A stretch of DNA of 64,000 nucleotides, from positions 921 to 64,920 of the forward strand of contig DATMYL010000022.1 in the NCBI GenBank assembly GCA_035560975.1, written 5' to 3'. The notes under the pieces were generated by a model. The model was not told the DNA's origin. It saw only the letters and a list, made by a program, of their open reading frames with translations, and did no database searches. The stretch comes from Chlorobaculum sp. Its GTDB lineage: Bacteria > Bacteroidota > Chlorobiia > Chlorobiales > Chlorobiaceae. Below, piece by piece: positions 1 through 64,000 of the stretch (position 1 is the first letter of the stretch; each line of letters opens with the position of its first letter). The position numbers were made by a program, and so were the translations under genes.

Positions 1-2
1 CG

Positions 3-3000
3 GTAAATGTCAACTCCGGCGGCTCGATCAACAGCAGCGGTGTTGTATCGATCTATTACAATCCGTCCGATTACACGAATCCCACTGCATATGCAAACTC
101 CGGGACAGGTACGCTTACGGCCTATATGCTCGTAAACGATATCGGTCCGGAATCTCCAGTATCTGGCAGCAGGGGTCTCCAGGCAGTGAGTCAAAACCTG
201 TCAGGCAATTATGCACTGGGAAAAGACATAGACGCAACAGGGACATCGTCATGGAACTCCGGTGCCGGTTTTATGCCGATCGGGGATGATGTCAATCAAT
301 TCACCGGTATTTTCGATGGCCTGGGACACAAGATCACGGGGCTTACGATCGATCGCAGCGATACGAATTATATCGGTCTATTCGGTTATACCGGGAAGAC
401 TGCCAGAATCTGCAACGTCGGTGTGGTTGGTGGAAATTTTTCCGGTGGCCTGTCTAACAGTTATATCGGTAGCCTGGTAGGCGAAAATGTCGGCGGCACC
501 ATTTCCAACTGTTACAGCACTGCTTCGGTTACCGGCAACCAGAATGACAGCAACATCGGCGGTCTCGTGGGCAGTAATAATGTTGACCCCGACGATTTAA
601 ATATTGTTGGTACTATTTCCGACTCATACAGCACGGGTCAGGTGACTGGCCGTGGGAATGATAGCAGCATTGGTGGTCTGGCAGGTTATAATTCCGGCAC
701 CATCAGCCACTGTTACAGTTCCGGCCAGGTAGCCAGTTCCGGCGAATATAACTACATCGGCGGTCTGGTGGGGTATAATGATTTTACCATAGACAATTCC
801 CACAGCAATGCGCAATTGGATGTCGACGGAATCTGCGACGTAGTTGGTGGTTTGGTAGGATTTAACGGTTACACGATCAGGGATTCCTTCAGTGCGGGTT
901 CAGTGATGGTGTCCGACAATGGAAGTAAAAGTATGGTTGGTGGCCTGGTAGGGCTTAATAGCAACGAGATAACCAATTCTTTCAGTACCGCTTCTGTCAG
1001 TGGCAGCAATACTGCCGATGATAAACAATTCATCGGCGGCCTGGTCGGGATGAATGATTCAGGGACCATTAACACATCCTACAGCACTGGCCCGGTGGGC
1101 TGGAGCGGCGGATCTCATGTCTATGTCGGGGGACTGGCAGGTTATAATGACAATGGCGTTATTGAATCTTCTTATAGCACAGGCTCGGTGACTGGGAGTG
1201 GTTACAACAGCTACGTCGGCGGTCTGGCAGGATATAATGATAATATTGATTCCGGCCATATCTCCTGGTCGTACAGCACTGGTACGGTGACTGGTATCGG
1301 CAGCGGAGCAGAAAACTGCGTCGGTGGCCTTGTGGGGCAGAATTACTACGGCACGATCACCGGATCTTACAGTGCAAGTTCAACGATTGCCGATGGCAAC
1401 GGGAGTGTCAACTATGTCGGCGGCCTGGTCGGCAACAGTAGCGGCCTCATCAATTACTCATACAGTACCGGCTCGGTGTCGTGTACTGGAGACAGTAAGT
1501 ACGTCGGCGGTTTGTTTGGCATCAACAGCGGCCTGATCGAATATTGTTACAGTTCCGGCCTGGTGAATGACGGTGTGAGCGAAAGCAATGTGGGCGGTCT
1601 GGTGGGTATGAATGCCGGCGGGACCTACAATACGTGCTACTGGGATATGGAAAGCTCTCAACAGTCAACGAGCGATGGCGGGACAGCTCTTGCCACAGCC
1701 GAAATGATGCAGTCAGGTTCATTCAACGGCTGGGACTTTTCAGCGTCTACAGGTCAATGGTTCATGGTCGAAGACTGCACCCGGCCGTTTCTGCGTTCGG
1801 AGTGGAGCTCGACGATCACCAACGCTCATCAGTTACAGCTGATGAGCATGGATCCCGGTGCAAACTACAAGTTGGCGAACAACATCGATATGGGCGAACT
1901 CGCCCTCCCCTCCGGCATGTGGAAGGTCGCTGACCCAATATTGGGCAATGAAGGAGGATTTGTTCCTGTTGGTGATTCTACTACACCTTTTACAGGACAT
2001 TTCGACGGCCGGAGCCACACGATCACCGGGCTTACCATTAACAGCTCCTTTGACTCAGTCGGTCTTTTCGGTAGTACGGGCAACACTGCAACAATCAGCA
2101 ACATCGGACTTTACGATGAGAGCATTACCGGTAACAAGGACGACAGTTTCGTCGGCGGTCTTGTGGGGAGTAATAAAGGTTCCATTACCAACTCTTTCTG
2201 TATAGGTTCTGTGTCTGGCACTGGATTCGGCATTTCCGTCGGTGGTGTGGCAGGGGATAATGATGGTGCCATTTCGGATTCATACAGCAATTGCCTGGTC
2301 ACCGGCGTGTTGTACAGCAACCAAAGCAACCTCGGTGGCCTGGTGGGATGGAATAAAATTGGTACCATTACCAACTCCTACAGCTCAGGATCTTTTGACT
2401 ACGTCGGTTTGAGCGATGGTGGCGGAGCTTATATTGGAGGCTTGGTGGGGAGGCAAGACAGCGGCTCCATTACCAATTGCTACTGGTACTCTGATAACTG
2501 GGATACTGAGAAGTTAGGCCCGATAAGAGGAGTAGGATTTGTACAGCCCGACGAAAGTACGGAAGGCTCACTTGTTGAGCCTGTTAAGTTAGGCATTACG
2601 GCTCTTTCACATACAGACATGACGCAGTCGGGTTCATTCGTAGACTGGGATATCGCCAATACCGGCGGTTCGAATGCGGTCTGGCGTATTTACGATGGGT
2701 ATAGCTATCCGTTATTGCGTTCGTTTCTTACACCACTTACTGTAACAGCCGACAGTGACGCCAAGACGTACGACGGACAAGCTTATATCGGCAATTATAG
2801 CCATGTCTACTCCATTTCCGGGGCGGTAACGAATGGAACGATCTCCTATTCAAACGACAGTCAGGGTGCAGTCGATGCCGGAACGTATGATATCAAATTA
2901 AGCGGATTGTATTCCGTCGATCAGCAAGGTTACGACATCAGTTATGTTGCCGGCACGTTGACGATCCGAAAGGCGGACTACACGAAGATCAGCGGAAACA

Positions 3001-3905
3001 AGAGCTATGACGGCAGTACGGGCTTCAGCGACGTGATGCTGGAGGGGGTGAACGGAGAAACGTTCAATGTGGAAAAGGCCATAGCCAACAGCAAGGATGT
3101 CGCTGACGCAGACCATTTTGTGAGCACGGATGGTATGATCATCGGCAATGGCGTCTCGAAGACCTCGAACTACAACGATCTGGACGTGACGAAGCTGACG
3201 GGGACGAACAACAGTGCCACAATAGGCAAGGCAGATTATAAAAAGATCAGCGGAAACAAGAGCTATGACGGTAGCACGGGCTTCAGCGACGTGATGCTGG
3301 AGGGGGTGAACGGAGAAACATTCAAGGTAGAGACGGCCACGGCCAACAGCAAGGATGTATTGACGGCCAGCCACTTCGAAAGTGTCGGCGGCACGATCAG
3401 CGGTAATGATTCCGGATCGAGGACGGACAACTATAACCAACTGAGCCTGGGATCACTGTCGGGCAATACGGCCAGGATCACGGCAAAAGTCATCAACCTC
3501 GACGGCACTAAATACCACGATGGCAATGTCAATTTCATATCATCGAATTTCGGCGTCAATGGCCTTGTTGCCGGCGTCGGATCAGAGTCTCTGAAATTGA
3601 CGGGAACTGGAATCGTCGCATCGCCCGATGTCTCGGCCGGTAAGCAGGTATTGAACCTTGGTGACCTGGCTTTGATTGATGGTGCAAATGGCGGTTTGCG
3701 GACCAATTACACCCTTGATGGCGGAAGTCATTTCGGCACAGTTATCAATAAACCGTACTTTTTTATTCCGAATATTCCACCAAAGGAGCTCGATACAGAT
3801 CCTGAATCCGTCATGAGACGTCGAAAATTAGAATCGATGCATCCGAAAGATCCGGCTGTAACAACAGGGAGTTATACGTTGCCGCACGGAGGTGCGTTTC
3901 TTTGA
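3..3905 (+). CDS. Large secreted filamentous-haemagglutinin/TpsA-like exoprotein, C-terminal part (GLUG-type repeats, MBG-like and YDG-like domains); 5' end lies outside the window
   Basis: The frame is open from base 3 (VNVNSGG...TLTAYMLVND), so ATG 126 is internal. Many 'IGGLVGxN' / 'ISxSYSTGxV' repeats, two 'FTGxFDGxxHxITGLTI' modules, and the 'LTVTADSDAKTYDG...AGTYDI' MBG-like unit. Confidence 0.85.
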   Translation, partial: VNVNSGGSINSSGVVSIYYNPSDYTNPTAYANSGTGTLTAYMLVNDIGPESPVSGSRGLQAVSQNLSGNYALGKDIDATGTSSWNSGAGFMPIGDDVNQFTGIFDGLGHKITGLTIDRSDTNYIGLFGYTGKTARICNVGVVGGNFSGGLSNSYIGSLVGENVGGTISNCYSTASVTGNQNDSNIGGLVGSNNVDPDDLNIVGTISDSYSTGQVTGRGNDSSIGGLAGYNSGTISHCYSSGQVASSGEYNYIGGLVGYNDFTIDNSHSNAQLDVDGICDVVGGLVGFNGYTIRDSFSAGSVMVSDNGSKSMVGGLVGLNSNEITNSFSTASVSGSNTADDKQFIGGLVGMNDSGTINTSYSTGPVGWSGGSHVYVGGLAGYNDNGVIESSYSTGSVTGSGYNSYVGGLAGYNDNIDSGHISWSYSTGTVTGIGSGAENCVGGLVGQNYYGTITGSYSASSTIADGNGSVNYVGGLVGNSSGLINYSYSTGSVSCTGDSKYVGGLFGINSGLIEYCYSSGLVNDGVSESNVGGLVGMNAGGTYNTCYWDMESSQQSTSDGGTALATAEMMQSGSFNGWDFSASTGQWFMVEDCTRPFLRSEWSSTITNAHQLQLMSMDPGANYKLANNIDMGELALPSGMWKVADPILGNEGGFVPVGDSTTPFTGHFDGRSHTITGLTINSSFDSVGLFGSTGNTATISNIGLYDESITGNKDDSFVGGLVGSNKGSITNSFCIGSVSGTGFGISVGGVAGDNDGAISDSYSNCLVTGVLYSNQSNLGGLVGWNKIGTITNSYSSGSFDYVGLSDGGGAYIGGLVGRQDSGSITNCYWYSDNWDTEKLGPIRGVGFVQPDESTEGSLVEPVKLGITALSHTDMTQSGSFVDWDIANTGGSNAVWRIYDGYSYPLLRSFLTPLTVTADSDAKTYDGQAYIGNYSHVYSISGAVTNGTISYSNDSQGAVDAGTYDIKLSGLYSVDQQGYDISYVAGTLTIRKADYTKISGNKSYDGSTGFSDVMLEGVNGETFNVEKAIANSKDVADADHFVSTDGMIIGNGVSKTSNYNDLDVTKLTGTNNSATIGKADYKKISGNKSYDGSTGFSDVMLEGVNGETFKVETATANSKDVLTASHFESVGGTISGNDSGSRTDNYNQLSLGSLSGNTARITAKVINLDGTKYHDGNVNFISSNFGVNGLVAGVGSESLKLTGTGIVASPDVSAGKQVLNLGDLALIDGANGGLRTNYTLDGGSHFGTVINKPYFFIPNIPPKELDTDPESVMRRRKLESMHPKDPAVTTGSYTLPHGGAFL
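2970..3359 (+). repeat. Intragenic direct duplication with 258-bp (86-aa) period
   Basis: AAGATCAGCGGAAACAAGAGCTATGACGG...GACGTGATGCTGGAGGGGGTGAACGGAGAAAC starts at 2985 and again at 3243, nearly identical; AACAGCAAGGATGT occurs at 3087 and 3345. Confidence 0.9.
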
Positions 3906-3967
3906 AACGGGATATTTTCAATCAGGGTAGACCAGTATGTGTTAACTGTTCTGAGATGAAAATCATA

Positions 3968-4001
3968 AAGGCCGGCTCATGGTGACTGATGAGGCGGCCT
4001 T
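3968..4001. terminator. Imperfect hairpin between convergent genes, possible terminator
   Basis: AAGGCCG-G-CTCAT / ATGAG-G-CGGCCTT with an 8-nt loop; no clear U tract. Confidence 0.35.
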
Positions 4002-4052
4002 CATGTACAATGATCCTTCCAGAATCAGCTGATCCCGCTGTTCTGGTCCTGC

Positions 4053-4799
4053 TTACGAGGAGTATGCCTCTGTCAGTAGCAGCAGCTCTGCTTCCCTGAG
4101 TTGCTCGGGGGTGTTGATGCCTCGTATTTCGTTGGGGTCGGAGACTTTGAAGGCGCACACTTTTTTCCCTTTGCTGAAGCATATGCCGAAGACGTCTGTG
4201 AGGTAGTACTCCTGCTGGGCGTTGTTGTTGGTGATGCCGTGCAGGGCGGAAAAGAGTTCCTTCGCATCGAAGACGTAAACTCCTGAATTGATTTCAGATA
4301 CTGCCCGTTCCTGTTCTGAGGCGTCCTTCTGTTCGACTATCCTGAGCACCTCTTCGCCGCCGTCGTTCCTGATGATCCGGCCATATCCGGCAGGGTCTGC
4401 CATTTCGGCGGTCAGTACGGTCGCAACAGCGTTTCTGGAGCGGTGGAAGTCAAGGAGTTCCTTCAGGGTTCGGGTAGTAAACAGCGGTGCGTCTCCCGAG
4501 AGGATGATTATTTCGCCGTTGAAATCCTTCAGGAGCGGCTCGGCCTGCATGACCGCGTGGCCTGTCCCGAGCTGCGGCTGTTGCAGGGCATAGGCGACAG
4601 GAAATCGTGCCGTGGCTGCACGTACCATATCGGCCTGATGACCGACGATCAGCACGATCGATTCGGGATCGAGCGACTGGGATTTTTCGATCACGTACTC
4701 GACGACCGGCCTGCCGTTGGCCGGGTGAAGGACCTTCGGAAGGTCCGAATTCATGCGAGTGCCTTTCCCGGCAGCCATTATGACCACTGCGAGGCTCAT
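4053..4799 (-). CDS. glmU: Sugar-phosphate nucleotidyltransferase matching the GlmU N-terminal uridyltransferase domain only
   Basis: MAAGKGTRMNSDLPKVLH, QLGTGHAV, GYGRIIR, EINSGVY, EYYLTD, GINT motifs; the ORF ends at 248 aa with no hexapeptide domain. Confidence 0.75.
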   Translation of the reverse strand: MSLAVVIMAAGKGTRMNSDLPKVLHPANGRPVVEYVIEKSQSLDPESIVLIVGHQADMVRAATARFPVAYALQQPQLGTGHAVMQAEPLLKDFNGEIIILSGDAPLFTTRTLKELLDFHRSRNAVATVLTAEMADPAGYGRIIRNDGGEEVLRIVEQKDASEQERAVSEINSGVYVFDAKELFSALHGITNNNAQQEYYLTDVFGICFSKGKKVCAFKVSDPNEIRGINTPEQLREAELLLLTEAYSS

Positions 4800-4831
4800 G
4801 GGCGTTTCCTTTGTCTGATGATGGTTGAGCT

Positions 4832-5218
4832 TCAGCCGAGATATTCGTTTTCATCGCCTACGCGGTGGCGACGTTTCGGATTGTTCATCCTGTCGACGAT
4901 CAACACCATCGGTTTCCATGTTTTAGCCTCTTCACGATCCATTTCGGCGAAGGTCATGATGATGATTTCGTCGCCGGGCAAGGCGCAGCGGGCGGCAGCT
5001 CCGTTGAGCTGGATCTCTCTTAGCCCATGGGTTCCTTCGATAATATAGGTCTCAAACCGTTCGCCATTGTTGTTGTTAACCACCAGAACTTTTTCGTTGG
5101 CGATCATATCGGCCATGTCGAGCAGTTCCTTGTCGATGGTTATGCTTCCTTCATATTCAAGATCTCCACTGGTCACTATGGCGTTGTGGATCTTCGATTT
5201 GAGCATGTGCAATTTCAT
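4832..5218 (-). CDS. panD: Aspartate 1-decarboxylase
   Basis: MLKSKIH...YEGSITID (G-S autocleavage site), [14 protein letters not shown]; start placed at the MKLHML ATG. Confidence 0.95.
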
Positions 5219-5240
5219 ACTGATGGAAATAGGGTCAGGG

Positions 5241-5789
5241 TTATTTTGAAACGGCTTCGCCGCTGGCATGAAAAATTTTGTACCGCTTCATGGCTTCATC
5301 GCTTTCGAAACCATATCCCCGAACGGTCTGGGATGGTTTGGTGACGGTAACGTTTTTGTCTGACCGGAGCATGCGGTCGCTGTTTGTACGGGTGATATGT
5401 TCAGTGCGTATGACGGTGCCGTCGCCGGAGCGGATTACGACATCGCCAAAGGCCTCAATATCCTGATTGTCGTGCACAATTCCCCTTGCTGCGGTCATGA
5501 GGGTTGGAGCGTCGCCTTTGCGACTGAATATTGTGACGCTGATTCCCCCATCGATCACAATCTCCTTTTTCTCCCCCTGATGATATTCCGAGGCATGCCG
5601 GGCTTTTACAAGCGTCCTCGAGTTGCCGGAGTCCGAGAGGGCAAGGGTGACGTTCCAGCTCTCCTGAGCAGGCAGCTGTTGTCCGGAAAGACCGGATGTC
5701 GGCATGCGATGCCCTTTTCGGGGGGCATCACAGCCGACGGTACATGACAGTATGGCCAAGAGGAAAAACGTTGTCCGGTGAGAAAACAA
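5241..5789 (-). CDS. lptC: LPS export ABC transporter periplasmic protein LptC
   Basis: N-terminal hydrophobic/lipoprotein-like segment, then beta-jellyroll-like sequence ([25 protein letters not shown]). Confidence 0.7.
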
Positions 5790-5807
5790 GGGGCGTCCAG
5801 GCGAGCG

Positions 5808-6344
5808 TTACTTGATGTTCAACTGGTCGAGCACCTTGAAGGTGATATCGGACTGTGTATCTCCGTATACCCGGATGTTCTTGTCTAAAATCATGCTGTA
5901 TCCATCTTTCTTTGCAATCGATTCGACAGCGCCATCGATTTTCTGGCGGATGGGGGCAACAAGATCCTGCTCTTTCTTGGCAAGAGCGTTCGATTTCTCG
6001 GCTGCGAGTTTTCTGAGGCTTTCATCTTTACCCTGCAGCTCTTTTTCCTTCGCGGCATCGGCTTTGCCGGTCTTCTGCTTCTGCTTCAGGTAGGTCTGGA
6101 CAGCGTTCTGGAGATCGCTCTGCATTTTACCGAGTTCGGTGTTGGTCTGGTTTCTCGCAGCACCCATGGTCTGCTCTGCAGTTTTGGTCTCGGGCATCTG
6201 CTGGAAAATCTTGCCGTAATCTACTACACCGATTTTCTGGCTGCCGTCTGCGGCAAAAGCGATAGGAGCTGAGTATAGCATGCCCACAGTGAGGGCCATG
6301 AGCAAGGAGCGTGAAATGGTCTTGAGTCCTTTGAATTCTGACAT
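5808..6344 (-). CDS. skp: OmpH/Skp periplasmic chaperone
   Basis: Signal peptide, KIGVVDYGKIF, long coiled coil, IAKKDGYSMILD...DITFKVL. Confidence 0.85.
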   Translation of the reverse strand: MSEFKGLKTISRSLLMALTVGMLYSAPIAFAADGSQKIGVVDYGKIFQQMPETKTAEQTMGAARNQTNTELGKMQSDLQNAVQTYLKQKQKTGKADAAKEKELQGKDESLRKLAAEKSNALAKKEQDLVAPIRQKIDGAVESIAKKDGYSMILDKNIRVYGDTQSDITFKVLDQLNIK

Positions 6345-6513
6345 TATGCGTTCGGTTAGGGTTTGCAATCAAAAAAAAGCGTCCGGTTCAGATACTAATC
6401 ATTGAAAGGACACTTTCAAAAGTAATAATTCCGATCATAAAATGCTATTCCCGCAGAGAAAATCGATGTGGTGTCCGACGGATGAGTGAAATAGAGAAAA
6501 AGAGCGGCGCGGC

Positions 6514-7668
6514 TCATCGTTTCAGCATATCACGCAGCCGGAACAACTGTCCGGGTTCCTGTTCGATTGCCCGCTTTATTTCGAGTTCGAACAGATGGAC
6601 CAGAAGCGTATCGATGGTCAAACCGGTTGACCCTGCAATGATGTCTATATGAAGAGGTCCGTTTTCCAGGGCTTCGATGATGCGCGACTCTTCGCTCGAA
6701 AGGCCTGTTGGAAACGACAGCGACTCCTGGTTGGGACGAGTCGCGGCAGAAACCGTCTGGGGGAGTTCGACGATGATGTCGTCGCTCGAGAGTACGGGCT
6801 TTGCCTGACATCGCTGGATCAGCAGATTCGTACCGCGTGACGCGCGGGAGAAGATGTTTCCCGGCACGGCGAATACTTCACGGTTCTGTTCGATGGCGCA
6901 TGACGCCGTAATCATCGAACCGCCCTTGATGTCCGATTCCACGACGAGCGTTCCCGATGAAAGTCCGGAGATCAGGCGGTTCCTCCTGGGGAAATTGCCG
7001 GCCACGGGCTCTCGTCCGATCCACTCTTCGGAGACGATGGCCCCATGTTCGAGGATTTTCGGCCAAAGCCTGCCGGCAGGGTCCGTATAGATGTTGTCGA
7101 TGCCGCACCCAAGGACGGCGATGGTCGTCCCACCGGTATCTATCGCAGTCCGATGCGCCGCCATGTCGATGCCGTAGGCCAGACCGCTGAGAATGGTGTA
7201 GCCGCTGTAAACAAGGTCGCGGCAGAAAAACTCGGTGGCCTGTTTTCCGTACGGGGAAGCTTTGCGCGTTCCTACGACGGCAACTGATGTGTTTGAGAGT
7301 GCCGATGGGTCGCCACGCACGAACAGCAGCGACGGTGGATCGTAGATCTGCCTGAGCAGCGCAGGATAGGAGTTGTCGAGGATAGTTACGATGGATGCAC
7401 CGAGCTTTCCGGCGCGTTCGATCTGATCGACTGCCGCTTCATGGGCCTTTCGGCGCCAGGATGTGCTGCCAAGGTTCGATGCGATATCCCGTGCCAGGGA
7501 CTCGCCGATGCCCGATACCTGCATGAATGCATCGGCATCGGCGTCGAGCAGCGATGAGTCCGGGCCGAAATGGCTTATGATGGCAAGGGTCCTTGCCGGT
7601 CCGATGCCGGGCAGCTGCGAAAGTACGAGCAGCAGGAGATCACTTTCGCGTTCAGGGGTAACGCTCAT
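6514..7668 (-). CDS. dprA: DNA-processing protein DprA
   Basis: YPALLRQIYDPP, VGTRKAS, SGLAYGID, FPRRNRLISGLS, C-terminal winged helix. Confidence 0.95.
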   Translation of the reverse strand: MSVTPERESDLLLLVLSQLPGIGPARTLAIISHFGPDSSLLDADADAFMQVSGIGESLARDIASNLGSTSWRRKAHEAAVDQIERAGKLGASIVTILDNSYPALLRQIYDPPSLLFVRGDPSALSNTSVAVVGTRKASPYGKQATEFFCRDLVYSGYTILSGLAYGIDMAAHRTAIDTGGTTIAVLGCGIDNIYTDPAGRLWPKILEHGAIVSEEWIGREPVAGNFPRRNRLISGLSSGTLVVESDIKGGSMITASCAIEQNREVFAVPGNIFSRASRGTNLLIQRCQAKPVLSSDDIIVELPQTVSAATRPNQESLSFPTGLSSEESRIIEALENGPLHIDIIAGSTGLTIDTLLVHLFELEIKRAIEQEPGQLFRLRDMLKR

Positions 7669-7749
7669 GGTCAGTTTGCTGGGTCTTGATTGTCCCGGAT
7701 GTTCAGTCTCCCATTTTCAGGCCGGGATCAGCCCTTTTATTCGAGCAGT

Positions 7750-8748
7750 TCAGAAATCGCGTTTCATGAGTATGCAGGCGAATCCCTTGAGATATTCCCG
7801 TCCTTCAACGGAGGGCAGGAGGTCGACTGCTGCAAGGGCCTCTTCGGTATCCCTGTTGATGCGATCCTGTGTTTCGCCGAGCACCCCACAGCGTTCGTAA
7901 ATCGCCTTCACAACCGGCACCTGATCCGGGGTAGTGCCTTTGTTGTCGATGATCGACTGCAGAAGCTGCCTGTCGTTTCCCGATGCGAGTTCGAGGGAGC
8001 GGAGCAGGAGCCAGGTTTTCTTGCCGTTGATGACGTCTCCACCGGGGACTTTGCCCGATTTGCCGTCTCCGGCCATGATGTCGAGATAATCGTCCTGGAT
8101 CTGGAAGGCGCGACCGATCTTTTCGCCGAAGGTGACCAGGGCCGCTACCTGTTCGGGGGTTCCGTTGCCGGCTACACCGCCGGCTTCAAGTGCCGCCGAG
8201 ATCAGGCGTCCCGTCTTTTTTGAGATCATGTCGAGGTAGTCGGCGATGGAGACATCCTTGCGCAGTTCGAGCTCCATGTCGAGGGCCTGACCTTCACAGA
8301 TGGTGATGTTGGCGTCGTTGAAGATATGGATGACCTCTGCATGGCGTGCGGAGAGAGCTTTCAGCGCCAGTTCATAAGCGTATGCGATCATCATGTCTCC
8401 CGACAGGATGGCGGCGTTGACGTCCCACTGCTTGTGGACGGTAGGGCGTCCGTGCCGGAGGTCTGCCTGGTCCATGATGTCGTCGTGCATCAGGGTGAAA
8501 TTGTGCAGCACCTCGACGCCGAGTGCGACGCCGAGGGCGTCATCGGCAGAGCCGCAGACAGATTCAGCAGCCAGGAGCGTCAGGAACGGACGGATCCTTT
8601 TTCCTTTTCCTTCGAGGATGTATCGTGCCGGACCGTAGAGTGTGGCCGGGCTCTCTTTCTGAAAACATCCGGCGAGAGCTTCGTTGATTCTCGCGTGGTA
8701 TTGATGGTATCTGGATTCGACCTGTTCCTGGGTTATCTGTAAAGTCAT
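7750..8748 (-). CDS. crtE: Polyprenyl diphosphate synthase (GGPP synthase-like)
   Basis: GKRIRP, HDDIMD...RHGRPT, QDDYLD (two Asp-rich motifs); start at MTLQIT, just after fni. Confidence 0.75.
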   Translation of the reverse strand: MTLQITQEQVESRYHQYHARINEALAGCFQKESPATLYGPARYILEGKGKRIRPFLTLLAAESVCGSADDALGVALGVEVLHNFTLMHDDIMDQADLRHGRPTVHKQWDVNAAILSGDMMIAYAYELALKALSARHAEVIHIFNDANITICEGQALDMELELRKDVSIADYLDMISKKTGRLISAALEAGGVAGNGTPEQVAALVTFGEKIGRAFQIQDDYLDIMAGDGKSGKVPGGDVINGKKTWLLLRSLELASGNDRQLLQSIIDNKGTTPDQVPVVKAIYERCGVLGETQDRINRDTEEALAAVDLLPSVEGREYLKGFACILMKRDF

Positions 8749-8759
8749 GACGCCGGTGC

Positions 8760-9833
8760 TCAAGGTTGTTTGTGGATTGAAGCTTTTTTCAGCTGTTTTA
8801 TGGTGGCCGATCCGGTCAGGAACATCACGGCCTTCAGGTCGTTCGTCCAGGTCTCGATGATGCGGTCGAGCGTTCCTGCATGAAGAGCTTTGAGCAGATG
8901 CTGTGCGGAAGCGGCAATGTCCGCGCCGAGGGCGATTGATTTTGCGATATCGATGCCGTTGCGGATCCCGCCGGAGGAGATGACGCCGAGCGGCTCGTAA
9001 CCGGGGTGCTGTTTTTTTAACGCTGCGATGCCTGTCAGGCAATCTGAAGTGGGGATTCCCCAGTTCAGCAGTTCATCGAGGGCCGTTGGGCTGAACCGGT
9101 CCTCATGGCCGAACCGTTCGATATAGCGGCACTCTTCGACCTTCTGCCAGCTGATTCCGCCCGCGCCGGCGACATCGACAGCCTTGACGCCGGCATCGGC
9201 CAGTTTTCGGGCGACCGTAGCCGATATGCCGCAGCCGACCTCTTTGGCGATGACCGGGACGGAGATGGTCGAGCTGATGTCGTGAAGCTTGTCGAGGAAG
9301 CCTCTGAAAGCTGTACTTCCCTCCGGCTGGAACAGCTCCTGTGCAGGATTGAGGTGCACGATCAGCGCGTCGGCTCCGATAAGGTCGAGCATCGAAGTGA
9401 GCTGTGCCCTGCTCAGGCCTGCGGCGACTTCGGGAGCCCCGATGTTGGCGTAGACCGGTATCGATGGCGCCGATTTACGGACGATGGCGAAGCTTTCCCT
9501 GTGTGACGAACCTTCGAGGGCCTGCCTCATGCTGCCGACGCCGAGCGGGATGCGGTACCGTTCAGCTGCCTCGGCCAGGGTTCGGTTCAGGGAGAGTGCT
9601 TCTCCATAGCCTCCGGTCATCGACGAGACCATGAGCGGCAGGCCGATCCTGCGGCCGAGGAATTCGGTAGTCAGGTCGATCTCCGCGGCGTCGATCTCCG
9701 GCGCTGCGTTATGCTCGAACTTCCATGATGCAAAGCCGGTATCCTGACCGTCGAAACAGACTTCACGGTGCAGGCAGATATCGACGTGGCTGTGTTTCCT
9801 TTCGGCAGTTATGGTAGCGCTTTTCTGAGGCAT
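8760..9833 (-). CDS. fni: Type 2 isopentenyl-diphosphate delta-isomerase (FMN-dependent)
   Basis: [47 protein letters not shown]. Confidence 0.95.
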
Positions 9834-9946
9834 ATGTTGTCAAGTGATACGATCGTAACTCGGGACGATTTTCAGAGGTGCCCTTAAAAGTATAACTTAC
9901 AGAAAATATACCATAACTTTTTTCAGGCTAGCCCGACTCCTCCGGA

Positions 9947-11215
9947 ATGTTCAGAACACTGTTCGATATCGCCATCCGGCACATTCTCGGGCGCAAACGC
10001 CAGACGCTTACGACGATGGCCGCCGTAGCCGTCAGCTCGATGGTGCTCATTACAACCATCTCGCTGACCAGGGGGCTTCTCGATTCGTTTACTGAAACCA
10101 TCATCAATGCAGCTCCCCATATCAACATCAAGGGGGAAAAAACCGATCCGATACCGACCGATCTGTTCTCCGGCGGCCCTGCGTCGAGGATCGCTTTTGT
10201 CGAAGACCATATCGGCAGGGACGAAAGGGATGAGGTTCGCAACTACGGGAGAGTCCTGGAAATCCTGGCATCCCCGGCCTTTTCCAGCAAGGTGCTTGCG
10301 GCATCACCGTTCGTCGAGTCGCAGGTTATGGCCGTCAAAGGGAATCGCAACCAGCCGGTGCTGCTCAAGGGTGTGATCATCGACAGGGAGGATCAGATCA
10401 GCCAGATTGGCAGGAGCCTGACTTCAGGAGACCTCATCCAGTTCAGGAAAAGCCCGGAAGCCCTGCTCGTCGGGCGCTCAGTTGCCAAGGACCTCGATGT
10501 CAGGCTCAATGACCAGATCACCGTTATCTCCCCCGACGGCAAAAGCCGGCAGTGCAAGGTTACAGGTATTTTTTTCACAGGGGTCAACGCTGCCGACAAC
10601 TGTATTCTCGGCTCGCTCAAGCTCGGCCAGATCATAGAGGGCTTTCCGGCCAACAAGGTCACAGGTATATCCCTTAAAATCAGCGACCCTGTCAATGGCG
10701 CACAGCTTGCAAGGGACCTGACGCGCATGACCGGATACAAATGCAATACCTGGCAGGAAGAGAACGCGAGCGTGCTGATGCTTTTTGCAAGGATCGGCTA
10801 CATCGTGATTTCGCTGGTCGCTTTCGTTGGCGTAGTTTCGGGGTTCGGCGTAGCCAACATCCTTGTGACCACCGTTTTCGAGAAAAGCCGCGACATCGCC
10901 ATCATGAAGTCGTTCGGCTTTTCTTCAGGCCAGATGGTGGGGCTGTTCATTTTCGAAGGTTTCCTGGTCGGCCTCGGAGGGGCGCTTTTCGGTTGTCTGC
11001 TGTCCGTCGGAGCCATCAACATCCTTGCCAATCTGCCCACCGAGAGTTCCCAGGGCCCATTGACCAAAACTGGATTGAGCATGTCATGGAACCCCTGGTA
11101 CTTCTTTCTGGTCACCGCCGTAACAGTAGCCATCAGCACGATTGCGGCGGCACTTCCCTCAGCCCGGGCTGCAAGGCTCGAGCCGGTAAAGGTCTTGAGG
11201 GACAGTAACTTGTAG
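9947..11215 (+). CDS. LolC/E-FtsX family ABC transporter permease
   Basis: N-terminal TM, large periplasmic domain, 'VFEKSRDIAIMKSFG' motif, C-terminal 'PSARAARLEPVKVLR'. Confidence 0.85.
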   Translation: MFRTLFDIAIRHILGRKRQTLTTMAAVAVSSMVLITTISLTRGLLDSFTETIINAAPHINIKGEKTDPIPTDLFSGGPASRIAFVEDHIGRDERDEVRNYGRVLEILASPAFSSKVLAASPFVESQVMAVKGNRNQPVLLKGVIIDREDQISQIGRSLTSGDLIQFRKSPEALLVGRSVAKDLDVRLNDQITVISPDGKSRQCKVTGIFFTGVNAADNCILGSLKLGQIIEGFPANKVTGISLKISDPVNGAQLARDLTRMTGYKCNTWQEENASVLMLFARIGYIVISLVAFVGVVSGFGVANILVTTVFEKSRDIAIMKSFGFSSGQMVGLFIFEGFLVGLGGALFGCLLSVGAINILANLPTESSQGPLTKTGLSMSWNPWYFFLVTAVTVAISTIAAALPSARAARLEPVKVLRDSNL

Positions 11216-11256
11216 CCGTGCTGCCATTGGGCATTTCCAACAGTTTTCATTCAGCA

Positions 11257-11632
11257 GCGGGGTTTAGCCCGATGGACATTCAAATCCTGGATTTTTTTCA
11301 GTTGCCCCGGGTTTCAACCTTTTACTTTCAGGAGTCCCGACGAGTCGGGAGACGGACATTGACTCTTTTCCCTCTTCAGTAGCCCCGGGTTTTAACCCGG
11401 GGATGACTGATTCAAACAATTATTCTGGACTTCAGTCGAATATCTTCAAAGATCCTGTCAAAGCTCACAATGTTGAGGTGTAAGATATTGGGCTGAAGCC
11501 CGAAGAGAGGGGGAGGGGCACTATCTCTCCCCGGACTGAAGTCCGGGGCAACTGGAATGTAGGATGTCTGAATGTCCGGATGACTGAAGTCATCCTGAAT
11601 ATGGGAGGCTGAAGTCCGGGGCAACTGGAATG
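11257..11632. repeat. Cluster of REP-like palindromes
   Basis: + strand: GTTGCCCCGGGTTTCAAC (11301) and GTAGCCCCGGGTTTTAACCCGGGG (11379). - strand: GTTGCCCCGGACTTCAGTCCGGGG (11529-11552) and a partial copy (11608-11625). Extra hairpins TCCCGAC-GA-GTCGGGA and GGATGACT-GA-AGTCATCC. Confidence 0.8.
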
Positions 11633-11639
11633 TGGGATA

Positions 11640-13487
11640 TCAGAGTCCGTCCGGCTGGGGGTTCGCCAGCGCCTGTATCGAGCGTTCGGGGTGCTGCAGC
11701 AGGTAAAGCTTGTAGTAGAGTCCCCTTCGGGCGAGCAGCTCCTGGTGGGTACCGGTCTCCCTGATGGTGCCTTTGTGCAGGACGATGATCCTGTCGGCGT
11801 GCTGGATGGTAGAAAGCCGGTGGGCGATGATGACGGAGGTCCGGTGCTTCATGAGCTTGTCTGTAGCCTCCTCGATCAGCGATTCGGTTTCCGTATCGAC
11901 CGAGCTGGTGGCTTCGTCGAGAACGAGAATGTCCGGATTGTACAGAAGCGCCCTGACGAAGGCGATGAGCTGCTTCTGTCCGGCTGACAGCCCTGAACCG
12001 TTTTCGCGAATTTTGTAGTCGTATCCTCCGGGCAGTTTTTGGATGAACCGGTCTGCCCCTACGGTGCGGGCAGCCGCTATGACCGTCTCTTCGGGGATCG
12101 ATGGGTCGCCGAAGCAGAGGTTTTCGCGGATGGAGCCCGCAAAAAGCACCACATCCTGCATGACCACTCCCACAAGATTGCGCAGTTCCCTGCCGGGGAT
12201 CTCCTTGATTTCGATCCCGTCGATCGTCACAGATCCTTTTCCGTACGGGTAGAATCTGGAGAGGATGTTGATGAGCGTCGTTTTTCCGCTGCCCGTGGCA
12301 CCGACGATGGCTACGGTCTCGCCGGCCCTGATTTCCAGGGATATGTCGCGGAGCACCCAGTTCTCGTTGTCGTAGGCGAACCATACGTTATCGAAGACGA
12401 TGCGGTCGCTGAACGACGATATCCTGACGGTGTCGTCGACGGGTTCGGGATCCACCGGCTCCTCGAGCAGCCGGAAAATACGGTCCGAACTCGTCACGGC
12501 GGTCTGCATGATGTTGAACCGGTCCGACAGGTGTTGAAGCGGCCGGAAAAAGAGCCAGATGTACTGTACGAACGAGACGACCACGCCGACCGAGAGATCG
12601 GTATTCATGATCCTGCTTGCGCTGAACCAGATCACCAGCCCTGCCGCGGCCGAACTCAGGAACTCGATGAGCGGATAGTAGATGGAAAAGTAGAATACTG
12701 TCCGGATGTTGGCATCCCGGTGATCGGCATTGATCTCCGAATGCTTTATGAATTCCGCCTCCTCCCTGGCGAAGAGCTGGACGATCTTCATGCCGGTTAT
12801 GTGCTCCTGGAAAAACGAGTTGAGCCTGGCCAGATGCGTTCTCACGTCGAGGAACGCCTGGCGCACACGGTTCTTGAATGCTATGGTCGCGTAGATCATG
12901 AACGGCAGGATGCTCAGCACCACGAGCGTCAGACGCCAGTCGCTCCAGAACATCATGACGACGATGAACACGAGCTGGAGGATGTCGCCGACGATCGTGA
13001 TCAGTCCGCTGGAGAGCATCTCGTCGAGCGCCTCTACGTCGTTGGTCGTCCTGGTGATGATCCTGCCGACGGGATTACGGTCGAAATAGCGGATCGGCAA
13101 GCGCTGCAGGTGCCTGAAAATGTCCATGCGGAGATTGTACACGGCTTTCTGCCCGATAAGCATGGTGAGCCATGTGGCCGCGTACTGCTTGAACCCGTCG
13201 AGAACGATGAGCACGAGCATGGCAAGGCTGATGATTGCCAGCCCTTTGTGGTCCCCATGGACGATGTAGTCGTCGATCGCCACCTTGGTCAGCCAGGGCC
13301 TGAGGGGGGTCAGGATAGCGCCGCCGGCGGTCAGGAGGATTGCGCCGGTGATCAGCCCTTTGAACGGTGTGATGTACGCAAGCAGCCTCTTGACGATATA
13401 GAGGTCGACTGACCCTTTCTTTCGGCCGCCGAGCGTTTCGTCCTGCTGTGTGCGGAATCCCGATGCCGGTTTGGCGGTTGCGCTCAT
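11640..13487 (-). CDS. ABC exporter, fused TMD-NBD (MsbA/MdlB-like)
   Basis: Six-TM N-terminal domain, GATGSGKTT Walker A, LSAGQKQ signature, ILVLDEAT Walker B, IAHRLST. Confidence 0.92.
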
Positions 13488-14911
13488 GTCGTAGGCCTGC
13501 CTGTTGATGCGCTCCTGATTTCGGCGATGAAAGTGTCGGCAAGGGAGTCGGCCTCATCCTTTGAACCGGCTTCGGCATAGATGCGGATGATCGGTTCGGT
13601 GTTCGACGGGCGAAGGTGCACCCAGCCGGACGGAAAATCGAGCTTCAGCCCGTCGAGCCTGCTCTGCTCCGCATCCGGATGGTTCGTCGCCACGATATCG
13701 AAAATCGCGTCGATGACCTCTTTGGACATCTCTTCCAGCACCACCTTCTGCTTCGACATGAAATAGTCGGGGAAGGTGCGCCTGAAGCCGGACAGCGTGC
13801 CGCCCGTGGCGGTTTTCCATTCGGCGAAGGCCTGGATGAACAGGGCGATGCCGACCAGTGCGTCGCGACCGTAGTGCAGTTCGGGCAGGATGACGCCGCC
13901 GTTGCCCTCTCCGCCGATGGCCGCACCGCAGCTTTTCATGACTTCGACCACATTGGCTTCGCCTACTTTCGCGCTGAAGCATTCGACTTCATGGCGGGCG
14001 GCGATGTCCCGAAGGGCGCGGCTGCTCGACAGGTTGTTGACGACCGGGCCTTTCCGGTGGTTAAGGTAGAAGTCGGCACAGGCGACGAGCGTGTACTCCT
14101 CGCCGAACAGGGTTCCGTCTTCGCATACGAGGGCCAGCCGGTCTACGTCCGGATCGACGATGATTCCGAAATCGCAGCTTTCGTTACGGAGGATCCGCAT
14201 GGTTTCGCCGAGATTCTCTTCGATCGGCTCAGGGTTGCGCGGAAAGATTCCTGTGCCCTGGCAGGCGAGCGTTTTGATATCCCGGACTCCGAGTTGTTTG
14301 CACAGCTCCGGTACGATGAACGAACCGGCACCTTCGACGGCGTCGATGAGCACCCTGAAGTTCATGCGCGAAATGAGTGATTTGTCGATGCAGGGCAGAT
14401 TCAGGATTCTGTCGATGTGGACGGTGTCCCAGGAATTGTCTCCAACGACTGAACCGACAGTCTCCCATCCGGCAGGCTGGAACGCCCTGTCCCGGGCGAT
14501 TTCGAGCAGCAGCTCGACGTCGGGTGCGGTAAGGAACTCCCCGTTTTCGTTGAGCATTTTCAATGCGTTCCACTGGACAGGGTTATGGGATGCCGTGACG
14601 ATCAGCCCTCCGTCGGCCTGTTCACCTGCAGTTGCAATTTCGACGGTCGGCGTGGTCGTCATGCCCAGATCCACCACATCGCATCCGCAGAGGGCCAGCG
14701 TGCTGGCGACCAGCTCGGTGATCATCCTGCCTGTGGGCCGGGTGTCCCTGCCGATAACGATTTTCGGCTTTTCTGAAGAGTTGCCGCTGCGTTCGCGTTT
14801 CCGCCGTGTTGTCCATGCGGCGAATGCCATGGTGAATGCAGTGAGGTTTTCCGGGGTCAGGCTTTTGCCGACGACGCCGCGTATGCCGGAGACGCTGATC
14901 ATCAAGCTCAT
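13484..14911 (-). CDS. glmM: Phosphoglucosamine mutase / phosphohexomutase
   Basis: SVSGIRG, TASHNP (phospho-Ser loop), DPDVDR (metal loop), GGEGNGG, RPSNTEP. Confidence 0.75.
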
Positions 14912-15141
14912 AATGGCAATGGTTTTCTTGGTGATTGACAGGGGAACCCTGCGATGCGGGAATATAATTAAAAACCCTCGAAGCCTGAGCGCAAATCCGA
15001 ATGGCCTCCCGAATCACAAAATGCGAATATTTGTTCCGATGCTTTTTTTCTTTTTGTTGCTTTCTTGTATATTACATGCCTTTTGTTGCGGAAATCGCAC
15101 AAGATTTACCAGACTTTGCAAGACACTAACAGCACAAGTAT

Positions 15142-15417
15142 ATGCCTTTACACAAATCAGCCGAAAAAAGACTCAGACAGGCATCGCGCAGGAACGAAAG
15201 AAACCGGGCCAGGAAAAAAGAGCTCAAGGGTCTTTTGAAGAACATGAACAAGCTGATCGAAGCAAATGCCCAGAAAAGTGAAGTCGAGGCTGCATACCGT
15301 TCGGCAGTACAGAAACTGGACAGGCTCGGCGTGAAGAACTACATCCATGCCAACAAGGCATCGCGCAAGAAAGCCCAGCTGACCAGGATCCTGAACAATT
15401 ACTCGCAGACCGCCTGA
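15142..15417 (+). CDS. rpsT: 30S ribosomal protein S20
   Basis: KSAEKRLRQ...[16 protein letters not shown]. Confidence 0.97.
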
Positions 15418-15469
15418 TCCTTCAGGGGGTTTCCGGCATCTGCCGGCTAGCGATTCTTCTTTTCAGTAT

Positions 15470-15519
15470 ACCCGGACTCGAAGCTCATGCCTTTACAGGC
15501 TCGAGTTCCGAGTCCGGGT
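15470..15519. terminator. Long hairpin between rpsT and ruvA
   Basis: ACCCGGACTCG (15470-15480) pairs with CGAGTCCGGGT (15509-15519); partial inner pairing; no U tract. Confidence 0.4.
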
Positions 15520-15538
15520 GTAGTCCATCCAATCCGTC

Positions 15539-16144
15539 ATGTTTGCATTTATAAGAGGTGAATTGATAACGGCCTCCCAGGAGGAAGCGGTTGTCGAAGT
15601 TTCCGGAATCGGTTACCGGCTACACATCTCTTCAGGGACAAGCCGCAGGCTGCCCCCATCTGGCGACCAGGTCTTACTGTTTACCCATTATCATGTTCGT
15701 GAAGACGCCCATCAGCTGTTCGGGTTTCTCGATGAAGAGGAGCTTCAGCTTTTCAGGCTGCTGCTTTCCATCAGCGGCGTCGGGCCGAAGCTCGCTTTAG
15801 CCGTGCTCTCGGGCCTGAGGGTATACGAGATCCAGGAGGCGATCGTTTCGAACCGCCCCGAGACCCTTTACGGTATCAGCGGAGTGGGGAAGAAGACCGC
15901 CGCCCGCATCATTCTGGAGCTCAGGGACAAGATCCTGAAAATTCAGCCTTCAGCATCAGGCAGGAGTGGAGGCGACGGTCTTTCCTCCCAGTTGACCGAA
16001 GATGCCGTAGCAGCGCTCATAACCCTCGGTTTTCCAAAGGCCGTTGCCCAGAAGTCTGTATCCGGGATACTCGCGGCATCGCCGGGCCTCTCGGTCGAGG
16101 AGCTGGTCAAGTCCTCGCTTGGCGCTATTCGCAATAACACTTGA
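15539..16144 (+). CDS. ruvA: Holliday junction helicase subunit RuvA
   Basis: [46 protein letters not shown]. Confidence 0.97.
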
Positions 16145-16151
16145 GGTGAGC

Positions 16152-17456
16152 GTGGAGTATCAGGAAGCCATCGATTTTCTTTTTCCCCTTCACCGGTTCG
16201 GTATCAAACCAGGCCTTGACCGTATCAATGCGCTGCTCGATGCGCTCGGCCATCCGGAACAGCGGCTCGGCACGATCGTGCACATCGCAGGGACCAACGG
16301 CAAAGGTACCGTCGCTTCGTGCATGGCCTCCATATTCCAGGCGTCCGGTCGAAAAACGGGACTGTTTACCTCTCCGCACCTCATCGATTTCACCGAACGG
16401 ATTCGTATCGACGGGCAGCAGATCTCCAGGGAGAAGGTCGCCGAATACTGTACCCGGCTGAAGCCGGCCATCATCGAGCATGGTGCGACATTTTTCGAGG
16501 TGACGACGGCCATGGCCTTTGCATTCTTTGCCGAGGAGGGTGTCGATGCCTCGGTGATAGAAACCGGCATGGGCGGGCGACTCGACGCGACCAACACTGT
16601 CAGGGCCGATATCGTCATCATTCCAAGCATCGGGATTGACCATACGGCATGGCTCGGTGAGAGCCTGCGTCAGATCGCAGGTGAAAAGGCGGCCATCATC
16701 AAGCCTGGTTCACGGGTTTATACCGCCGTCCCGGAAGGGGATGCGCTCGACGAAATACGAAAGTCGGCTGAACAGTGCGGCGCCGAACTGCACCATGCGG
16801 GTCTGGATGCTTCCTTTACGGTATTCGACGCCCGGCCGGGACTGCTCGAGCTTGAGGTAAGCCCTTCGGGCGGTGAGCCTCATCGCTTCAGTGTGCCGTT
16901 GACCGGCTCTTTCCATGCAGCCAATGTGACTCTTGCCGTCCTGGCCTCCCTGTCGGCAGGCATAGTCTGGCAGGATATCGGGACGGGGCTGTCGCGTTTG
17001 GCGTCGGTCGGTTACCGGGCAAGGCTCGAACGTCTTTCGGAACGGCCGCTGGTGATGCTCGATGTCTCCCACAACCCTGACGGCATGGAAAAGACCGTTC
17101 AGGCCCTGGATGAGATGAGGAACTCTTTCCGTTCGGTTCTCGTTCTGGTAGGCATTGCAGCCGACAAGGATGCTGCGGGTATCATCCGTCCCCTCGAGCG
17201 CATGGCCGATGTGGTCGTCGCCGTCGATCTGCCGTCGGAGCGAAGCCTTCCTTCCGGAGCTCTTGCATCATTGTGCACCGCGGCCGGATTCCGTGAAGTT
17301 CATGCACGCCATTCTGCTGCCGAAGGACTGGAGCTTCTTTTTTCGCTGGCCTCCCCTGAAGATTTGATTCTTGTGACCGGTTCATTCTTTCTTGCCGGGG
17401 AAGTTGCCGCAATGGAGCGCTTCCGCTGTCGGGCTGATGATGCCGGAAATAGATGA
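16152..17456 (+). CDS. folC: Folylpolyglutamate synthase / dihydrofolate synthase
   Basis: HIAGTNGKGT, FTSPHL, ETGMGGRLDATN; GTG start at 16152 after GAGG. Confidence 0.93.
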   Translation: MEYQEAIDFLFPLHRFGIKPGLDRINALLDALGHPEQRLGTIVHIAGTNGKGTVASCMASIFQASGRKTGLFTSPHLIDFTERIRIDGQQISREKVAEYCTRLKPAIIEHGATFFEVTTAMAFAFFAEEGVDASVIETGMGGRLDATNTVRADIVIIPSIGIDHTAWLGESLRQIAGEKAAIIKPGSRVYTAVPEGDALDEIRKSAEQCGAELHHAGLDASFTVFDARPGLLELEVSPSGGEPHRFSVPLTGSFHAANVTLAVLASLSAGIVWQDIGTGLSRLASVGYRARLERLSERPLVMLDVSHNPDGMEKTVQALDEMRNSFRSVLVLVGIAADKDAAGIIRPLERMADVVVAVDLPSERSLPSGALASLCTAAGFREVHARHSAAEGLELLFSLASPEDLILVTGSFFLAGEVAAMERFRCRADDAGNR

Positions 17457-17748
17457 TCCGTGCTTTTTTGTGAAAAATTTTATATTTTTAAAACACTTCT
17501 GAAATCCTCCAGTTATTCGGGACCGGGTCCGGTCAATTAAAGCCCTCCTGATTATACCGGTGTCATTACAGACCATCTTCCTCATACAGCTTCTTTTCTG
17601 GCTTTCATGTCTATCTCAAAAGTATTGCAGGTGTCATGCATCATTCCCTGCGATCTGTCAATAAAGCTTTGATTTCTACCCCACAGCGACCACGCATGAG
17701 GCAGTTCTTTTGCTGCATATTTAACCACTAAGCGTTGAACAACCCACA

Positions 17749-19050
17749 ATGTCGAACAATTCGGTATCAAAAGCTCCAGACAAAGGTCTGGACATCAATG
17801 TGCTCCAGAAGAAAAAGGTTCATGAACTGAATGCCATAGCCAAGGAACTCGGCGTGATGACTGCCGGTTTTCGCAAGGAGGAGCTGATCTACAAGATCAT
17901 CGAGGCCCAGTCACTCAAGAACACGGATCCCGAGAGCGGGCAGGTGATGGTCAATACCGGTGTTCTGCAGGTCATTCCTGAGGGCTACGGTTTTCTACGG
18001 TCATCGAACTACAATTACCTCTCCTCCCCGGACGATATCTACGTTTCCCCTTCACAGATCAAGCGGTTCAACATGCGGACCGGCGACACCGTGTCCGGCC
18101 AGGTCAGGGCACCCAAGGAGGGAGAGCGCTTTTTTGCGCTTCTGAAGATCAACACGATCAACAACAAGGATCCTGAGGTTACCCGCGAGCGTCCGTTTTT
18201 CGAGAACCTCACACCGCTGTTTCCCCATGAAAAACTGAAACTCGAGACTCGTCAGAACGAGTATTCAGGGCGGATCATGGATATTTTCACGCCGATCGGT
18301 AAAGGGCAGCGAGGCCTTATCGTCGCCCAGCCGAAAACCGGTAAGACCATTCTTTTGCAGATGATCGCCAACGCCATAATCAAGAACCATCCCGAGATCT
18401 ATCTGATCGTGCTCCTGATCGACGAGCGACCTGAGGAGGTGACCGATATGGCGCGCACCGTTCCGGCAGAAGTGGTCAGTTCGACCTTCGACGAGGATCC
18501 CGAAAGGCATGTGCAGGTCGCCGATATGGTGCTCGAAAAGGCCAAGAGGATGGTAGAGGTAGGATACGACGTGGTGATCCTGCTCGACTCCATAACCCGC
18601 CTTGCCCGTGCTCACAATACCATCATTCCCCATTCAGGCAAGATCCTGTCGGGTGGTATAGATGCCAATGCACTGACCAAGCCAAAGCGTTTCTTTGGTG
18701 CGGCGAGGAACATCGAAGAGGGCGGCAGCCTTACCATTATTGCTACAGCGCTTGTCGATACGGGCTCAAGAATGGACGATGTCATTTTCGAGGAGTTCAA
18801 AGGTACAGGCAACATGGAGCTTGCGCTCGACAGACGCCTGTCCGAACGCCGCATCTTTCCTTCAATCGATATTCTCCGTTCCGGAACCCGTAAGGAAGAG
18901 CTGTTGTTTACACAGGAAGAGCTTTCGAGGACCTGGCTGCTCAGGAAGTATCTCGGCGACAAGAACCCGATCGAATGCATGGAGTTCATGCGCGAGAAGA
19001 TCGTCGAGACCAAGGACAACAGGGAGTTCTTCAAGTACATGAACGCCTGA
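17749..19050 (+). CDS. rho: Transcription termination factor Rho
   Basis: [50 protein letters not shown]. Confidence 0.98.
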
Positions 19051-19274
19051 CGCCGTTATCAGTCGGCTGCGCGTTCTGACGGCGTCTCTGATCGGTGCCC
19101 GAAAGACTGTTGTTCAGAATTGCACTCAAATCGTTACGATTAATAACGATGGCGTTGTATATTCGAACATGGGAGAAAGAAGAAAAAATGGCTCCGATGC
19201 TTTTTTTAGTTGGTACTGTGGTTCAAAGTCTCTATATTATTTGCCTTTAAAAACAGAGGAAAGATCTTAAATTC

Positions 19275-19382
19275 ATGCCCTGCGGAAAAAAAAGAAAACG
19301 CCATAAAATGGCCGTACACAAACGCAAGAAGATGCGCCGTAAAAACAGGCACAAGAAGCGTTTGAGGTACCAGAACAAGTAG
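19275..19382 (+). CDS. Small basic ribosomal protein bS22 (AURKAIP1/COX24-domain-like), 35 aa; absent from the ORF track
   Basis: Hand translation: MPCGKKRKRHKMAVHKRKKMRRKNRHKKRLRYQNK*. Confidence 0.85.
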   Translation: MPCGKKRKRHKMAVHKRKKMRRKNRHKKRLRYQNK

Positions 19383-19408
19383 GCCCTTTAGACGGCTGAA
19401 GCTGGGAT

Positions 19409-19482
19409 GAGAATATAGCTCAGTTGGTTAGAGCATCTGCCTTTTAAGCAGAGGGTCGAAGGTTCGAGTCCTTCTATTCTCA
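19409..19482 (+). tRNA. tRNA-Lys(UUU)
   Basis: Acceptor GAGAATA/TATTCTC, D arm GCTC/GAGC, anticodon arm TCTGC-CTTTTAA-GCAGA, TTCGAGT loop; CCA not encoded. Confidence 0.95.
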
Positions 19483-19521
19483 CCGGAAAGCGTAAAAGCT
19501 TCCTGAATTTATAGAGACGAT

Positions 19522-19603
19522 GCCCGAGTGGTGAAATTGGTAGACACACTATCTTGAGGGGGTAGCGCCGAAAGGTGTAGGAGTTCGAATCTCCTCTCGG
19601 GCA
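19522..19603 (+). tRNA. tRNA-Leu(GAG)
   Basis: Acceptor GCCCGAG/CTCGGGC, anticodon loop TTGAGGG, long variable arm, GTTCGAAT T loop. Confidence 0.95.
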
Positions 19604-19620
19604 CATCGACGATACAAAAC

Positions 19621-19642
19621 AGCCGCAGCACGCGGCTTTTTT
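19621..19642 (+). terminator. Intrinsic terminator after the bS22-tRNA unit
   Basis: AGCCGC-AGCAC-GCGGCT followed by a T run. Confidence 0.7.
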
Positions 19643-19796
19643 GTTGTTCCTTCCGAACCCGGTCCCGCCAGGAAAAACGCTGTGGATCAGCGAGAATTTG
19701 GGTCTCTTTTTTGAAGAAGAAATGTTTAAAGGTACTTTACTGTTAATAGTCACGGGGTGATTACGGCCCCGCTGAAACGACAAATGTTGCCGAACC

Positions 19797-20408
19797 ATGG
19801 ATAAACTTCAGGTAGATATCCTCGGACTTTCTACAAGCCCACATACCAACGGCGCATATGCGCTCATTCTTTATGAGGTCGAAGGCAAGCGCAAACTGCC
19901 GATTATCATCGGCGGATTTGAAGCCCAGGCCATAGCCCTCAAACTTGAGAACATCAAGCCCCCGCGTCCGTTCACTCACGATCTGTTCAAACATATCGCA
20001 GATGCGTTCAGTCTCCAGGTTAACGAAGTGTTTATCGACGAGCTGCACAATGAGACCTTTTATGCCAAGGTTATCTGTGAAATGGGTGGCGTCGTGCATG
20101 AGATCGATGCCCGGCCGAGCGATGCAATAGCGATCGCGGTGAGGTTCAACGCGCCTATTTTCGTCTCTGAAGAGATCATGAATGAGGCGGGTATAGTCGA
20201 AGAGCAGCAGAAGGAAGAGGATGAGCCGGTTCTTCCTCCCGAGGAGATTGTCGATAAGCCTGAACCTGAGGCGGTCAGTGAGGAATCGCTTGCTGAGGAG
20301 CTGAACAGGAAGCTTGAAGATGCAATCAATCGGGAGGATTACGAGGAGGCTGCAAGGATCAGGGACGAACTTTCCCGAATAAAGGAGCGTGGTGGAAACA
20401 CCGATTGA
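19797..20408 (+). CDS. Bifunctional nuclease family protein (DUF151) with C-terminal UVR domain
   Basis: LPIIIGGFEAQAIA, RPFTHDL, IDARPSDAIAIA, AINREDYEEAARIRDEL. Confidence 0.9.
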   Translation: MDKLQVDILGLSTSPHTNGAYALILYEVEGKRKLPIIIGGFEAQAIALKLENIKPPRPFTHDLFKHIADAFSLQVNEVFIDELHNETFYAKVICEMGGVVHEIDARPSDAIAIAVRFNAPIFVSEEIMNEAGIVEEQQKEEDEPVLPPEEIVDKPEPEAVSEESLAEELNRKLEDAINREDYEEAARIRDELSRIKERGGNTD

Positions 20409-20422
20409 ATTCAGAAAGGAAC

Positions 20423-20454
20423 AAAAAAAGGGAGACCACCGTCTCCCTTTTTTT
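20423..20454. terminator. Bidirectional intrinsic terminator
   Basis: A7-GGGAGAC-CACC-GTCTCCC-T7 between convergent genes. Confidence 0.85.
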
Positions 20455-20470
20455 GTCGTTTATCGTTCAA

Positions 20471-21046
20471 TCAGAAGTTCATCCTGAGTCCCACAAGCAC
20501 GCTGTTGCTGTCGATACTCTCGTTTCCAGTTATGCCGGTTGTAAATTCTGTTGTGCCAAAATAGCGGTAACGGGCATCGAGCATTACCTGCCTGGCGATT
20601 GGAATTTCCACACCGGCACCGATCTGGTAGGCAAACGTAGCCTCGCTATCGCTGTATCTGAACGGGGTTCCCAGCCTGATATCTCTCAGGCGCACGTCAG
20701 CCAACCCCACTCCGGCAGTAATGTAAGGCTTGACGCCGCCGGCATCGACAGTGTAGTATCCGTTGCCCAGCAATGACAACACCTTTATAGCGCCACTGGT
20801 TTTGAAATCGTTGTGCTGGTATCCAGCCTCGGCTTCGAGACGGTAATTGCCGTAATCGCATCCTATGGCAGCCAGCAGATTGATTCCGGAATCAGTTTCA
20901 AGATGCGGCCCCGAAACCGCGCCGACCTCGTTGATCCAGGAAATACCGACATTGCCGCTCACATAGTGGTCAGCTGCAAACGCCGGAGCAGAAAAGGTGC
21001 CAGCCGCGATCAGCGCAGAAGCCAGCATCGAAAAATGTTTTTTCAT
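20471..21046 (-). CDS. Small outer-membrane beta-barrel protein (OmpA-TM/Ail-like)
   Basis: Signal peptide ending AFA, amphipathic strands (YRLEAEAGY, KPYITAGVG, FAYQIGAGV, LDARYRY), C-terminal Phe; GGAGG SD before ATG 21046. Confidence 0.8.
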   Translation of the reverse strand: MKKHFSMLASALIAAGTFSAPAFAADHYVSGNVGISWINEVGAVSGPHLETDSGINLLAAIGCDYGNYRLEAEAGYQHNDFKTSGAIKVLSLLGNGYYTVDAGGVKPYITAGVGLADVRLRDIRLGTPFRYSDSEATFAYQIGAGVEIPIARQVMLDARYRYFGTTEFTTGITGNESIDSNSVLVGLRMNF

Positions 21047-21252
21047 AGAATCCTCCAAGTTTGTTGGCACAAACATCTTTAGTTCATCAATCGAATCATG
21101 TAGTGATCACGCGAAAAAAGTCACAACGGTACAAATAATTCGACTTTCGGCTATAACGTTCCTTCTTTTTGGGGAATCATGCTTGTCGATGCTGCTTTTC
21201 GGGGGGATTGCCAACTTGCGCAATGCTTGTGTAACAAGAATCGGGGGTTAAC

Positions 21253-21289
21253 AAAAAAGCCACAGGAAGAGGTATTCCCATGGCTTTTT
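21253..21289 (-). terminator. Terminator downstream of uppS-bamA
   Basis: AAAAAGCCA...TGGCTTTTT stem with T tracts on both strands. Confidence 0.65.
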
Positions 21290-21311
21290 ATGTTTATGCG
21301 GAGGCTGACGG

Positions 21312-23849
21312 TCAGTCGTTCGGCTGGCCGAATGTGAAGGTGAAGTTCCAGCCCTGCTTGGATTTTGACGTGTCTGACGGAACGGCGTCGAAACCGTATC
21401 CGTAGTCGATGCCTACCTGGCCGATGATCGGGAGATAGAGCCTCAGACCCACGCCGGCAGATTTTTTAAGATCGGTGAGGTTCATCGACGACGTATCCTG
21501 CCAGAGGTTGCCTGCCTCGAAAAACGCAAGTGCGTAAATGCTGGCTGATGGATTCAGAGTCAGCGGGTAACGGAGTTCCGTAGTGAATTTCGAATAGATT
21601 TTGCCGCCGTACAGGTCCGTTTCACCCTTGAACAGATTTCCTATGCTTCTGTCAGGATAGCCCCGCAGGGGAATCGTCGGCAGTGATGACATGCCGCTGC
21701 CGCCCATGTAGAAATATTCCGTATAAGGGATGTAGTCGTTCTGGTTGAAAGTGGCCAGATATCCTTGCTGGGCCGACACGTTGAGCACCAGCTTTTTCGA
21801 AACAGGGAAAAACCAGCTCGAGGTTCCTATAAACTTATAGAAATCAATCGTTCCGGGGAGCGGGCCGCCTGCAAGCTGTGCGCTGAAGACGTTTTTGCTT
21901 CCGTGCCTCGGATAGATGGGGTTGTCTATGCTGTTTCTGCTGATAGTCTGGGTGATGGAGAACTCTTCAGCCTTGTCCGGAATGTTTGCCTCATTGAGGA
22001 AGCTTACAAATCCGCCCTCGTTATGCAGGTAACCAAGACGCCAGCTTATTGCGAAATAGTCATCCGGCCAGGTAAGCCTTCGGCCGATGTTAAGGTTGGC
22101 GCCATACTGGTTGATCGTTTTAATCGTAGAGGTATCGACGTTGCTATCGTTCGAGAAGTAATAGCTCTGGCGGGTTTTGAATGCAGTAAAGCCGACGGAC
22201 GTATGGGTACCGAATGCCCACGGATCGTTCACCGACAAAGAGAGCGTCCGGTAGTTGTTGGCGCCGAACTGCCATTGCAGGGCGAGTTTCTGCCCGTCTC
22301 CATGGGGAAGCGGCTTGTATGCCGACGGGTGGAAGAGGTCTCCGAGGGAAAAATTGTTGAAGGTCAGGCCGAGTGATCCTGTGCCTCCGCTCGATGCGCT
22401 GTAGCCGACGGAAGCGTTGAAGGTGTCGGTCTGTCTTTCGGTTACGTTGTACGTCAGATCGACCGTATTGTTTTCGGCATTCGGTTGGACGTCGGGAGTC
22501 AGCGTTTCAGGGTCGAAATAGTTCAGCATGGAGAGTTCCCTGATGCTTCTGACGACTTTTTGCCTGCTGAACGTGTCTCCAGGCAGAGTATAGAGTTCGC
22601 GACGGATGACGTGATCTTTCGTCTTTGTGTTGCCCTTGATGTTGATGACGTTCAGCGTGAACGGCTCGCCTTCGGTCAGTGTGATTACAAGGTCGACGGA
22701 ATTTGGCTGCACGACCTGCTCTTCAATTTTGGCCCTGAACGAGAGATAGCCCTTATCGAGATAAAGGGAGCTCACGTCGGTGTGGTCCTGCGAGAAGTTG
22801 AGGCGCTCGTTGATCCTTTTGGCACTGTAGAGATCCCCCTTCTTGATGGCGAAGGTGGTGTTGAGCGTGCTGGTTGGGGCGAAATCCTTGGTGTTGCCGA
22901 TCCAGGTGACGTTCCTGATAGAATATTTCGGTCCTTCGTCGACAAAGATGTCGAGGAACAGCCCTTTTTTGTCCTCGGTATAGGTTATCGAATCCTTCAG
23001 TACCCTTGCGTCACGGTAACCGTTGTCGCGATAGAATTCGACGAGCAGATTCTTGTCCTCTTCGAATTTGTCCTTTTCGAGTTTCGGCTGTCCGAAGATT
23101 TTTCTCCACCAGGAGTTTTGCGATGTCTCCTTGAAGACGCCCCTGAGTTTGCTCTCACTGAATGCCTTGTTGCCGTGGAACCTGATTTTTTCGATGATGA
23201 CCCTGGAGCCTTCATGGATGGTGAATATCGCTTTTACCTTGTTGTTGCCGACATTCTCGAAGCGGTACTCCGCGCCGGCGGACAGATAGCCTTTTTCCGA
23301 ATAATGCTTCTCTATCTTGTTCGTGGCATTCAACAGGTCCTGGGAGCTTATTCTGCGACCTGAAGAGAGGTTTGCGATCTTCTGCAGATCCTTCTCTTTA
23401 AACTTGTGGTTTCCCTGGAACTTAATTTCGTCGAGGATCGGAAACTCGTTGACGATAAAGGTCAGCTTGACGGCTCCGCCGCCAAGGTCGGTTTGATCGA
23501 TCTTGATATTGCTGAAATACTGCAGGTTCCAGAGGTATTGCAAAGTGCCTGGAATCTCCTGGCCCGGGATGCTGATCTTGTCGTCAACCTTGATGGGCAG
23601 GCTTTTCAGGAGGTCAGCCTCTTTCAGTGTCTGCAGGCCGCTGAATGAGATCTGCCTGACGGTCAGGGTTCGCGTCTCGGGGACTGCCGCAGGTACGCCA
23701 GTTACAGAAGGGCCTGAGACAGTGCCCTTGTTTGCAGCGGTACTTTTTGCACGTGTCTTTGCGGAAGCGTCAGTCAGGGGGCTGTTGAGCAGTACAAGGA
23801 CGATGAGCAGCGCTGAAACCCTGTCTGGGGAAAAAGGTGTATTTTTCAT
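21312..23849 (-). CDS. bamA: Outer-membrane protein assembly factor BamA
   Basis: POTRA repeats (GNTKTKDHVIRRE), barrel with PLRGY motif, GIDYGYGFD. Confidence 0.95.
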   Translation of the reverse strand: MKNTPFSPDRVSALLIVLVLLNSPLTDASAKTRAKSTAANKGTVSGPSVTGVPAAVPETRTLTVRQISFSGLQTLKEADLLKSLPIKVDDKISIPGQEIPGTLQYLWNLQYFSNIKIDQTDLGGGAVKLTFIVNEFPILDEIKFQGNHKFKEKDLQKIANLSSGRRISSQDLLNATNKIEKHYSEKGYLSAGAEYRFENVGNNKVKAIFTIHEGSRVIIEKIRFHGNKAFSESKLRGVFKETSQNSWWRKIFGQPKLEKDKFEEDKNLLVEFYRDNGYRDARVLKDSITYTEDKKGLFLDIFVDEGPKYSIRNVTWIGNTKDFAPTSTLNTTFAIKKGDLYSAKRINERLNFSQDHTDVSSLYLDKGYLSFRAKIEEQVVQPNSVDLVITLTEGEPFTLNVINIKGNTKTKDHVIRRELYTLPGDTFSRQKVVRSIRELSMLNYFDPETLTPDVQPNAENNTVDLTYNVTERQTDTFNASVGYSASSGGTGSLGLTFNNFSLGDLFHPSAYKPLPHGDGQKLALQWQFGANNYRTLSLSVNDPWAFGTHTSVGFTAFKTRQSYYFSNDSNVDTSTIKTINQYGANLNIGRRLTWPDDYFAISWRLGYLHNEGGFVSFLNEANIPDKAEEFSITQTISRNSIDNPIYPRHGSKNVFSAQLAGGPLPGTIDFYKFIGTSSWFFPVSKKLVLNVSAQQGYLATFNQNDYIPYTEYFYMGGSGMSSLPTIPLRGYPDRSIGNLFKGETDLYGGKIYSKFTTELRYPLTLNPSASIYALAFFEAGNLWQDTSSMNLTDLKKSAGVGLRLYLPIIGQVGIDYGYGFDAVPSDTSKSKQGWNFTFTFGQPND

Positions 23850-23873
23850 GAAAAGGCTGAATGGTTCTGTGTT

Positions 23874-24680
23874 TTAAGCCAGTCGTATAAATGGATTCGC
23901 ATGTAATTGCTCGCTTGTCTGGCCGAATCGACGCTCACGGTTCTGATACTCCCTGAGCGCGTCATACAACTGGACACGACGGAAATCAGGCCAATAGGTA
24001 TTGGTGAAATAAATCTCGGAATAGGCGCTTTGCCAAAGCATGAAATTGCTTATGCGGAACTCTCCGCTGGTCCTGATAAGGAGCTCAGGGTCGGGAATCG
24101 AAGCGGTCGAAAGGAACGACGCCACAAGGGTTTCGTCGATCTGTTCCGTATCGATCGTCCCGGCTTTTACCTGTTCGGCAATTGCCCGGCAGGCATGGGT
24201 GATATCCCATTTGCCGCTGTAGCTCAGTGCGATGTTCAGTATCAGGCCGTTGTTGTCTTTTGTCAGATCCATGGTTTCGGCAAGTGTTTTCCGCACATCT
24301 GCGGGCACCATGTGCAGATCTCCGATAACCTGCAGCCGGATATTGTTGTCGCGAAGCTGACGAGTCTCCTTCCTGAGTACCCTGATAAGGAGCCGCATCA
24401 GCGCCGATATTTCGTTTTCAGGCCTTTTCCAGTTTTCTATGGAAAATGTGAACAGGGTGAGGCAGCCTACTCCGAGCTGGGAGCAGGCCTCTACGATATC
24501 CCTTACCGACTCTACGCCGGCGATGTGCCCTTCGACGCGCGATTTACCTTTGAGTCTCGCCCAGCGCCCGTTTCCATCCATGATAATTCCGATATGTCGG
24601 GGGAGCTCACAGGAGGACTTCAAAGCCTGCTGGATCAGGGTGTCTTCGGGATCAACTCTTGATTTAAACCACTGGGGCAT
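23874..24680 (-). CDS. uppS: Undecaprenyl diphosphate synthase (cis-prenyltransferase)
   Basis: HIGIIMDGNGRWA, FSIENWKRP, RTSGEFRISNFMLWQ, RERRFG; start is approximate. Confidence 0.95.
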   Translation of the reverse strand: MPQWFKSRVDPEDTLIQQALKSSCELPRHIGIIMDGNGRWARLKGKSRVEGHIAGVESVRDIVEACSQLGVGCLTLFTFSIENWKRPENEISALMRLLIRVLRKETRQLRDNNIRLQVIGDLHMVPADVRKTLAETMDLTKDNNGLILNIALSYSGKWDITHACRAIAEQVKAGTIDTEQIDETLVASFLSTASIPDPELLIRTSGEFRISNFMLWQSAYSEIYFTNTYWPDFRRVQLYDALREYQNRERRFGQTSEQLHANPFIRLA

Positions 24681-24924
24681 GAAAGGGTAAGAAAAATCCA
24701 TGTGTTGGGAATTCGGGTCATCGGTCGTTGCCATTTTCATCTGAACGCACCGCGAGCAGACATCTGTCGCAATATCCATCAAATTGAATTATAGACAGTA
24801 ATTTAGTATTATACAAACCTCATGACGGCAGAGCCAGATGCTCTTTCGGCCGGCAGCATGCGATACGCGCAGGAGTTGTTGTCCTGCCGCATCATTCTTC
24901 AATAAAAATACATCCGGAAAAGAC

Positions 24925-26370
24925 GTGCAGTTTAGTGGATATCAGGACCTCCGGTCCAGGCTGGTCTCGCGGGAGCTTACCTGTGAGCAGGTGATCGGGA
25001 GTTATTTGCAGCGTATCGAATCGCACCGTGACGATAATATTTTTACCGCGGTTTTTCATGAAGAGGCGCTTGTGCGCGCAAGGGAGCTGGACAGCAAGCT
25101 TCAGCGCGGCGAAACACCTGGCAGGCTTTTCGGCATGCCCATTGCAATCAAGGACAATATTTCGATGAAGGGCGCACCCCTTAGCTGCGCCTCAAAGATT
25201 CTCTTCGGCTACGAAAGCGTTTATGACGCTACGGTCATTATCAGGATGCACGCAGAGGACGCGATTTTTGTAGGCCGTACCAATATGGACGAGTTCGCCA
25301 TGGGGAGTTCCAACGAAAACTCCGCGATCGGTCCTGTGCCGAACCCCTTCGACAAAACCCGCGTTCCCGGAGGAAGCTCCGGAGGTTCTGCGGCTGCAGT
25401 CGCCAACGACCTGGCAATGGTCGCCCTCGGTTCCGACACCGGCGGTTCCGTCCGTCAGCCGGCCGGCTTCTGCAACATCGTAGGACTTAAACCGACGTAC
25501 GGTCGCATTTCGCGTTACGGACTGGTGGCCTTCGCCTCTTCGTTCGACCAGATCGGCCTGCTGGCAGGGAACTGCGACGACGCAGCACTGGTGCTTGGCG
25601 TGATCGCGGGCCTGGACGAGCGTGATGCCACCTCTTCACACCACGATGTGACGGACTATGGGGCATCGATGGATCATCTTTCCCTTGAAGGCCTTCGGAT
25701 CGGCGTCCCGACGGCATTTTTCCCCGAGAGCCTGAACGCTGATGTCGCATCTGTCGTCAAGGCCGGCTTGAAGAAGCTCGAGGATGCCGGCGCTGTGCTT
25801 GTGGAGATCGATCTGCCCGAAAGCGATTATGCCATTGCAGCCTATTATATCCTGGTGACAGCCGAGGCATCCTCGAACCTCGCCCGTTTTGACGGTGCGC
25901 GTTACGGCTATCGCTCGCCGGATTCGCAGACTCTTTCCGAGATGTACGTGAACTCCCGTACGGAAGGTTTCGGCGACGAAGTCAAGCGAAGGATCATGCT
26001 CGGGACCTATGTGCTTTCTGCAGGTTATTACGACACATACTACAAAAAGGCCCAGCAGGTCCGGAGGGTTTTCCAGGACCGCTACCGCGAGGCGCTCGAA
26101 AAAGTGGATGTCATTGCCGGTCCGACATCTCCGTTCCCGCCGTTCGGCATCGGCGACAAGATGGACAATCCGCTCGAGATGTACCTTGCAGACGTTTTCA
26201 CCGTACCTGCCAGCATTGTCGGTATGCCCGCCGTCAGCGTTCCTGTCGGTTTTGACAGCCTCGGCCTGCCCGTCGGCATCCACCTTATCTGCAACTTTTT
26301 CGAAGAGGGGAAGATGCTTGGCATAGCACGCAACCTTCAATCTTTCTGTCAGGCAGTTCCGTCGATTTGA
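24925..26370 (+). CDS. gatA: Asp-tRNA(Asn)/Glu-tRNA(Gln) amidotransferase subunit A
   Basis: [44 protein letters not shown]; GTG start at 24925. Confidence 0.97.
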
Positions 26371-26411
26371 CGGCTCTATTTTTTTTCATTCACCAAACAG
26401 GATATCTGCTT

Positions 26412-27311
26412 ATGAGCGTACTGGTCAATAAAGATACCCGCCTGGTCGTCCAGGGAATCACCGGGGGCGAGGGAACATTCCACACCTCCCAGATTCTTGA
26501 ATACGGTACCAACGTCGTTGCCGGCGTTACTCCCGGTAAAGGCGGGATACTCTATAACGGAAACGAAAAAGATACCTTCTGCCGTCCCGTGCCGGTATTC
26601 GATACGGTTCAGGAGGCCGTGGACAAAGCCGAGGCAAATGCGACGGTCATCTTCGTTCCTGCGCCGTTTGCCGCTGATGCGATCATGGAGGCTGCTGCCG
26701 CCGGACTGAAAGTGATCATCTGCATTACGGAAGGTATTCCGGTAAACGACATGATGAAAGCCTACTCCTTCGTCAAGGAGAGGGGTGCCGTGCTCGTCGG
26801 TCCCAACTGCCCGGGCGTCATCACACCCGGCGAAGCCAAGGTCGGCATCATGCCAGGGTTCATTCACAAGAAGGGAACCATCGGGGTTGTTTCAAGGAGC
26901 GGAACACTGACCTATGAAGCTGTGCATCAGCTTACCGCCGTCGGGCTTGGACAGTCGACCTGCATCGGCATCGGCGGAGACCCGATCATCGGCATCCGCT
27001 TCATCGACGCAGTCAAGCTGTTCGCCAAGGATGACGAGACCGAAGGGCTGATCATGATCGGTGAGATCGGAGGCAGCGCCGAAGAGGAGGCCGCCGAATA
27101 TATCCGCAAATATTTCAAAAAGCCGGTTGTCGGGTTCATCGCCGGACGCACAGCACCTCCCGGCAGGAGAATGGGCCACGCCGGAGCTATCGTTTCCGGA
27201 GGAAAGGGAACAGCGGAAGAGAAAATCAAAGTCATGGAAGCCGCAGGCATCCACGTCGTCGAGAACCCTGCAGACATGGGAACGATGATGCTGAAGGCGC
27301 TGGGACGGTAA
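26412..27311 (+). CDS. sucD: Succinyl-CoA synthetase alpha subunit
   Basis: [35 protein letters not shown]. Confidence 0.97.
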
Positions 27312-27327
27312 AGACTTTAAGAAGAAG

Positions 27328-27470
27328 AAAGGGACCTGAAGACAAGAAAAGGGACCAAAGGGACTTAAAGGACATAAAGGACCAAAAGGGTGGAAAGAAA
27401 TTTCTTAACCTTTATGTCCCTTTGGTCCCTTAAGTCCTTTTGGTCCCATTCTTCTTTCCTCAGTCCCTTT
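27328..27470. repeat. Inverted pair of 9-bp-period GGAC/GTCC tandem arrays
   Basis: GGAC at 27352, 27361, 27370, 27379; GTCC at 27416, 27425, 27434, 27443. Confidence 0.9.
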
Positions 27471-27472
27471 TC

Positions 27473-28447
27473 TTATAATCCCAAAGAGACCAGGTCGTGG
27501 ATGTGTACCAGGCCGACCGGGTGCTGGTCGGTGTCGCAGACCAGGAGCTGGGTGATCCTGTAGGTTTCGAGGATTTCAAGGCAATTCTTTGCCAGGAGTT
27601 CAGGCGAGACGGTCTTGGGATTGCCTGTCATGACCTCCGCAGCCCTTCTGGAGAGAAAATCTCCGCCGTTCTGTACCAGCCGCCGCAGGTCACCGTCAGT
27701 GAAGATTCCTGTAAGACGGCCGTTACTGTCTGTGATTCCGGTCACGCCGTAGCGTTTCGAGGTCATTTCGAGGATGAGGTCGGAGACTGAGGCCTCTTCG
27801 TTTACGAGAGGGATAGCCTCTTCCATTGCCATCACATCGGCGACCGTCATGGTCAGTTGCCTGCCGAGAGAACCCTTGGGGTGGGTAAGCGCGAATTCGA
27901 GGTCGGTGAAGTTCTTTTTCTGCATCAGGCACATGGCCAGTGCGTCTCCCATGGCGAGCATCGCTGTAGTGGAGGTTGTCGGTGCAAGGTCGTAGGGGCA
28001 GGCCTCCTGATCGACCCCGACATCGAGCACGACATGGGCGTTCATGGCAAGATAAGAGCGTTTGTTGCCGGTGAACGCGATAATGACGGCATTCCGCTCC
28101 CTGAGCGCCGGTATTATGAAATTGAGCTCTTCGGTCATGCCGCTTTTCGACAGGCATATGACCGTATCGTTTTTAGATACCACGCCGAGATCTCCGTGCG
28201 CGGCTTCTGCCGGGTGCATGAATATGGCGGTGGTCCCGGTAGACGAGAGCGTGGCGGCTATTTTCTGGCCGACAATGCCCGATTTTCCCATTCCGGAAAT
28301 GATGATTTTGCCCTTGCACGCCAGCAGGAGTTCGATAGCCCTGGCAAAACTTTCGTCGAGCCGATCGCTCATCTTCCCGATGGCATCTGCTTCCTGCATG
28401 AGGATTTTCCTGCCCTCCGAAATGGTCTGCGTTAAATCAGTCGTCAT
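27473..28447 (-). CDS. kdsD: Arabinose-5-phosphate isomerase (KpsF/GutQ family; SIS + CBS domains)
   Basis: SGMGKSG, HPAEAAHGDLG, EACPYDLAPTTST, HPKGSLG, GIFTDGDLRR. Confidence 0.93.
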   Translation of the reverse strand: MTTDLTQTISEGRKILMQEADAIGKMSDRLDESFARAIELLLACKGKIIISGMGKSGIVGQKIAATLSSTGTTAIFMHPAEAAHGDLGVVSKNDTVICLSKSGMTEELNFIIPALRERNAVIIAFTGNKRSYLAMNAHVVLDVGVDQEACPYDLAPTTSTTAMLAMGDALAMCLMQKKNFTDLEFALTHPKGSLGRQLTMTVADVMAMEEAIPLVNEEASVSDLILEMTSKRYGVTGITDSNGRLTGIFTDGDLRRLVQNGGDFLSRRAAEVMTGNPKTVSPELLAKNCLEILETYRITQLLVCDTDQHPVGLVHIHDLVSLGL

Positions 28448-28664
28448 GGTTGATACCTCAGTTGATCAATGCGATCTTTGCTTGCGGGGAAAAACAGAGA
28501 ATATTGATTTTTTAATCCAATATTCAGCGCTATAATCAAGAAAATTACCGTTATTTTCCATAACATCGCGGGATCAGCCCGCAGGGCGCGGCATGCAGGT
28601 ACTATTTTCAGCACAGGCCGGCCCACTCCCGACAACCGTTTATATTAACCATAACGAGCGCATT

Positions 28665-29009
28665 ATGAGCTGGATCTATATTCTCGGTTTTGCATTGTCG
28701 GTCTTTTTCATGCTCATCTTTTTCCTCTCCAGATTCGTGCAGTACATGAAGACTGAGCAGAATATGCAGATCGAATCATTCAAGGATACGCTGATCGACA
28801 AGGACAATCCCGTCGGTCTCGTGGGTGAGGAGCTCGAGAAACTCAAACAGCAGCAGGCTGAGGCCCAGCAGCATCTTCGCGAGGTTATTTCCAAGATTCC
28901 CGTGATCCAGAAGGACGGCAAGTTCCAGGTCGATTACGAAGCTGTCAAAAAGCAGAAAGAGAGTTCGGGCCTTGGGCCCAATGGCTCTTCTCCAAAAGGG
29001 AACAGTTAA
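28665..29009 (+). CDS. Hypothetical membrane-anchored protein
   Basis: N-terminal TM (WIYILGFALSVFFMLIFFLS), then a coiled-coil-like segment; coding-like codon usage. Confidence 0.7.
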   Translation: MSWIYILGFALSVFFMLIFFLSRFVQYMKTEQNMQIESFKDTLIDKDNPVGLVGEELEKLKQQQAEAQQHLREVISKIPVIQKDGKFQVDYEAVKKQKESSGLGPNGSSPKGNS

Positions 29010-29034
29010 GCATATCTCCTGAGGCTGATTACGG

Positions 29035-30576
29035 ATGTTCTCCAAGCTCAAGCTCCTTGCAAAGGATACGGTCATTTACGGAGCGAGCACTATTCTCGCC
29101 AGGAGCCTCAACTACATCCTCGTCCCGCTTTACGCCAATAAACTCTCGACGTTCGATAACGGCATACAGGCGGTCGTCTACGCCAATATCGCCCTGGCCA
29201 ATGTGCTTTTCTGCTACGGGCTTGAAACCTCATATCTGAAGGTCGCTTCCGACGCCATCAAGAAAAACGAGGATGAGCGGCGCTATTTCTCAACGGCGTT
29301 CATCAGCCTGTTGGTCACCTCGACGCTTTTCGCACTTCTGATCGTCCTGTTCGCCCCGGACATAGCCTCGCTGATCGGCCTGGCACCTGAATCAGGCACG
29401 TTTATCCGTTATGCCGCACTCATCCTGTGGCTCGATACGATGCTGGTCGTTCCGTTCGCTGAAATGAGGCTGAAGAGGAAAGCCGTCCGGTTCGCACTCG
29501 CGAAAATCATGGGGGTCGTCGGGGGCGTCGTGAGTGCTTTCGTGCTTCTCATTCCCCTCAAGGCGGGTCTGGCAGGAGTGTTCATCGCCGAAGCGATCGG
29601 ATCACTCGTGAGCCTGGTCATGGTGTTGCCGGTACTGATTCGCATGAAGCCCGGTTTTTCGTTCGATCTGTACCGTGACCTTCTGCGCATCGGTCTCCCT
29701 TACGTGCCGACTGGAATTGCCGGCCTTCTCATCCATCTGATCGACAGGAACCTGCTCATCCGGATTCCCCAGAGTGATGTAGAACGTCTTTACGGCGCCG
29801 GGCTCCATGCTTCTGACATCACAGGCATCTATGGGCGCGTGGCTGCGTTCGGCGTCGTCCTGCAACTCGTCATCCAGGTGTTCAGGTTCGCATGGCAGCC
29901 TTTTTTCCTCCAGCATGCGGACGACCCTGAGGCTAAACGCCTGTTCAGGCAGGTGCTCAACCTGTCGACCATCATGGTCATCGTGCTGGCCGTGGCGGCG
30001 ACCTTTTTTGTCCCTGACCTTGTCCGTTACCATTATGGAGGGCGCCTCTATCTGCTGCCTCCTAAATACTGGATCGGCCTTTCTATCCTTCCCTGGATCT
30101 TTTTCAGTTATGTCTTCGACATGATTTCGACCAACCTTTCTGCCGGCCTCCTGATTACAGGTAACACCCGCTACCTTCCCGTGGTTACCTTCGCAGGTGC
30201 CGTCGTCACCACCGTGGCCTGCTGGATGCTGATTCCGGTCAGCGGCATGGACGGTGCGGCCATTGCGATTCTTGCCGGCACTGCGGTCATGTGCGTCACC
30301 ATGGCCTGGTTTTCGCTCAAGGTCTATCCGCTTCGCTACGACTGGGGACGTCTCAGCCTGCTTCTGGCATCCGGCCTCATGTTTGCCGCTTATCATGACG
30401 ACCTGATTCTTTACCTCGGCCGATTCGGCGTGAGCGGCGGGATGTCGCTTCTGCTGAAACTGTTGATCGTGCTGGTCTATCTCGGTCTTGGTACGCTTAT
30501 CTTCCGAAGCGAGGCTACGGCTGTGGCGCGTTTGGTGCAGGAGAAGCTTCGTCCGGCAGGGGGTTCCGGAAAGTAA
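29035..30576 (+). CDS. Polysaccharide biosynthesis flippase-like (MATE/MOP superfamily) membrane protein
   Basis: About 13-14 hydrophobic segments, '[10 protein letters not shown]...FRFAWQPFF', N-terminal 'KDTVIYG'. Confidence 0.8.
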
Positions 30577-31388
30577 TGATTCGTGTGGCCACCGTCCAGT
30601 ATACGCCCGTCCACGGCTGCAGGCAGTCGAACATCAGGGCGATCAGGAACCTGATAGAGCCGGTCGAGGCGGACATTTTCATCCTTCCTGAGCTCTGCAC
30701 GAGCGGATATTTTTTTCTGTCGAAGGGTGAACTGGCACCGCTTGCCGAGGATATCCGTTCAGAAGCCTCCAAGGCGTTCCAGCGGATGGCGGTCGCAAAG
30801 AACGCCATGATTGTCGCGGGTATGGCCGAAGCGGCGGGGGATTTGTTCTACAACTCGGTATTTGTTTTCCGCCCGGACGGCAGCGAGCCCCTGGTATACC
30901 GGAAATCGCACCTCTTTTACAAGGAATCGCTTGTTTTTGAACGGGGGGATACCGGTTTTCCGGTCATCCGGGACGAGCGGCTCGACTTGTCGGTAGGTAT
31001 CATGCTTTGCTACGACTGGCGTTTTCCGGAAGCAGCGAGGGTGCTTGCCCTTGAGGGTGCCGATATCATCGCATGTCCTTCCAACCTGGTGACCGATGCG
31101 TGGATCAAGGTCATGCCGGCGCGCGCTATTGAAAACAAGCTGTTCGTGGCCGTGGCAAATCGTGCCGGCAACGAAACAAAGATGGGGGAGACTCTGGTTT
31201 TCAAGGGCCGATCCGCCCTCTACGACCCATGGGGTGAAGCGGTCGCCGAGGCCGGCCCATCAGGTGACACGGTGCTTCTATCGGAAATCGATCACCGACT
31301 TTCCCGTGACAAGCGCTTCAATGATTTCAACGATATTTTCGTCGACAGGCGTCCTGATCTGTACGGCACTCTTTGCCGGCAACGCTGA
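30576..31388 (+). CDS. Carbon-nitrogen hydrolase (nitrilase superfamily)
   Basis: E-K-C triad: LPELCTSGY, YRKSHLF, LCYDWRFPE; TAATG overlap with the upstream gene. Confidence 0.9.
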   Translation: MIRVATVQYTPVHGCRQSNIRAIRNLIEPVEADIFILPELCTSGYFFLSKGELAPLAEDIRSEASKAFQRMAVAKNAMIVAGMAEAAGDLFYNSVFVFRPDGSEPLVYRKSHLFYKESLVFERGDTGFPVIRDERLDLSVGIMLCYDWRFPEAARVLALEGADIIACPSNLVTDAWIKVMPARAIENKLFVAVANRAGNETKMGETLVFKGRSALYDPWGEAVAEAGPSGDTVLLSEIDHRLSRDKRFNDFNDIFVDRRPDLYGTLCRQR

Positions 31389-31484
31389 CCATCGGATACT
31401 GAGTCTGTCTACGTATGGCGTTGCCTTCCTTCATACCGTCATGGCGTTAACTCGAACTCCGTTTCAACCATGACCGGCATGCGT

Positions 31485-32045
31485 TCAGCGAAGCGTGGCC
31501 GGAGGGGGTGGCGGTGGTCCGGGGTGCTTAATGCCGTGGCGACCGTCTGGCGGACCGCCTCTTATTACGGCGGAACGCTGGTACCGCATGGTATAGATAT
31601 TGCTGAGGAGCGTCCCCAGTGAATCTCGTTGAGCAGGAGTGCAGAGTTCGGCCAGCTCGTGAAAGTGGGTGGCAAGGTCTTTTTCGATCTTTGACTGGCG
31701 CTTGCCGATGCTGTCGGCGATTGAGCTCAGTTTGGCTTTGTCGGGATCGGGTTTGACCGCTTCGTTGATCAGCTCTTTTTTCAGGGCTATGATCTTCTGG
31801 ACTTCAGGCATGGTATTGCGGAAATGCTGTTCCCGGAGTTTCGTGAACTCAGCTTTCTGCTTTTCGTTCAGGGCCAGTTCCTGACTTGAATGAACGTTCC
31901 GGCTGTAATATTGTGTGACCTCGACGGAGCGAAAGCTTCGTGTGGCTATGTTCTGCCACCAGAGCACTCCCAGCAGAGTGATGTTGAGCATGACGAGCAG
32001 GACAAGAGCCGCCGTCACGAGCCGTTTCGAAGAAAGGAAATCCAT
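31485..32045 (-). CDS. Membrane-anchored periplasmic helical protein (Spy/CpxP or CnrX-like heavy-metal-sensor family)
   Basis: N-terminal TM, LNEKQKAEF and CTPAQR (LTXXQ-like), helical body, Pro-rich tail. Confidence 0.7.
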   Translation of the reverse strand: MDFLSSKRLVTAALVLLVMLNITLLGVLWWQNIATRSFRSVEVTQYYSRNVHSSQELALNEKQKAEFTKLREQHFRNTMPEVQKIIALKKELINEAVKPDPDKAKLSSIADSIGKRQSKIEKDLATHFHELAELCTPAQRDSLGTLLSNIYTMRYQRSAVIRGGPPDGRHGIKHPGPPPPPPATLR

Positions 32046-32163
32046 CTGTCACCATTAAGATTTTCGTCGCATGCCGAGGCTGTCTGTGTCTGTTCAGGCA
32101 GCCTCACGGCAATCGCCCATGGTCATGCGGCGTGTTGTTAGTTACTTATCCAATGCCCTCGTT

Positions 32164-32547
32164 TCAGCGATCTGCGGCCGACTGGTCATAATAGGAGAGA
32201 GCCGGCCCGCCATAATCCTCACTGAGCGATTCTGCCAGTCCGCTGGAAACGCTGACCGTCGATTGCGGAGTCTCATGCAGGAAAAACAGCATGGCCGAAG
32301 CGATGTTCAGGATCAGCAGCAGTCCCATGAAAGCCAGCCTTGGATTGAATCCGCCGGCGAAAGCGACGGCAAACGTGTTCCTGCTCTCCAGTGAGTCGAT
32401 GCGCTGCATCAGGTGCGCCCTGAAAAGGTGATGCACCTCAAGCCGCGGCATGTCGTCCAGTATCTTGAGCGTCTTTTCGACCTCAGCGTTATTTTGTTCA
32501 GTGCTTCTGTTCATATCGGTATCATGTTTCAAAATATATGACGACAA
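32164..32547 (-). CDS. Putative small single-TM anti-sigma factor
   Basis: Directly follows the ECF sigma; cytoplasmic 'LDDMPRLEVHHLFRAHLMQRI', one TM, short acidic tail. Alternative start at 32514. Confidence 0.6.
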   Translation of the reverse strand: MSSYILKHDTDMNRSTEQNNAEVEKTLKILDDMPRLEVHHLFRAHLMQRIDSLESRNTFAVAFAGGFNPRLAFMGLLLILNIASAMLFFLHETPQSTVSVSSGLAESLSEDYGGPALSYYDQSAADR

Positions 32548-32578
32548 TGTCCGCGGAAACTTGTGCTTTTCTTGCAGC

Positions 32579-33166
32579 TCAATTGACAGCCCGGTAATGA
32601 CGTTCCAGTCGGGACTGCAGATTTTTTTTTGCCCTGTGGATCAGCGATTCGACCGCAGGGACGGTCGTCTGGAGAATGTCGGCAATCTCCTGATTGCTGT
32701 ATCCGTCCTGCTTGCTCAGGAGGAACGCTGTTTTCTGGTTGTCGGGCAGCGCGTCGAGAGCCTCCTGCAGAACTGCAACCCGCTCCTTGTCTGTGAGTAC
32801 ATCGGCAGGATTGTCATGGTCAGGGGCCGGGATCGAATCGGCAGGATCATCGACTCCGATGATCCTTTTGAGCGAACTGAACCGTTTTTTTCGTTTCTGG
32901 CGTCGCAGGTGGTCAAGTGATTTGCTCACCGCGATCCTGTAAATCCACGTGGATAGTTTGGACTCTTCACGGAACTTGTCGATCGAACGATAGACTTCGA
33001 CGAAAACCTCTTGCGCCAGATCTTCAGCGTCTTCACGGTTGAATACGAATCGGTAGCAGGTATTGACGACCATCTCCTGATGCTCGGCGACAAGATCGCT
33101 GAAAAAGCGTTCTCCTGATGTTATTGCCTGTTGCTCCAATGGTCGAACTTTAGCGTGGGTCTGCAT
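32579..33166 (-). CDS. ECF RNA polymerase sigma factor
   Basis: Region 2 ([25 protein letters not shown]) and region 4 ([22 protein letters not shown]); no region 3. Confidence 0.93.
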
Positions 33167-33277
33167 CCTTCCCCCTGTCGCCTGAGTGTCGACATGCCGG
33201 AGGAAGGCAGCTTTGTTTCGCTTTCTGAATGATGATGTTACCTGTTGGACGACTGAAAATTCAAATCCATGCGCCGT

Positions 33278-34660
33278 TCAACCGAGTTTTGATGCAAAAG
33301 TGAGTACCGACTCCACTTTTTCCGGAGAGTCCGCTTCGCAATAGATCCTGAGCACCGGTTCTGTCCCCGACGGTCTGATCAGCAGCCAGCCACCCTCGAA
33401 ATGGTATTTGAATCCGTCGAGATTGGAGAATCCGGTCACCGGATATCCGGCAATTGCGGTGAGGCTACCGGTCGACGCGGCGGAAATGATAGCCTCTTTT
33501 TTAGCGTCGGATACACGCAGGTCGAGACGGTTGTAACAGAAAAATCCGTACTCGTCGAAAAGTTCTTCGACAAGGCCGGAGAGCGTTTTCTGCCTGCGGG
33601 CCATGATTTCGAGAAGCAGCAGTCCGATATAGACGCCATCCCGTTCCGGCAGGAAGGAGGTGATGCCGATTCCTCCGGACTCTTCGCCTCCGATGAGGAT
33701 GTCGTTTGTGGTCATCAGACGGCTGACATGCTTGAATCCGACAGGAAGCAGGTGCATTTTGAGGTCGTGTTTGCTGCAGATCCTGTCGATGACGTCGGTC
33801 AGTGCGAATGTTTTGGCAACCTCGCCCCGCTCGCCTTTCTGTTCGACGAGGTATTTGAGGATGATGGCGAACATTTTGTGCGAATCTACGAACACGCCGT
33901 TCTCGTCGAGCATGCCTACGCGGTCGGCATCTCCGTCGTTGATGATGGCGACGTCGGTCTTGACCTCGTTGAAGAAATCAACGAAATCGCCGATATACTG
34001 CGGAATCGGTTCAGGGTTGATTCCGTCGAATCCGGGATTTACCGAGCAGTGGTAGCAGTTGATCATCGATTCGTCGAGCAGGCGGGTAATGAGATCCTGT
34101 CCAGCGCCGAACATGGCGTTATGGGCGATTTTCAGCTGCGATTCCCTGATCAGCGCGAGGTCCAGCTTCGATTTGAGGTAGTCGACGTAATGGGTCTTGA
34201 TATCGGTCATCGTGATCAGGTTCGTCGCAGGGACGGCCGGATCAGCGGGATCGACCGTGAGGAGGTTCCTTTCGATCTCATCGATGACTTCGGGGTGGGC
34301 CGGACCTCCGTAGGAGGCTTTAACCTTGAACCCGTTGTATATGGGAGGATTGTGCGATGCAGTGATCATGACTCCGCCGGCAAGACGGTGGTCGCGTGTA
34401 TAGAGAGAGACTGCGGGGGTCGAAACGAAGGCGTCCGAGAGGAAAACCCTGAGGCCCATCGATGAAAGTATTTCAGCTGTATAGCGGGCAAACTCTTTCG
34501 ACATGAATCGGGTGTCGTAGCCGACGCATACTCCGTTTGCCCTGTCGGGATGGGAGAGGAAATATTTCCCGGAGGCCAGGGCGGTCAATTTGAGATTATC
34601 GTAAGTGTAGTCTTTGGCTATAATTGCCCTCCAACCATCGGTTCCGAATTTGACTTGCAT
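33278..34660 (-). CDS. Phosphoglucomutase/phosphomannomutase family protein
   Basis: FGTDGWR, TASHNP, DGDADR, GGEESGG, RPSGTEP. Confidence 0.92.
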   Translation of the reverse strand: MQVKFGTDGWRAIIAKDYTYDNLKLTALASGKYFLSHPDRANGVCVGYDTRFMSKEFARYTAEILSSMGLRVFLSDAFVSTPAVSLYTRDHRLAGGVMITASHNPPIYNGFKVKASYGGPAHPEVIDEIERNLLTVDPADPAVPATNLITMTDIKTHYVDYLKSKLDLALIRESQLKIAHNAMFGAGQDLITRLLDESMINCYHCSVNPGFDGINPEPIPQYIGDFVDFFNEVKTDVAIINDGDADRVGMLDENGVFVDSHKMFAIILKYLVEQKGERGEVAKTFALTDVIDRICSKHDLKMHLLPVGFKHVSRLMTTNDILIGGEESGGIGITSFLPERDGVYIGLLLLEIMARRQKTLSGLVEELFDEYGFFCYNRLDLRVSDAKKEAIISAASTGSLTAIAGYPVTGFSNLDGFKYHFEGGWLLIRPSGTEPVLRIYCEADSPEKVESVLTFASKLG

Positions 34661-34785
34661 TCTGTCGTATATTTGATATAATGATGAAAAAAAATGGGTG
34701 CATTTGCCTGGTTATTCTCCACTTCCGGAGCATACGCGTATATTAAAATACAGTTTCCTGTTCGATGATGCAATTTCAGCAGCAA

Positions 34786-35931
34786 ATGCGCCAAAAGAAG
34801 CTCTTTGTGCTCGCTGGCGAAGTTTCCGGCGATCTTCATGCTGCAGGTCCGGTACGCGAACTTCTCAAGGCCCGTCCTGAGACCAGGATTTTCGGCGTTG
34901 GCGGTACGAAGTTGCGCGAGCTTGGTGCCGATCTGCTCTATACGACTGACCAGATGAGCATCATGGGGTTCGTCGAAGTGCTTCGTCACGCTTCCTTTCT
35001 GCGCAAGGTTATTCGTGACCTCAAGCAGGCGGTGAAACGTGAAAAGCCCGATGCAGCCCTCCTGATAGACTATCCCGGCATGAACCTCCACATGGCGGCT
35101 TTTCTGCGTGAACTCGGTATTCCCGTGATCTACTACATTTCACCCCAGGTCTGGGCATGGAAGGAGCGTAGAGTCGAGAAAATCCGGGCATATGTCGACC
35201 GGCTGCTCGTAATATTCGATTTCGAAGTGGAGTTTTATGGCAGGCATGGCATTAAAGCCGAGTTCGTCGGCAATCCGGTGGTCGAGGAGCTTGCAGATCT
35301 CGAGTTTCCTTCAAGGCAGCAATTTCTTGAGAGGATGGGTATCGATCCGCAGTGCCGCCTGGTCGGACTGCTTCCGGGGAGTCGCAGGCAGGAGATCGAA
35401 AAGATATTTCCCGAAATGCTCGGTGCGGCACTGCGTCTTCAGCAGACGGGCAGAACGGCATTTCTCCTCGGCAAGTCCCCTCATATCGACATTTCGATCT
35501 ACGAGCGCCACATCCGTAAAGCCGGCCTTCAACCGGTGATCTGCGGATCGTACGAGGTGATGCATTACAGTGACCTGGAGCTGGTGACATCCGGCACGGC
35601 AACCCTCGAGTCGCTCTGCTTCGGCGTGCCCATGGTTGTGCTCTACAAGACGGCCCCGCTGAACTACCTGATCGGCAAACGTCTGGTCAAACTTAAGAAC
35701 ATCGCACTTGCCAATATCGTCGCGTGCGGCCTGCATTCGGAACGGCAGGTAGTGCCTGAACTGATCCAGGCCAGGGCCAATGCCGTCGAAATAAGCCGGA
35801 AGGCGCAGGAGATACTCGAGGACGGCAAGGTATCATCGGCAATGCGGGAAGGACTCCGTGAAGCCCGGTCGCGCCTCTCCTCGGATTCTCCGTCCCGTCA
35901 CGTCGCCGCCGTACTGCTCGAATACCTCTAA
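34786..35931 (+). CDS. lpxB: Lipid-A-disaccharide synthase
   Basis: AGEVSGDLHA, IDYPGMN, YYISPQVWAW, LLPGSRRQE, SGTATLE. Confidence 0.96.
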   Translation: MRQKKLFVLAGEVSGDLHAAGPVRELLKARPETRIFGVGGTKLRELGADLLYTTDQMSIMGFVEVLRHASFLRKVIRDLKQAVKREKPDAALLIDYPGMNLHMAAFLRELGIPVIYYISPQVWAWKERRVEKIRAYVDRLLVIFDFEVEFYGRHGIKAEFVGNPVVEELADLEFPSRQQFLERMGIDPQCRLVGLLPGSRRQEIEKIFPEMLGAALRLQQTGRTAFLLGKSPHIDISIYERHIRKAGLQPVICGSYEVMHYSDLELVTSGTATLESLCFGVPMVVLYKTAPLNYLIGKRLVKLKNIALANIVACGLHSERQVVPELIQARANAVEISRKAQEILEDGKVSSAMREGLREARSRLSSDSPSRHVAAVLLEYL

Positions 35932-35941
35932 ACGACGCCCT

Positions 35942-36241
35942 ATGAAAAACGTAATCGATTTTCTGACAGGAAATCCTGTGATCTTTGGTATCGCCGTGAT
36001 CGTCTCGCTCATGATAGTCTTTTCATTCGCGAAACGGATCATCCATTTCATTCTTGTACTCATAGCCATCGCCGTGCTCTATATCGCCTGGGTGACCTGG
36101 CATGGCGGCAACCCCGTGGAGAAAGCCGGCAAGGCCGAACAATCGTTCAAGGGAGCAGTTCACAAGGGTGATGGGATGCTGAAGACGATCCAGGGGTTGT
36201 TCAAGCATGACGAACCGGCTCCGGGAAAGGATAGGGAATGA
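35942..36241 (+). CDS. Small hypothetical membrane protein
   Basis: Two TM segments followed by a charged tail; starts 10 nt after lpxB. Confidence 0.7.
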   Translation: MKNVIDFLTGNPVIFGIAVIVSLMIVFSFAKRIIHFILVLIAIAVLYIAWVTWHGGNPVEKAGKAEQSFKGAVHKGDGMLKTIQGLFKHDEPAPGKDRE

Positions 36242-36366
36242 CGGGGAGGGAGCCCGGCTCTCTCAGGGATCTGCGTTCCATCCGCAAATGACGAAAGGGC
36301 GGTTCGCGATCCGCCCCGCCACAAGACGATTAATAGCGGCGCCCTTATGAGACAGCTCCCTTTTTT

Positions 36367-38334
36367 TCAGGATTTCCTTTCGCTGATCGCTCCGGTCGGG
36401 CAGTTCTCGATCAGTTCGGCATAGGCGACGGCCTGACCTTCGCCACTCGATTCGATTGTGCGCACACAGATGCCGCAATCGACACATTTTTCCCTCTCGA
36501 ACCTGACAACTCCAGAGCTGTCGATGCTGAAATTCTCATGGGTTTCAGAGCCGGGGCAGGACGCGACCCCGAATTCGGTCGCCAGGTCGCGTAACCGGCA
36601 GTCATCGACCGCACGGCATCTGCACTGGAGGCAGCGAAACGCCTCGTTTCGGGCATCTTCAGGAGTGTAGCCGGAAACCGCTTCGCTGAAGCTTCGGCGC
36701 CTCTCCATGGCGGGAAGTTCCGGTACCGGTATCCTCGCAGCGGGCCGCGCACGCTCGTAGAAACGGCTCGGCGCCTGGTCGCGCTCTCCATAGGAAGAGT
36801 TGAACGCCCGAACGGGGCCTTCTGGCGAAAGGCCCCTGAGGAACCGGTCTATGGCTTCGGCAGCAAGCCTGCCCTGTTCGACGGCCCTTATGGCCAGGTC
36901 GGGGCCGGTCACGCAGTCTCCGCCGGCAAAAATTTCGGGGACATCCGTCTGCATCGAGCCGGATCTGACGCGGACGTTGCCGTTCCTGTCGACGCCGATG
37001 CCAGGCGCGGCTTCTGCGGGCAGACGCACGAACTGGCCTGTAGCCGTGATGAGCGTGTCGGCCGTTATGGTGAATTCGGAGCCCTCGACAGGGAGAGGTC
37101 GCCTCCGCCCGCTGGCGTCGGCTTCACCGAGACGCATCGCGATCGCCCTGACGGCAAGTCCGTCGGCCGTTTTTTCGATTTCCAGGGGTGCCGACAGCAG
37201 GAGAAGCTCGACTCCTTCGGCGACAGCCTCCTCGATTTCGATCCGGTTCGCAGGCATCTCGTTTCTTCCCCTCCTGTACATCACGGTAACCGATTCGGCT
37301 CCGAGCCTCAGTGCAGTCCGTGCCGCATCGATGGCCGTGTTGCCGCCGCCGACCACGATGACCGATCGACCGGGGTTCTGCGCGGCGCCGGATGCGGCGT
37401 CGCGGAGGAATCTGATGCCGCTGACCACACCCTCCAGCTCTTCACCCGGGATGTCGAGTGGTGAGGCTGCGGCTGCACCGATGCTGAGAAAGAGGGCGTC
37501 ATGATCCTGTTTGAGGTGCGGCCAGTCGATGTCCCTGCCGAACTCCGTCGAAAGGCTGAACCGGGCCCCCATTTCCACGATGGGTTCTACGTCTGCGTCG
37601 ATGACCGCATCGGGCAGCCGGAACTTCGGGATGCCGTAACGCATCATGCCGCCGGCCTTCTCGTTTGCGTCGACGATGGTGACCTCGTGACCCGCGACGA
37701 GCAGGAACCATGCGGCAGTAAGCCCGGCAGGGCCTGCACCGACGATGGCCACTTTTTTGCCTGAGGCAGCCTGTCGTTCAGGAAGCGACGGTTCATCAGC
37801 GGTTGCCTGGTCGGCAGCGAAGCGTTTCAGGGCGCAGATCGAAACAGGCTCGTCGACGCCGTGCCTCCGGCAGGCGTCTTCGCACGGGGCGGGGCAGACC
37901 CGGCCGAGGATTCCCGGCAGAGGGATGGTCTGCCTGATGATCCTGACAGCGTCAACGTCGCGACCGGAAGCGATGGCCGCGACGAATCCGGGTATGTTGC
38001 ATCCTGCAGGGCAGGAGAGCTCGCAGGGCCCGAGGCAGTCGCCGCAATGAACGGCGATGATGCGTTCGAGGCTCTGGCGTCGCATGGCATCGAGTTCCGC
38101 ATTCGAAGTTTCGACGACCATCCCTTCGGATACTGCGGTGTTGCAGCCCGGAATGAAACGGTTCTGTCCCTTGATCTCCACGATGCAGAGCCAGCAGGAG
38201 CCTCTGGACGGCAGTGCTTCATGGAAACAGAGGGTGGGGATATGGATGCCGTTGCCGCGGGCGGCTTCGAGGATCGAGAGTCCGGGTTCTACCGATATTC
38301 TTCGGCCGTCGATGGTGAGTGTGACGGGTTTCAT
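36367..38334 (-). CDS. Multi-Fe-S FAD/NAD(P)H oxidoreductase (NuoG/HydA-type 2Fe-2S N-terminus fused to a GltD/SudA-like core)
   Basis: IPTLC...SCWLC...C (2Fe-2S), CGDCLGPCELSCP...CGRVCPAPCEDAC, GAGPAG, GGGNTA, AGGD, RCLQCRC, CVDCGIC...CPTGAI. Confidence 0.85.
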   Translation of the reverse strand: MKPVTLTIDGRRISVEPGLSILEAARGNGIHIPTLCFHEALPSRGSCWLCIVEIKGQNRFIPGCNTAVSEGMVVETSNAELDAMRRQSLERIIAVHCGDCLGPCELSCPAGCNIPGFVAAIASGRDVDAVRIIRQTIPLPGILGRVCPAPCEDACRRHGVDEPVSICALKRFAADQATADEPSLPERQAASGKKVAIVGAGPAGLTAAWFLLVAGHEVTIVDANEKAGGMMRYGIPKFRLPDAVIDADVEPIVEMGARFSLSTEFGRDIDWPHLKQDHDALFLSIGAAAASPLDIPGEELEGVVSGIRFLRDAASGAAQNPGRSVIVVGGGNTAIDAARTALRLGAESVTVMYRRGRNEMPANRIEIEEAVAEGVELLLLSAPLEIEKTADGLAVRAIAMRLGEADASGRRRPLPVEGSEFTITADTLITATGQFVRLPAEAAPGIGVDRNGNVRVRSGSMQTDVPEIFAGGDCVTGPDLAIRAVEQGRLAAEAIDRFLRGLSPEGPVRAFNSSYGERDQAPSRFYERARPAARIPVPELPAMERRRSFSEAVSGYTPEDARNEAFRCLQCRCRAVDDCRLRDLATEFGVASCPGSETHENFSIDSSGVVRFEREKCVDCGICVRTIESSGEGQAVAYAELIENCPTGAISERKS

Positions 38335-38397
38335 GGTCAGTGTCGTTTCATGGTTGCCTTGCGGCTATGCCTTACTGCCCGCTGACTCAACGCACGA

Positions 38398-39393
38398 TTA
38401 TGCGAGAGGTGCAGGGGAGCCATGGCCGTATGTCCTTTCGATATGCCGGGCGACTTGCTCGAGGTGCCACATCGGAGTCGAGGTGGCGCCGCAGATTCCT
38501 ACGCTCTCCACAGACCCTCCCTCGGGAGTCGTGAACCATTCAGGCCGGATTTCGTCTATGTCTTCGATGAAGTAGCTGTGCGGGTTGGCCTCCCTGCAGA
38601 TCAGGTAGAGTACCTGGCCGTTCGAGCTTTTTTTACCGGCCACGAAGACGATGCAGCTGTTGGCGAGAGCGAAATCCCGCAGCTTGTCGTTGCGGCTCGA
38701 GACCTGGCGGCAGATGGAGTCCTTGAAGACCAGGGTCGGCATGGGGCGAACGCCGGTCATGTCGGCCGTGATGTCGATATCCCTGATAGCCATCCATGAT
38801 CTTGCCGCTCCATTGCCTTCGACGGTGTTTCCGGCGAAAAGGCGTTCGAGGTTCGACTTCAGTTCGTAAAAGCCGGGCACGTCCATGGTGGTCTGGGAGA
38901 TCAGAGCCGTTTTCCGGTTCAGGTCGAGCGTGGCAGTTTCCGAAGGGTCAGAGAGGTCGGCATGTTTGATGATGACGCCCTGGTTTGCGCACTGGCCGTT
39001 GATGCCGATCACCTCCGGATGGGTGCTCTTGCCGTAGATGACGACCTGGTAGCCGAGTTCGTGCAGCAGGCGGGCCGTCCTCTGCAGCTTCGAAACGACC
39101 GGGCATGTGGTGTCGGTGATCGCAAGGTTGTTCTTCCTCGCCGTTTCATAGGTAGACGGAGGTTCGCCGTGGGCGCGGATCAGAACGCCCGCATCTTTGA
39201 GTTCATCGAACGTTTTTTCGTCGATGGTCGTGAGCCCGATCGCCTCGAGCCGGCGGACTTCGACTTCGTTGTGGACCACATCCCCCAGGGAATAGAGGCT
39301 GCCGGACTCCCTGAGCTTCTCCTCAGCGACATGGATCGTGCCCTGCACGCCGATGCAGAATCCGGATGATGTTCTGTCAAGGTTTACTTTCAC
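38398..39393 (-). CDS. ispH: 4-hydroxy-3-methylbut-2-enyl diphosphate reductase
   Basis: GFCIGV, VHN, RAHG, DTTCPVV, QTT, SICRQV, KSSN, GATSTP; GTG start at 39393. Confidence 0.95.
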
Positions 39394-39473
39394 GTGAGCT
39401 TCGTTCGGTCTAAGGGGACGGTCGTCGGTAATTCTGGTTCTGAGGCGGAAAGATACGAAAAGAGAAGGAAAAT

Positions 39474-39518
39474 GACGGACGTAATGGACTGAATGGACGT
39501 CATGGACGTGATGGACTT
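39474..39518 (+). repeat. 9-bp-period ATGGAC array (5 units)
   Basis: GGAC at 39477, 39486, 39495, 39504, 39513. Confidence 0.9.
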
Positions 39519-39553
39519 GATAAAACACGACCATCGAGCCATCTATCTTTCAT

Positions 39554-39630
39554 TATCAACTATCAACTATCAACTATCAACTGTCAACTATCCATTGTCC
39601 ATTATCCATTATCCATTGTCCATTATCCCT
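39554..39630 (+). repeat. 7-bp tandem array (11 units) grading from TATCAAC to TATCCAT/TGTCCAT
   Basis: TATCAAC x4, TGTCAAC, TATCCAT, TGTCCAT, TATCCAT x2, TGTCCAT, TATCCCT. Confidence 0.92.
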
Positions 39631-39635
39631 TTCCC

Positions 39636-40454
39636 CTACATTCCGACGAGCTCAACGTCCGGCATCTCCGTTCCCATGAAAAGGCGGTAAAGTTCGCGGA
39701 ACTTCTGGGGAAGGTCGCTGACCATGAGGTGCGGCATTGCCTGTCCGGTGCCGGTGTTCAGCATACCTTCGGCCGAGAGCAGCTCGCTGGCTTTGCAGGC
39801 GACGGCTTCGGCTGAATCGATAATCCTGATGCCGGGTCCGGTGATGCTTTCGATCATGCCGCGGAGGATAGGGTAGTGAGTGCAGCCGAGCACCAGGGTG
39901 TCGATCTGTCTGGAGAGCAGCTCCGAAAGGTACTCCTCGGCAACGAGGCGGGTGGCCGCATGGTCGATGAAACCCTCTTCGGCAAGCGGTACGAACAGCG
40001 GGCAGGCTTTCGAGAAGACCTCGAGGTTGCTGTCCAGTTCATTGATGGCGCAGGCGTACGCGTTCGAAAAGATGGTCGCCTGGGTGCCGATGACGCCGAT
40101 GCGCCCGGTACGGGTCTGCCGAGCGGCGAGCTCCGCACCTGCCTTCAGGACGCCGATGACCGGGATGTCGCCGCTTGTCTGCTGGACCACGTCGAGCGCG
40201 AGGGCCGACACGGTGTTGCAGGCCACGATGATCATTTTCGGTTGATGCTTCATCAGGAGTTCGGTGTCCTCGCGGCCGTATTTCCTGATGGTGACCTGGG
40301 ATTTCGGTCCGTAAGGTACGCGGGCCGTATCGCCGAAATAGATGATCCGCTCGGAAGGAAGGCAAGCCTGGACAGCCTTGACGACGGTCAGGCCGCCGAT
40401 GCCCGAGTCGAAAATTCCGATCGGGCTGTCAGGCGAAATCTTGTGCTGCGGCAT
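39636..40454 (-). CDS. murI: Glutamate racemase
   Basis: [31 protein letters not shown]; start placed at MPQHK. Confidence 0.96.
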
Positions 40455-40490
40455 GAGATTGTTACGATGTGAAGGAAGCGCAGTTCCCTC

Positions 40491-40527
40491 TTTGTCCTTT
40501 ATGTCCCTTAAGTCCCTTTGGTCCTTT
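40491..40527 (-). repeat. Single-arm 9-bp-period GTCC array (4 units)
   Basis: GTCC at 40494, 40503, 40512, 40521; reverse complement nearly matches the left arm at 27352-27382. Confidence 0.88.
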
Positions 40528-40541
40528 TCCCCTGAGTTCAA

Positions 40542-41633
40542 CTACACATTGAACCGGAACACAATAACATCACCGTCTTTGACAATATACTCCTTTCCTT
40601 CGGAACGCATTTTGCCGGCCTCCCGGACCTTCTGCTCGGAGCCGAGGGCGATCAGGTCGGCGTAGTGCATGACCTCTGCCCTGATGAACCCCTTTTCGAA
40701 ATCGGAGTGGATGGCCGCGGCGGCCTCAGGTGCGGCGGCACCCTTGCGGATGGTCCATGCATGGACCTCCTTGACGCCGGCCGTGAAGTAGTTGTGCAGG
40801 CCCAGCAGGTCGTAGGCTGTCCTGATCAGGCGGTCGAGGCCCGACATTTCGAGGCCGAGGCTTTCGAGGAAGTCCGGGCGCTCCTCTTCGGGCAGTTCCG
40901 CGATGTCGGCTTCAGCCTTTGCGCTGATGATCAGCATTTTCGAGCCGCTCGCAGCAGCGATCTCCGCGACCTTCGCGGTATACTCGTTGCCGTCCGGCAG
41001 GTCGTTTTCGGATACATTGGCCGCATACAGTTCCGGCTTGGCAGTCAGCAGGAAGAACTGTTTCGCCATTTCGCGCTCTTCTTCGGTCTCGAGGATCCGG
41101 CGCACCGGTATGCCTTCACCGAGTCCGGCCACGATCTTTTCGCCCAGATCGACGAGCTGCTGCTGCTCCTTCTCCTTGCGGGCGCCTTTTCTGAGTTTGT
41201 CCATCCTCTTCTCCATGCTGTCGAGATCGGCGAGCATGAGTTCGGTTTCGATGGTGGCGATATCGCCGGCAGGGTCGATCTTGCCTTCGACATGGATGAT
41301 GTTCGGGTCGTCGAAACAGCGAACGACGTGGATGATCGCATCGACCTCCCTGATGTGCGACAGGAACTGGTTGCCGAGGCCTTCGCCTTTGCTTGCGCCC
41401 CTGACGAGGCCGGCGATATCGACGATTTCGAGTACTGCAGGAACGAGCACCGGCGTTTTGACGACGTTGGCGATCTCCTGGAGTCGATGGTCGGGAACCA
41501 GAACGCTGCCTACGTTCGGTTCGATGGTGCAGAACGGATAATTGGCAGCTTCGGCCTGTTTGGCCGTGATGGCATTGAAGAGCGTTGATTTGCCGACGTT
41601 GGGCAAACCGACAATGCCGCAGCGAAGTGACAT
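40542..41633 (-). CDS. ychF: Redox-regulated ATPase YchF
   Basis: [52 protein letters not shown]. Confidence 0.98.
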
Positions 41634-41747
41634 GGGTGGGCGCGTTTGTTGACGAAAAGGCCGCATCTTCTGCGGTTTTAACATGTACTCAATATGTTTG
41701 GAAAAAGCAAATATTTTTTATAAAATTACAGGCTAAGTCAAAATGCT

Positions 41748-42446
41748 GTGGAGAGTCATATCGGAAAGAAAAATATCATTATTGCCATAGACGGTCCGGC
41801 CGCTTCGGGTAAAAGCACTACGGCACGGATACTGGCCGGCAAGCTGGGTTATATCTATATTGATACCGGTGCAATGTACCGGTCAGTGACGCTCAGGGTG
41901 ATACGGGCAGGGCTGCTCGACGAGCTGCGCCGGGACGCCGCAAGGGTTTCCGGGATACTGCACGATATGACGATCGAATTCCGAGGCGACCGTGTATTCC
42001 TGGACGGGGAGGATGTTTCCGAAGCGATCAGGGAGAACACAGTCAGCCGGGAGGTCAGTTTCATCAGTTCGCTCAAACCGGTCAGGGACAGGCTGCGGGA
42101 ACTTCAGCAGCAGATGGGTGCGGCACGGGGAGTCGTCATGGACGGCCGGGATATCGGCACGGTCGTGTTCCCGGAAGCCGAGCTCAAGATTTTCCTTGTG
42201 GCCGATCCGCGCGAGCGGGCAAGGCGTCGTCATGCCGAGCTGACGCTGAAAGGCGGCAGTACCGGAATTCCGACCGTCGAAGAGCTCGAAGAGGAGATCA
42301 GGAAGCGGGACCGCGATGACGAGGAGCGCACTCTTGCGCCCCTGAAACGCCATCCCGATGCCGTCGTGGTCGATACGTCCACCACGACCATAGAGGAGCA
42401 GGTCGGTCGAGTTTACGACCTGGCCATGCAAATAGTTGGGGAGTAA
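41748..42446 (+). CDS. cmk: Cytidylate kinase
   Basis: [33 protein letters not shown]. Confidence 0.96.
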
Positions 42447-42562
42447 AGCCGAAGGAGTGTTATCTTCGGTAGATTTTTTTGTAGATGCATCAATAACCTA
42501 AAACCTGCAGCTTAAATCTCTCGCGGCTGCCGGTAAATCACAAGAGAGGAAGGAAAACATTA

Positions 42563-44317
42563 ATGTCAGAAACACAAACGCTGGAAAAGCTGCAGCCCAA
42601 AGTCGTGCCGGGAAGAAAGAAGATCAAGATTTTCGCCAGTTACGAGCCCGCTGAGCTCGCGCAGATGGAGTCGCTCTATACGAGCACCCTCTCCGAGATC
42701 ACCGAAGAGGAGATCGTAAAGGGACGTATCGTCTCGATCTCGAACAAGGATGTCACCATCGACGTAGGCTTCAAGTCCGAAGGTATCGTTTCGCTTCTCG
42801 AGTTCAGGGACGACGACGAGATCAAGGTCGGAGACGAGGTCGAAGTTTACCTCGAGAACATCGAGGACAAGATGGGTCAGCTCATCCTCTCCAAGAGGAA
42901 AGCCGACGTTCTCAGGATCTGGGACAAGATCTATGATTCAATCGAGAACGACACCATCATCAACGGCAAGATCATCAACAGGGTCAAGGGCGGCATGACG
43001 GTTTCCCTGTCCGGCGTCGAAGCGTTCCTTCCAGGTTCGCAGATCGATGTCAAGCCGGTCCGCGACTTCGATGCCCTCGTCGGAAGGACGATGGACTTCA
43101 GGGTCGTCAAGATCAACCCGGTTACACAGAACATCGTCGTCAGCCACAAGGTCATCCTCGAAGAGGAGTATGCGGCCAAGCGTGAGGAAATGCTCGCCAA
43201 CATCAAGGTCGGCATGGTCCTCGAAGGTACAGTCAAGAACATCACCGATTTCGGTATTTTCGTCGATCTCGGCGGTCTTGACGGCCTCGTTCATATCACC
43301 GATATCACCTGGGGCAGGATCAACCATCCGTCCGAAGTGGTCGAGCTCGATCAGCCGATCAAGGTCGTTGTCGTCGGCTTCGACGAGAACACCAAGAGGG
43401 TCTCTCTCGGCATGAAGCAGCTCGAAGCCCATCCGTGGGAAAATATCGAAATCAAATACCCTGTCGGCATCAAGGCGAAAGGCCGCGTTGTGTCGATCAC
43501 CGATTACGGCGCATTCGTCGAGATCGAGAAAGGAATCGAAGGCCTTGTCCACATCTCTGAAATGAGTTGGACGCAGCACATCAAGCATCCGAGCCAGTTC
43601 GTGTCGCTCGATCAGGAAGTCGAATGTGTCATCCTGAACATCGACAAGGAGCACACCAAGCTGTCGCTTTCCATGAAGCGCGTCAACGAAGATCCGTGGA
43701 TCGCCCTCTCCGAGAAATACATCGAGAGTTCGCTGCATAAGGGCGTAGTGAGCAACATCACCGATTTCGGTGTGTTTGTCGAGCTCGAGCCCGGCGTCGA
43801 CGGCCTGGTCCACATCTCCGACCTTTCCTGGACCAAGAAGATCCGCCATCCCAGCGAGCTGGTGAAGAAGAACCAGGAGCTCGAAGTCAAGGTGCTGAAG
43901 TTCGACGTCAACGCACGCAGGATCGCTCTCGGCCACAAACAGATCAACAACGATCCCTGGGGCGAGTTCGAGCAGAAGTACGCAGTAGGAGCTGAAACTC
44001 CCGGTCAGATTTCCCAGATCATCGAGAAGGGCGTCATCGTGATCCTTCCTGGCGATGTAGACGGCTTCGTGCCGGTCTCGCATCTCCTTCAGGGCGGTGT
44101 CAAGGACATCCACTCATCATTCAAGGTGGGTGACGAACTTCCGCTGAGGGTCATCGAGTTCGACAAGGAGAACAAGCGTATCATCCTTTCCGCCCTTGAG
44201 TACTTCAAGGACAAGAACAAGGAAGAGATCGAGGCTTACCTCCTGGCTCACCCGAACGAGAAAAAAGAGATCGAGGACGCCAGCGCCGAGCTGGAGCCCC
44301 AGCCGAAAGGCCGCTGA
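42563..44317 (+). CDS. rpsA: 30S ribosomal protein S1
   Basis: Six S1 repeats ([44 protein letters not shown]). Confidence 0.98.
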
Positions 44318-44339
44318 TCACTTTTATTACAGTTGTAGT

Positions 44340-44377
44340 AACAAAAAACCCTTCCCGCAACGGAAGGGTTTTTTGTT
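44340..44377. terminator. Intrinsic terminator after cmk-rpsA
   Basis: AACAAAAAACCCTTCC-CGCAAC-GGAAGGGTTTTTTGTT. Confidence 0.88.
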
Positions 44378-44412
44378 TTAGGGGAGGTGGGGGGAAGAGA
44401 AGAAAATGTGGG

Positions 44413-44550
44413 AAATGGACTGAATGGACGTAATGGACAGAATGTGGGAATGGACGTAATGGACAAGAAAAGAGAAGAAAATGCAAAGAGCAAAGACTGT
44501 TTGGCGCGTCCATAACGTCCATTCAGTCCATTACGTCCATCAAGTCCATT
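44413..44550. repeat. Inverted pair of 9-bp-period ATGGAC/GTCCAT arrays
   Basis: GGAC at 44417, 44426, 44435, 44452, 44461; GTCC at 44508, 44517, 44526, 44535, 44544. Confidence 0.9.
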
Positions 44551-44592
44551 CTTTTCGCGCCTTCTCTTCGCGCCATTCTTCCCGCGCCCTCT

Positions 44593-45579
44593 TCAATACC
44601 CGTAACTCTTCAGCAGGTTCTTCTTCTTCCTCCAGTCCGGGCGGACCTTGACGAAGATTTCCAGATAGACAGGCCTTCCGAGCATGGTTTCGATATCGAG
44701 GCGTGCTGCCTGGCCGAGCTTTTTCAGCGCGGCCCCTTTTGTGCCGACGATGATCTGCTTCTGGCTGTTGCGTTCGACGATGATCGAACAGCGGATCAGC
44801 TCTTTTTTCCTCGGGTCATTTTCGTGCTGTTCCTTGAACTCGTCGATGACCACTTCGGTCGAGTAGGGGATCTCACGCCCGTACAGGATGAAGATCTTTT
44901 CGCGGACAATTTCGCCGGCAAAGAAACGTTCCGGCTCGGTGCTCAGGATGTCATCCGGATAGAGCGGCTCGTCGAGCGGAAGAAGAGGCCTGATAAGCTC
45001 TACCAGCTCTGCGACGTTGCTGCCCTTCAGGGCGGACAGTGCAGGGACGGCCACCGGGCTATAAGCTTCCAGGAGCTCCTTCTGCACCTTGGCAACGATA
45101 GTATCTTCGACCAGGTCGGACTTGTTCAGGGCTATGAGGAACGGTTTGCCTGCGGGCCTGACCCACTGGTTGATCAGCTCTTCGGTAAACTTCCTGTCGA
45201 ACGGTTCTTCACCTTTGACGAGGGGGATAAGGGCCACGATAACGTCGGATTCCCTGAGCGACTGCCTGGTTATTTCAAGCATGGACTCATGCAGGGACTG
45301 TTTCGGGTCCATGATTCCTGGCGTATCGAGGATGACAATCTGGCTCCGGTCGTCATGGTAGATTCCGGTTATTTTTTTCCTTGTTGTTTGCGGTTTTGGG
45401 GTTACAATAGATAGCTTATGATCGAGCAGGCGATTCAGTAGTGTCGATTTTCCGGCATTAGGCGCACCGACGAAGGCCGCATGGCCGCAGGTGAATGAAG
45501 ATGGCTGCACTGATGGTTCCAGTTGTGTTGTTCCGCAGTTCCGATCAGAGTCGATTTGCTTGCCGATCGTCTGTTTCAT
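44593..45579 (-). CDS. era: GTPase Era
   Basis: [24 protein letters not shown] domain ([15 protein letters not shown]). Confidence 0.96.
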
Positions 45580-45610
45580 AAGATAACATGATGTACATCC
45601 CCTTCAAGAA

Positions 45611-46837
45611 GTGATGGAAAAGATAAATAAACTCGACCCGTGGCTTGTGATCCCAACGGCAGGTATGATTGTCATGGGTCTGATGGCAGTATACAGCGCG
45701 ACTCATGGGTCAGGTGAAACCGGCCTGTTTTTCAGGCAGCTCTCATGGGCTATCGCGGGAGTAGTTGTCGTTGCGGCGATCTACTACTCCGATTACCGTT
45801 TTTTCAAGGACAGCGCCTACATAATGTACGGTGCGGGGATCGTTCTCCTGCTCACCGTGCTTGTATTCGGCAGGAAGATTGCGGGCCAGACAAGCTGGGT
45901 GCGTTTCGGTATGTTCAGCTTCCAGCCGTCCGAGCTTACCAAGATGATTACGATTGTCACCATGGCAAGGTTTCTGTCTGATGACCAGACCGATATAAAG
46001 AATGTCGTGGACCTTGCCAAAGCGCTCGCAATAGCCTTTGTCCCTGCCGGTCTGGTGCTGATGCAGCCCGATACGGGAACGACCCTGACCTGCCTCTCAT
46101 TCGTCATACCAATGATCGTTCTGGCCGGATTCGATCTTTATTATATAATGCTCGCGGTTGTTCCTGTTGCGCTGATGCTGTCCGGATTTTTCAATATCAC
46201 TATTCTGGTGACGATAGCCATTGTATCGATGGTCATGTTTATCCTGCTCAGGAAACAGGTGCTTCTCCACCAGCTTCTGGTGACGGGCGGAGGAGTGGCG
46301 AGCGGGTTGCTGACCTGGAAGTTTACGGCATCGATCCTGAAGCCTCACCAGATCAAAAGGATACAGATATTCCTCGATCCCAGGGCGGACCCTCAGGGGG
46401 CCGGCTACAATGCGCTCCAGGCCAGGATCGCTATCGCATCCGGAGGCTTTTTTGGCAAGGGCTTTCTGCATGGAACTCAGACACAGCTTCGATATATTCC
46501 TGCCCAGTGGACCGATTTTATCTTTTGCGTTATTGCCGAAGAGCTTGGTCTTCTGGGCTCGGTATTATTGCTTGTTTTTTACCTTGTGCTCATTCTCCGG
46601 CTTGTATGGATGGTGGGCGCCATCAAGAACAAGTTTGTCGAGTTGATGCTTGCCGGTTATGCATCCCTGCTTTTGACTCATGTCGTTATCAATATCGGGA
46701 TGACTATAGGGGTAATGCCTGTTATCGGAGTGCCACTTCCTTTTATATCATATGGAGGTTCTTCTCTCGTCGCCAATATGATGATGGTCGGTCTGGCTAT
46801 GAATTTCTGCAGGAACCGGAGAAATATTGGTTACTGA
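45611..46837 (+). CDS. rodA: Rod shape-determining protein RodA
   Basis: [45 protein letters not shown]. Confidence 0.93.
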
Positions 46838-46856
46838 ACGGATTGTTCCAGATTGC

Positions 46857-46906
46857 GGTTAACGAAAAAAGGCTGCCCTTCCTTGGGCAGCCTTTTTTCG
46901 TTAACC
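46857..46906. terminator. Bidirectional terminator with a perfect 22-bp stem
   Basis: GGTTAACGAAAAAAGGCTGCCC-TTCCTT-GGGCAGCCTTTTTTCGTTAACC between convergent genes. Confidence 0.88.
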
Positions 46907-46941
46907 GGTGAACGGTTTGAAACCGATATCTCTCTGTAAAA

Positions 46942-47406
46942 TCAGCGTTTGATCTGATATACGAAACGTTTTCCTCCATCGCCTACAGGAATACGTTCGA
47001 TCTCAGGATCGACGTTGCCGTATTTGTTGAACCAGAGGCTCACAGCAGTGCCTTTGGTCTGTAATGCAGCTGCAATTTCACGAGGTTTGAACGCTTTGTC
47101 TGGATTTGACTGGAGCAGGCTCTTGATCGAAGCTCCGAGTTTTCCGCGTCCGAACTTGGCTGTACCGGGCTTTGCAACGGTGCCGCCTTCAATTTTTGAC
47201 AGATTGGATTCGAGTTTTTTGACGATGGCATTCAGTTCGTTTTCATAAGGGCGAATCGTTTCCTCGAATTGAACTCGCAAGGTTGCGATTTTTTCCTTCA
47301 ATTCGTTTTTTTCTTTGTTCAGTGCTTTAAAATCATCGACATTCAGAATGTAGAGGTCGAATTTGTCTGGCGATAACTCTTTTCTTGTGGCGCTCATTGT
47401 TGTCAA
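46942..47406 (-). CDS. Hypothetical protein: N-terminal coiled coil plus putative C-terminal winged-helix DNA-binding domain
   Basis: Heptad-like LNKEKNELKEKIATLRVQFEE...; HTH-like 'FKPREIAAALQTKGTAVSLWF'; wing-like 'GKRFVYQIKR'. Confidence 0.7.
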   Translation of the reverse strand: MTTMSATRKELSPDKFDLYILNVDDFKALNKEKNELKEKIATLRVQFEETIRPYENELNAIVKKLESNLSKIEGGTVAKPGTAKFGRGKLGASIKSLLQSNPDKAFKPREIAAALQTKGTAVSLWFNKYGNVDPEIERIPVGDGGKRFVYQIKR

Positions 47407-47632
47407 CTTGTGTTTTGGAAAAAAAACTCTATTCCCGAATAAATATACTACGATTATAGTAAATATAGCAACAGGAGAATGAAAAAATGGTGTTTTATCA
47501 GATTTGACGGTATAAGGTATGTATATAAACCTGTCACATTACTGCAGAATTGTCGAGCCCTATGTTACGTCAAAATGATACTTCAGATTGCTACTGCGAA
47601 CGATTACTTCAAATAGTTGAAAGATCAGTTAT

Positions 47633-48985
47633 ATGAAACAAAAAAGTGTTGCTGCCGTAACTCTTGGTTGTAAAGTCAACTATGCAGAAACGTCGGCGAT
47701 TCTCGACTTACTTGTTTCACAAGGGTGGAGGTTGAGTCGGGTAGAGGATGGTGCGGATCTTTTTATCGTGCATACCTGTGCTGTTACCGGACAGGCTGAG
47801 AAAAAGACCAGGCAGCAGATACGGAAAATTATCAGAAAGAATCCCGGAAGCAGGGTGGCGGTCATCGGTTGCTATGCGCAGCTCGACCCGGACAGGCTCG
47901 CGGGAATCGACGGAGTGTCGGTTGTCCTGGGAACGACTGACAAATTCACAATCTCGAACTACGTATACGAACCAGAGCCCGGAGATGCATCTCCTCTGGT
48001 GAAGGTGTCATCAGTCAGGGAACTCAGCGTCGCATATCCTGCGAACTCCCTGCTCAGCCAGCCCGAACAGGGAAGAACCCGTGCGTTCCTGAAGATACAG
48101 GACGGGTGCAGTTACGGGTGCGCCTATTGTACCATTCCTCTGGCCAGGGGTCGCTCTCGGTCGGTTCCTGTAGATGCCCTGCTTGACAGCGCTGCGAAAA
48201 TCGCCGATGCCGGGTATCGCGAAATTGTGCTGACTGGGATCAACATCGCGGACTACCGTGACGGTGATATCGGGTTTTCCGCTTTTCTGAGGCGACTTGA
48301 GACGGTTGACGTCAGCCGGATCCGAATCGGATCGGTCGAACCCGATCTGCTCGATGATGAGCTGGTGGAAACGGTGGCGGCTTCCGGAAAAATTATGCCC
48401 CATTTTCATTTGCCGTTGCAGAGCGGTTCCGACAGGGTGCTCAGGGCTATGGGCCGACATTACGATACGAAGAACTACCGCGAACGGATATTGAAAGCAG
48501 TGTCCTCGATTTCAGGCTGCGGTATCGGAGCTGATGTTATGATTGGATATCCCGGTGAGAGCGAAAGCGAATTCGAGGAGATGTACCATTTTATCGAAGG
48601 ACTTCCAGCTGCTTACCTTCATGTGTTCACCTGTTCGGTAAGGCCGGGGACGCAGCTTTTCCGTCAGGTTAAAGAAAGGCAATCGATGAGGGTGCATCCT
48701 GACGAAGCAGCATCGAGGTATGACAGGCTGATTGATCTCGGCCAGAGGATCGAACGGCGCTTTGCAGGATCGTTCATCGGAAACAGGCTGCGCGTGCTGT
48801 TCGAGGAGAGTCTGCCAATCGGTGGCGGCATTGTGCGATGGAGCGGTTACAGCGGGAATTACCTGAGAGTCGAAGCAGATGTCGAAGAAGGCATGATGCT
48901 CGGAGATATCAGAGGCAGCGAATATGACGTGTTCGTCGAAGGCTTCGGGGATGGTTTGCAATTACATGGCAGACTATTATTTTGA
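47633..48985 (+). CDS. mtaB: tRNA (t6A37) methylthiotransferase MtaB
   Basis: TLGCKVNY, HTCAVT, QDGCSYGCAYC (radical SAM motif), GRSRS, HFHLPLQSGSD. Confidence 0.9.
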   Translation: MKQKSVAAVTLGCKVNYAETSAILDLLVSQGWRLSRVEDGADLFIVHTCAVTGQAEKKTRQQIRKIIRKNPGSRVAVIGCYAQLDPDRLAGIDGVSVVLGTTDKFTISNYVYEPEPGDASPLVKVSSVRELSVAYPANSLLSQPEQGRTRAFLKIQDGCSYGCAYCTIPLARGRSRSVPVDALLDSAAKIADAGYREIVLTGINIADYRDGDIGFSAFLRRLETVDVSRIRIGSVEPDLLDDELVETVAASGKIMPHFHLPLQSGSDRVLRAMGRHYDTKNYRERILKAVSSISGCGIGADVMIGYPGESESEFEEMYHFIEGLPAAYLHVFTCSVRPGTQLFRQVKERQSMRVHPDEAASRYDRLIDLGQRIERRFAGSFIGNRLRVLFEESLPIGGGIVRWSGYSGNYLRVEADVEEGMMLGDIRGSEYDVFVEGFGDGLQLHGRLLF

Positions 48986-49033
48986 TGACTTGCATGTAAT
49001 TGCCAGTCTTTACCAATTCCAACTTACATCGAA

Positions 49034-49567
49034 ATGCCCATCAAATCCCGGATTCGTACTGTTCCCGATTACCCCAAGAAAGGGATCATGTTCCGCGACA
49101 TCACCACGCTCATCAAGGATCCGGTCGGATTCCGCCTGGTAATCGACAACATGACGCAGCATTATCTGTCCAAAGGCCTGGATTTCGATGTGATCGTCGG
49201 AATTGAAGCCCGGGGATTCATCCTTGGTGGCGCGCTCGCCTACACTCTCGGCAAGGGTTTCGTGCCTGTCAGGAAACCGGGCAAGTTGCCGGCTGACGTG
49301 GTTCAGTTCGAATACGAGCTCGAGTACGGCAGCGACAAGATCGAGATGCATATCGATGCCATCCAGAAGGGACAGCGGGTTCTGCTCGTAGATGACCTGC
49401 TCGCCACCGGCGGCACGGCACTCGCCGCGGCAGCACTCGTCGAGAAGGTCGGCGGCGTTGTCGCAGGTATGACCTTCATCGTTAACCTTCCCGATATCGG
49501 CGGAGAGAAGAAGATCCTCGAAAAGGGCTACAGCATTTATTCACTGACTGAATTCGAAGGGGACTGA
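49034..49567 (+). CDS. apt: Adenine phosphoribosyltransferase
   Basis: PDYPKKGIMFRDIT, EARGF, RKPGKLP, LLVDDLLATGGT. Confidence 0.97.
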   Translation: MPIKSRIRTVPDYPKKGIMFRDITTLIKDPVGFRLVIDNMTQHYLSKGLDFDVIVGIEARGFILGGALAYTLGKGFVPVRKPGKLPADVVQFEYELEYGSDKIEMHIDAIQKGQRVLLVDDLLATGGTALAAAALVEKVGGVVAGMTFIVNLPDIGGEKKILEKGYSIYSLTEFEGD

Positions 49568-49595
49568 TCCCTTGCCTTATACCGGAGGCCCTGTT

Positions 49596-51041
49596 ATGCA
49601 CCTTACCAGGCAGTTCAAGCGTACCGCAGCTTCCGGAGCCTCATTTCTTCTGTTCATGGCCGTTCCTGCCGTCGCTTGTTCCGAAACGGCGGCAGGTGGC
49701 GGACAGCATTCCGCCCTGCCCCCTCCCTGGCTTGTCATGCCGTTTCTCGTTCTTCTCCTGATGATCGCGACAGGCCCCCTGTTCTATTCCCGGTTCTGGG
49801 AGCACCATTACAAGAAAGTCTCCATCGCCCTCGGAACTTCGGTATCGCTCTGGTATGCTTTTGGAATGGAATATGGCCCGTATCGCCTTGAACATGCCCT
49901 CGAAGAGTACCTGTCGTTTATCGCCCTCCTTTCCTCGCTGTTCATAGTCGCCGGCGGTATACTGATCAGGATCGGGCGCAGGGGTTCCCCGTTAGTGAAC
50001 GGGTCGCTGCTGCTGTTCGGTGCTGTCCTGGCCAATGTCATAGGTACTACAGGTGCCTCCATGCTGCTGATCCGTCCCTATCTCAGGATCAACGAGGGGC
50101 GCCTCAAGCCATTCCATATCGTTTTCTTCATTTTCATCGTCAGCAATATCGGCGGAGCCATGACCCCGATAGGCGATCCTCCGTTATTCCTGGGTTTTCT
50201 GAGAGGGGTGCCTTTTTTCTGGGTTCTTGGCCATCTCTGGCTGCCATGGCTCGTGTCTGTCGTCGTTCTTTGCCTGATCCTCATGGGGCTCGATGCAATG
50301 TCCGTCAAGTCGGAACCGAAACTTCAGGGTTCAGGCGGTATCCAGATCAGGGGGGGGAGGAATTTCCTGTACCTCGGGCTACTGATCTTCTCGGTATTCC
50401 TCGATCCATCTGTTATCGATGGCTTTCCTGATCTCCGGCAGTTGTTTCATCTCCCATTCGGCATCAGGGAACTGATCATGGGCTCAATTGCTATAGCCGC
50501 GTATAAAACCGCAGACAGGGAGGCGCTTAAAGGAAACGAGTTTAATTTTGAGCCGATCAAGGAGGTCGCATTCCTTTTTATAGGCATCTTCGCCACCATG
50601 ATTCCTGCACTTCAACTCATAGAGGCCTATGCCCATGAACATGCTGGCCAGTTCAGTGTCACCCGATTCTACTGGTTTACCGGTCTCCTCTCCGGAGTGC
50701 TTGACAATGCGCCGACTTATCTCAACTTTCTTGCAGCGGCACTCGGCAAGTTCGGCCTCGATGCCGGCAGCGCTGCAAACGTAAGGCAATTCGCACAGGG
50801 AGTCCCGTCGCCGGTTGCAGGTGACGCTTCATCACAACTCTACCTGCTGGCCATATCGGCGGCATCCGTTTTTTTCGGGGCACTCACCTATATCGGCAAT
50901 GCCCCGAACTTCATGGTCAGGAACATCGCGGCGCAGACCGGGGCCGAAGTTCCCGATTTCGTGGAGTATATTGTTCGTTATTCTATCCCGTTGCTTCTCC
51001 CGGTGTTTGGAGCGCTTTGGTACATCATGTTCAATATTTAG
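49596..51041 (+). CDS. Putative sodium:proton antiporter (ion-transporter superfamily)
   Basis: Many TMs; ANVIGTTGAS, SNIGGAMTPIGDPP, LDNAPTY, YIGNAPNFMV; GGAGG SD before ATG 49596. Confidence 0.8.
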   Translation: MHLTRQFKRTAASGASFLLFMAVPAVACSETAAGGGQHSALPPPWLVMPFLVLLLMIATGPLFYSRFWEHHYKKVSIALGTSVSLWYAFGMEYGPYRLEHALEEYLSFIALLSSLFIVAGGILIRIGRRGSPLVNGSLLLFGAVLANVIGTTGASMLLIRPYLRINEGRLKPFHIVFFIFIVSNIGGAMTPIGDPPLFLGFLRGVPFFWVLGHLWLPWLVSVVVLCLILMGLDAMSVKSEPKLQGSGGIQIRGGRNFLYLGLLIFSVFLDPSVIDGFPDLRQLFHLPFGIRELIMGSIAIAAYKTADREALKGNEFNFEPIKEVAFLFIGIFATMIPALQLIEAYAHEHAGQFSVTRFYWFTGLLSGVLDNAPTYLNFLAAALGKFGLDAGSAANVRQFAQGVPSPVAGDASSQLYLLAISAASVFFGALTYIGNAPNFMVRNIAAQTGAEVPDFVEYIVRYSIPLLLPVFGALWYIMFNI

Positions 51042-51047
51042 CCGTCC

Positions 51048-51437
51048 ATGACCAGTTTCATCGAAGTCATACGCGAAGGCAGAACCGGCCTGGTATTTGC
51101 CAATTCGCTCTTTCTGCCATTCCATTTTGAGCTCATCAGCATATGGATCGGCAAGGAGATGTCACTGCTCGCCAAGCCCGAAATCATTGTCGACCTTGGC
51201 GAAAACAGTCAGGATGTAGTTCTGCGTGAGGGGGCGACCTATACCAATATCGTCCTACGGAGGTACAGGGATCTGGCCCATGAATTCGGGAACGGTAAAG
51301 GCCATGTCATCCTCTATGCGGCCGAAAAGGGTTCGGACATATTCAGGCCGGAAAACCGGCACTATATCCGGATAAGTCTTCAGAAGCCGCATAAAGAGAT
51401 CACCTTCGAACTCATCGAGGATCCCTATCAACTTTGA
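51048..51437 (+). CDS. Hypothetical soluble protein
   Basis: 129-aa ORF starting 6 nt after the antiporter; coding-like codon usage; no recognised motif. Confidence 0.7.
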   Translation: MTSFIEVIREGRTGLVFANSLFLPFHFELISIWIGKEMSLLAKPEIIVDLGENSQDVVLREGATYTNIVLRRYRDLAHEFGNGKGHVILYAAEKGSDIFRPENRHYIRISLQKPHKEITFELIEDPYQL

Positions 51438-51467
51438 CGCGCGGTCCAGGCAACGTCGGCGGTTCAT

Positions 51468-51773
51468 CTATTCCGGAGATTTCAGGCTCTCGCTGACGGC
51501 GTGCTTGAACTCTTTGGAGATCTTGAACGTCGGCACATTTTTAGGCCCTACGGTCACCTTTTCGCCGGTCCTCGGGTTCCTTGCCTGCCTCAGGTTCTTG
51601 TAACGGATATTGAACGATCCGAACCCACGGATTTCGATCCTTTTTCCTGCCTTCAGCGAGTCGATAATGCTTTCGAACAGGCTGTCGACGACCGATTCCG
51701 TTTCATTTTTGGTCAGACCCGTTCGCTGGGCTATCACGTTCACCAAGTCGGCTTTAGTGGTTGTCTGTCCCAT
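51468..51773 (-). CDS. hup: HU/IHF family DNA-binding protein
   Basis: TKADLV, IEIRGFGSF, ARNPRTGE, PTFK; start placed at MGQTTTK. Confidence 0.92.
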   Translation of the reverse strand: MGQTTTKADLVNVIAQRTGLTKNETESVVDSLFESIIDSLKAGKRIEIRGFGSFNIRYKNLRQARNPRTGEKVTVGPKNVPTFKISKEFKHAVSESLKSPE

Positions 51774-51815
51774 GGTAGTGTGTGCTTTGGTTATAAGGTT
51801 TGCCAAGACAGTAAT

Positions 51816-52178
51816 TTAAAACCAGAGGCGAAAGGCTACGAGTACGAGAAATACGGCGAACATCCGGCGCAACGTCTCGCTCGACACGCCGATCGCTATT
51901 TTGGCCCCGAAAAATGCTCCTGCAAACAGGCCAAGCGCGATTACCAGTCCAATCCAGATGTGCCCGGTCGAAATCTGCCCTGAACGGTAATATTCTAAAA
52001 CACCGAGAAGCCCGACAGGGAGAAGCAGAGCCATCAATGATGTCGCACTGGCGGTCTGCTGGCTCATGCCGAAAAGCAACACGAGCGATGGTACGATAAT
52101 AACACCGCCACCGACCCCGAACATTCCGGACAGAAGCCCTGCGGCAATGCCTATAATGAACAGGAAGACGAAATGCAT
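51816..52178 (-). CDS. Half-size TauE/SafE (TSUP) family membrane protein
   Basis: AGLLSGMFGVGGGVIIVP, ATSLM, GAFFGAKIA; 120 aa. Confidence 0.82.
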   Translation of the reverse strand: MHFVFLFIIGIAAGLLSGMFGVGGGVIIVPSLVLLFGMSQQTASATSLMALLLPVGLLGVLEYYRSGQISTGHIWIGLVIALGLFAGAFFGAKIAIGVSSETLRRMFAVFLVLVAFRLWF

Positions 52179-52225
52179 GACCGGCCTCGCAGTAACGTTT
52201 AATGGTTTTTCCGGATGCGGACGAC

Positions 52226-54208
52226 TCAGGCCGTCGCTCCGGAAGCTACTCCTCCCGACGTGACGATGGCATCGATTTCAGCGGAATCAAGCGACTCCTT
52301 TTCAACGAGAAGATTTGCCATGTCATGCAGTATGGATGTATGCGCTGCAAGAATCTTCCGTGCATTGTCCATGCACTCCGTGATAATTCTCCTGACCTCG
52401 ACATCGATCTGGAGTGCCGTTTCCTCGCTGTATTCCCTTACGTGCGAGTAGTCTTTGCCAAGGAAAACCTCCTTGTGGCTGTCACCGTAATTGATGGGGC
52501 CTAGTTTTTCGCTCATACCCCAGCTTCTAACCATTTTCCTGGCTATCTCAGTCGCCTTCTCGATATCGTTGGCCGCACCCGTGCTGGTTTCATTGAACAC
52601 CAGTTCCTCAGCAGCGCGCCCTCCGAGAGCATAGGTGATCATTGCGGTCAGGTACTCCACGTTGTGTGTATACCGTTCCTCCAGCGGCAGGTAGGCCGTC
52701 TGCCCGAGGCTTCTGCCTCTCGGTATGATCGTGACTTTGTGTATCGGGTCCGATCCGCTGGTGAATTTCGAGACGAGCACATGGCCTGCTTCGTGATACG
52801 CTGTCAGCTTTTTCTGTTCCGGGGAGATGTACATGCTCTTTCGTTCCGGCCCCATGAGCACCTTGTCCCTGGCCTGTTCGAAATTCTCGCTCGTCAGCGT
52901 CGTCTGTTCGAACCGTGCGGCCAGCAGTGCAGCTTCATTGACGAGGTTTGCAAGGTCGGCCCCGGAAAAGCCCGGTGTGCTTTTGGCTATGACGGCGATG
53001 TCCACGTCATCCGCCAGAGGGGTGTTTCTCGTATGGATTTTAAGAATGGCTTCCCGTCCCCTGATGTCCGGCTTGTCGATGGTCACCTGGCGGTCGAATC
53101 TTCCAGGGCGAAGGAGAGCTGTGTCAAGCACATCCGGGCGGTTGGTCGCGGCGATGAGGATTACGTTGTCCCTTGTGCTGAACCCGTCCATTTCGACGAG
53201 CAGCTGGTTAAGGGTCTGTTCCCGCTCGTCATGGCCTCCACCAAGACCCGCACCGCGGCTCCTGCCTACGGCGTCGATCTCGTCGATGAAGACGATGCAC
53301 GGTGAGTTTTTCTTTGCTGTATCGAACAGGTCTCGAACCCTTGCCGCGCCGACTCCTACGAACATTTCCACGAAATCGGCTCCCGAAATTGAGAAGAACG
53401 GCACTTTGGCCTCTCCGGCGATCGCTTTCGCCAGAAGCGTTTTGCCGGTGCCGGGCGGTCCGAGCAGGAGGACTCCCTTCGGGATCTTGCCCCCGATTTT
53501 CTGGAACTTCTCGGGGTTCATGAGGAACTCCACAGTCTCCTTCAGCTCCTCGACGGCCTCATCCACCCCTGCGACATCTTTGAACGTTACTTTCACGTCG
53601 AATTCGCTGACGAGCTTCGCACGGCTTTTGCCGAAACTGAAGATGTTCTTCGATGCACCGTTCTGCATCGACATGCGTTTGAAAATGAAGAAATATGCGA
53701 ATCCAAACAGTACCCATGGAAGCACGAGTACGAGGAAATTCGACAGATCATCCGTACCCTGCAGGACTTTCAGCTGAATTCCGCTGTCGCTCAGGCGGTC
53801 GGCTTGTGTCAGGTCGAAGCCGGGAATTCTCACCATGAACCGGTCCGACTGTGTCGTTGTGCCGTTGACAAGAGGCAAACGAACGGAGGTTTTGAGTTTG
53901 CCGGTCAGGAGCGCCGATTTGTCCGGGTTCGTCTTAACGGTAACCTCGGTTACTGAGCCGCTGGCGATGATTGCCCGGTACTGGTTGTAGGAAACCTCAG
54001 GTGCGATATCCTGGGAGAAAAAACGCTGGAACACGAACAGGCCCATGAGGGCAAGCATGAGGATGACAAGGAACTTGGGGAAATTCCCGCCTTCTCTATC
54101 CTCTTTACCAGTGAAACCTCCATTGGACTGCGGGTCACTGTCTGGAGGTATGAACCGGTTGTTCGGTCGGCCTTTTGGAGCCTTTTCGCCGCTTTTTTTT
54201 GTCTGCAT
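52226..54208 (-). CDS. ftsH: ATP-dependent zinc metalloprotease FtsH
   Basis: Two TMs, [26 protein letters not shown]. Confidence 0.98.
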
Positions 54209-54536
54209 CGGGAAGCTGTTCGGATGATGCTAGATAACTTATGGCATTTCAAGTAATTAAAACTAAAACTTCCGTGGAAACCAAAAAGTTTATGTTCATT
54301 GACCTTCATCGATGATTTTTCATGGTTATTTCTTCCTTTATCTGGGGATACGGTTCGTTTGCTCCCAATCCGGCTTCTTTTCATCTTCAGGTTATCAAAT
54401 GCAGTGAGTTTTTTTTAAATTCAATGCTTTCAAACGGGCACCGCCCAGCGAAGCAATAGACTCGAGTGGCGGATTTACAGCAGGGGTGCCCACCAGCAAC
54501 TGTCTTCCGCAATAACTAAACTGGATACTTTGTGCT

Positions 54537-56048
54537 ATGGCCGGTCAACGGGTTAGAACACGATTTGCCCCATCTCCAACGGGATACCTTCATGTCGGAG
54601 GTCTTCGCACCGCTCTTTACAACTACCTGTTCGCAAAGAGAATGAATGGGGATTTCGTCATCAGGATCGAAGATACCGACCAGAGCCGGAGAGTCGAAGA
54701 TGCCGAGAAAAACCTTATTAATACCCTGATCTGGGCGGGCATCATTCCAGACGAAAGCCCGGTGCACGGAGGCAACTACGGCCCTTACGTCCAGTCGCAG
54801 CGCCTTTCCATTTATCGCGATTACTGCGTGAGATTACTCGAAGAAAAGAACGCTTACTACTGTTTTTCGACCTCAGAAGAGCTCGAAGAGAACCGTCAGC
54901 TCCAACTCAAGCAAGGTCTCCAGCCAAAATACAACCGCAAATGGCTGCCTGAGGATATGGGCGGCAATGTGCCGGAATCCGAAATAAAGAAAAAACTCGA
55001 TGCAGGCGAACCCTATGTCGTGAGGATGAAGGTTCCGGATTACGTATCGGTGTGGTTCGAGGATCTCATTCGCGGGCCCATCGAATTCGATTCGGCGACC
55101 ATCGACGATCAGGTGCTCATGAAATCGGACGGGTTCCCGACCTACCATTTTGCGAGCGTCATCGACGACCACCTCATGGAGTTCACCCATATCATCAGGG
55201 GAGAGGAGTGGCTGCCTTCGATGCCGAAGCATCTGCTGCTTTACGAATTCCTTGGCTGGGAGCCTCCGAAGTTCGCACATCTGCCCCTGCTGCTCAACCC
55301 TGACCGTTCGAAGCTCAGCAAACGCCAGGGGGATGTTGCCGTCGAGGACTATATCCGCAAAGGGTTCAGCAACGAGGCGATCGTCAATTTCATTGCATTG
55401 CTTGGCTGGAACGAGGGCGAGGGCAGCGAGCAGGAGGTGTTCAGCATGGACGATCTGATCAGCAAGTTCTCCCTCGAAAGGGTGGGCAAGGCTGGTGCCG
55501 TGTTCAATGTCGAAAAGCTCAACTGGCTCGAGAAGCAATATATAAAGGCACGTCCGGTAGAAAAGATCGTTGCCGCCATCAAACCGCTGCTCATAAAGGA
55601 GCTCGAGACCAAAACCTCCGAAATGTCCCATACGCGCATAACCTCTGATGAATATCTGGCAGACGTTGTCGACCTGATGAGGGAGCGAGTCAATTATGAA
55701 CACGAATTCGTAACCTTCAGCAGCTACTTCTTTTTCGAGCCCGAAACTTACGAGCCGGAAGCTGTCGAAAAACGATGGACACCTGAGACACCTGCTCTTC
55801 TGAAGGAGTTTACCGCCCTGCTCGAGGCAAACGAGGATTTCACTGCCGGAGGCATCGAGTCGCTGCTCAAGGAGTTCGTAGCGCCGAAAGGTTTGAAGCC
55901 GGCCGTGCTGATCCACCCGCTGAGGATTGTCACATCGGGAGTGAGTTTCGGCCCGAGCCTTTACCACATGCTCGAAGTGCTTGGCAGGGATGCAGTGCTT
56001 CGCAGGATTCACCGGGGTATCGAGAGGATCGCCCTGCCTGTGGCATGA
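54537..56048 (+). CDS. gltX: Glutamate--tRNA ligase
   Basis: [32 protein letters not shown]. Confidence 0.97.
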
Positions 56049-56054
56049 ATCGTC

Positions 56055-56087
56055 GATCCGTCATGCCTGCTAACGGCATGACGGATC
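56055..56087. terminator. Perfect 13-bp hairpin directly after gltX
   Basis: GATCCGTCATGCC-TGCTAAC-GGCATGACGGATC; no immediate U tract. Confidence 0.5.
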
Positions 56088-56154
56088 AGGCAGAAAAAAA
56101 CTTTTTTCTGTTTTTCGTTAAGCGTTGAATTACTATATTCACCTCACGCTATAT

Positions 56155-56230
56155 GGACAGATAGCTCAGTTGGTAGAGCAAAGGACTGAAAATCCTTGTG
56201 TCGTGGGTTCGATTCCCTCTCTGTCCACCA
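56155..56230 (+). tRNA. tRNA-Phe(GAA)
   Basis: Acceptor GGACAGA/TCTGTCC, anticodon arm AAGGA-CTGAAAA-TCCTT, TTCGATT loop, encoded CCA. Confidence 0.96.
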
Positions 56231-56359
56231 GTTCTTCGGTGTCAGGCTCCAAAGCCTCCTCAAGTACCCGACAGACTTCTTATCTTGCCCGGCTTCCTTC
56301 AATAGAATGATCGTTCATGCGATGCACTCCAAGCCGTTCGACCATCATTATTCCGCGGC

Positions 56360-57499
56360 ATGAACATCACCACCGATTCCGTACAGGAAGTATGGCACAA
56401 GCTTGACGATCCCGGTTCCTATGAGTGGTGGTACTTCGATGCCGAAGACGAAACCCGGGGCATCTCCATCGTTTGCATCTGGTTTGCCGGATTTCCCTTT
56501 TCGCCATATTACATCAATCATTATGAGGAGTGGAAGTCCCGCGCACGGCAAGATCCCCCTCATCCCGGGAACCATGCCGGCTTCAGCTTTCAGCTTTACG
56601 AGAACGGCCGGGAAATCGTCAATTTCATAAAGGAAGGGCGTGACGGGCTTTTCGACTCGGTTTTCCCTGAAATCGGCGCACGATTCGAGGAGAACAGTTT
56701 TTGCTACGACAGCTCGAAGGACGAATACACTCTGACGATTGATTTCTCTTTCCCTGCAGGACGCGAGCGGGTACACGGCTCTTTTTCGTTCCGCCCCCGG
56801 CACCGTTTCGATTTCCGTCTTGACAACGATGGCATTGCTGTTTCCGGGCATCGACTTCAGTGGCTTCTCAGCGTTCCGAAGGCCGATGTTGAGGGGCAAA
56901 TCGTCATCGACGGACCTACGGATGGAATCCGGCGCGATATCAGGTTTCAGGGGAGCGGGTATCACGATCACAATCTCGGCACCACGCCCATGTACGAGTC
57001 TATCGATCGGTGGTATTGGGGGCGTGCGTTTTCAGGTCGCTATGATCTGGTCTACTATGTCATTTTTCTTCACGGCAACGGATCAGTCCCATTGGCTGTG
57101 ATGTTGCTCAACGACAATGAAAGTGGCCGGCAGACGGTACTGGAAAAGGTCAGCTTCAGTGAAGGGCAATTTATCAGGGGAGTGTTCGCTCCTTCTCATG
57201 GAAAGACCCTTTCTCTCAGGGAGGGCCAGGTCAGTGTCGAGGTCAGGCACCAGGATATGCTCGATGCCGGCCCGTTCTACCTTCGTTACGCTTCACGACT
57301 GTCCATTGATGTCGATGGATACAGGAAGGATGAGATCAGGGGCATTTCCGAGTTTTTGAATCCGATGGCATTGCAGTCGAGGATTATGAGATTTTTTACT
57401 GCCAGCAGGATCTTGAGGGAGGGAGAGTCATCGGTTATGTTCACCGGTTACAATTTTTTCAAGCACCAAATTGATTGGTTAAATAGGAAAATATTTTAA
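56360..57499 (+). CDS. crtC: Carotenoid 1,2-hydratase (hydroxyneurosporene synthase-like)
   Basis: YEWWYFD, GYHDHN, WYWGR motifs; lies directly upstream of petC as known for green sulfur bacteria. Confidence 0.8.
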   Translation: MNITTDSVQEVWHKLDDPGSYEWWYFDAEDETRGISIVCIWFAGFPFSPYYINHYEEWKSRARQDPPHPGNHAGFSFQLYENGREIVNFIKEGRDGLFDSVFPEIGARFEENSFCYDSSKDEYTLTIDFSFPAGRERVHGSFSFRPRHRFDFRLDNDGIAVSGHRLQWLLSVPKADVEGQIVIDGPTDGIRRDIRFQGSGYHDHNLGTTPMYESIDRWYWGRAFSGRYDLVYYVIFLHGNGSVPLAVMLLNDNESGRQTVLEKVSFSEGQFIRGVFAPSHGKTLSLREGQVSVEVRHQDMLDAGPFYLRYASRLSIDVDGYRKDEIRGISEFLNPMALQSRIMRFFTASRILREGESSVMFTGYNFFKHQIDWLNRKIF

Positions 57500-57654
57500 C
57501 TTCAAAATCAGTTTTTCCGAATTTTATTGCTCTACGGAGACCCTGGCGCCCGCATGCATGGATGGCATGCCCACTTATCCGTATTTTTAGCTGGCCGTCG
57601 GCCGATTTCTTCTGGATTAAAACAACCAACGTCATAAAAAGGAGATAGCTTATA

Positions 57655-58200
57655 ATGGCACAAACTGGTAATTTCAAGAGCCCGGCAAGGTTGGGCACGC
57701 TTGGCGGCAGTGCTGAAGTCTCTTCATCCGGAGCCGTATCCGGCGGAAAACCGCGGGAATCGGGCTTGAAAGGGGTCGATTTCGAACGCAGAAGCTTTCT
57801 GCACAAGGTAGTAGGCGGAGTCGGCGCCATTGTGGCCGCAAGTACGCTCTATCCTGTCGTCAAGTTTATCATCCCCCCCGTCAAGGAGATCAAGGTGGTC
57901 AACGAAATCAAAGCCGGCAAAGCTTCGGAGATTCCGGACGGTTCTGGAAAGATCTACCAGTTCAATGAAGACAAGGTTATCGTCGTCAACAAGGGCGGTG
58001 CCCTGACCGCAGTCAGCGCAGTCTGCACGCACCTCGGTTGCCTCGTGCACTGGGAAAACGCGGCAAACGAACTCGCCTGCCCATGCCATGGCGCCAAGTA
58101 TAAGCTGACCGGTGAAATCATCTCCGGACCTCAGCCAAAGCCGCTGAAGCTTTACAAGGCAAAGATCGACGGCGACACCATCGTCATCACAAAAGCTTAA
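57655..58200 (+). CDS. petC: Rieske Fe-S subunit of the cytochrome bc complex
   Basis: Tat-like RRSFL plus TM, CTHLGC and CPCHG boxes. Confidence 0.96.
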   Translation: MAQTGNFKSPARLGTLGGSAEVSSSGAVSGGKPRESGLKGVDFERRSFLHKVVGGVGAIVAASTLYPVVKFIIPPVKEIKVVNEIKAGKASEIPDGSGKIYQFNEDKVIVVNKGGALTAVSAVCTHLGCLVHWENAANELACPCHGAKYKLTGEIISGPQPKPLKLYKAKIDGDTIVITKA

Positions 58201-58234
58201 CCTCAATACTTGAAAATCAAGGGAGTCAAGACAC

Positions 58235-59533
58235 ATGGCTGAAAATACCCAGAACCCGGCCGCCGGCAGTGCTCCGGCCAAGCCGAAACCGCCGGCCCCG
58301 GCTGCTGCCAAACCCGCTGCTCCGGCCGCTGCCAAGCCCGCAGCCCCGGCTGCTGCCAAGCCTGCCGCTCCGGCTGCCGCCAAACCGGCTGCAAAAGCTG
58401 AATCTTCAACGTCCGGCGTCTACAAGCCGCCGGTTGAACGTCCTGCCGCCAACCCCTACAAGGAATCGAAAGTCGGTGTCGTAGGAGAATGGCTTCAGGA
58501 GCGTTTCTACGTCGTCACCCCGATCATCGATTACCTGAAGAAAAAAGAGGTGCCCAAGCATCGTCTCTCATTCTGGTACTATTTCGGTGGTCTGGGCCTG
58601 TTCTTCTTCATGATCCAGATTGTTACCGGTCTGCTCCTCCTGCAGTACTACAAACCCACGGAAGCAGAAGCATTCGCTTCGTTCGTCTTCATCCAGAAAA
58701 CGATTCCCTTCGGCTGGCTGATCCGTCAGGTCCACGCATGGAGCGCCAACCTGATGATCATGATGCTGTTCATCCACATGTTCAGCACCTTCTTCATGAA
58801 GTCCTATCGCAAACCTCGTGAGCTCATGTGGGTCAGCGGCTTCATCCTGCTCGCCCTCAGCCTTGGATTCGGCTTCACCGGCTACCTCCTGCCGTGGAAC
58901 GAGCTTGCATTCTTCGCAACCCAGGTCGGCACCGAGGTTCCGAAAGTGGCTCCCGGCGGCGCGTTCATGGTCGACATCCTGCGCGGCGGACCCGAAGTCA
59001 GCGGCGAGACGCTTACCCGTATGTTCTCCCTGCACGTCGTTCTGCTACCAGGCCTTGTGTTGCTGTTCCTGTCGGCTCACCTGACGCTTGTACAGATTCT
59101 CGGCACATCGACGCCGATCGGCTATAAAGAAGCCGGCCTTGTGAAGGGCTATGACAAATTCTTCCCGACCTTCCTCGCAAAAGACGGTATCGGCTGGTTG
59201 ATCGGTTTCGCCCTGCTTGTCTACCTTGCAGTCATGTTCCCCTGGGGGCTCGGCGCCAAGGCAGATGCTCTTGCCTCAGCTCCTAACGGCATCAAACCTG
59301 AGTGGTATTTCTGGGCACAGTTCCAGTTGCTGAAGGACTTCAAGTTCGAAGGTGGCGAACTGGTTGCCATCATCCTCTTCACCATCGGCGCCGTCGCATG
59401 GCTCCTGGTTCCTTTCTTCGATCGTCAGGCATCGAACGAAAAGAAGAGCCCCGTATTTACGATCTTCGGTCTTCTTGTGCTTGCCTTCCTTCTCATCAAC
59501 ACCTACAGGGTGTATGCCGAGTACGGTTGGTAA
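58235..59533 (+). CDS. petB: Cytochrome b (fused b6 / subunit IV type)
   Basis: [33 protein letters not shown]. Confidence 0.96.
58295..58390 (+). repeat. Four in-frame 24-bp repeats encoding APAAAKPA
   Basis: Codon-degenerate tandem units in the PetB N-terminus. Confidence 0.9.
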
Positions 59534-59579
59534 CCCAATACTGATCCAGGCATCGATTCGATGCCTCTGAACTGACTAA

Positions 59580-59622
59580 GAGGCCGTCTCGGAATTTGAT
59601 CTGAGACGGCTTCTTTGTTTTT
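59580..59622 (+). terminator. petCB intrinsic terminator
   Basis: GCCGTCTC/GAGACGGC stem followed by TTCTTTGTTTTT. Confidence 0.75.
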
Positions 59623-59677
59623 GCTTCGATAGTATAACATTAAAGGTTCCTGCAGAGATTGACTCGAAAGGGCGATC

Positions 59678-59723
59678 AAAAACGCAAAAGGGTTGCCTGA
59701 AAAGGCGACCCTTTTGCGTTTTT
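59678..59723. terminator. Second, bidirectional terminator-like hairpin
   Basis: AAAAACGCAAAAGGGTTGCCT-GAAA-AGGCGACCCTTTTGCGTTTTT. Confidence 0.8.
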
Positions 59724-60091
59724 ATGGGTATTCCGGATAAACAGAAACGAGCGCCCCCTCCTGACTTATGAGAAGCCCCTATGCTGCATTCAAGACCGTA
59801 TTGTTGAATCATCAATTATTACGTTGAGCTTTTAAGCCATTGTGATTGCTGTTTGAAAATTTAGTATTAATTAAGTTATTCTTATGCAAATATAACGTAT
59901 AATATATGTATAGCGTGTGCGCAAAAAAGCGGCGTATATATATTATGAATCTATCTTGACCGCTTAGGGTTCAAACGAAATGGTGTAATTCTCCAGATCC
60001 CGCTTAAACGATACTGCTCCTGGTGAGCAGCATGCTTGTTGAGAGGGAGTCGGCTGTATACGTTGGTTCATTTGTTAAACTGTAAATCATA

Positions 60092-61813
60092 ATGTATCGT
60101 CTACCCCCCAAGAGGATGCGACGTGTGATCGTATGGTCATGCCTGCTGTTGCCTGTTTTCAATCCCCCGCTTTTCGCCGCTCCGCCTGACGCCGGTCAGA
60201 TTCTTCGTGAGCAGCAACCTCAGAGACAAATTCCTGATAGAGCAACTTTGCCTGAACCGGGGCGAACTGAAGCGGTTCGGTCTTCAGTGTCGGGCGTCAG
60301 GGTTTTCGTCAAGGCATACCGTTTTACAGGGTTCGGCGCACTGGTTCCAGAGAACGAGCTCCAGTCGCTGGTTGCCGGCACTGTCGGCAAGGAACTCAGT
60401 GACGGAGAGCTTAACGGCCTGCTTTCAAGAGTCGATGCGTTCCTGAAAACGAAAGGATGGTTCCTGGCCCAATCCTTCCTGCCGGAACAGGATGTAACCT
60501 CGGGAATCATCGAGATCCGTCTTGCCCGGGGAGTCAGCGACGGACGCATGACGTTCAAAAAGGATAAAACGGTGCGCCTTTGTACAGGGGTATTATCGGC
60601 TATAGGCAACGATGCCGTGCAGATCGGCCAGGCGATCAACGAGCCGAAGCTTGAACGGGCGTTACTGTTGATGAACGATCTTCCCGGTGTGTCGGCCAAC
60701 GCGGGCTTGACCAGGGGGAGCGCCCCTGGCAGCACGGGAGTGAATGTCGACGTGAGTGAAGGAGCGTTACTGTCGGGAGCAGCCTGGGAAGACAACTTCG
60801 GCAACTACTACACAGGGCGGGGGCGGAGCTCGGGGATGGTCAATATCAATGATCCATCGGGTTGCGGCGATCAGCTCTCCGTTTTGGGTACGATTGCGGA
60901 CGGCCTTCGACAAGGCCGGATCGCCTACAGCTATCCTTTGGGAAGCAACGGGTTGAAAGGCATCCTGGTCTACTCGCCGATGAACTACGAGATGCACCAG
61001 GAGATGAGTGTGCTCGATGTCAAGGGGCATGGACAGACGCTCAATGCAGGTCTGAGTTACCCGCTGGTGAGAAGCCGCCTCTCGAATGTCACGATCTCGA
61101 CAGGCATAGAACGAAAAATGCTCTCCGACAGCATGTTGGGGATCAAGATCAGCGACAAAACGGTCAACAGCGGTACGATAGGGCTCAAAGGATATTTTTT
61201 CGACAAGTTCCTCGGCGGCGGTTACAACAACTGGAGCACGAGCGTCACTACAGGAACGGTGAACGAACGCATAGCGGACTTGAGCCTGAGCGGCACCCAG
61301 GGCACTTATACCCATGCCAATTTTAGCCTGAGCCGGCTTCAGGCCGTGACTGGTTCGGTAGACCTCAATCTCTCCTGGACGGCGCAGCTTTCGCCATCCA
61401 ATCTCGTTTCGAGTGAAAAATTCTATCTGGGCGGCCCTTACGGCGTTAGAGCTTATCCTGTGGGCGAAGCACCGGGAGACGCAGGCCAGTTGATGAACGT
61501 CGACCTTAGGATCAAGTTGCCGGTTCCTGAGAGGTACGGAACCGTTCAAGTCAGCGGCTTCTATGATGCGGGCAGGATTACCATGCACATGAATCCATGG
61601 CCGTACTCGATTCTGACGGCCACAGGTGAAAACAGTTACTGGCTGCAGGGTGCCGGAGTGGAGTTGGTGTACCTGTATAACAACAGTCTCAGCCTGAAGG
61701 GCAGTTGGGCTCATGTCATCGGAGACAATCCGGGTCGAAACCTGTGGGAGCAGAACTCGGAGGGCAAGAGCGACAGCGATCGTTTCTGGCTGGTCGCTAC
61801 CCTGTTTTTCTGA
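60092..61813 (+). CDS. ShlB/FhaC/HecB family two-partner secretion transporter (TpsB)
   Basis: Signal peptide, POTRA (GWFLAQSFLPEQDV, LERALLLMNDLPG), barrel with VRAYP motif, terminal Phe. Confidence 0.93.
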   Translation: MYRLPPKRMRRVIVWSCLLLPVFNPPLFAAPPDAGQILREQQPQRQIPDRATLPEPGRTEAVRSSVSGVRVFVKAYRFTGFGALVPENELQSLVAGTVGKELSDGELNGLLSRVDAFLKTKGWFLAQSFLPEQDVTSGIIEIRLARGVSDGRMTFKKDKTVRLCTGVLSAIGNDAVQIGQAINEPKLERALLLMNDLPGVSANAGLTRGSAPGSTGVNVDVSEGALLSGAAWEDNFGNYYTGRGRSSGMVNINDPSGCGDQLSVLGTIADGLRQGRIAYSYPLGSNGLKGILVYSPMNYEMHQEMSVLDVKGHGQTLNAGLSYPLVRSRLSNVTISTGIERKMLSDSMLGIKISDKTVNSGTIGLKGYFFDKFLGGGYNNWSTSVTTGTVNERIADLSLSGTQGTYTHANFSLSRLQAVTGSVDLNLSWTAQLSPSNLVSSEKFYLGGPYGVRAYPVGEAPGDAGQLMNVDLRIKLPVPERYGTVQVSGFYDAGRITMHMNPWPYSILTATGENSYWLQGAGVELVYLYNNSLSLKGSWAHVIGDNPGRNLWEQNSEGKSDSDRFWLVATLFF

Positions 61814-61850
61814 GAGACTGAACAAAGTTTATACCTCAACTGACTGACTC

Positions 61851-64000
61851 ATGAATCGCATCCATCGCATTATCTGGTCCAAGATCACTGAAAAATGGAT
61901 CGTTGTTTCCGAGAAGGCAGGATCCAGCGGTTGCCCTATCATTCTTGTCGGTGCGTTGAGCCTCGGTGCGCTGATGTGCAGATACGAAACAGCTCTGGGC
62001 ATTGTGGGCATTGAAGCAGGGGCCTTGCCGACAGGAGGGGACATAAGTCCAGACACAGGAAAGATCGCCACCAGCGGCAGTCAGATGACGGTCAACCAGT
62101 ATAGTGCGAAGATGATCGCCAACTGGGATACCTTCAACATCGGTGAGTCTGCGAGTGTTCGTTTCATTCAGCCTACAGTATCCTCGATAGCACTGAACCG
62201 TATCAACGACCAGAACCCGAGCCAGATAATGGGCAGCCTGAGTTCGAACGGCACGGTGTTTCTGCTCAACCAGAACGGAATGGTGTTCGGAAAGACAGCC
62301 AGGGTCGATGTCGGCGGATTGGTCGCATCGAGCCTGAACCTGTCGGACAACGACTTTTTGAACGAGCGCTATGCGTTCACCAGCAGGGGAAACGCAGGAA
62401 GCATCGTCAACGAGGGGACGATCACGGCCAAGCAGGGCGGAGTGGTGGCCATGATCGCGCCGAAAGTCATCAACGAAGGTAGCATAACGGCCGACAAGGG
62501 CAGCGTGGCCATGCTGGCCGGCGATCAGTTCACGGTGGACTTCAGCGGAGACGGGCTGATCAAATACACGGTCGACAAGGGCTCGGTGGATGCGCTTGCA
62601 CGGAACAAGGGGTTGATCAGGGCGGACGGGGGTCTGGTTGTCATGAGTGCAGAAGCTGCCGATGCGTTGAGCCGGTCGGTGGTTAGCAACAGCGGAGAGG
62701 TCCGGGCCCGTACATTGGAAAACAGGGAGGGACGGATCGTTCTGGTAGCAGGCGGCGGCCAGGCGACGGTATCGGGCACTCTCGACGCCTCATCCAGCGA
62801 TGCGATGGGCGGCACGGTTATCGCCACGGGCGACCGTGTGCTGGTGACCGGCAATGCGCACCTGACGGCATCCGGTGCGACAGGCGGCGGAGAGGTGCTG
62901 GTTGGCGGAAGCTGGCAGAACAGCGATTCGACGGTATGGCAGTCCACCGACGCCACCGTCGAGAAAGGTGCACTGCTGGAAGCCAATGCCACCGACAGGG
63001 GTAACGGAGGCACGGTTGTCGTATGGTCAGACGTAACCAACCCGGACTCCATCACCCGGGCGTACGGAACCTTTGAAGCCAAAGGGGGCTCCAACGGAGG
63101 CGACGGCGGAAGGATCGAGACCTCGGGCCATAAGGTTGATATTGCTGAAGTCAAGGTTAATGCCGGGGCGACGCAAGGTACTGGAGGGCTCTGGTTGATC
63201 GATCCATACGACTATACGATAGATGCCACAGCGGCTACGGCAATTGTGTCATCCCTGGATGCCGGTACGAGTGTGACGATAGATACTTCAGTCAGTGGTG
63301 GCCCTGGTGATGCAGGAAGTGGCCCGGGAAACATTACCGTTGCCAGTGCCATCACCAAAACCACAGCCACCGGTACGCCGACGTTGACGCTCACAGCCGA
63401 CAACAGCATTGTCCTCAATGCCAACATCGGGAACACGCTCGGTACGTTGAACCTGACGATGAACTCCACCGGCGGCGGTATCACCGGTACTGGTAACATC
63501 AGCGGCAATGGCGCCACGATATTCAATGTCGGAGGTGGTTCGGGAACCTACAGCGGAGTTATCAGTGATGGAAGCGGTACTCGAACTGTCACAAAATCCG
63601 GAAGCGGAACACTGACACTTGGCGCGGTAAATCAATATACGGGAATCACCTACATCAATGCAGGCACGTTGAAGCTCGGTTCCAATAGCTTTTCCGGGTC
63701 GAATTCGGTGCTGGGCTGGGACGGAGCCGGGACCGTCGTAGCTGATGGCGCCGTGCTTGATCTCAACGGGTATGGTGTTTCATTAGCTGAACCGTTGACG
63801 TTGAATGGAACGGGAATATCAGGCGGAGGAGCGCTGACCAACAGTGGTGCCAGCGGATCGAAATATGATGGGAGTATTACGCTTGGCTCCGATAGCAGCA
63901 TTGTTGCCAACGCGGGGTGGTTCACCGTGGGCTCAACGCTGGCTACCCCTATATCACTTGCAGGACATAGTTTGACGCTTGGCGGAACAACGGGAGGATC
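61851..64000 (+). CDS. Filamentous-haemagglutinin-like TpsA exoprotein, N-terminal part (runs off the window)
   Basis: Hand translation of segments: ESPR-like MNRIHRIIWSKITEKWIVVSEKA, TPS domain (ANWDTFNIG, LNRINDQNPSQIMG, FLLNQNG), IETSG and LIDP motifs, PATR-like TKSGSGTLTL...YTGITYINAGTL. No stop in the track. Confidence 0.92.
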   Translation, partial: MNRIHRIIWSKITEKWIVVSEKAGSSGCPIILVGALSLGALMCRYETALGIVGIEAGALPTGGDISPDTGKIATSGSQMTVNQYSAKMIANWDTFNIGESASVRFIQPTVSSIALNRINDQNPSQIMGSLSSNGTVFLLNQNGMVFGKTARVDVGGLVASSLNLSDNDFLNERYAFTSRGNAGSIVNEGTITAKQGGVVAMIAPKVINEGSITADKGSVAMLAGDQFTVDFSGDGLIKYTVDKGSVDALARNKGLIRADGGLVVMSAEAADALSRSVVSNSGEVRARTLENREGRIVLVAGGGQATVSGTLDASSSDAMGGTVIATGDRVLVTGNAHLTASGATGGGEVLVGGSWQNSDSTVWQSTDATVEKGALLEANATDRGNGGTVVVWSDVTNPDSITRAYGTFEAKGGSNGGDGGRIETSGHKVDIAEVKVNAGATQGTGGLWLIDPYDYTIDATAATAIVSSLDAGTSVTIDTSVSGGPGDAGSGPGNITVASAITKTTATGTPTLTLTADNSIVLNANIGNTLGTLNLTMNSTGGGITGTGNISGNGATIFNVGGGSGTYSGVISDGSGTRTVTKSGSGTLTLGAVNQYTGITYINAGTLKLGSNSFSGSNSVLGWDGAGTVVADGAVLDLNGYGVSLAEPLTLNGTGISGGGALTNSGASGSKYDGSITLGSDSSIVANAGWFTVGSTLATPISLAGHSLTLGGTTGG

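Follow-up and report, generated by a model that had tools for sequence, protein, structure and literature searches.

9-base GGAC repeats bracket small four-helix-bundle genes in a Chlorobaculum genome and across many bacterial phyla

Our analysis showed that tandem arrays of a 9-nt unit with a GGAC core, which occupy four loci in the 64,000-nucleotide stretch of DNA analysed here (the window), bracket small four-helix-bundle (4HB) genes elsewhere in this genome and across many bacterial phyla. On balance we lean towards the view that the four loci are gene-less arms of a 4HB-gene repeat cassette of the 23S-rRNA-IVS-protein (S23p/Avd) family, in its TIGR04258-suffix subfamily. To our knowledge, this protein family (PF05635: S23p, IVS protein, Avd-like) is very widespread and has no known function outside diversity-generating retroelements, and dispersed tandem 7–9-mers have been noted in several phyla for decades and are unexplained. 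Because the same repeats bracket 4HB genes both here and across phyla, an uncharacterised protein family is tied to a repeat of its own, and the link can be tested at the bench.

The genus also provides a natural experiment, in that one genome contains two unit types and a separate gene for each; sister gene lineages pair with ATGGAC or GTGGAC arrays in mutually exclusive genomes; and given gaps between housekeeping genes contain an array in some species but not in others. For annotation, the arrays matter because they disrupt assemblies, give rise to spurious ORFs and in-frame peptide repeats, and can take the place of canonical terminators.

Arrays in the window and in the genome

Direct reading bore out the original observation of GGAC/GTCC cores at 9-bp spacing in four loci, and TRF reported period 9 at all four. 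The loci lie between protein-coding genes, not within a 23S rRNA helix, and have the following parts.

27320–27389, + strand: left (GGAC) arm of an AARGGAC-type inverted pair, immediately 3′ of the sucD stop codon
27390–27411, no strand: loop or spacer of the sucD-kdsD pair, with the inner motif GGT..AAGAA/TTCTTAACC
27412–27470, + strand: right (GTCC) arm of the AARGGAC-type pair, terminating at the kdsD stop codon
39474–39518, + strand: ATGGAC-type arm of 5 units in the murI-ispH gap, with murI upstream on the − strand
39551–39628, + strand: facing heptamer arm of 11 units, TATCAAC grading to TATCCAT/TGTCCAT
40491–40527, − strand: lone AARGGAC-type arm of 4 units between the ychF stop and the murI start, with GGAC on the mRNA-sense (−) strand
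44405–44464, + strand: left (GGAC) arm of an ATGGAC-type inverted pair, 3′ of the rpsA intrinsic terminator (44335–44375)
44507–44550, + strand: right (GTCC) arm of the ATGGAC-type pair, facing era

By direct reading, the GGAC cores of the first locus are at 27332, 27352, 27361, 27370 and 27379, and its GTCC cores at 27416, 27425, 27434, 27443 and 27463. The second locus has five GGAC cores (39477–39516), the third four GTCC cores (40494–40524), and the fourth five of each (GGAC, 44417–44464; GTCC, 44508–44547). The outermost units of the left arm beside sucD degrade into AAGAAGAAA, and the inner motif of its loop is common to other G-type pairs, whose arms are inverted and whose array ends share TTAAGAA. 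The left arm beside rpsA contains degenerate AATGTGGGA units besides its five cores; what had been taken for a 17-bp gap there is really an 18-bp double step over such a unit. The TGTCCAT heptamers of the murI-ispH gap are complementary to ATGGAC, and this layout of 9-mers facing heptamers was also seen in relatives.

Most of the other details first noticed in these loci proved accurate. The two subtypes are real and correspond to the ATGGAC and AARGGAC unit types. Stretches of about 30 nt had been said to be shared within a subtype; we found 32 nt with one mismatch between the 39.5-kb array and the reverse complement of the 44.5-kb right arm, and 31 nt with one mismatch between the 27.3-kb left arm and the reverse complement of the 40.5-kb array. 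The purine-rich left flanks and the CATTCTT 3′ of the last right-arm unit were likewise found.

A genome-wide scan showed that the family reaches far past the window and is much commoner than in simulated genomes. The 2.53-Mb assembly holds about 100 arrays (arms) at 65 loci, with 429 units. Three-unit windows number 176, against 0–2 in each of five Markov-3 simulated genomes, and the four-unit pattern matches 89 times, its reversed form once. Arms hold mainly 3–5 units and form 24 inverted pairs, in which the GGAC arm usually comes first and the GTCC arm follows. Nearly all of the 98 period-9 arrays belong to one of the two GGAC types. About 60 loci are gene-less and are found at transcript 3′ ends and operon junctions.

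On either strand, paired arms are predicted to form an imperfect hairpin of 40–60 bp. The inverted pairs fold at −50 to −98 kcal/mol, with a mean z of −8 on both strands for the 21 pairs folded. In the window, the values are −59 (+ strand) and −65 kcal/mol (− strand) for the sucD-kdsD pair (z −10 and −14), and −68 and −65 kcal/mol for the rpsA-era pair (z −8.5 and −9.9). The 9-mer and heptamer arms at 39.5 kb fold weakly (−42 and −55 kcal/mol, z about −3), and the 40491–40527 arm has neither a partner arm nor a stable fold. Since single arms such as this one and hybrid pairs of the two unit types fold poorly, the hairpin is not the whole story. Moreover, complementarity between arms at non-core positions is no higher within a locus than between loci (G type, 0.74 within and 0.75 between; T type, 0.63 for both), and we therefore rejected a mirror-hairpin model with compensatory pairing between a locus's arms. 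The earlier remark that units are shuffled rather than mirrored thus holds statistically at non-core positions: the conserved element is the 9-nt unit with its GGAC core, not a mirror-image stem. The arrays may still have a more general RNA-level role as hairpins.

Rfam searches yielded no catalogued RNA family: tRNAs alone reached the gathering score in the whole window, and the 20 array loci searched gave nothing but sub-threshold microRNA-like hairpin look-alikes. A “class-2” element, consisting of an array plus 95 nt, showed a weak consensus fold (−7.9 kcal/mol) with almost no covariation, and was rejected as a structured sRNA on both counts.

Four-helix-bundle genes and their flanking repeats

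As had been stated from the sequence, no protein gene in the window accounts for the arrays; the cognate gene lies outside it. We identified two 4HB genes with a TIGR04258 suffix in this genome, at C42 7319–7903 and C52 18766–19455. They scored 27.5 and 33.9 bits with TIGR02436 (cut-off 24) and 77.5 and 64.1 bits with TIGR04258 (cut-off 40), while their Pfam PF05635 scores were under the gathering score. The flanks of the C52 gene contain 17 periodic AT-type (ATGGAC) units, and the gene itself also contains an in-frame internal array. Those of the C42 gene contain 11 periodic cores of the AA/AG/CG-GGAC type. Accordingly, ATGGACNNN units accompany the C52 gene and AARGGACNN units the C42 gene. 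A third, short 4HB gene (C25) is bracketed by GAATGMT heptamers, the commonest 7-mer array family of the genome, so that the top array families match the three 4HB genes three-for-three.

The AlphaFold2 model (pLDDT 87) best matched the S23p pentamer 2gsc (probability 1.0, TM 0.81), and also 8ub7_B, which is Avd inside an RNA–protein complex (TM 0.70). These matches came from the fold search; a sequence search with the C42 protein against PDB chains gave none. In the loop between helices 2 and 3, no simple residue-to-base pattern was found among six aligned lineages, and the TG- and TA-unit gene lineages are almost identical there.

The association extends beyond this genome. In the family, 32 of the 46 suffix genes have 9-mer arrays within about 200 bp, on both sides in 18 cases, against a background of 10 arrays in 72 kb. 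Short 4HB genes accompany 7-mers, including heptamer-flanked ones in relatives. Across phyla, GGAC/GTCC at 9-bp spacing was present in a flank of 44 of the 80 loci; these flanks contain 254 such cores, compared with 4–44 for control tetramers, and 78 of the 107 tandem arrays near cross-phyla suffix genes have period 9. The period of the array follows the protein subfamily, being 9 for the suffix type and 7 for the short type. A gene may match its flanking units simply because the two are linked.

Relatives and possible explanations

Three-unit ATGGAC windows are confined to 6 of the 26 genus genomes (43–88 each; 0–1 elsewhere), and three-unit GTGGAC windows to 13 others, the two types of array thus occupying mutually exclusive sets of genomes. 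Five of the six AT genomes have the AT-flanked gene lineage. Each of the sucD-kdsD, ychF-murI, murI-ispH and rpsA-era gaps lacks an array in some relatives and in others contains one of the resident unit type; the ychF-murI junction is just 14–17 bp in six relatives. Unit type tracks the genome, not the locus. The match of arrays to the resident gene is confounded by shared ancestry, and the six AT genomes may be one clade and so represent a single evolutionary event.

With MITEs in mind, we observed that orthologous gaps are filled or empty and that the arms are inverted; no target-site duplication was readable between filled and empty gaps, as the genomes compared are too diverged. The suggestion that the arrays are footprints of an element whose gene lies elsewhere came closest to these results, given that 4HB genes bracketed by the same units do lie elsewhere in the genome; it had also named 4HB genes as ones that similar arrays flank in other bacteria. 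Its “mobile element” part is unsupported because neither a transposase-like enzyme nor a target-site duplication nor movement was seen, and the GxxExxY genes (TIGR04256) mentioned with it are absent from the genome.

On this family, its distribution, its context and its gene link we base three proposals, concerning protein binding, RNA cleavage and spread. The arrays would be cis sites for a cognate ring-forming 4HB protein, with one unit per subunit, which would fit the 4–5 units per arm. Protein-binding arrays had been offered as a second option; it is compatible with our results and is the one we would prefer if the binder is the 4HB protein. The arrays may arise by repeated copying or conversion from a master copy in the same genome, with only a limited number of permissive gaps receiving them. 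In RNA, paired arms would be long double-stranded stems that RNase III might cleave, by analogy with the rRNA intervening sequences, which hold genes of this family and are cut by RNase III. A homologue of this enzyme is encoded in the genome, and its cleavage of the arms would set or buffer mRNA 3′ ends.

A stronger version is offered only tentatively. Suffix-type 4HB proteins may form rings that read tandem 9-nt units (N3-N2-GGAC) in a sequence-specific way, each subunit taking one unit, and with their arrays may constitute a self-propagating protein–repeat system that inserts its own sites at transcript 3′ ends and operon junctions; a change in reader specificity, as between the sister AT and GT lineages, would then replace the whole array population. 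If true, the system would parallel RAYT/REPIN while relying on a helical protein that is not an enzyme, and it would include the rRNA intervening sequences as a special case.

The arrays might instead be selfish or neutral hairpin repeats, spread and homogenised by host recombination, slippage or hairpin-directed processes in which the 4HB protein plays no part, with the 4HB genes as passengers in hairpin loops that inherited the arms. G035 (88 AT windows) and G038 fit such an account, keeping many well-formed arrays with no suffix-type gene detected, as does G017, which has the gene with its flanking units and lacks dispersed GGAC arrays. The G035 assembly lacks the entire AT-type gene locus, upstream gene included; either arrays can persist without the gene or, in such genomes, the gene is unassembled. 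No enzyme is associated with the arrays, and perfect tandem runs and a hyper-expanded array of at least 27 units (C94) show slippage at work. However, slippage alone would leave identical neighbours, yet adjoining units usually differ at three free positions and their cores never vary. Nor would passengers be expected to show the mutual exclusivity of AT and GT arrays, the three-for-three match of arrays to genes, or an array period that follows the protein subfamily. We regard this account as unlikely, though worth serious attention.

It is rather improbable that the arrays are host-serving 3′-end elements like REP/BIME, kept by host selection because they block transcription from both sides, stabilise mRNA 3′ ends or insulate convergent genes from each other, with an incidental 4HB link. 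Their placement agrees with this: 22 convergent, 13 co-directional and 1 divergent gap were occupied where 6.8, 21.2 and 8.0 were expected (p about 4e-10), although removal of insertions from promoter regions could account for such a 3′-end bias just as well. Hairpin stability is very high on either strand; most array-bearing genomes have an array in the gaps 3′ of sucD and rpsA; and in G000, G053 and G008 an array hairpin in the sucD-kdsD gap replaces the canonical bidirectional terminator that is all the relatives have there. But the arms are followed by CAUUCUU with no U run, which is not the form of an intrinsic terminator, and a terminator scan flagged the rpsA terminator and none of the arms. 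Many arrays adjoin an intact canonical terminator, several relatives manage with empty gaps, and a hairpin function leaves the invariant GGAC core, the 9-nt period, the unpaired single arms and the non-mirror arms unexplained.

The periodic invariant core and the opposite-strand paired arrays at variable distance would also suit double-stranded DNA sites bound by some protein besides 4HB, either a global regulator or a nucleoid protein, as proposed in Geobacter metallireducens (PMC2700814). We hold this highly improbable: the arrays are physically linked to 4HB genes consistently and to no candidate regulator gene, and 3′ ends instead of promoters are odd for a transcription factor. CsrA/RsmA-type sponges or Shine-Dalgarno mimics, suggested originally from the ANGGA contained in every unit, can be set aside almost entirely, the CsrA form being refuted because the assembly has no csrA (no Pfam PF02599 match in this 94%-complete assembly, while control genomes do match), and half of all arms show the GUCC strand whichever way they are transcribed.

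Comparison with known systems

Our literature search found no description joining 4HB genes and dispersed arrays beyond PMC4990558, PMC2700814 and PMC4679880. The claim of an undescribed repeat system holds in part: we found none described for the genus, nor a gene-to-dispersed-array link, but related pieces are in print.

Cyanobacterial STRR heptamers and Beggiatoaceae TAACTGA repeats are abundant, lineage-specific intergenic tandem repeats of short units with unknown function (PMC4679880), and so resemble the arrays here. The arrays here have a period of 9 instead of 7 and are paired in inverted orientation as a rule, their GGAC core is conserved across phyla, and a gene association is demonstrated.

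Avd of diversity-generating retroelements (PDB 8ub7) belongs to the same fold family, and its pentamer acts inside an RNA–protein complex. However, no reverse transcriptase or template/variable repeat pair adjoins the 4HB genes here, and unlike in Avd systems there is no sign of adenine mutagenesis, because adenines in the units are conserved.

REP/BIME/REPIN elements with RAYTs are likewise genome-specific extragenic palindromes, mostly between convergent or co-directional genes, with a single-copy cognate gene flanked by its own repeat type and a repeat sequence that varies among related genomes. Identity with them was rejected, because the arms here are tandem 9-mers, not a single 20–40-bp palindrome with a GTAG foot, and the genes they flank encode a small helical bundle, not a Y1 transposase. 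We know of no catalytic activity of the 4HB protein.

The Geobacter metallireducens repeats are gene-less paired tandem 7–9-mers, described as “putative global regulator binding sites” (PMC2700814). They share with the arrays here dozens of intergenic loci with 3–5 tandem short units per site, opposite-strand pairing at variable distance and several unit families per genome; the arm lengths, 24 inverted pairs and 65 loci found here follow this pattern. The units and the phylum are different, and PMC2700814 draws no 4HB link and reads the sites as DNA operators, whereas every family here is matched by a 4HB gene of its own and its loci are at 3′ ends.

In Coxiella burnetii, the 23S IVS contains an S23p ORF, a 28-bp stem and three tandem heptamers, and RNase III excises it; the element has been proposed to be selfish, and ORF-bearing 23S rRNA IVSs are also cited for Leptospira and Brucella (PMC4990558). 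The elements here stand between protein-coding genes instead of in rRNA helices, their arms are arrays of 9-nt units in place of the stem and heptamers, and their gene carries the TIGR04258 suffix while about 60 copies are gene-less. The two nevertheless share the gene family (S23p/PF05635 4HB, the model here matching the 2gsc pentamer), a gene placed between inverted stem-forming arms, and short tandem repeats adjoining the ORF.

Tandem arrays in the window and in the genome

Direct reading of the sequence identified the following arrays in the window, where an arm is one tandem array with a 9-bp period reading GGAC or GTCC, and a pair is a GGAC arm facing a GTCC arm.

27.3 kb: pair, five GGAC cores (27332-27382) facing five GTCC cores (27416-27466)
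39.5 kb: arm of five GGAC cores
40.5 kb: arm of four GTCC cores
44.4 kb: pair, five GGAC cores (44417-44464) facing five GTCC cores (44508-44547)

The cores are spaced by 9 bp throughout, except for 18-bp steps over degenerate units, and TRF called period 9 at each locus. This confirms the four loci as originally described. The near-identical stretches of about 30 nt reported between distant loci are also real (32 nt and 31 nt, one mismatch apiece). The genes around these arrays are sucD, kdsD, ispH, murI, ychF, rpsA, and era.

At 39551-39628, 11 heptamers grading from TATCAAC to TATCCAT/TGTCCAT face the ATGGAC arm. This 9-mer and 7-mer layout also occurs at contig C137 554-680 of the same genome and in the orthologous gap of three relatives (G008, G047, and G058). 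On the minus strand, the heptamers contain promoter-like TTGACA/TTGATA-N17-GATAAT sites upstream of ispH. Between rpsA and era, the right arm is directly followed by a 13-bp unit, CCATTCTTTTCGCG, present in three copies (44546-44588).

In the whole assembly (G000; 2.53 Mb, 138 contigs), 87 strict arms were found; with small tolerances there were 100 arrays at 65 loci, comprising 429 units. Three-unit windows numbered 176, versus 0-2 in Markov-3 simulated genomes, and four-unit matches 89, versus one for the reversed pattern. Chance accounts for almost nothing of this abundance. A TRF census gave 98 arrays of period 9, nearly all of two GGAC types, and 44 of period 7, with the GAATGMT family foremost. 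The two subtypes originally distinguished are real and correspond to two unit types, T ([G/T][G/T]N-AT-GGAC) and G (N[A/T]A-A[A/G]-GGAC). Most arms have three to five strict cores (35, 36, and 19 arrays with three, four, and five, respectively), and their outer units are degenerate.

The GGAC arm precedes the GTCC arm in all 24 inverted pairs found, so that the 5′ arm is purine-rich whichever strand is read. The pairs have folding energies between −37 and −98 kcal/mol, for the most part lower than −50, and z averages −8 on either strand; the two hybrid pairs, which combine T and G types, fold poorly, as does the lone arm at 40.5 kb. Outside the cores, complementarity between the two arms of a locus did not exceed that between arms taken from separate loci (G type, 0.74 vs 0.75; T type, 0.63 vs 0.63). 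This indicates that the unit family is conserved, not a locus-specific stem.

Counted with crude gene calls, the intergenic array loci comprised 22 convergent, 13 co-directional, and one divergent gaps, against 6.8, 21.2, and 8.0 expected (p ~4e-10). Many arms start 15-40 nt past a stop codon, and several adjoin a canonical terminator, that of rpsA among them. Having no U-tract, the arms do not resemble terminators. An Rfam search gave no match for the arrays. The arrays had also been proposed as CsrA-type RNA elements, a reading refuted by our failure to find csrA in G000.

Other repeats were seen in this genome. At C94 9533-9959 (extracted locus L013), a GTCCATTCC array is hyper-expanded to 27 or more units and makes long false ORFs (GRNGRN..., HSVHSG...). 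A composite repeat (C121 36233-36400, C99 12690-12850, and about 14-20 further copies; L001, L003) combines four parts: a promoter-like TATAAAATTGCAAGG, 3-4 GGAC units, ~95 nt of conserved sequence, and a terminator, GGCTGCCTCA...TGAGACAGCC; it resembles an sRNA gene, yet its consensus fold is weak. A ~230-bp repeat at C121 36344-36575 (L001 545-776) has ~35 copies genome-wide with ~90% identity, often at contig ends.

Unit type among related genomes

Four-unit GGAC arrays were present in 47 of 121 genomes of the family and in 22 of 26 in the genus. Windows of three ATGGAC units were confined to six genus genomes (G000, G053, G035, G008, G058, and G056; 43-88 each, versus 0-1 in the other 20), and windows of three GTGGAC units to 13 others (6-56 each, versus 0-1 in the ATGGAC genomes).

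The comparison of orthologous sites covered four gaps, each in up to 20 genomes. The sucD-kdsD gap has three states: a bidirectional terminator only, in 83-115 bp (five genomes); terminator plus arrays (five genomes); and arrays only (G000, G053, and G008). Compared with L029, L030, L036, L039, and L044, window positions 27312-27472 lack the relatives' canonical bidirectional terminator; it is also missing in G053 and G008, and in all three the array hairpin alone remains. The ychF-murI junction measures 14-17 bp in six genomes and is longer in 11 others, most of which carry G-type, TGGGAC-type, or other GGAC arrays; G008 and G041 have GATC-core 9-mers there, and in G056 the insert is of a different kind and spans 204 bp. 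Between rpsA and era, ATGGAC genomes carry ATGGAC pairs, G014 and G002 carry GTGGAC pairs, and G047 carries an AAGGAC arm. GATC-core 9-mers (e.g. GATCTGACC) were also seen in the same gaps of relatives at L023, L052 (G008), L065 (G041), L044 (G002), and L039 (G026).

Unit type tracks genome rather than locus. The same few gaps are reused, and what they contain agrees with the unit type of the genome concerned; this requires either that arrays be re-copied or converted from a source specific to each genome, or very strong concerted selection. In-place point mutation cannot switch all units in the two arms of dozens of loci.

Four-helix-bundle genes bracketed by the arrays

Three genes of the 23S-rRNA-IVS/S23p/Avd four-helix-bundle family (TIGR02436) were found in G000, two of them with the TIGR04258 suffix. 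The array types that bracket them are the top array families of the census.

C52 18766-19455: suffix-type gene, bracketed by T-type arrays (9+5 units upstream, three downstream; 17 of 17 AT)
C42 7319-7903: suffix-type gene, bracketed by G-type arrays
C25 59159-59524: short gene, bracketed by GAATGMT heptamers

Five of the six ATGGAC genomes carry the ATGGAC-flanked gene lineage, whose close sister is GTGGAC-flanked. The C52 gene also contains a five-unit ATGGAC array in frame (19225-19264; L011), in the loop that joins helices 3 and 4; the equivalent array of the sister lineage has the opposite orientation and is read as STKSTTSTS. Alignment of six lineages revealed no simple residue-to-base code in the loop of helices 2-3.

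AlphaFold2 predicts for the C42 protein (pLDDT 87) a core of four helices, with an insert separating helices 3 and 4 and a basic helix at the C-terminus. Among PDB entries, the model matched best to 2gsc, the Xanthomonas S23p (probability 1.0, TM 0.81), a toroidal homopentamer (PMC4990558); it also matched Avd of the DGR RNA-protein complex (8ub7_B, TM 0.70).

Suffix-type genes are present in 63 genomes on family-wide search. Among 46 sampled, 32 had 9-mer arrays within ~200 bp, 18 of them on both sides, against a background of 10 arrays in the 72 kb of more distant flank. Unit type is homogeneous within each gene's flanks (AT, GT, TG, TA, or AR), and the protein lineages group by it. Short genes of relatives are bracketed by heptamers; one of these, AGTTGAT/AACTATC, is also the unit opposite the window's 39.5 kb arm. 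In G008, AGATCAGAC units flank a four-helix-bundle gene that has a zinc-ribbon tail.

Across phyla, relatives are encoded by 586 stretches; of the best 80, 44 had a flank in which GGAC/GTCC recurs every 9 bp exactly. Their sources include Verrucomicrobiota, Bacteroidota, Planctomycetota, Hydrogenedentota, Acidobacteriota, Nitrospirota, and Proteobacteria. Periodic cores at these loci numbered 254, versus 4-44 for control tetramers, and 78 of 107 nearby tandem arrays had period 9.

One option of the original prediction was that the arrays are footprints of a mobile element, similar arrays flanking four-helix-bundle and GxxExxY genes in other bacteria. As a lead this was largely right; no GxxExxY gene was found in G000. 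Under another of its options, the arrays may be binding sites for a DNA-binding protein. The dispersed arrays are probably gene-less arms of a four-helix-bundle cassette, with the cognate protein most plausibly the factor that gives the 9-nt unit its meaning. This reading is suggested by the invariant core with three free positions per unit, by an array periodicity that follows protein subfamily, by the 4-5 units per arm where relatives of the protein form pentameric rings, and by an array population specific to gene lineage. Against it, G035 and G038 are array-rich with no suffix gene detected (in G035 the entire suffix-gene locus is absent from the assembly), and G017 has a suffix gene with flanking units without dispersed arrays. 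Neither an enzyme nor a target-site duplication was found. The ATGGAC/GTGGAC contrast may also rest on few independent evolutionary events.

Comparison with known systems

The best functional analogy to arrays and four-helix-bundle genes is provided by REP/RAYT elements, although the defining features of REP/RAYT are absent here. The nearest published systems are ORF-bearing 23S rRNA intervening sequences (PMC4990558) and the paired tandem 7-9-mers of Geobacter metallireducens, which were interpreted as operator sites (PMC2700814). The stem of the Coxiella intervening sequence is cut by RNase III (PMC4990558). In RNA, paired arms would form long stems of this sort, and an RNase III homologue is present in G000. 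Our literature search found no paper tying dispersed arrays to four-helix-bundle genes. Dispersed tandem arrays of this sort are known already but unexplained, and those described here deserve real attention, since in this genus the protein-repeat hypothesis can be put directly to the test.

Follow-up and report, generated by a model that had tools for sequence, protein, structure and literature searches.

A putative three-component envelope-stress switch in Chlorobaculum: an ECF sigma factor with a minimal anti-sigma candidate and a membrane-tethered CpxP-family protein

Sigma factor modules with a membrane-bound and a periplasmic partner

In the σE-RseA-RseB (with the small RNAs MicA, RybB and MicL) and CpxA-CpxP/Spy systems of Escherichia coli, a periplasmic accessory protein modulates a signal transducer that resides in the membrane. 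With the reading proposed below for the Chlorobaculum locus, the envelope-stress circuits of this organism share an autoregulated sigma factor, an additional promoter that depends on this sigma factor and precedes the anti-sigma gene, and outputs that include a Spy/CpxP-family protein and small RNAs (sRNAs). RseA and RseB are unrelated to the candidate anti-sigma and accessory proteins described here, and the target of CpxP in E. coli is a histidine kinase and not an anti-sigma factor; the sRNA discussed below is a prediction.

A similar division of labour is found in the CnrY-CnrX-CnrH system of Cupriavidus metallidurans (pMOL28), which consists of an extracytoplasmic function (ECF) sigma factor (CnrH), a very short anti-sigma factor with a single transmembrane (TM) helix (CnrY, class II, 95 residues, PDB 4CXF) and a membrane-anchored helical-hairpin protein of the Pfam family PF13801 (CnrX, PDB 2Y39/3EPV). 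The Cnr genes are ordered Y-X-H and are accompanied by efflux genes of the cnrCBA type.

The closest tested analogue of the locus studied here is the cirY/cirZ-spy operon of Phocaeicola vulgatus, which belongs to the same phylum and has the same gene order. When cirZ is deleted, repression is lifted from cirY, from spy, which is transcribed together with it, and from two genes nearby (Gut Microbes 2026, PMC13114119). The operon is autoregulated with a very small regulon, and its inducer is gut inflammation. Among classified ECF families, the contexts of ECF281 and ECF290 contain an anti-sigma gene at position +1 and a conserved “heavy-metal resistance” (PF13801) protein at position +2 (Casas-Pastor et al. 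2021, PMC7826278). The RpoE-like group ECF03 of Bacteroidetes, on the other hand, has been described without a conserved anti-sigma factor, and a recognised class I anti-sigma domain is encoded close to only about 6% of the ECFs in the phylum (PMC7406223). Green sulfur bacteria possess just three ECF sigma factors, and CT0278 is named as one of the three in Chlorobaculum tepidum (10.1101/172254); literature searches returned no expression data on CT0278 beyond this listing.

A conserved trio of genes and its products

The window analysed here is a stretch of 64,000 nucleotides from Chlorobaculum sp. that carries, on the minus strand, three co-oriented genes: an ECF sigma factor (32579-33166), a 116-residue single-TM protein (32164-32514) and a TM-anchored PF13801 protein (31485-32045), in agreement with the original prediction for this DNA. 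The first two genes are separated by 64 nt and lie in different frames, so that no natural read-through fusion is possible, and the second and third by 118 nt. A moderately stable RNA hairpin of uncertain significance (32066-32132, minus strand; −37.5 kcal/mol, z = −2.07 against shuffled sequences) is located in the latter spacer. The neighbours of the trio are a nitrilase-family gene and a phosphoglucomutase-like gene, the latter upstream of the sigma factor; no efflux or metal-handling gene is adjacent to the trio. The layout is that of ECF281 and ECF290, with the candidate anti-sigma gene at +1 and the PF13801 gene at +2, but the +1 protein contains neither cysteines nor a class I domain, in contrast to the zinc-finger (ZAS) anti-sigma factor of ECF281 and the RskA-like one of ECF290.

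The three genes correspond to CT0278-CT0277-CT0276, the CT0278 tag being assigned through its neighbours CT0276/AAM71523 and the preprint cited above (10.1101/172254), which places the trio in the model green sulfur bacterium C. tepidum. The arrangement, far beyond chance, recurs with unchanged order and orientation in 48 of the 50 loci examined throughout the phylum; the order is also preserved in 19 of the 20 loci from distant Bacteroidota, whose genes frequently abut or overlap. Of the genomes sampled, 63 of 64 from Chlorobiaceae and 49 of 237 from other Bacteroidota, about a fifth, carry the trio. The sigma factor and its two partners, so far unstudied in these lineages, are retained in virtually all Chlorobiaceae genomes and by many Bacteroidota. 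The trio had been proposed as a switch of an anoxygenic phototroph; its spread through non-phototrophic Bacteroidota shows that it is not specific to phototrophs.

The sigma factor matches Sigma70_r2 (77.5 bits) and Sigma70_r4_2 (59.3 bits) in Pfam and TIGR02937 in NCBIfam (117 bits, cut-off 42.9); carrying regions 2 and 4 only and scoring above the curated superfamily threshold, it is an ECF (group 4) sigma factor, one of three encoded in the source genome of the window. It is 195 residues long from ATG 33166 or 186 from the conserved TTG 33139. The latter is the sole possible start in several orthologues, so the real N-terminus may be nine residues shorter. Identity across the genus is 86–94%, and the best solved relatives are SigW, AlgU and RpoE, to which it is closer than to CnrH (28% identity).

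The middle gene is listed among the open reading frames with a TTG start at 32547. ATG 32514 is, however, the conserved start, since all orthologues begin with MNR and a conserved promoter overlaps the TTG. In the AlphaFold model, the resulting protein has two cytoplasmic helices (residues 3–20 and 29–53), a TM helix (58–79) and a 37-residue acidic periplasmic tail. The N-terminal part is positively charged and the C-terminal part acidic, and the predicted topology is N-in. The tail contains a DYGGPALSYYD motif that is invariant within the genus, and an asparagine within the TM helix (Asn70) is at least 90% conserved in the broad alignment of the family (A3), in which no conserved stretch of 7–10 columns was found. 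The original prediction of a protein of roughly 120 residues with an acidic tail of about 36 residues and no ZAS motif thus proved close to the mark: the protein contains no cysteine at all, hence no HxxxCxxC motif, and is not a class I anti-sigma factor of the ZAS type. No match to zf-HC2 or RskA was found, searches of Pfam, NCBIfam and the PDB with the single sequence and with profiles were negative, and Foldseek returned nothing for the model.

The family to which this protein belongs comprises 170 representative clusters, nearly all of 100–150 residues, and in the loci examined its gene always follows the ECF gene directly, in many cases with an overlap. The modelled architecture (about 100 residues, two cytoplasmic helices, a TM helix and a short tail) is that of a class II anti-sigma factor such as CnrY, although hhalign aligned only 19 TM columns of the two proteins (E = 0.12). 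Based on the alignments (the genus-level A1 and the broader A3), the model and its position, the protein is a putative anti-sigma factor, and the family represents a defined, previously unannotated set of minimal anti-sigma candidates.

The third protein, of 186 residues, was assigned from Pfam, orthologue alignments, AlphaFold and Foldseek. The Metal_resist profile PF13801, which had been proposed as a check, matches it with 49.7 bits (cut-off 29.2) over profile positions 2–124 of 125, and with 48.4 bits in a six-frame search of the genome. It consists of an N-terminal TM anchor containing Asn21, a disordered linker (38–52), a three-helix hooked hairpin (61–162) and a proline-rich C-terminal tail; pLDDT exceeds 90 over the helical core. 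The hooked hairpin together with two LTxxQ-like motifs (LNEKQ and CTPAQ) places it in the CpxP/Spy/ZraP/CnrX superfamily. The glutamines of both motifs (Q63 and Q139) are kept in all 39 orthologues, and the leucine of the second motif is replaced by cysteine in 30 of the 39. Its best Foldseek matches were CpxP, ZraP, STV, CnrX, Spy and NccX (entries 3itf for CpxP, 3lay for ZraP with TMt 0.8–0.9, 5io8, and 3zg1/3epv for CnrX), with probabilities of 0.99–1.00 but E-values no better than 5e-3 to 0.2. When the PDB was searched by sequence, with proteins taken singly and with profiles A1 and A2 (the latter built on the third protein), no significant relative was obtained, ZraP appearing only at E = 0.78.

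The original prediction of a TM-anchored Spy/CpxP-like protein with histidine-, methionine- and cysteine-containing strings is borne out by the anchor, the PF13801 match and the presence of both strings (EQHFRNTM and THFHELAELC). H74, H127 and C135 are kept in 30–34 of the 39 orthologues, and the HFH sequence (H127-F-H129) is invariant in Chlorobiaceae. The anchor itself is strongly constrained, with M1, F3, S6, R8, T11, L14 and N21 invariant in the genus and the TM asparagine kept in 38 of 39 orthologues, and for the latter reason the aligned sequences argue that it is a genuine tether, unlike a throw-away signal peptide.

To compare the trio with its closest tested analogue, the P. vulgatus genome was searched with the sigma factor, which located the cirY-cirZ-spy locus, encoding a 178-residue sigma factor, the 120-residue single-TM CirZ and a 182-residue Spy-like protein. 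CirY is the best match to the trio sigma factor in that genome (34% identity). Searches of the same genome with the A3 profile and with PF13801 gave no match and did not recover CirZ, and a PF07813 search was negative or uninformative. Direct alignment of A3 with CirZ by hhalign gave a marginal E = 0.01 over helix 2 and the TM helix, and profile A2 did not align with the P. vulgatus Spy-like protein. The latter has a cleavable-looking signal peptide and no PF13801 match, in contrast to the conserved TM anchor and PF13801 domain of the trio protein. The locus at the “M0N98_1575” deletion primer of the published work was considered as cirYZ and rejected, as it carries a sigma factor, a 431-residue Reo-like anti-sigma factor and a NigD-like gene instead.

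Promoters and the predicted regulon

A conserved motif, GCAnGnAn-N13-CGTCnnA, is located upstream of both the sigma gene (P1) and the candidate anti-sigma gene (P2), and its sequence has the features of an ECF-type promoter (−35 ...AA.. and −10 CGT..). P1 (33245-33272, minus strand) consists of the −35 element GCATGGAT (33272-33265), a 13-nt spacer and the −10 element CGTCCAA (33251-33245), begins 6 nt past the stop codon of the phosphoglucomutase-like gene and is the top position weight matrix (PWM) match in the whole genome. A P1-type motif, its spacer fixed at 13 nt (14 nt once), precedes the sigma gene in 23 loci, four of them from distant Bacteroidota. P2 (32537-32564, minus strand; ACAAGTTT-N13-CGTCATA) ends 22 nt before the ATG of the anti-sigma candidate; the corresponding motif ends 21–32 nt (mostly 22–24) before this start in all 30 Chlorobiaceae loci, in 28 of which it outscores more than 99% of random windows of the genome, and also occurs in several distant Bacteroidota loci. 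Because two conserved ECF-type promoters precede the sigma and anti-sigma genes, the operon is probably self-regulated.

Beyond the operon, the motif lies 50–100 nt upstream of an unlinked PF13801 paralogue with a signal peptide (a soluble, Spy-like protein) in four sister species; no soluble paralogue was found in the present genome (a 94%-complete assembly). In seven genomes the motif also precedes a predicted non-coding transcript that is conserved and closes with a terminator; this candidate sRNA, some 220–250 nt long, matches no Rfam family. In a genome taken to be that of C. tepidum TLS, the paralogue lies at about 1.231 Mb and the sRNA promoter at about 392.4 kb. Across 46 genomes there are 168 sites, against 119 for the reversed motif; since this excess amounts to only about one site per genome, the regulon appears small, and the sequence data indicate that it would comprise the trio operon, the soluble Spy-like paralogue and the candidate sRNA. 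No efflux or metal-handling gene carries the motif. The result is a precise consensus for the promoter and a predicted regulon of very few members, whose composition points to envelope or protein-folding stress and not to metal efflux. From the lack of adjacent efflux genes it had been concluded that the regulon is remote; no such genes are indeed adjacent, but the motif marks the operon itself in addition to the unlinked paralogue and sRNA.

Several other PWM matches in this genome (C74/C101, C11, C46, C48, C53 and C113) were considered as regulon members and set aside, cross-species conservation having been shown for none of them. C74/C101 lie inside coding sequence and are duplicated at contig ends, C11 belongs to a secreted protein and C46 to signal peptidase I.

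Possible modes of regulation

On balance, the trio is best read as a self-regulated three-component envelope-stress switch, a reading we consider somewhat probable; it most likely resembles an envelope-stress sensor more than a CnrX-type Ni/Co sensor. At rest, the 116-residue protein would use its cytoplasmic domain of two helices to retain the ECF sigma factor at the inner membrane; the membrane-anchored CpxP-family protein would lie beside the 116-residue protein and contact it through the two asparagine-bearing TM helices and the DYGGPALSYYD tail. The tethered protein could act as a co-sensor or negative modulator, as CpxP does on CpxA, RseB on RseA and CnrX on CnrY. The tethered protein would be titrated or altered by a signal in the periplasm, for which unfolded or damaged proteins of the envelope are the likeliest candidates and a metal or thiol-reactive species a less likely one; the anti-sigma candidate would then be inactivated, by proteolysis or a conformational change, and the sigma factor released. 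Once free, the sigma factor is predicted to transcribe its own operon from P1 and, from P2, additional anti-sigma and tethered protein, giving negative feedback; in sister species the soluble Spy-like periplasmic protein and the candidate sRNA would be further outputs. The trio would then offer an example, accessible to experiment, of a CpxP/Spy-family protein that is tethered to the membrane and coupled to an ECF sigma factor and not to a two-component kinase. Several observations run counter to such a switch, namely that the middle protein has no homology to CnrY beyond the TM helix and only marginal similarity to CirZ, that the conserved H74, H127 and C135, with H129 in Chlorobiaceae, would fit a metal or redox signal, and that the soluble paralogue is missing from the present assembly.

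These residues bear on a possibility we regard as unlikely, that the PF13801 protein binds a periplasmic transition metal and signals via the mini anti-sigma candidate as in CnrYXH, the sigma factor then directing remote metal-resistance genes. The protein shares its Pfam family, fold and membrane anchorage with CnrX and NccX, contexts of ECF281, ECF290 and ECF291 have been tied to metal stress (PMC7826278), and alignment with authentic CnrX (hhalign) places the invariant H127 on the CnrX ligand H119. Of the five CnrX ligands (H42, H46, E63, H119 and M123), however, only one or two are kept: H42 and H46 have no counterpart, M123 corresponds to an invariant leucine (L131), and E72, which aligns with E63, occupies a position that is variable in the orthologues. 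In structure and sequence the protein is closest to ZraP and CpxP (about 16–20% identity) and not to CnrX (about 10%), and the recognisable outputs, a Spy-like protein and an sRNA, differ from Cnr efflux, with metal genes neither adjacent nor motif-bearing. The public names of the protein are “periplasmic heavy metal sensor” (NCBI) and “Spy/CpxP family protein refolding chaperone”; the former agrees with metal sensing, but it is a family-level label without supported function here and should be corrected accordingly. The CnrH-Y-X-like triplet of the original prediction therefore holds for the division of labour, the Pfam family and the fold, but not for the Ni/Co site, homology to CnrY or the kinship of the sigma factor, and the gene order differs.

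That the tethered protein takes no part in signalling at all is a rather doubtful alternative, though less so than metal sensing; here the mini anti-sigma candidate would sense alone, with the PF13801 protein a co-transcribed output. The secreted, induced third gene product of cirYZ-spy is treated in this way (PMC13114119), the position of P2, driving the anti-sigma candidate and the third gene jointly, fits a regulon member, and the two tandem copies of the PF13801 gene in some Chlorobium loci suggest effector dosage. Such high conservation of the anchor would nonetheless be unusual for a mere export signal, the +2 synteny is strict across a phylum, and the soluble paralogue, which has a predicted sigma-dependent promoter of its own, already serves as an output. 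In addition, the 37-residue tail of the anti-sigma candidate is too short for a sensing domain, yet its invariant motif implies a partner. It is far less probable still that the middle protein, small and membrane-bound, has a function other than that of an anti-sigma factor and that the sigma factor is controlled transcriptionally or by an unlinked regulator. The want of any anti-sigma domain, Foldseek or CnrY match agrees with this, as does the description of ECF03 without a recognised neighbouring anti-sigma factor (PMC7406223). Set against it are the invariable +1 position, often overlapping the ECF gene, the predicted N-in topology with two cytoplasmic helices of class II CnrY-like length, the dedicated promoter P2, and the fact that CirZ, equal in size and architecture, behaves genetically as an anti-sigma factor (PMC13114119). 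The description of the sigma factor, mini anti-sigma candidate and anchored helical protein as an uncharacterised trio is supported, with the anti-sigma role itself an inference.

The envelope-stress switch may also be given a bolder form, which is possible but which we put forward only tentatively. In this form, the mini protein would be the “missing” anti-sigma factor of the RpoE-like ECFs of Bacteroidota and Chlorobiaceae and would act solely when paired within the membrane with the tethered CpxP-like protein; the asparagine-bearing TM helices and the tail motif would form the interface. The Spy/CpxP protein would then be an obligatory sensor and not an output, and the new sigma-dependent sRNA would provide a repressor arm, for which a parallel is proposed with E. 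coli σE and its sRNAs MicA and RybB.

The operon and its putative minimal anti-sigma

The best-supported reading of the three co-oriented minus-strand ORFs is an autoregulated envelope-stress switch. The ECF sigma (32579–33166, −) matches Sigma70_r2 (77.5 bits), Sigma70_r4_2 (59.3 bits) and TIGR02937 (117 bits versus a cut-off of 42.9), resembles SigW, AlgU and RpoE most closely, and has TTG 33139 as the sole start available in several sister species. The middle ORF was called from TTG 32547 by the ORF finder; ATG 32514 (−) is the start in all orthologues and gives a 116-aa protein (MNRS...) with no cysteine and zero matches in Pfam, NCBIfam and PDB. The third gene (31485–32045, −) encodes a PF13801 (Metal_resist) protein, scoring 49.7 bits against a cut-off of 29.2. 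The original prediction thus described the three genes accurately, its quoted residue strings are found in the protein, and the Metal_resist match it had proposed as a check was obtained.

The middle protein was modelled by AlphaFold from a 38-sequence alignment (mean pLDDT 74), which predicts helices 3–20 and 29–53, a TM helix (58–79) and, after it, a tail with little defined structure. With basic residues N-terminal to the TM helix and acidic ones in the 37-aa tail, the charge pattern indicates N-in, C-out topology. The periplasmic (E/D)DYGGPALSYYD, its most conserved stretch, is invariant within the genus, while across the phylum the helix-1 motif IExEVxKTLxxLD and the helix-2 motif PFFYTRLxxRI are retained, together with a TM Asn (in 90% or more) and an acidic tail rich in Tyr. 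[quoted passage not shown] We infer an anti-sigma role from the position beside the sigma gene, the topology, a dedicated sigma-type promoter and the behaviour of CirZ, an analogous protein from a Phocaeicola vulgatus operon.

The flanking genes, both judged from translation, are phosphoglucomutase/phosphomannomutase-like (33278–34660, −; its stop lies 6 nt before P1, the promoter predicted for the sigma gene) and a convergent nitrilase/CN-hydrolase-family gene (30576–31388, +); neither shows an evident functional tie to the trio. A predicted hairpin (32066–32132, −; z = −2.07) lies within the 118-nt spacer between the anti-sigma and PF13801 genes, whereas in non-Chlorobi Bacteroidota these genes abut or overlap.

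Promoter motifs and predicted outputs

When the sigma-upstream DNA of the loci was aligned on a recurrent CGTC box, GCA[ATG]G[AG]A[TA]-N13-CGTCnnA was found before the sigma gene in 23 loci, four of them from distant Bacteroidota, with a 13-nt spacer in 22. P1 (33272–33245, −) is the top PWM match of the genome. A second copy, P2 (32564–32537, −), has the form (A/G)CAAG(A/T/G)TT-N13-CGTCnnA and ends 21–32 nt (mostly 22–24) from the anti-sigma ATG in 30/30 Chlorobiaceae loci, scoring above the 99th percentile of background in 28 of the 30. A count over 46 Chlorobiaceae genomes gave 168 sites for the strict motif versus 119 for the reversed control, an excess of about one site per genome, which indicates a very small regulon.

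The motif also lies 50–100 nt upstream of an unlinked PF13801/Spy-like paralogue (165–186 aa, with a signal peptide) in four Chlorobaculum species (loci L080–L083 in genomes G015, G008, G017 and G021). A second, unlinked PF13801 copy is carried by 23 of 24 sister genomes; the soluble paralogue was not found in the genome under study, G000, whose assembly is 94% complete. A candidate sRNA lies outside the window, which is on contig C22 of G000, at C23:2106–2360 (+). Its conserved predicted promoter is of the same ECF type, GCAAGG(A/T)(A/T)-N13-CGTCnnA, with an A/T-rich tract upstream and a 217–253-nt non-coding region downstream. This region is rich in U and G in its 5' part and contains an intrinsic terminator and a long-range stem in which five pairs are compensatory. 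The candidate recurs in seven Chlorobaculum genomes (G000 and L084–L089), and Rfam gave no family.

The proposed switch would sequester the sigma through a minimal, class II-like anti-sigma, whose periplasmic partner is likely the membrane-tethered CpxP-family protein, contacted via the invariant tail and the TM helices that bear Asn. The operon itself would be one output, with positive feedback from P1 and extra negative feedback from P2; the soluble Spy-like protein would be another, and an sRNA probably a third. Two E. coli systems follow a like logic: sigmaE/RseAB, with its sRNAs, and CpxP/Spy.

The tethered protein and alternative readings

In the model of the third protein, a long TM helix at the N-terminus leads through a disordered linker (38–52) to a three-helix hooked hairpin (pLDDT >90 over residues 61–140), and a disordered Pro-rich tail follows. 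Its best PDB matches in Foldseek are CpxP, ZraP, Salmonella STV protein, CnrX, Spy and NccX, with TM-scores of 0.8–0.9 and ~20% identity for ZraP and ~10% identity for CnrX; the E-values are weak (5e-3 to 0.2), and the family assignment agrees with Pfam. Among 39 trio-linked PF13801 proteins, both LTxxQ glutamines (Q63 and Q139) are present in all and the TM Asn21 in 38. The proline-rich C-terminal tail (GPPPPPPATLR, window 31485–31560) recurs in distant Bacteroidota orthologues, e.g. as MPPPPPPDG and EPPPFGEPPPPI, and is absent from CpxP, Spy and CnrX.

The original prediction likened the trio to CnrYXH, and the likeness holds for architecture but not for the metal site, anti-sigma homology or genomic context. 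In an hhalign comparison with the real CnrX sequence, H119 corresponds to the invariant H127, but M123 is replaced by an invariant Leu (L131), E63 falls at E72 in a column variable among orthologues, and H42 and H46 lack an equivalent, so that the Ni/Co site of CnrX is not retained. Genes for efflux or metal handling that carry the motif were found neither in G000 nor in the 46 Chlorobiaceae genomes. H127 is nevertheless kept in 34/39 trio-linked proteins, H74 and C135 in 30/39 each, and H129 in 17/39, every one Chlorobiaceae, and these conserved His and Cys residues could possibly serve a metal or redox signal; CnrX-like metal sensing as such is unlikely. That the PF13801 protein is a passenger chaperone is doubtful, though not far-fetched; its anchor is strongly conserved, which speaks against a signal peptide that is cleaved off. 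Despite the lack of database matches, it is highly improbable, given the features from which its role was deduced, that the middle protein is not an anti-sigma.

Conservation and relation to known systems

Within the genus, identity is 86–94% for the sigma, 47–76% for the middle protein and 58–76% for the third. A search of 1.84 billion representative proteins with the middle-protein profile returned 170 clusters (E ≤ 1e-3), nearly all of 100–150 aa, and in a set of 301 Bacteroidota genomes 63/64 Chlorobiaceae and 49/237 others carry the family. The order sigma, mini protein, PF13801 is kept in 48 of 50 loci scanned with home-made HMMs, including 19/20 from distant Bacteroidota families, in which the three genes often directly adjoin or overlap one another.

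According to two studies by the same authors, a class I anti-sigma is nearby for only 6% of Bacteroidetes ECFs, and ECF03, the Bacteroidetes RpoE-like group, is without a conserved one (PMC7406223), while CnrH (ECF291) has CnrY at −2 (PMC7826278). ECF281 and ECF290 share the layout of the trio: position +1 holds an anti-sigma and position +2 a PF13801 protein described as 'heavy-metal resistance'. Their anti-sigmas, however, are of ZAS or RskA type (PMC7826278).

The nearest experimentally tested analogue is P. vulgatus cirY/cirZ-spy, for which orthology is not demonstrable. It is induced 130–155-fold in colitis, and deletion of cirZ relieves the repression of cirY, of spy and of two genes nearby (PMC13114119). 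The locus (L069) encodes a 178-aa sigma, a single-TM CirZ of 120 aa and a secreted Spy-like protein of 182 aa, and P. vulgatus also carries a second paralogous trio. CirY is its best match to the trio sigma (34% identity), CirZ aligns marginally with the mini anti-sigma (E = 0.01), and the P. vulgatus genome has zero matches to the mini anti-sigma profile or PF13801. The supplement of PMC13114119 lists deletion primers for 'M0N98_1575' (cirZ); these map not to the 120-aa gene of L069 but to the two ends of a gene for a 431-aa Reo-like anti-sigma. The Reo-like gene lies in a different locus (L066; P. vulgatus ATCC 8482 contig, 3388–5270), beside a second ECF sigma gene and one of NigD-like type, and the mismatch may stem from the table or the gene numbering of that paper.

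In many Chlorobiaceae outside Chlorobaculum, including some Chlorobium loci, the mini anti-sigma gene is followed by a tandem pair of PF13801 genes in place of a single copy (L023–L025, L030, L033, L034, L036, L038–L040, L042). In C. tepidum TLS the downstream pair is AAM71523 (CT0277 by position) and CT0276, which makes the sigma CT0278; it is among the three ECFs given for that species (10.1101/172254), and G000 also has three ECF genes.
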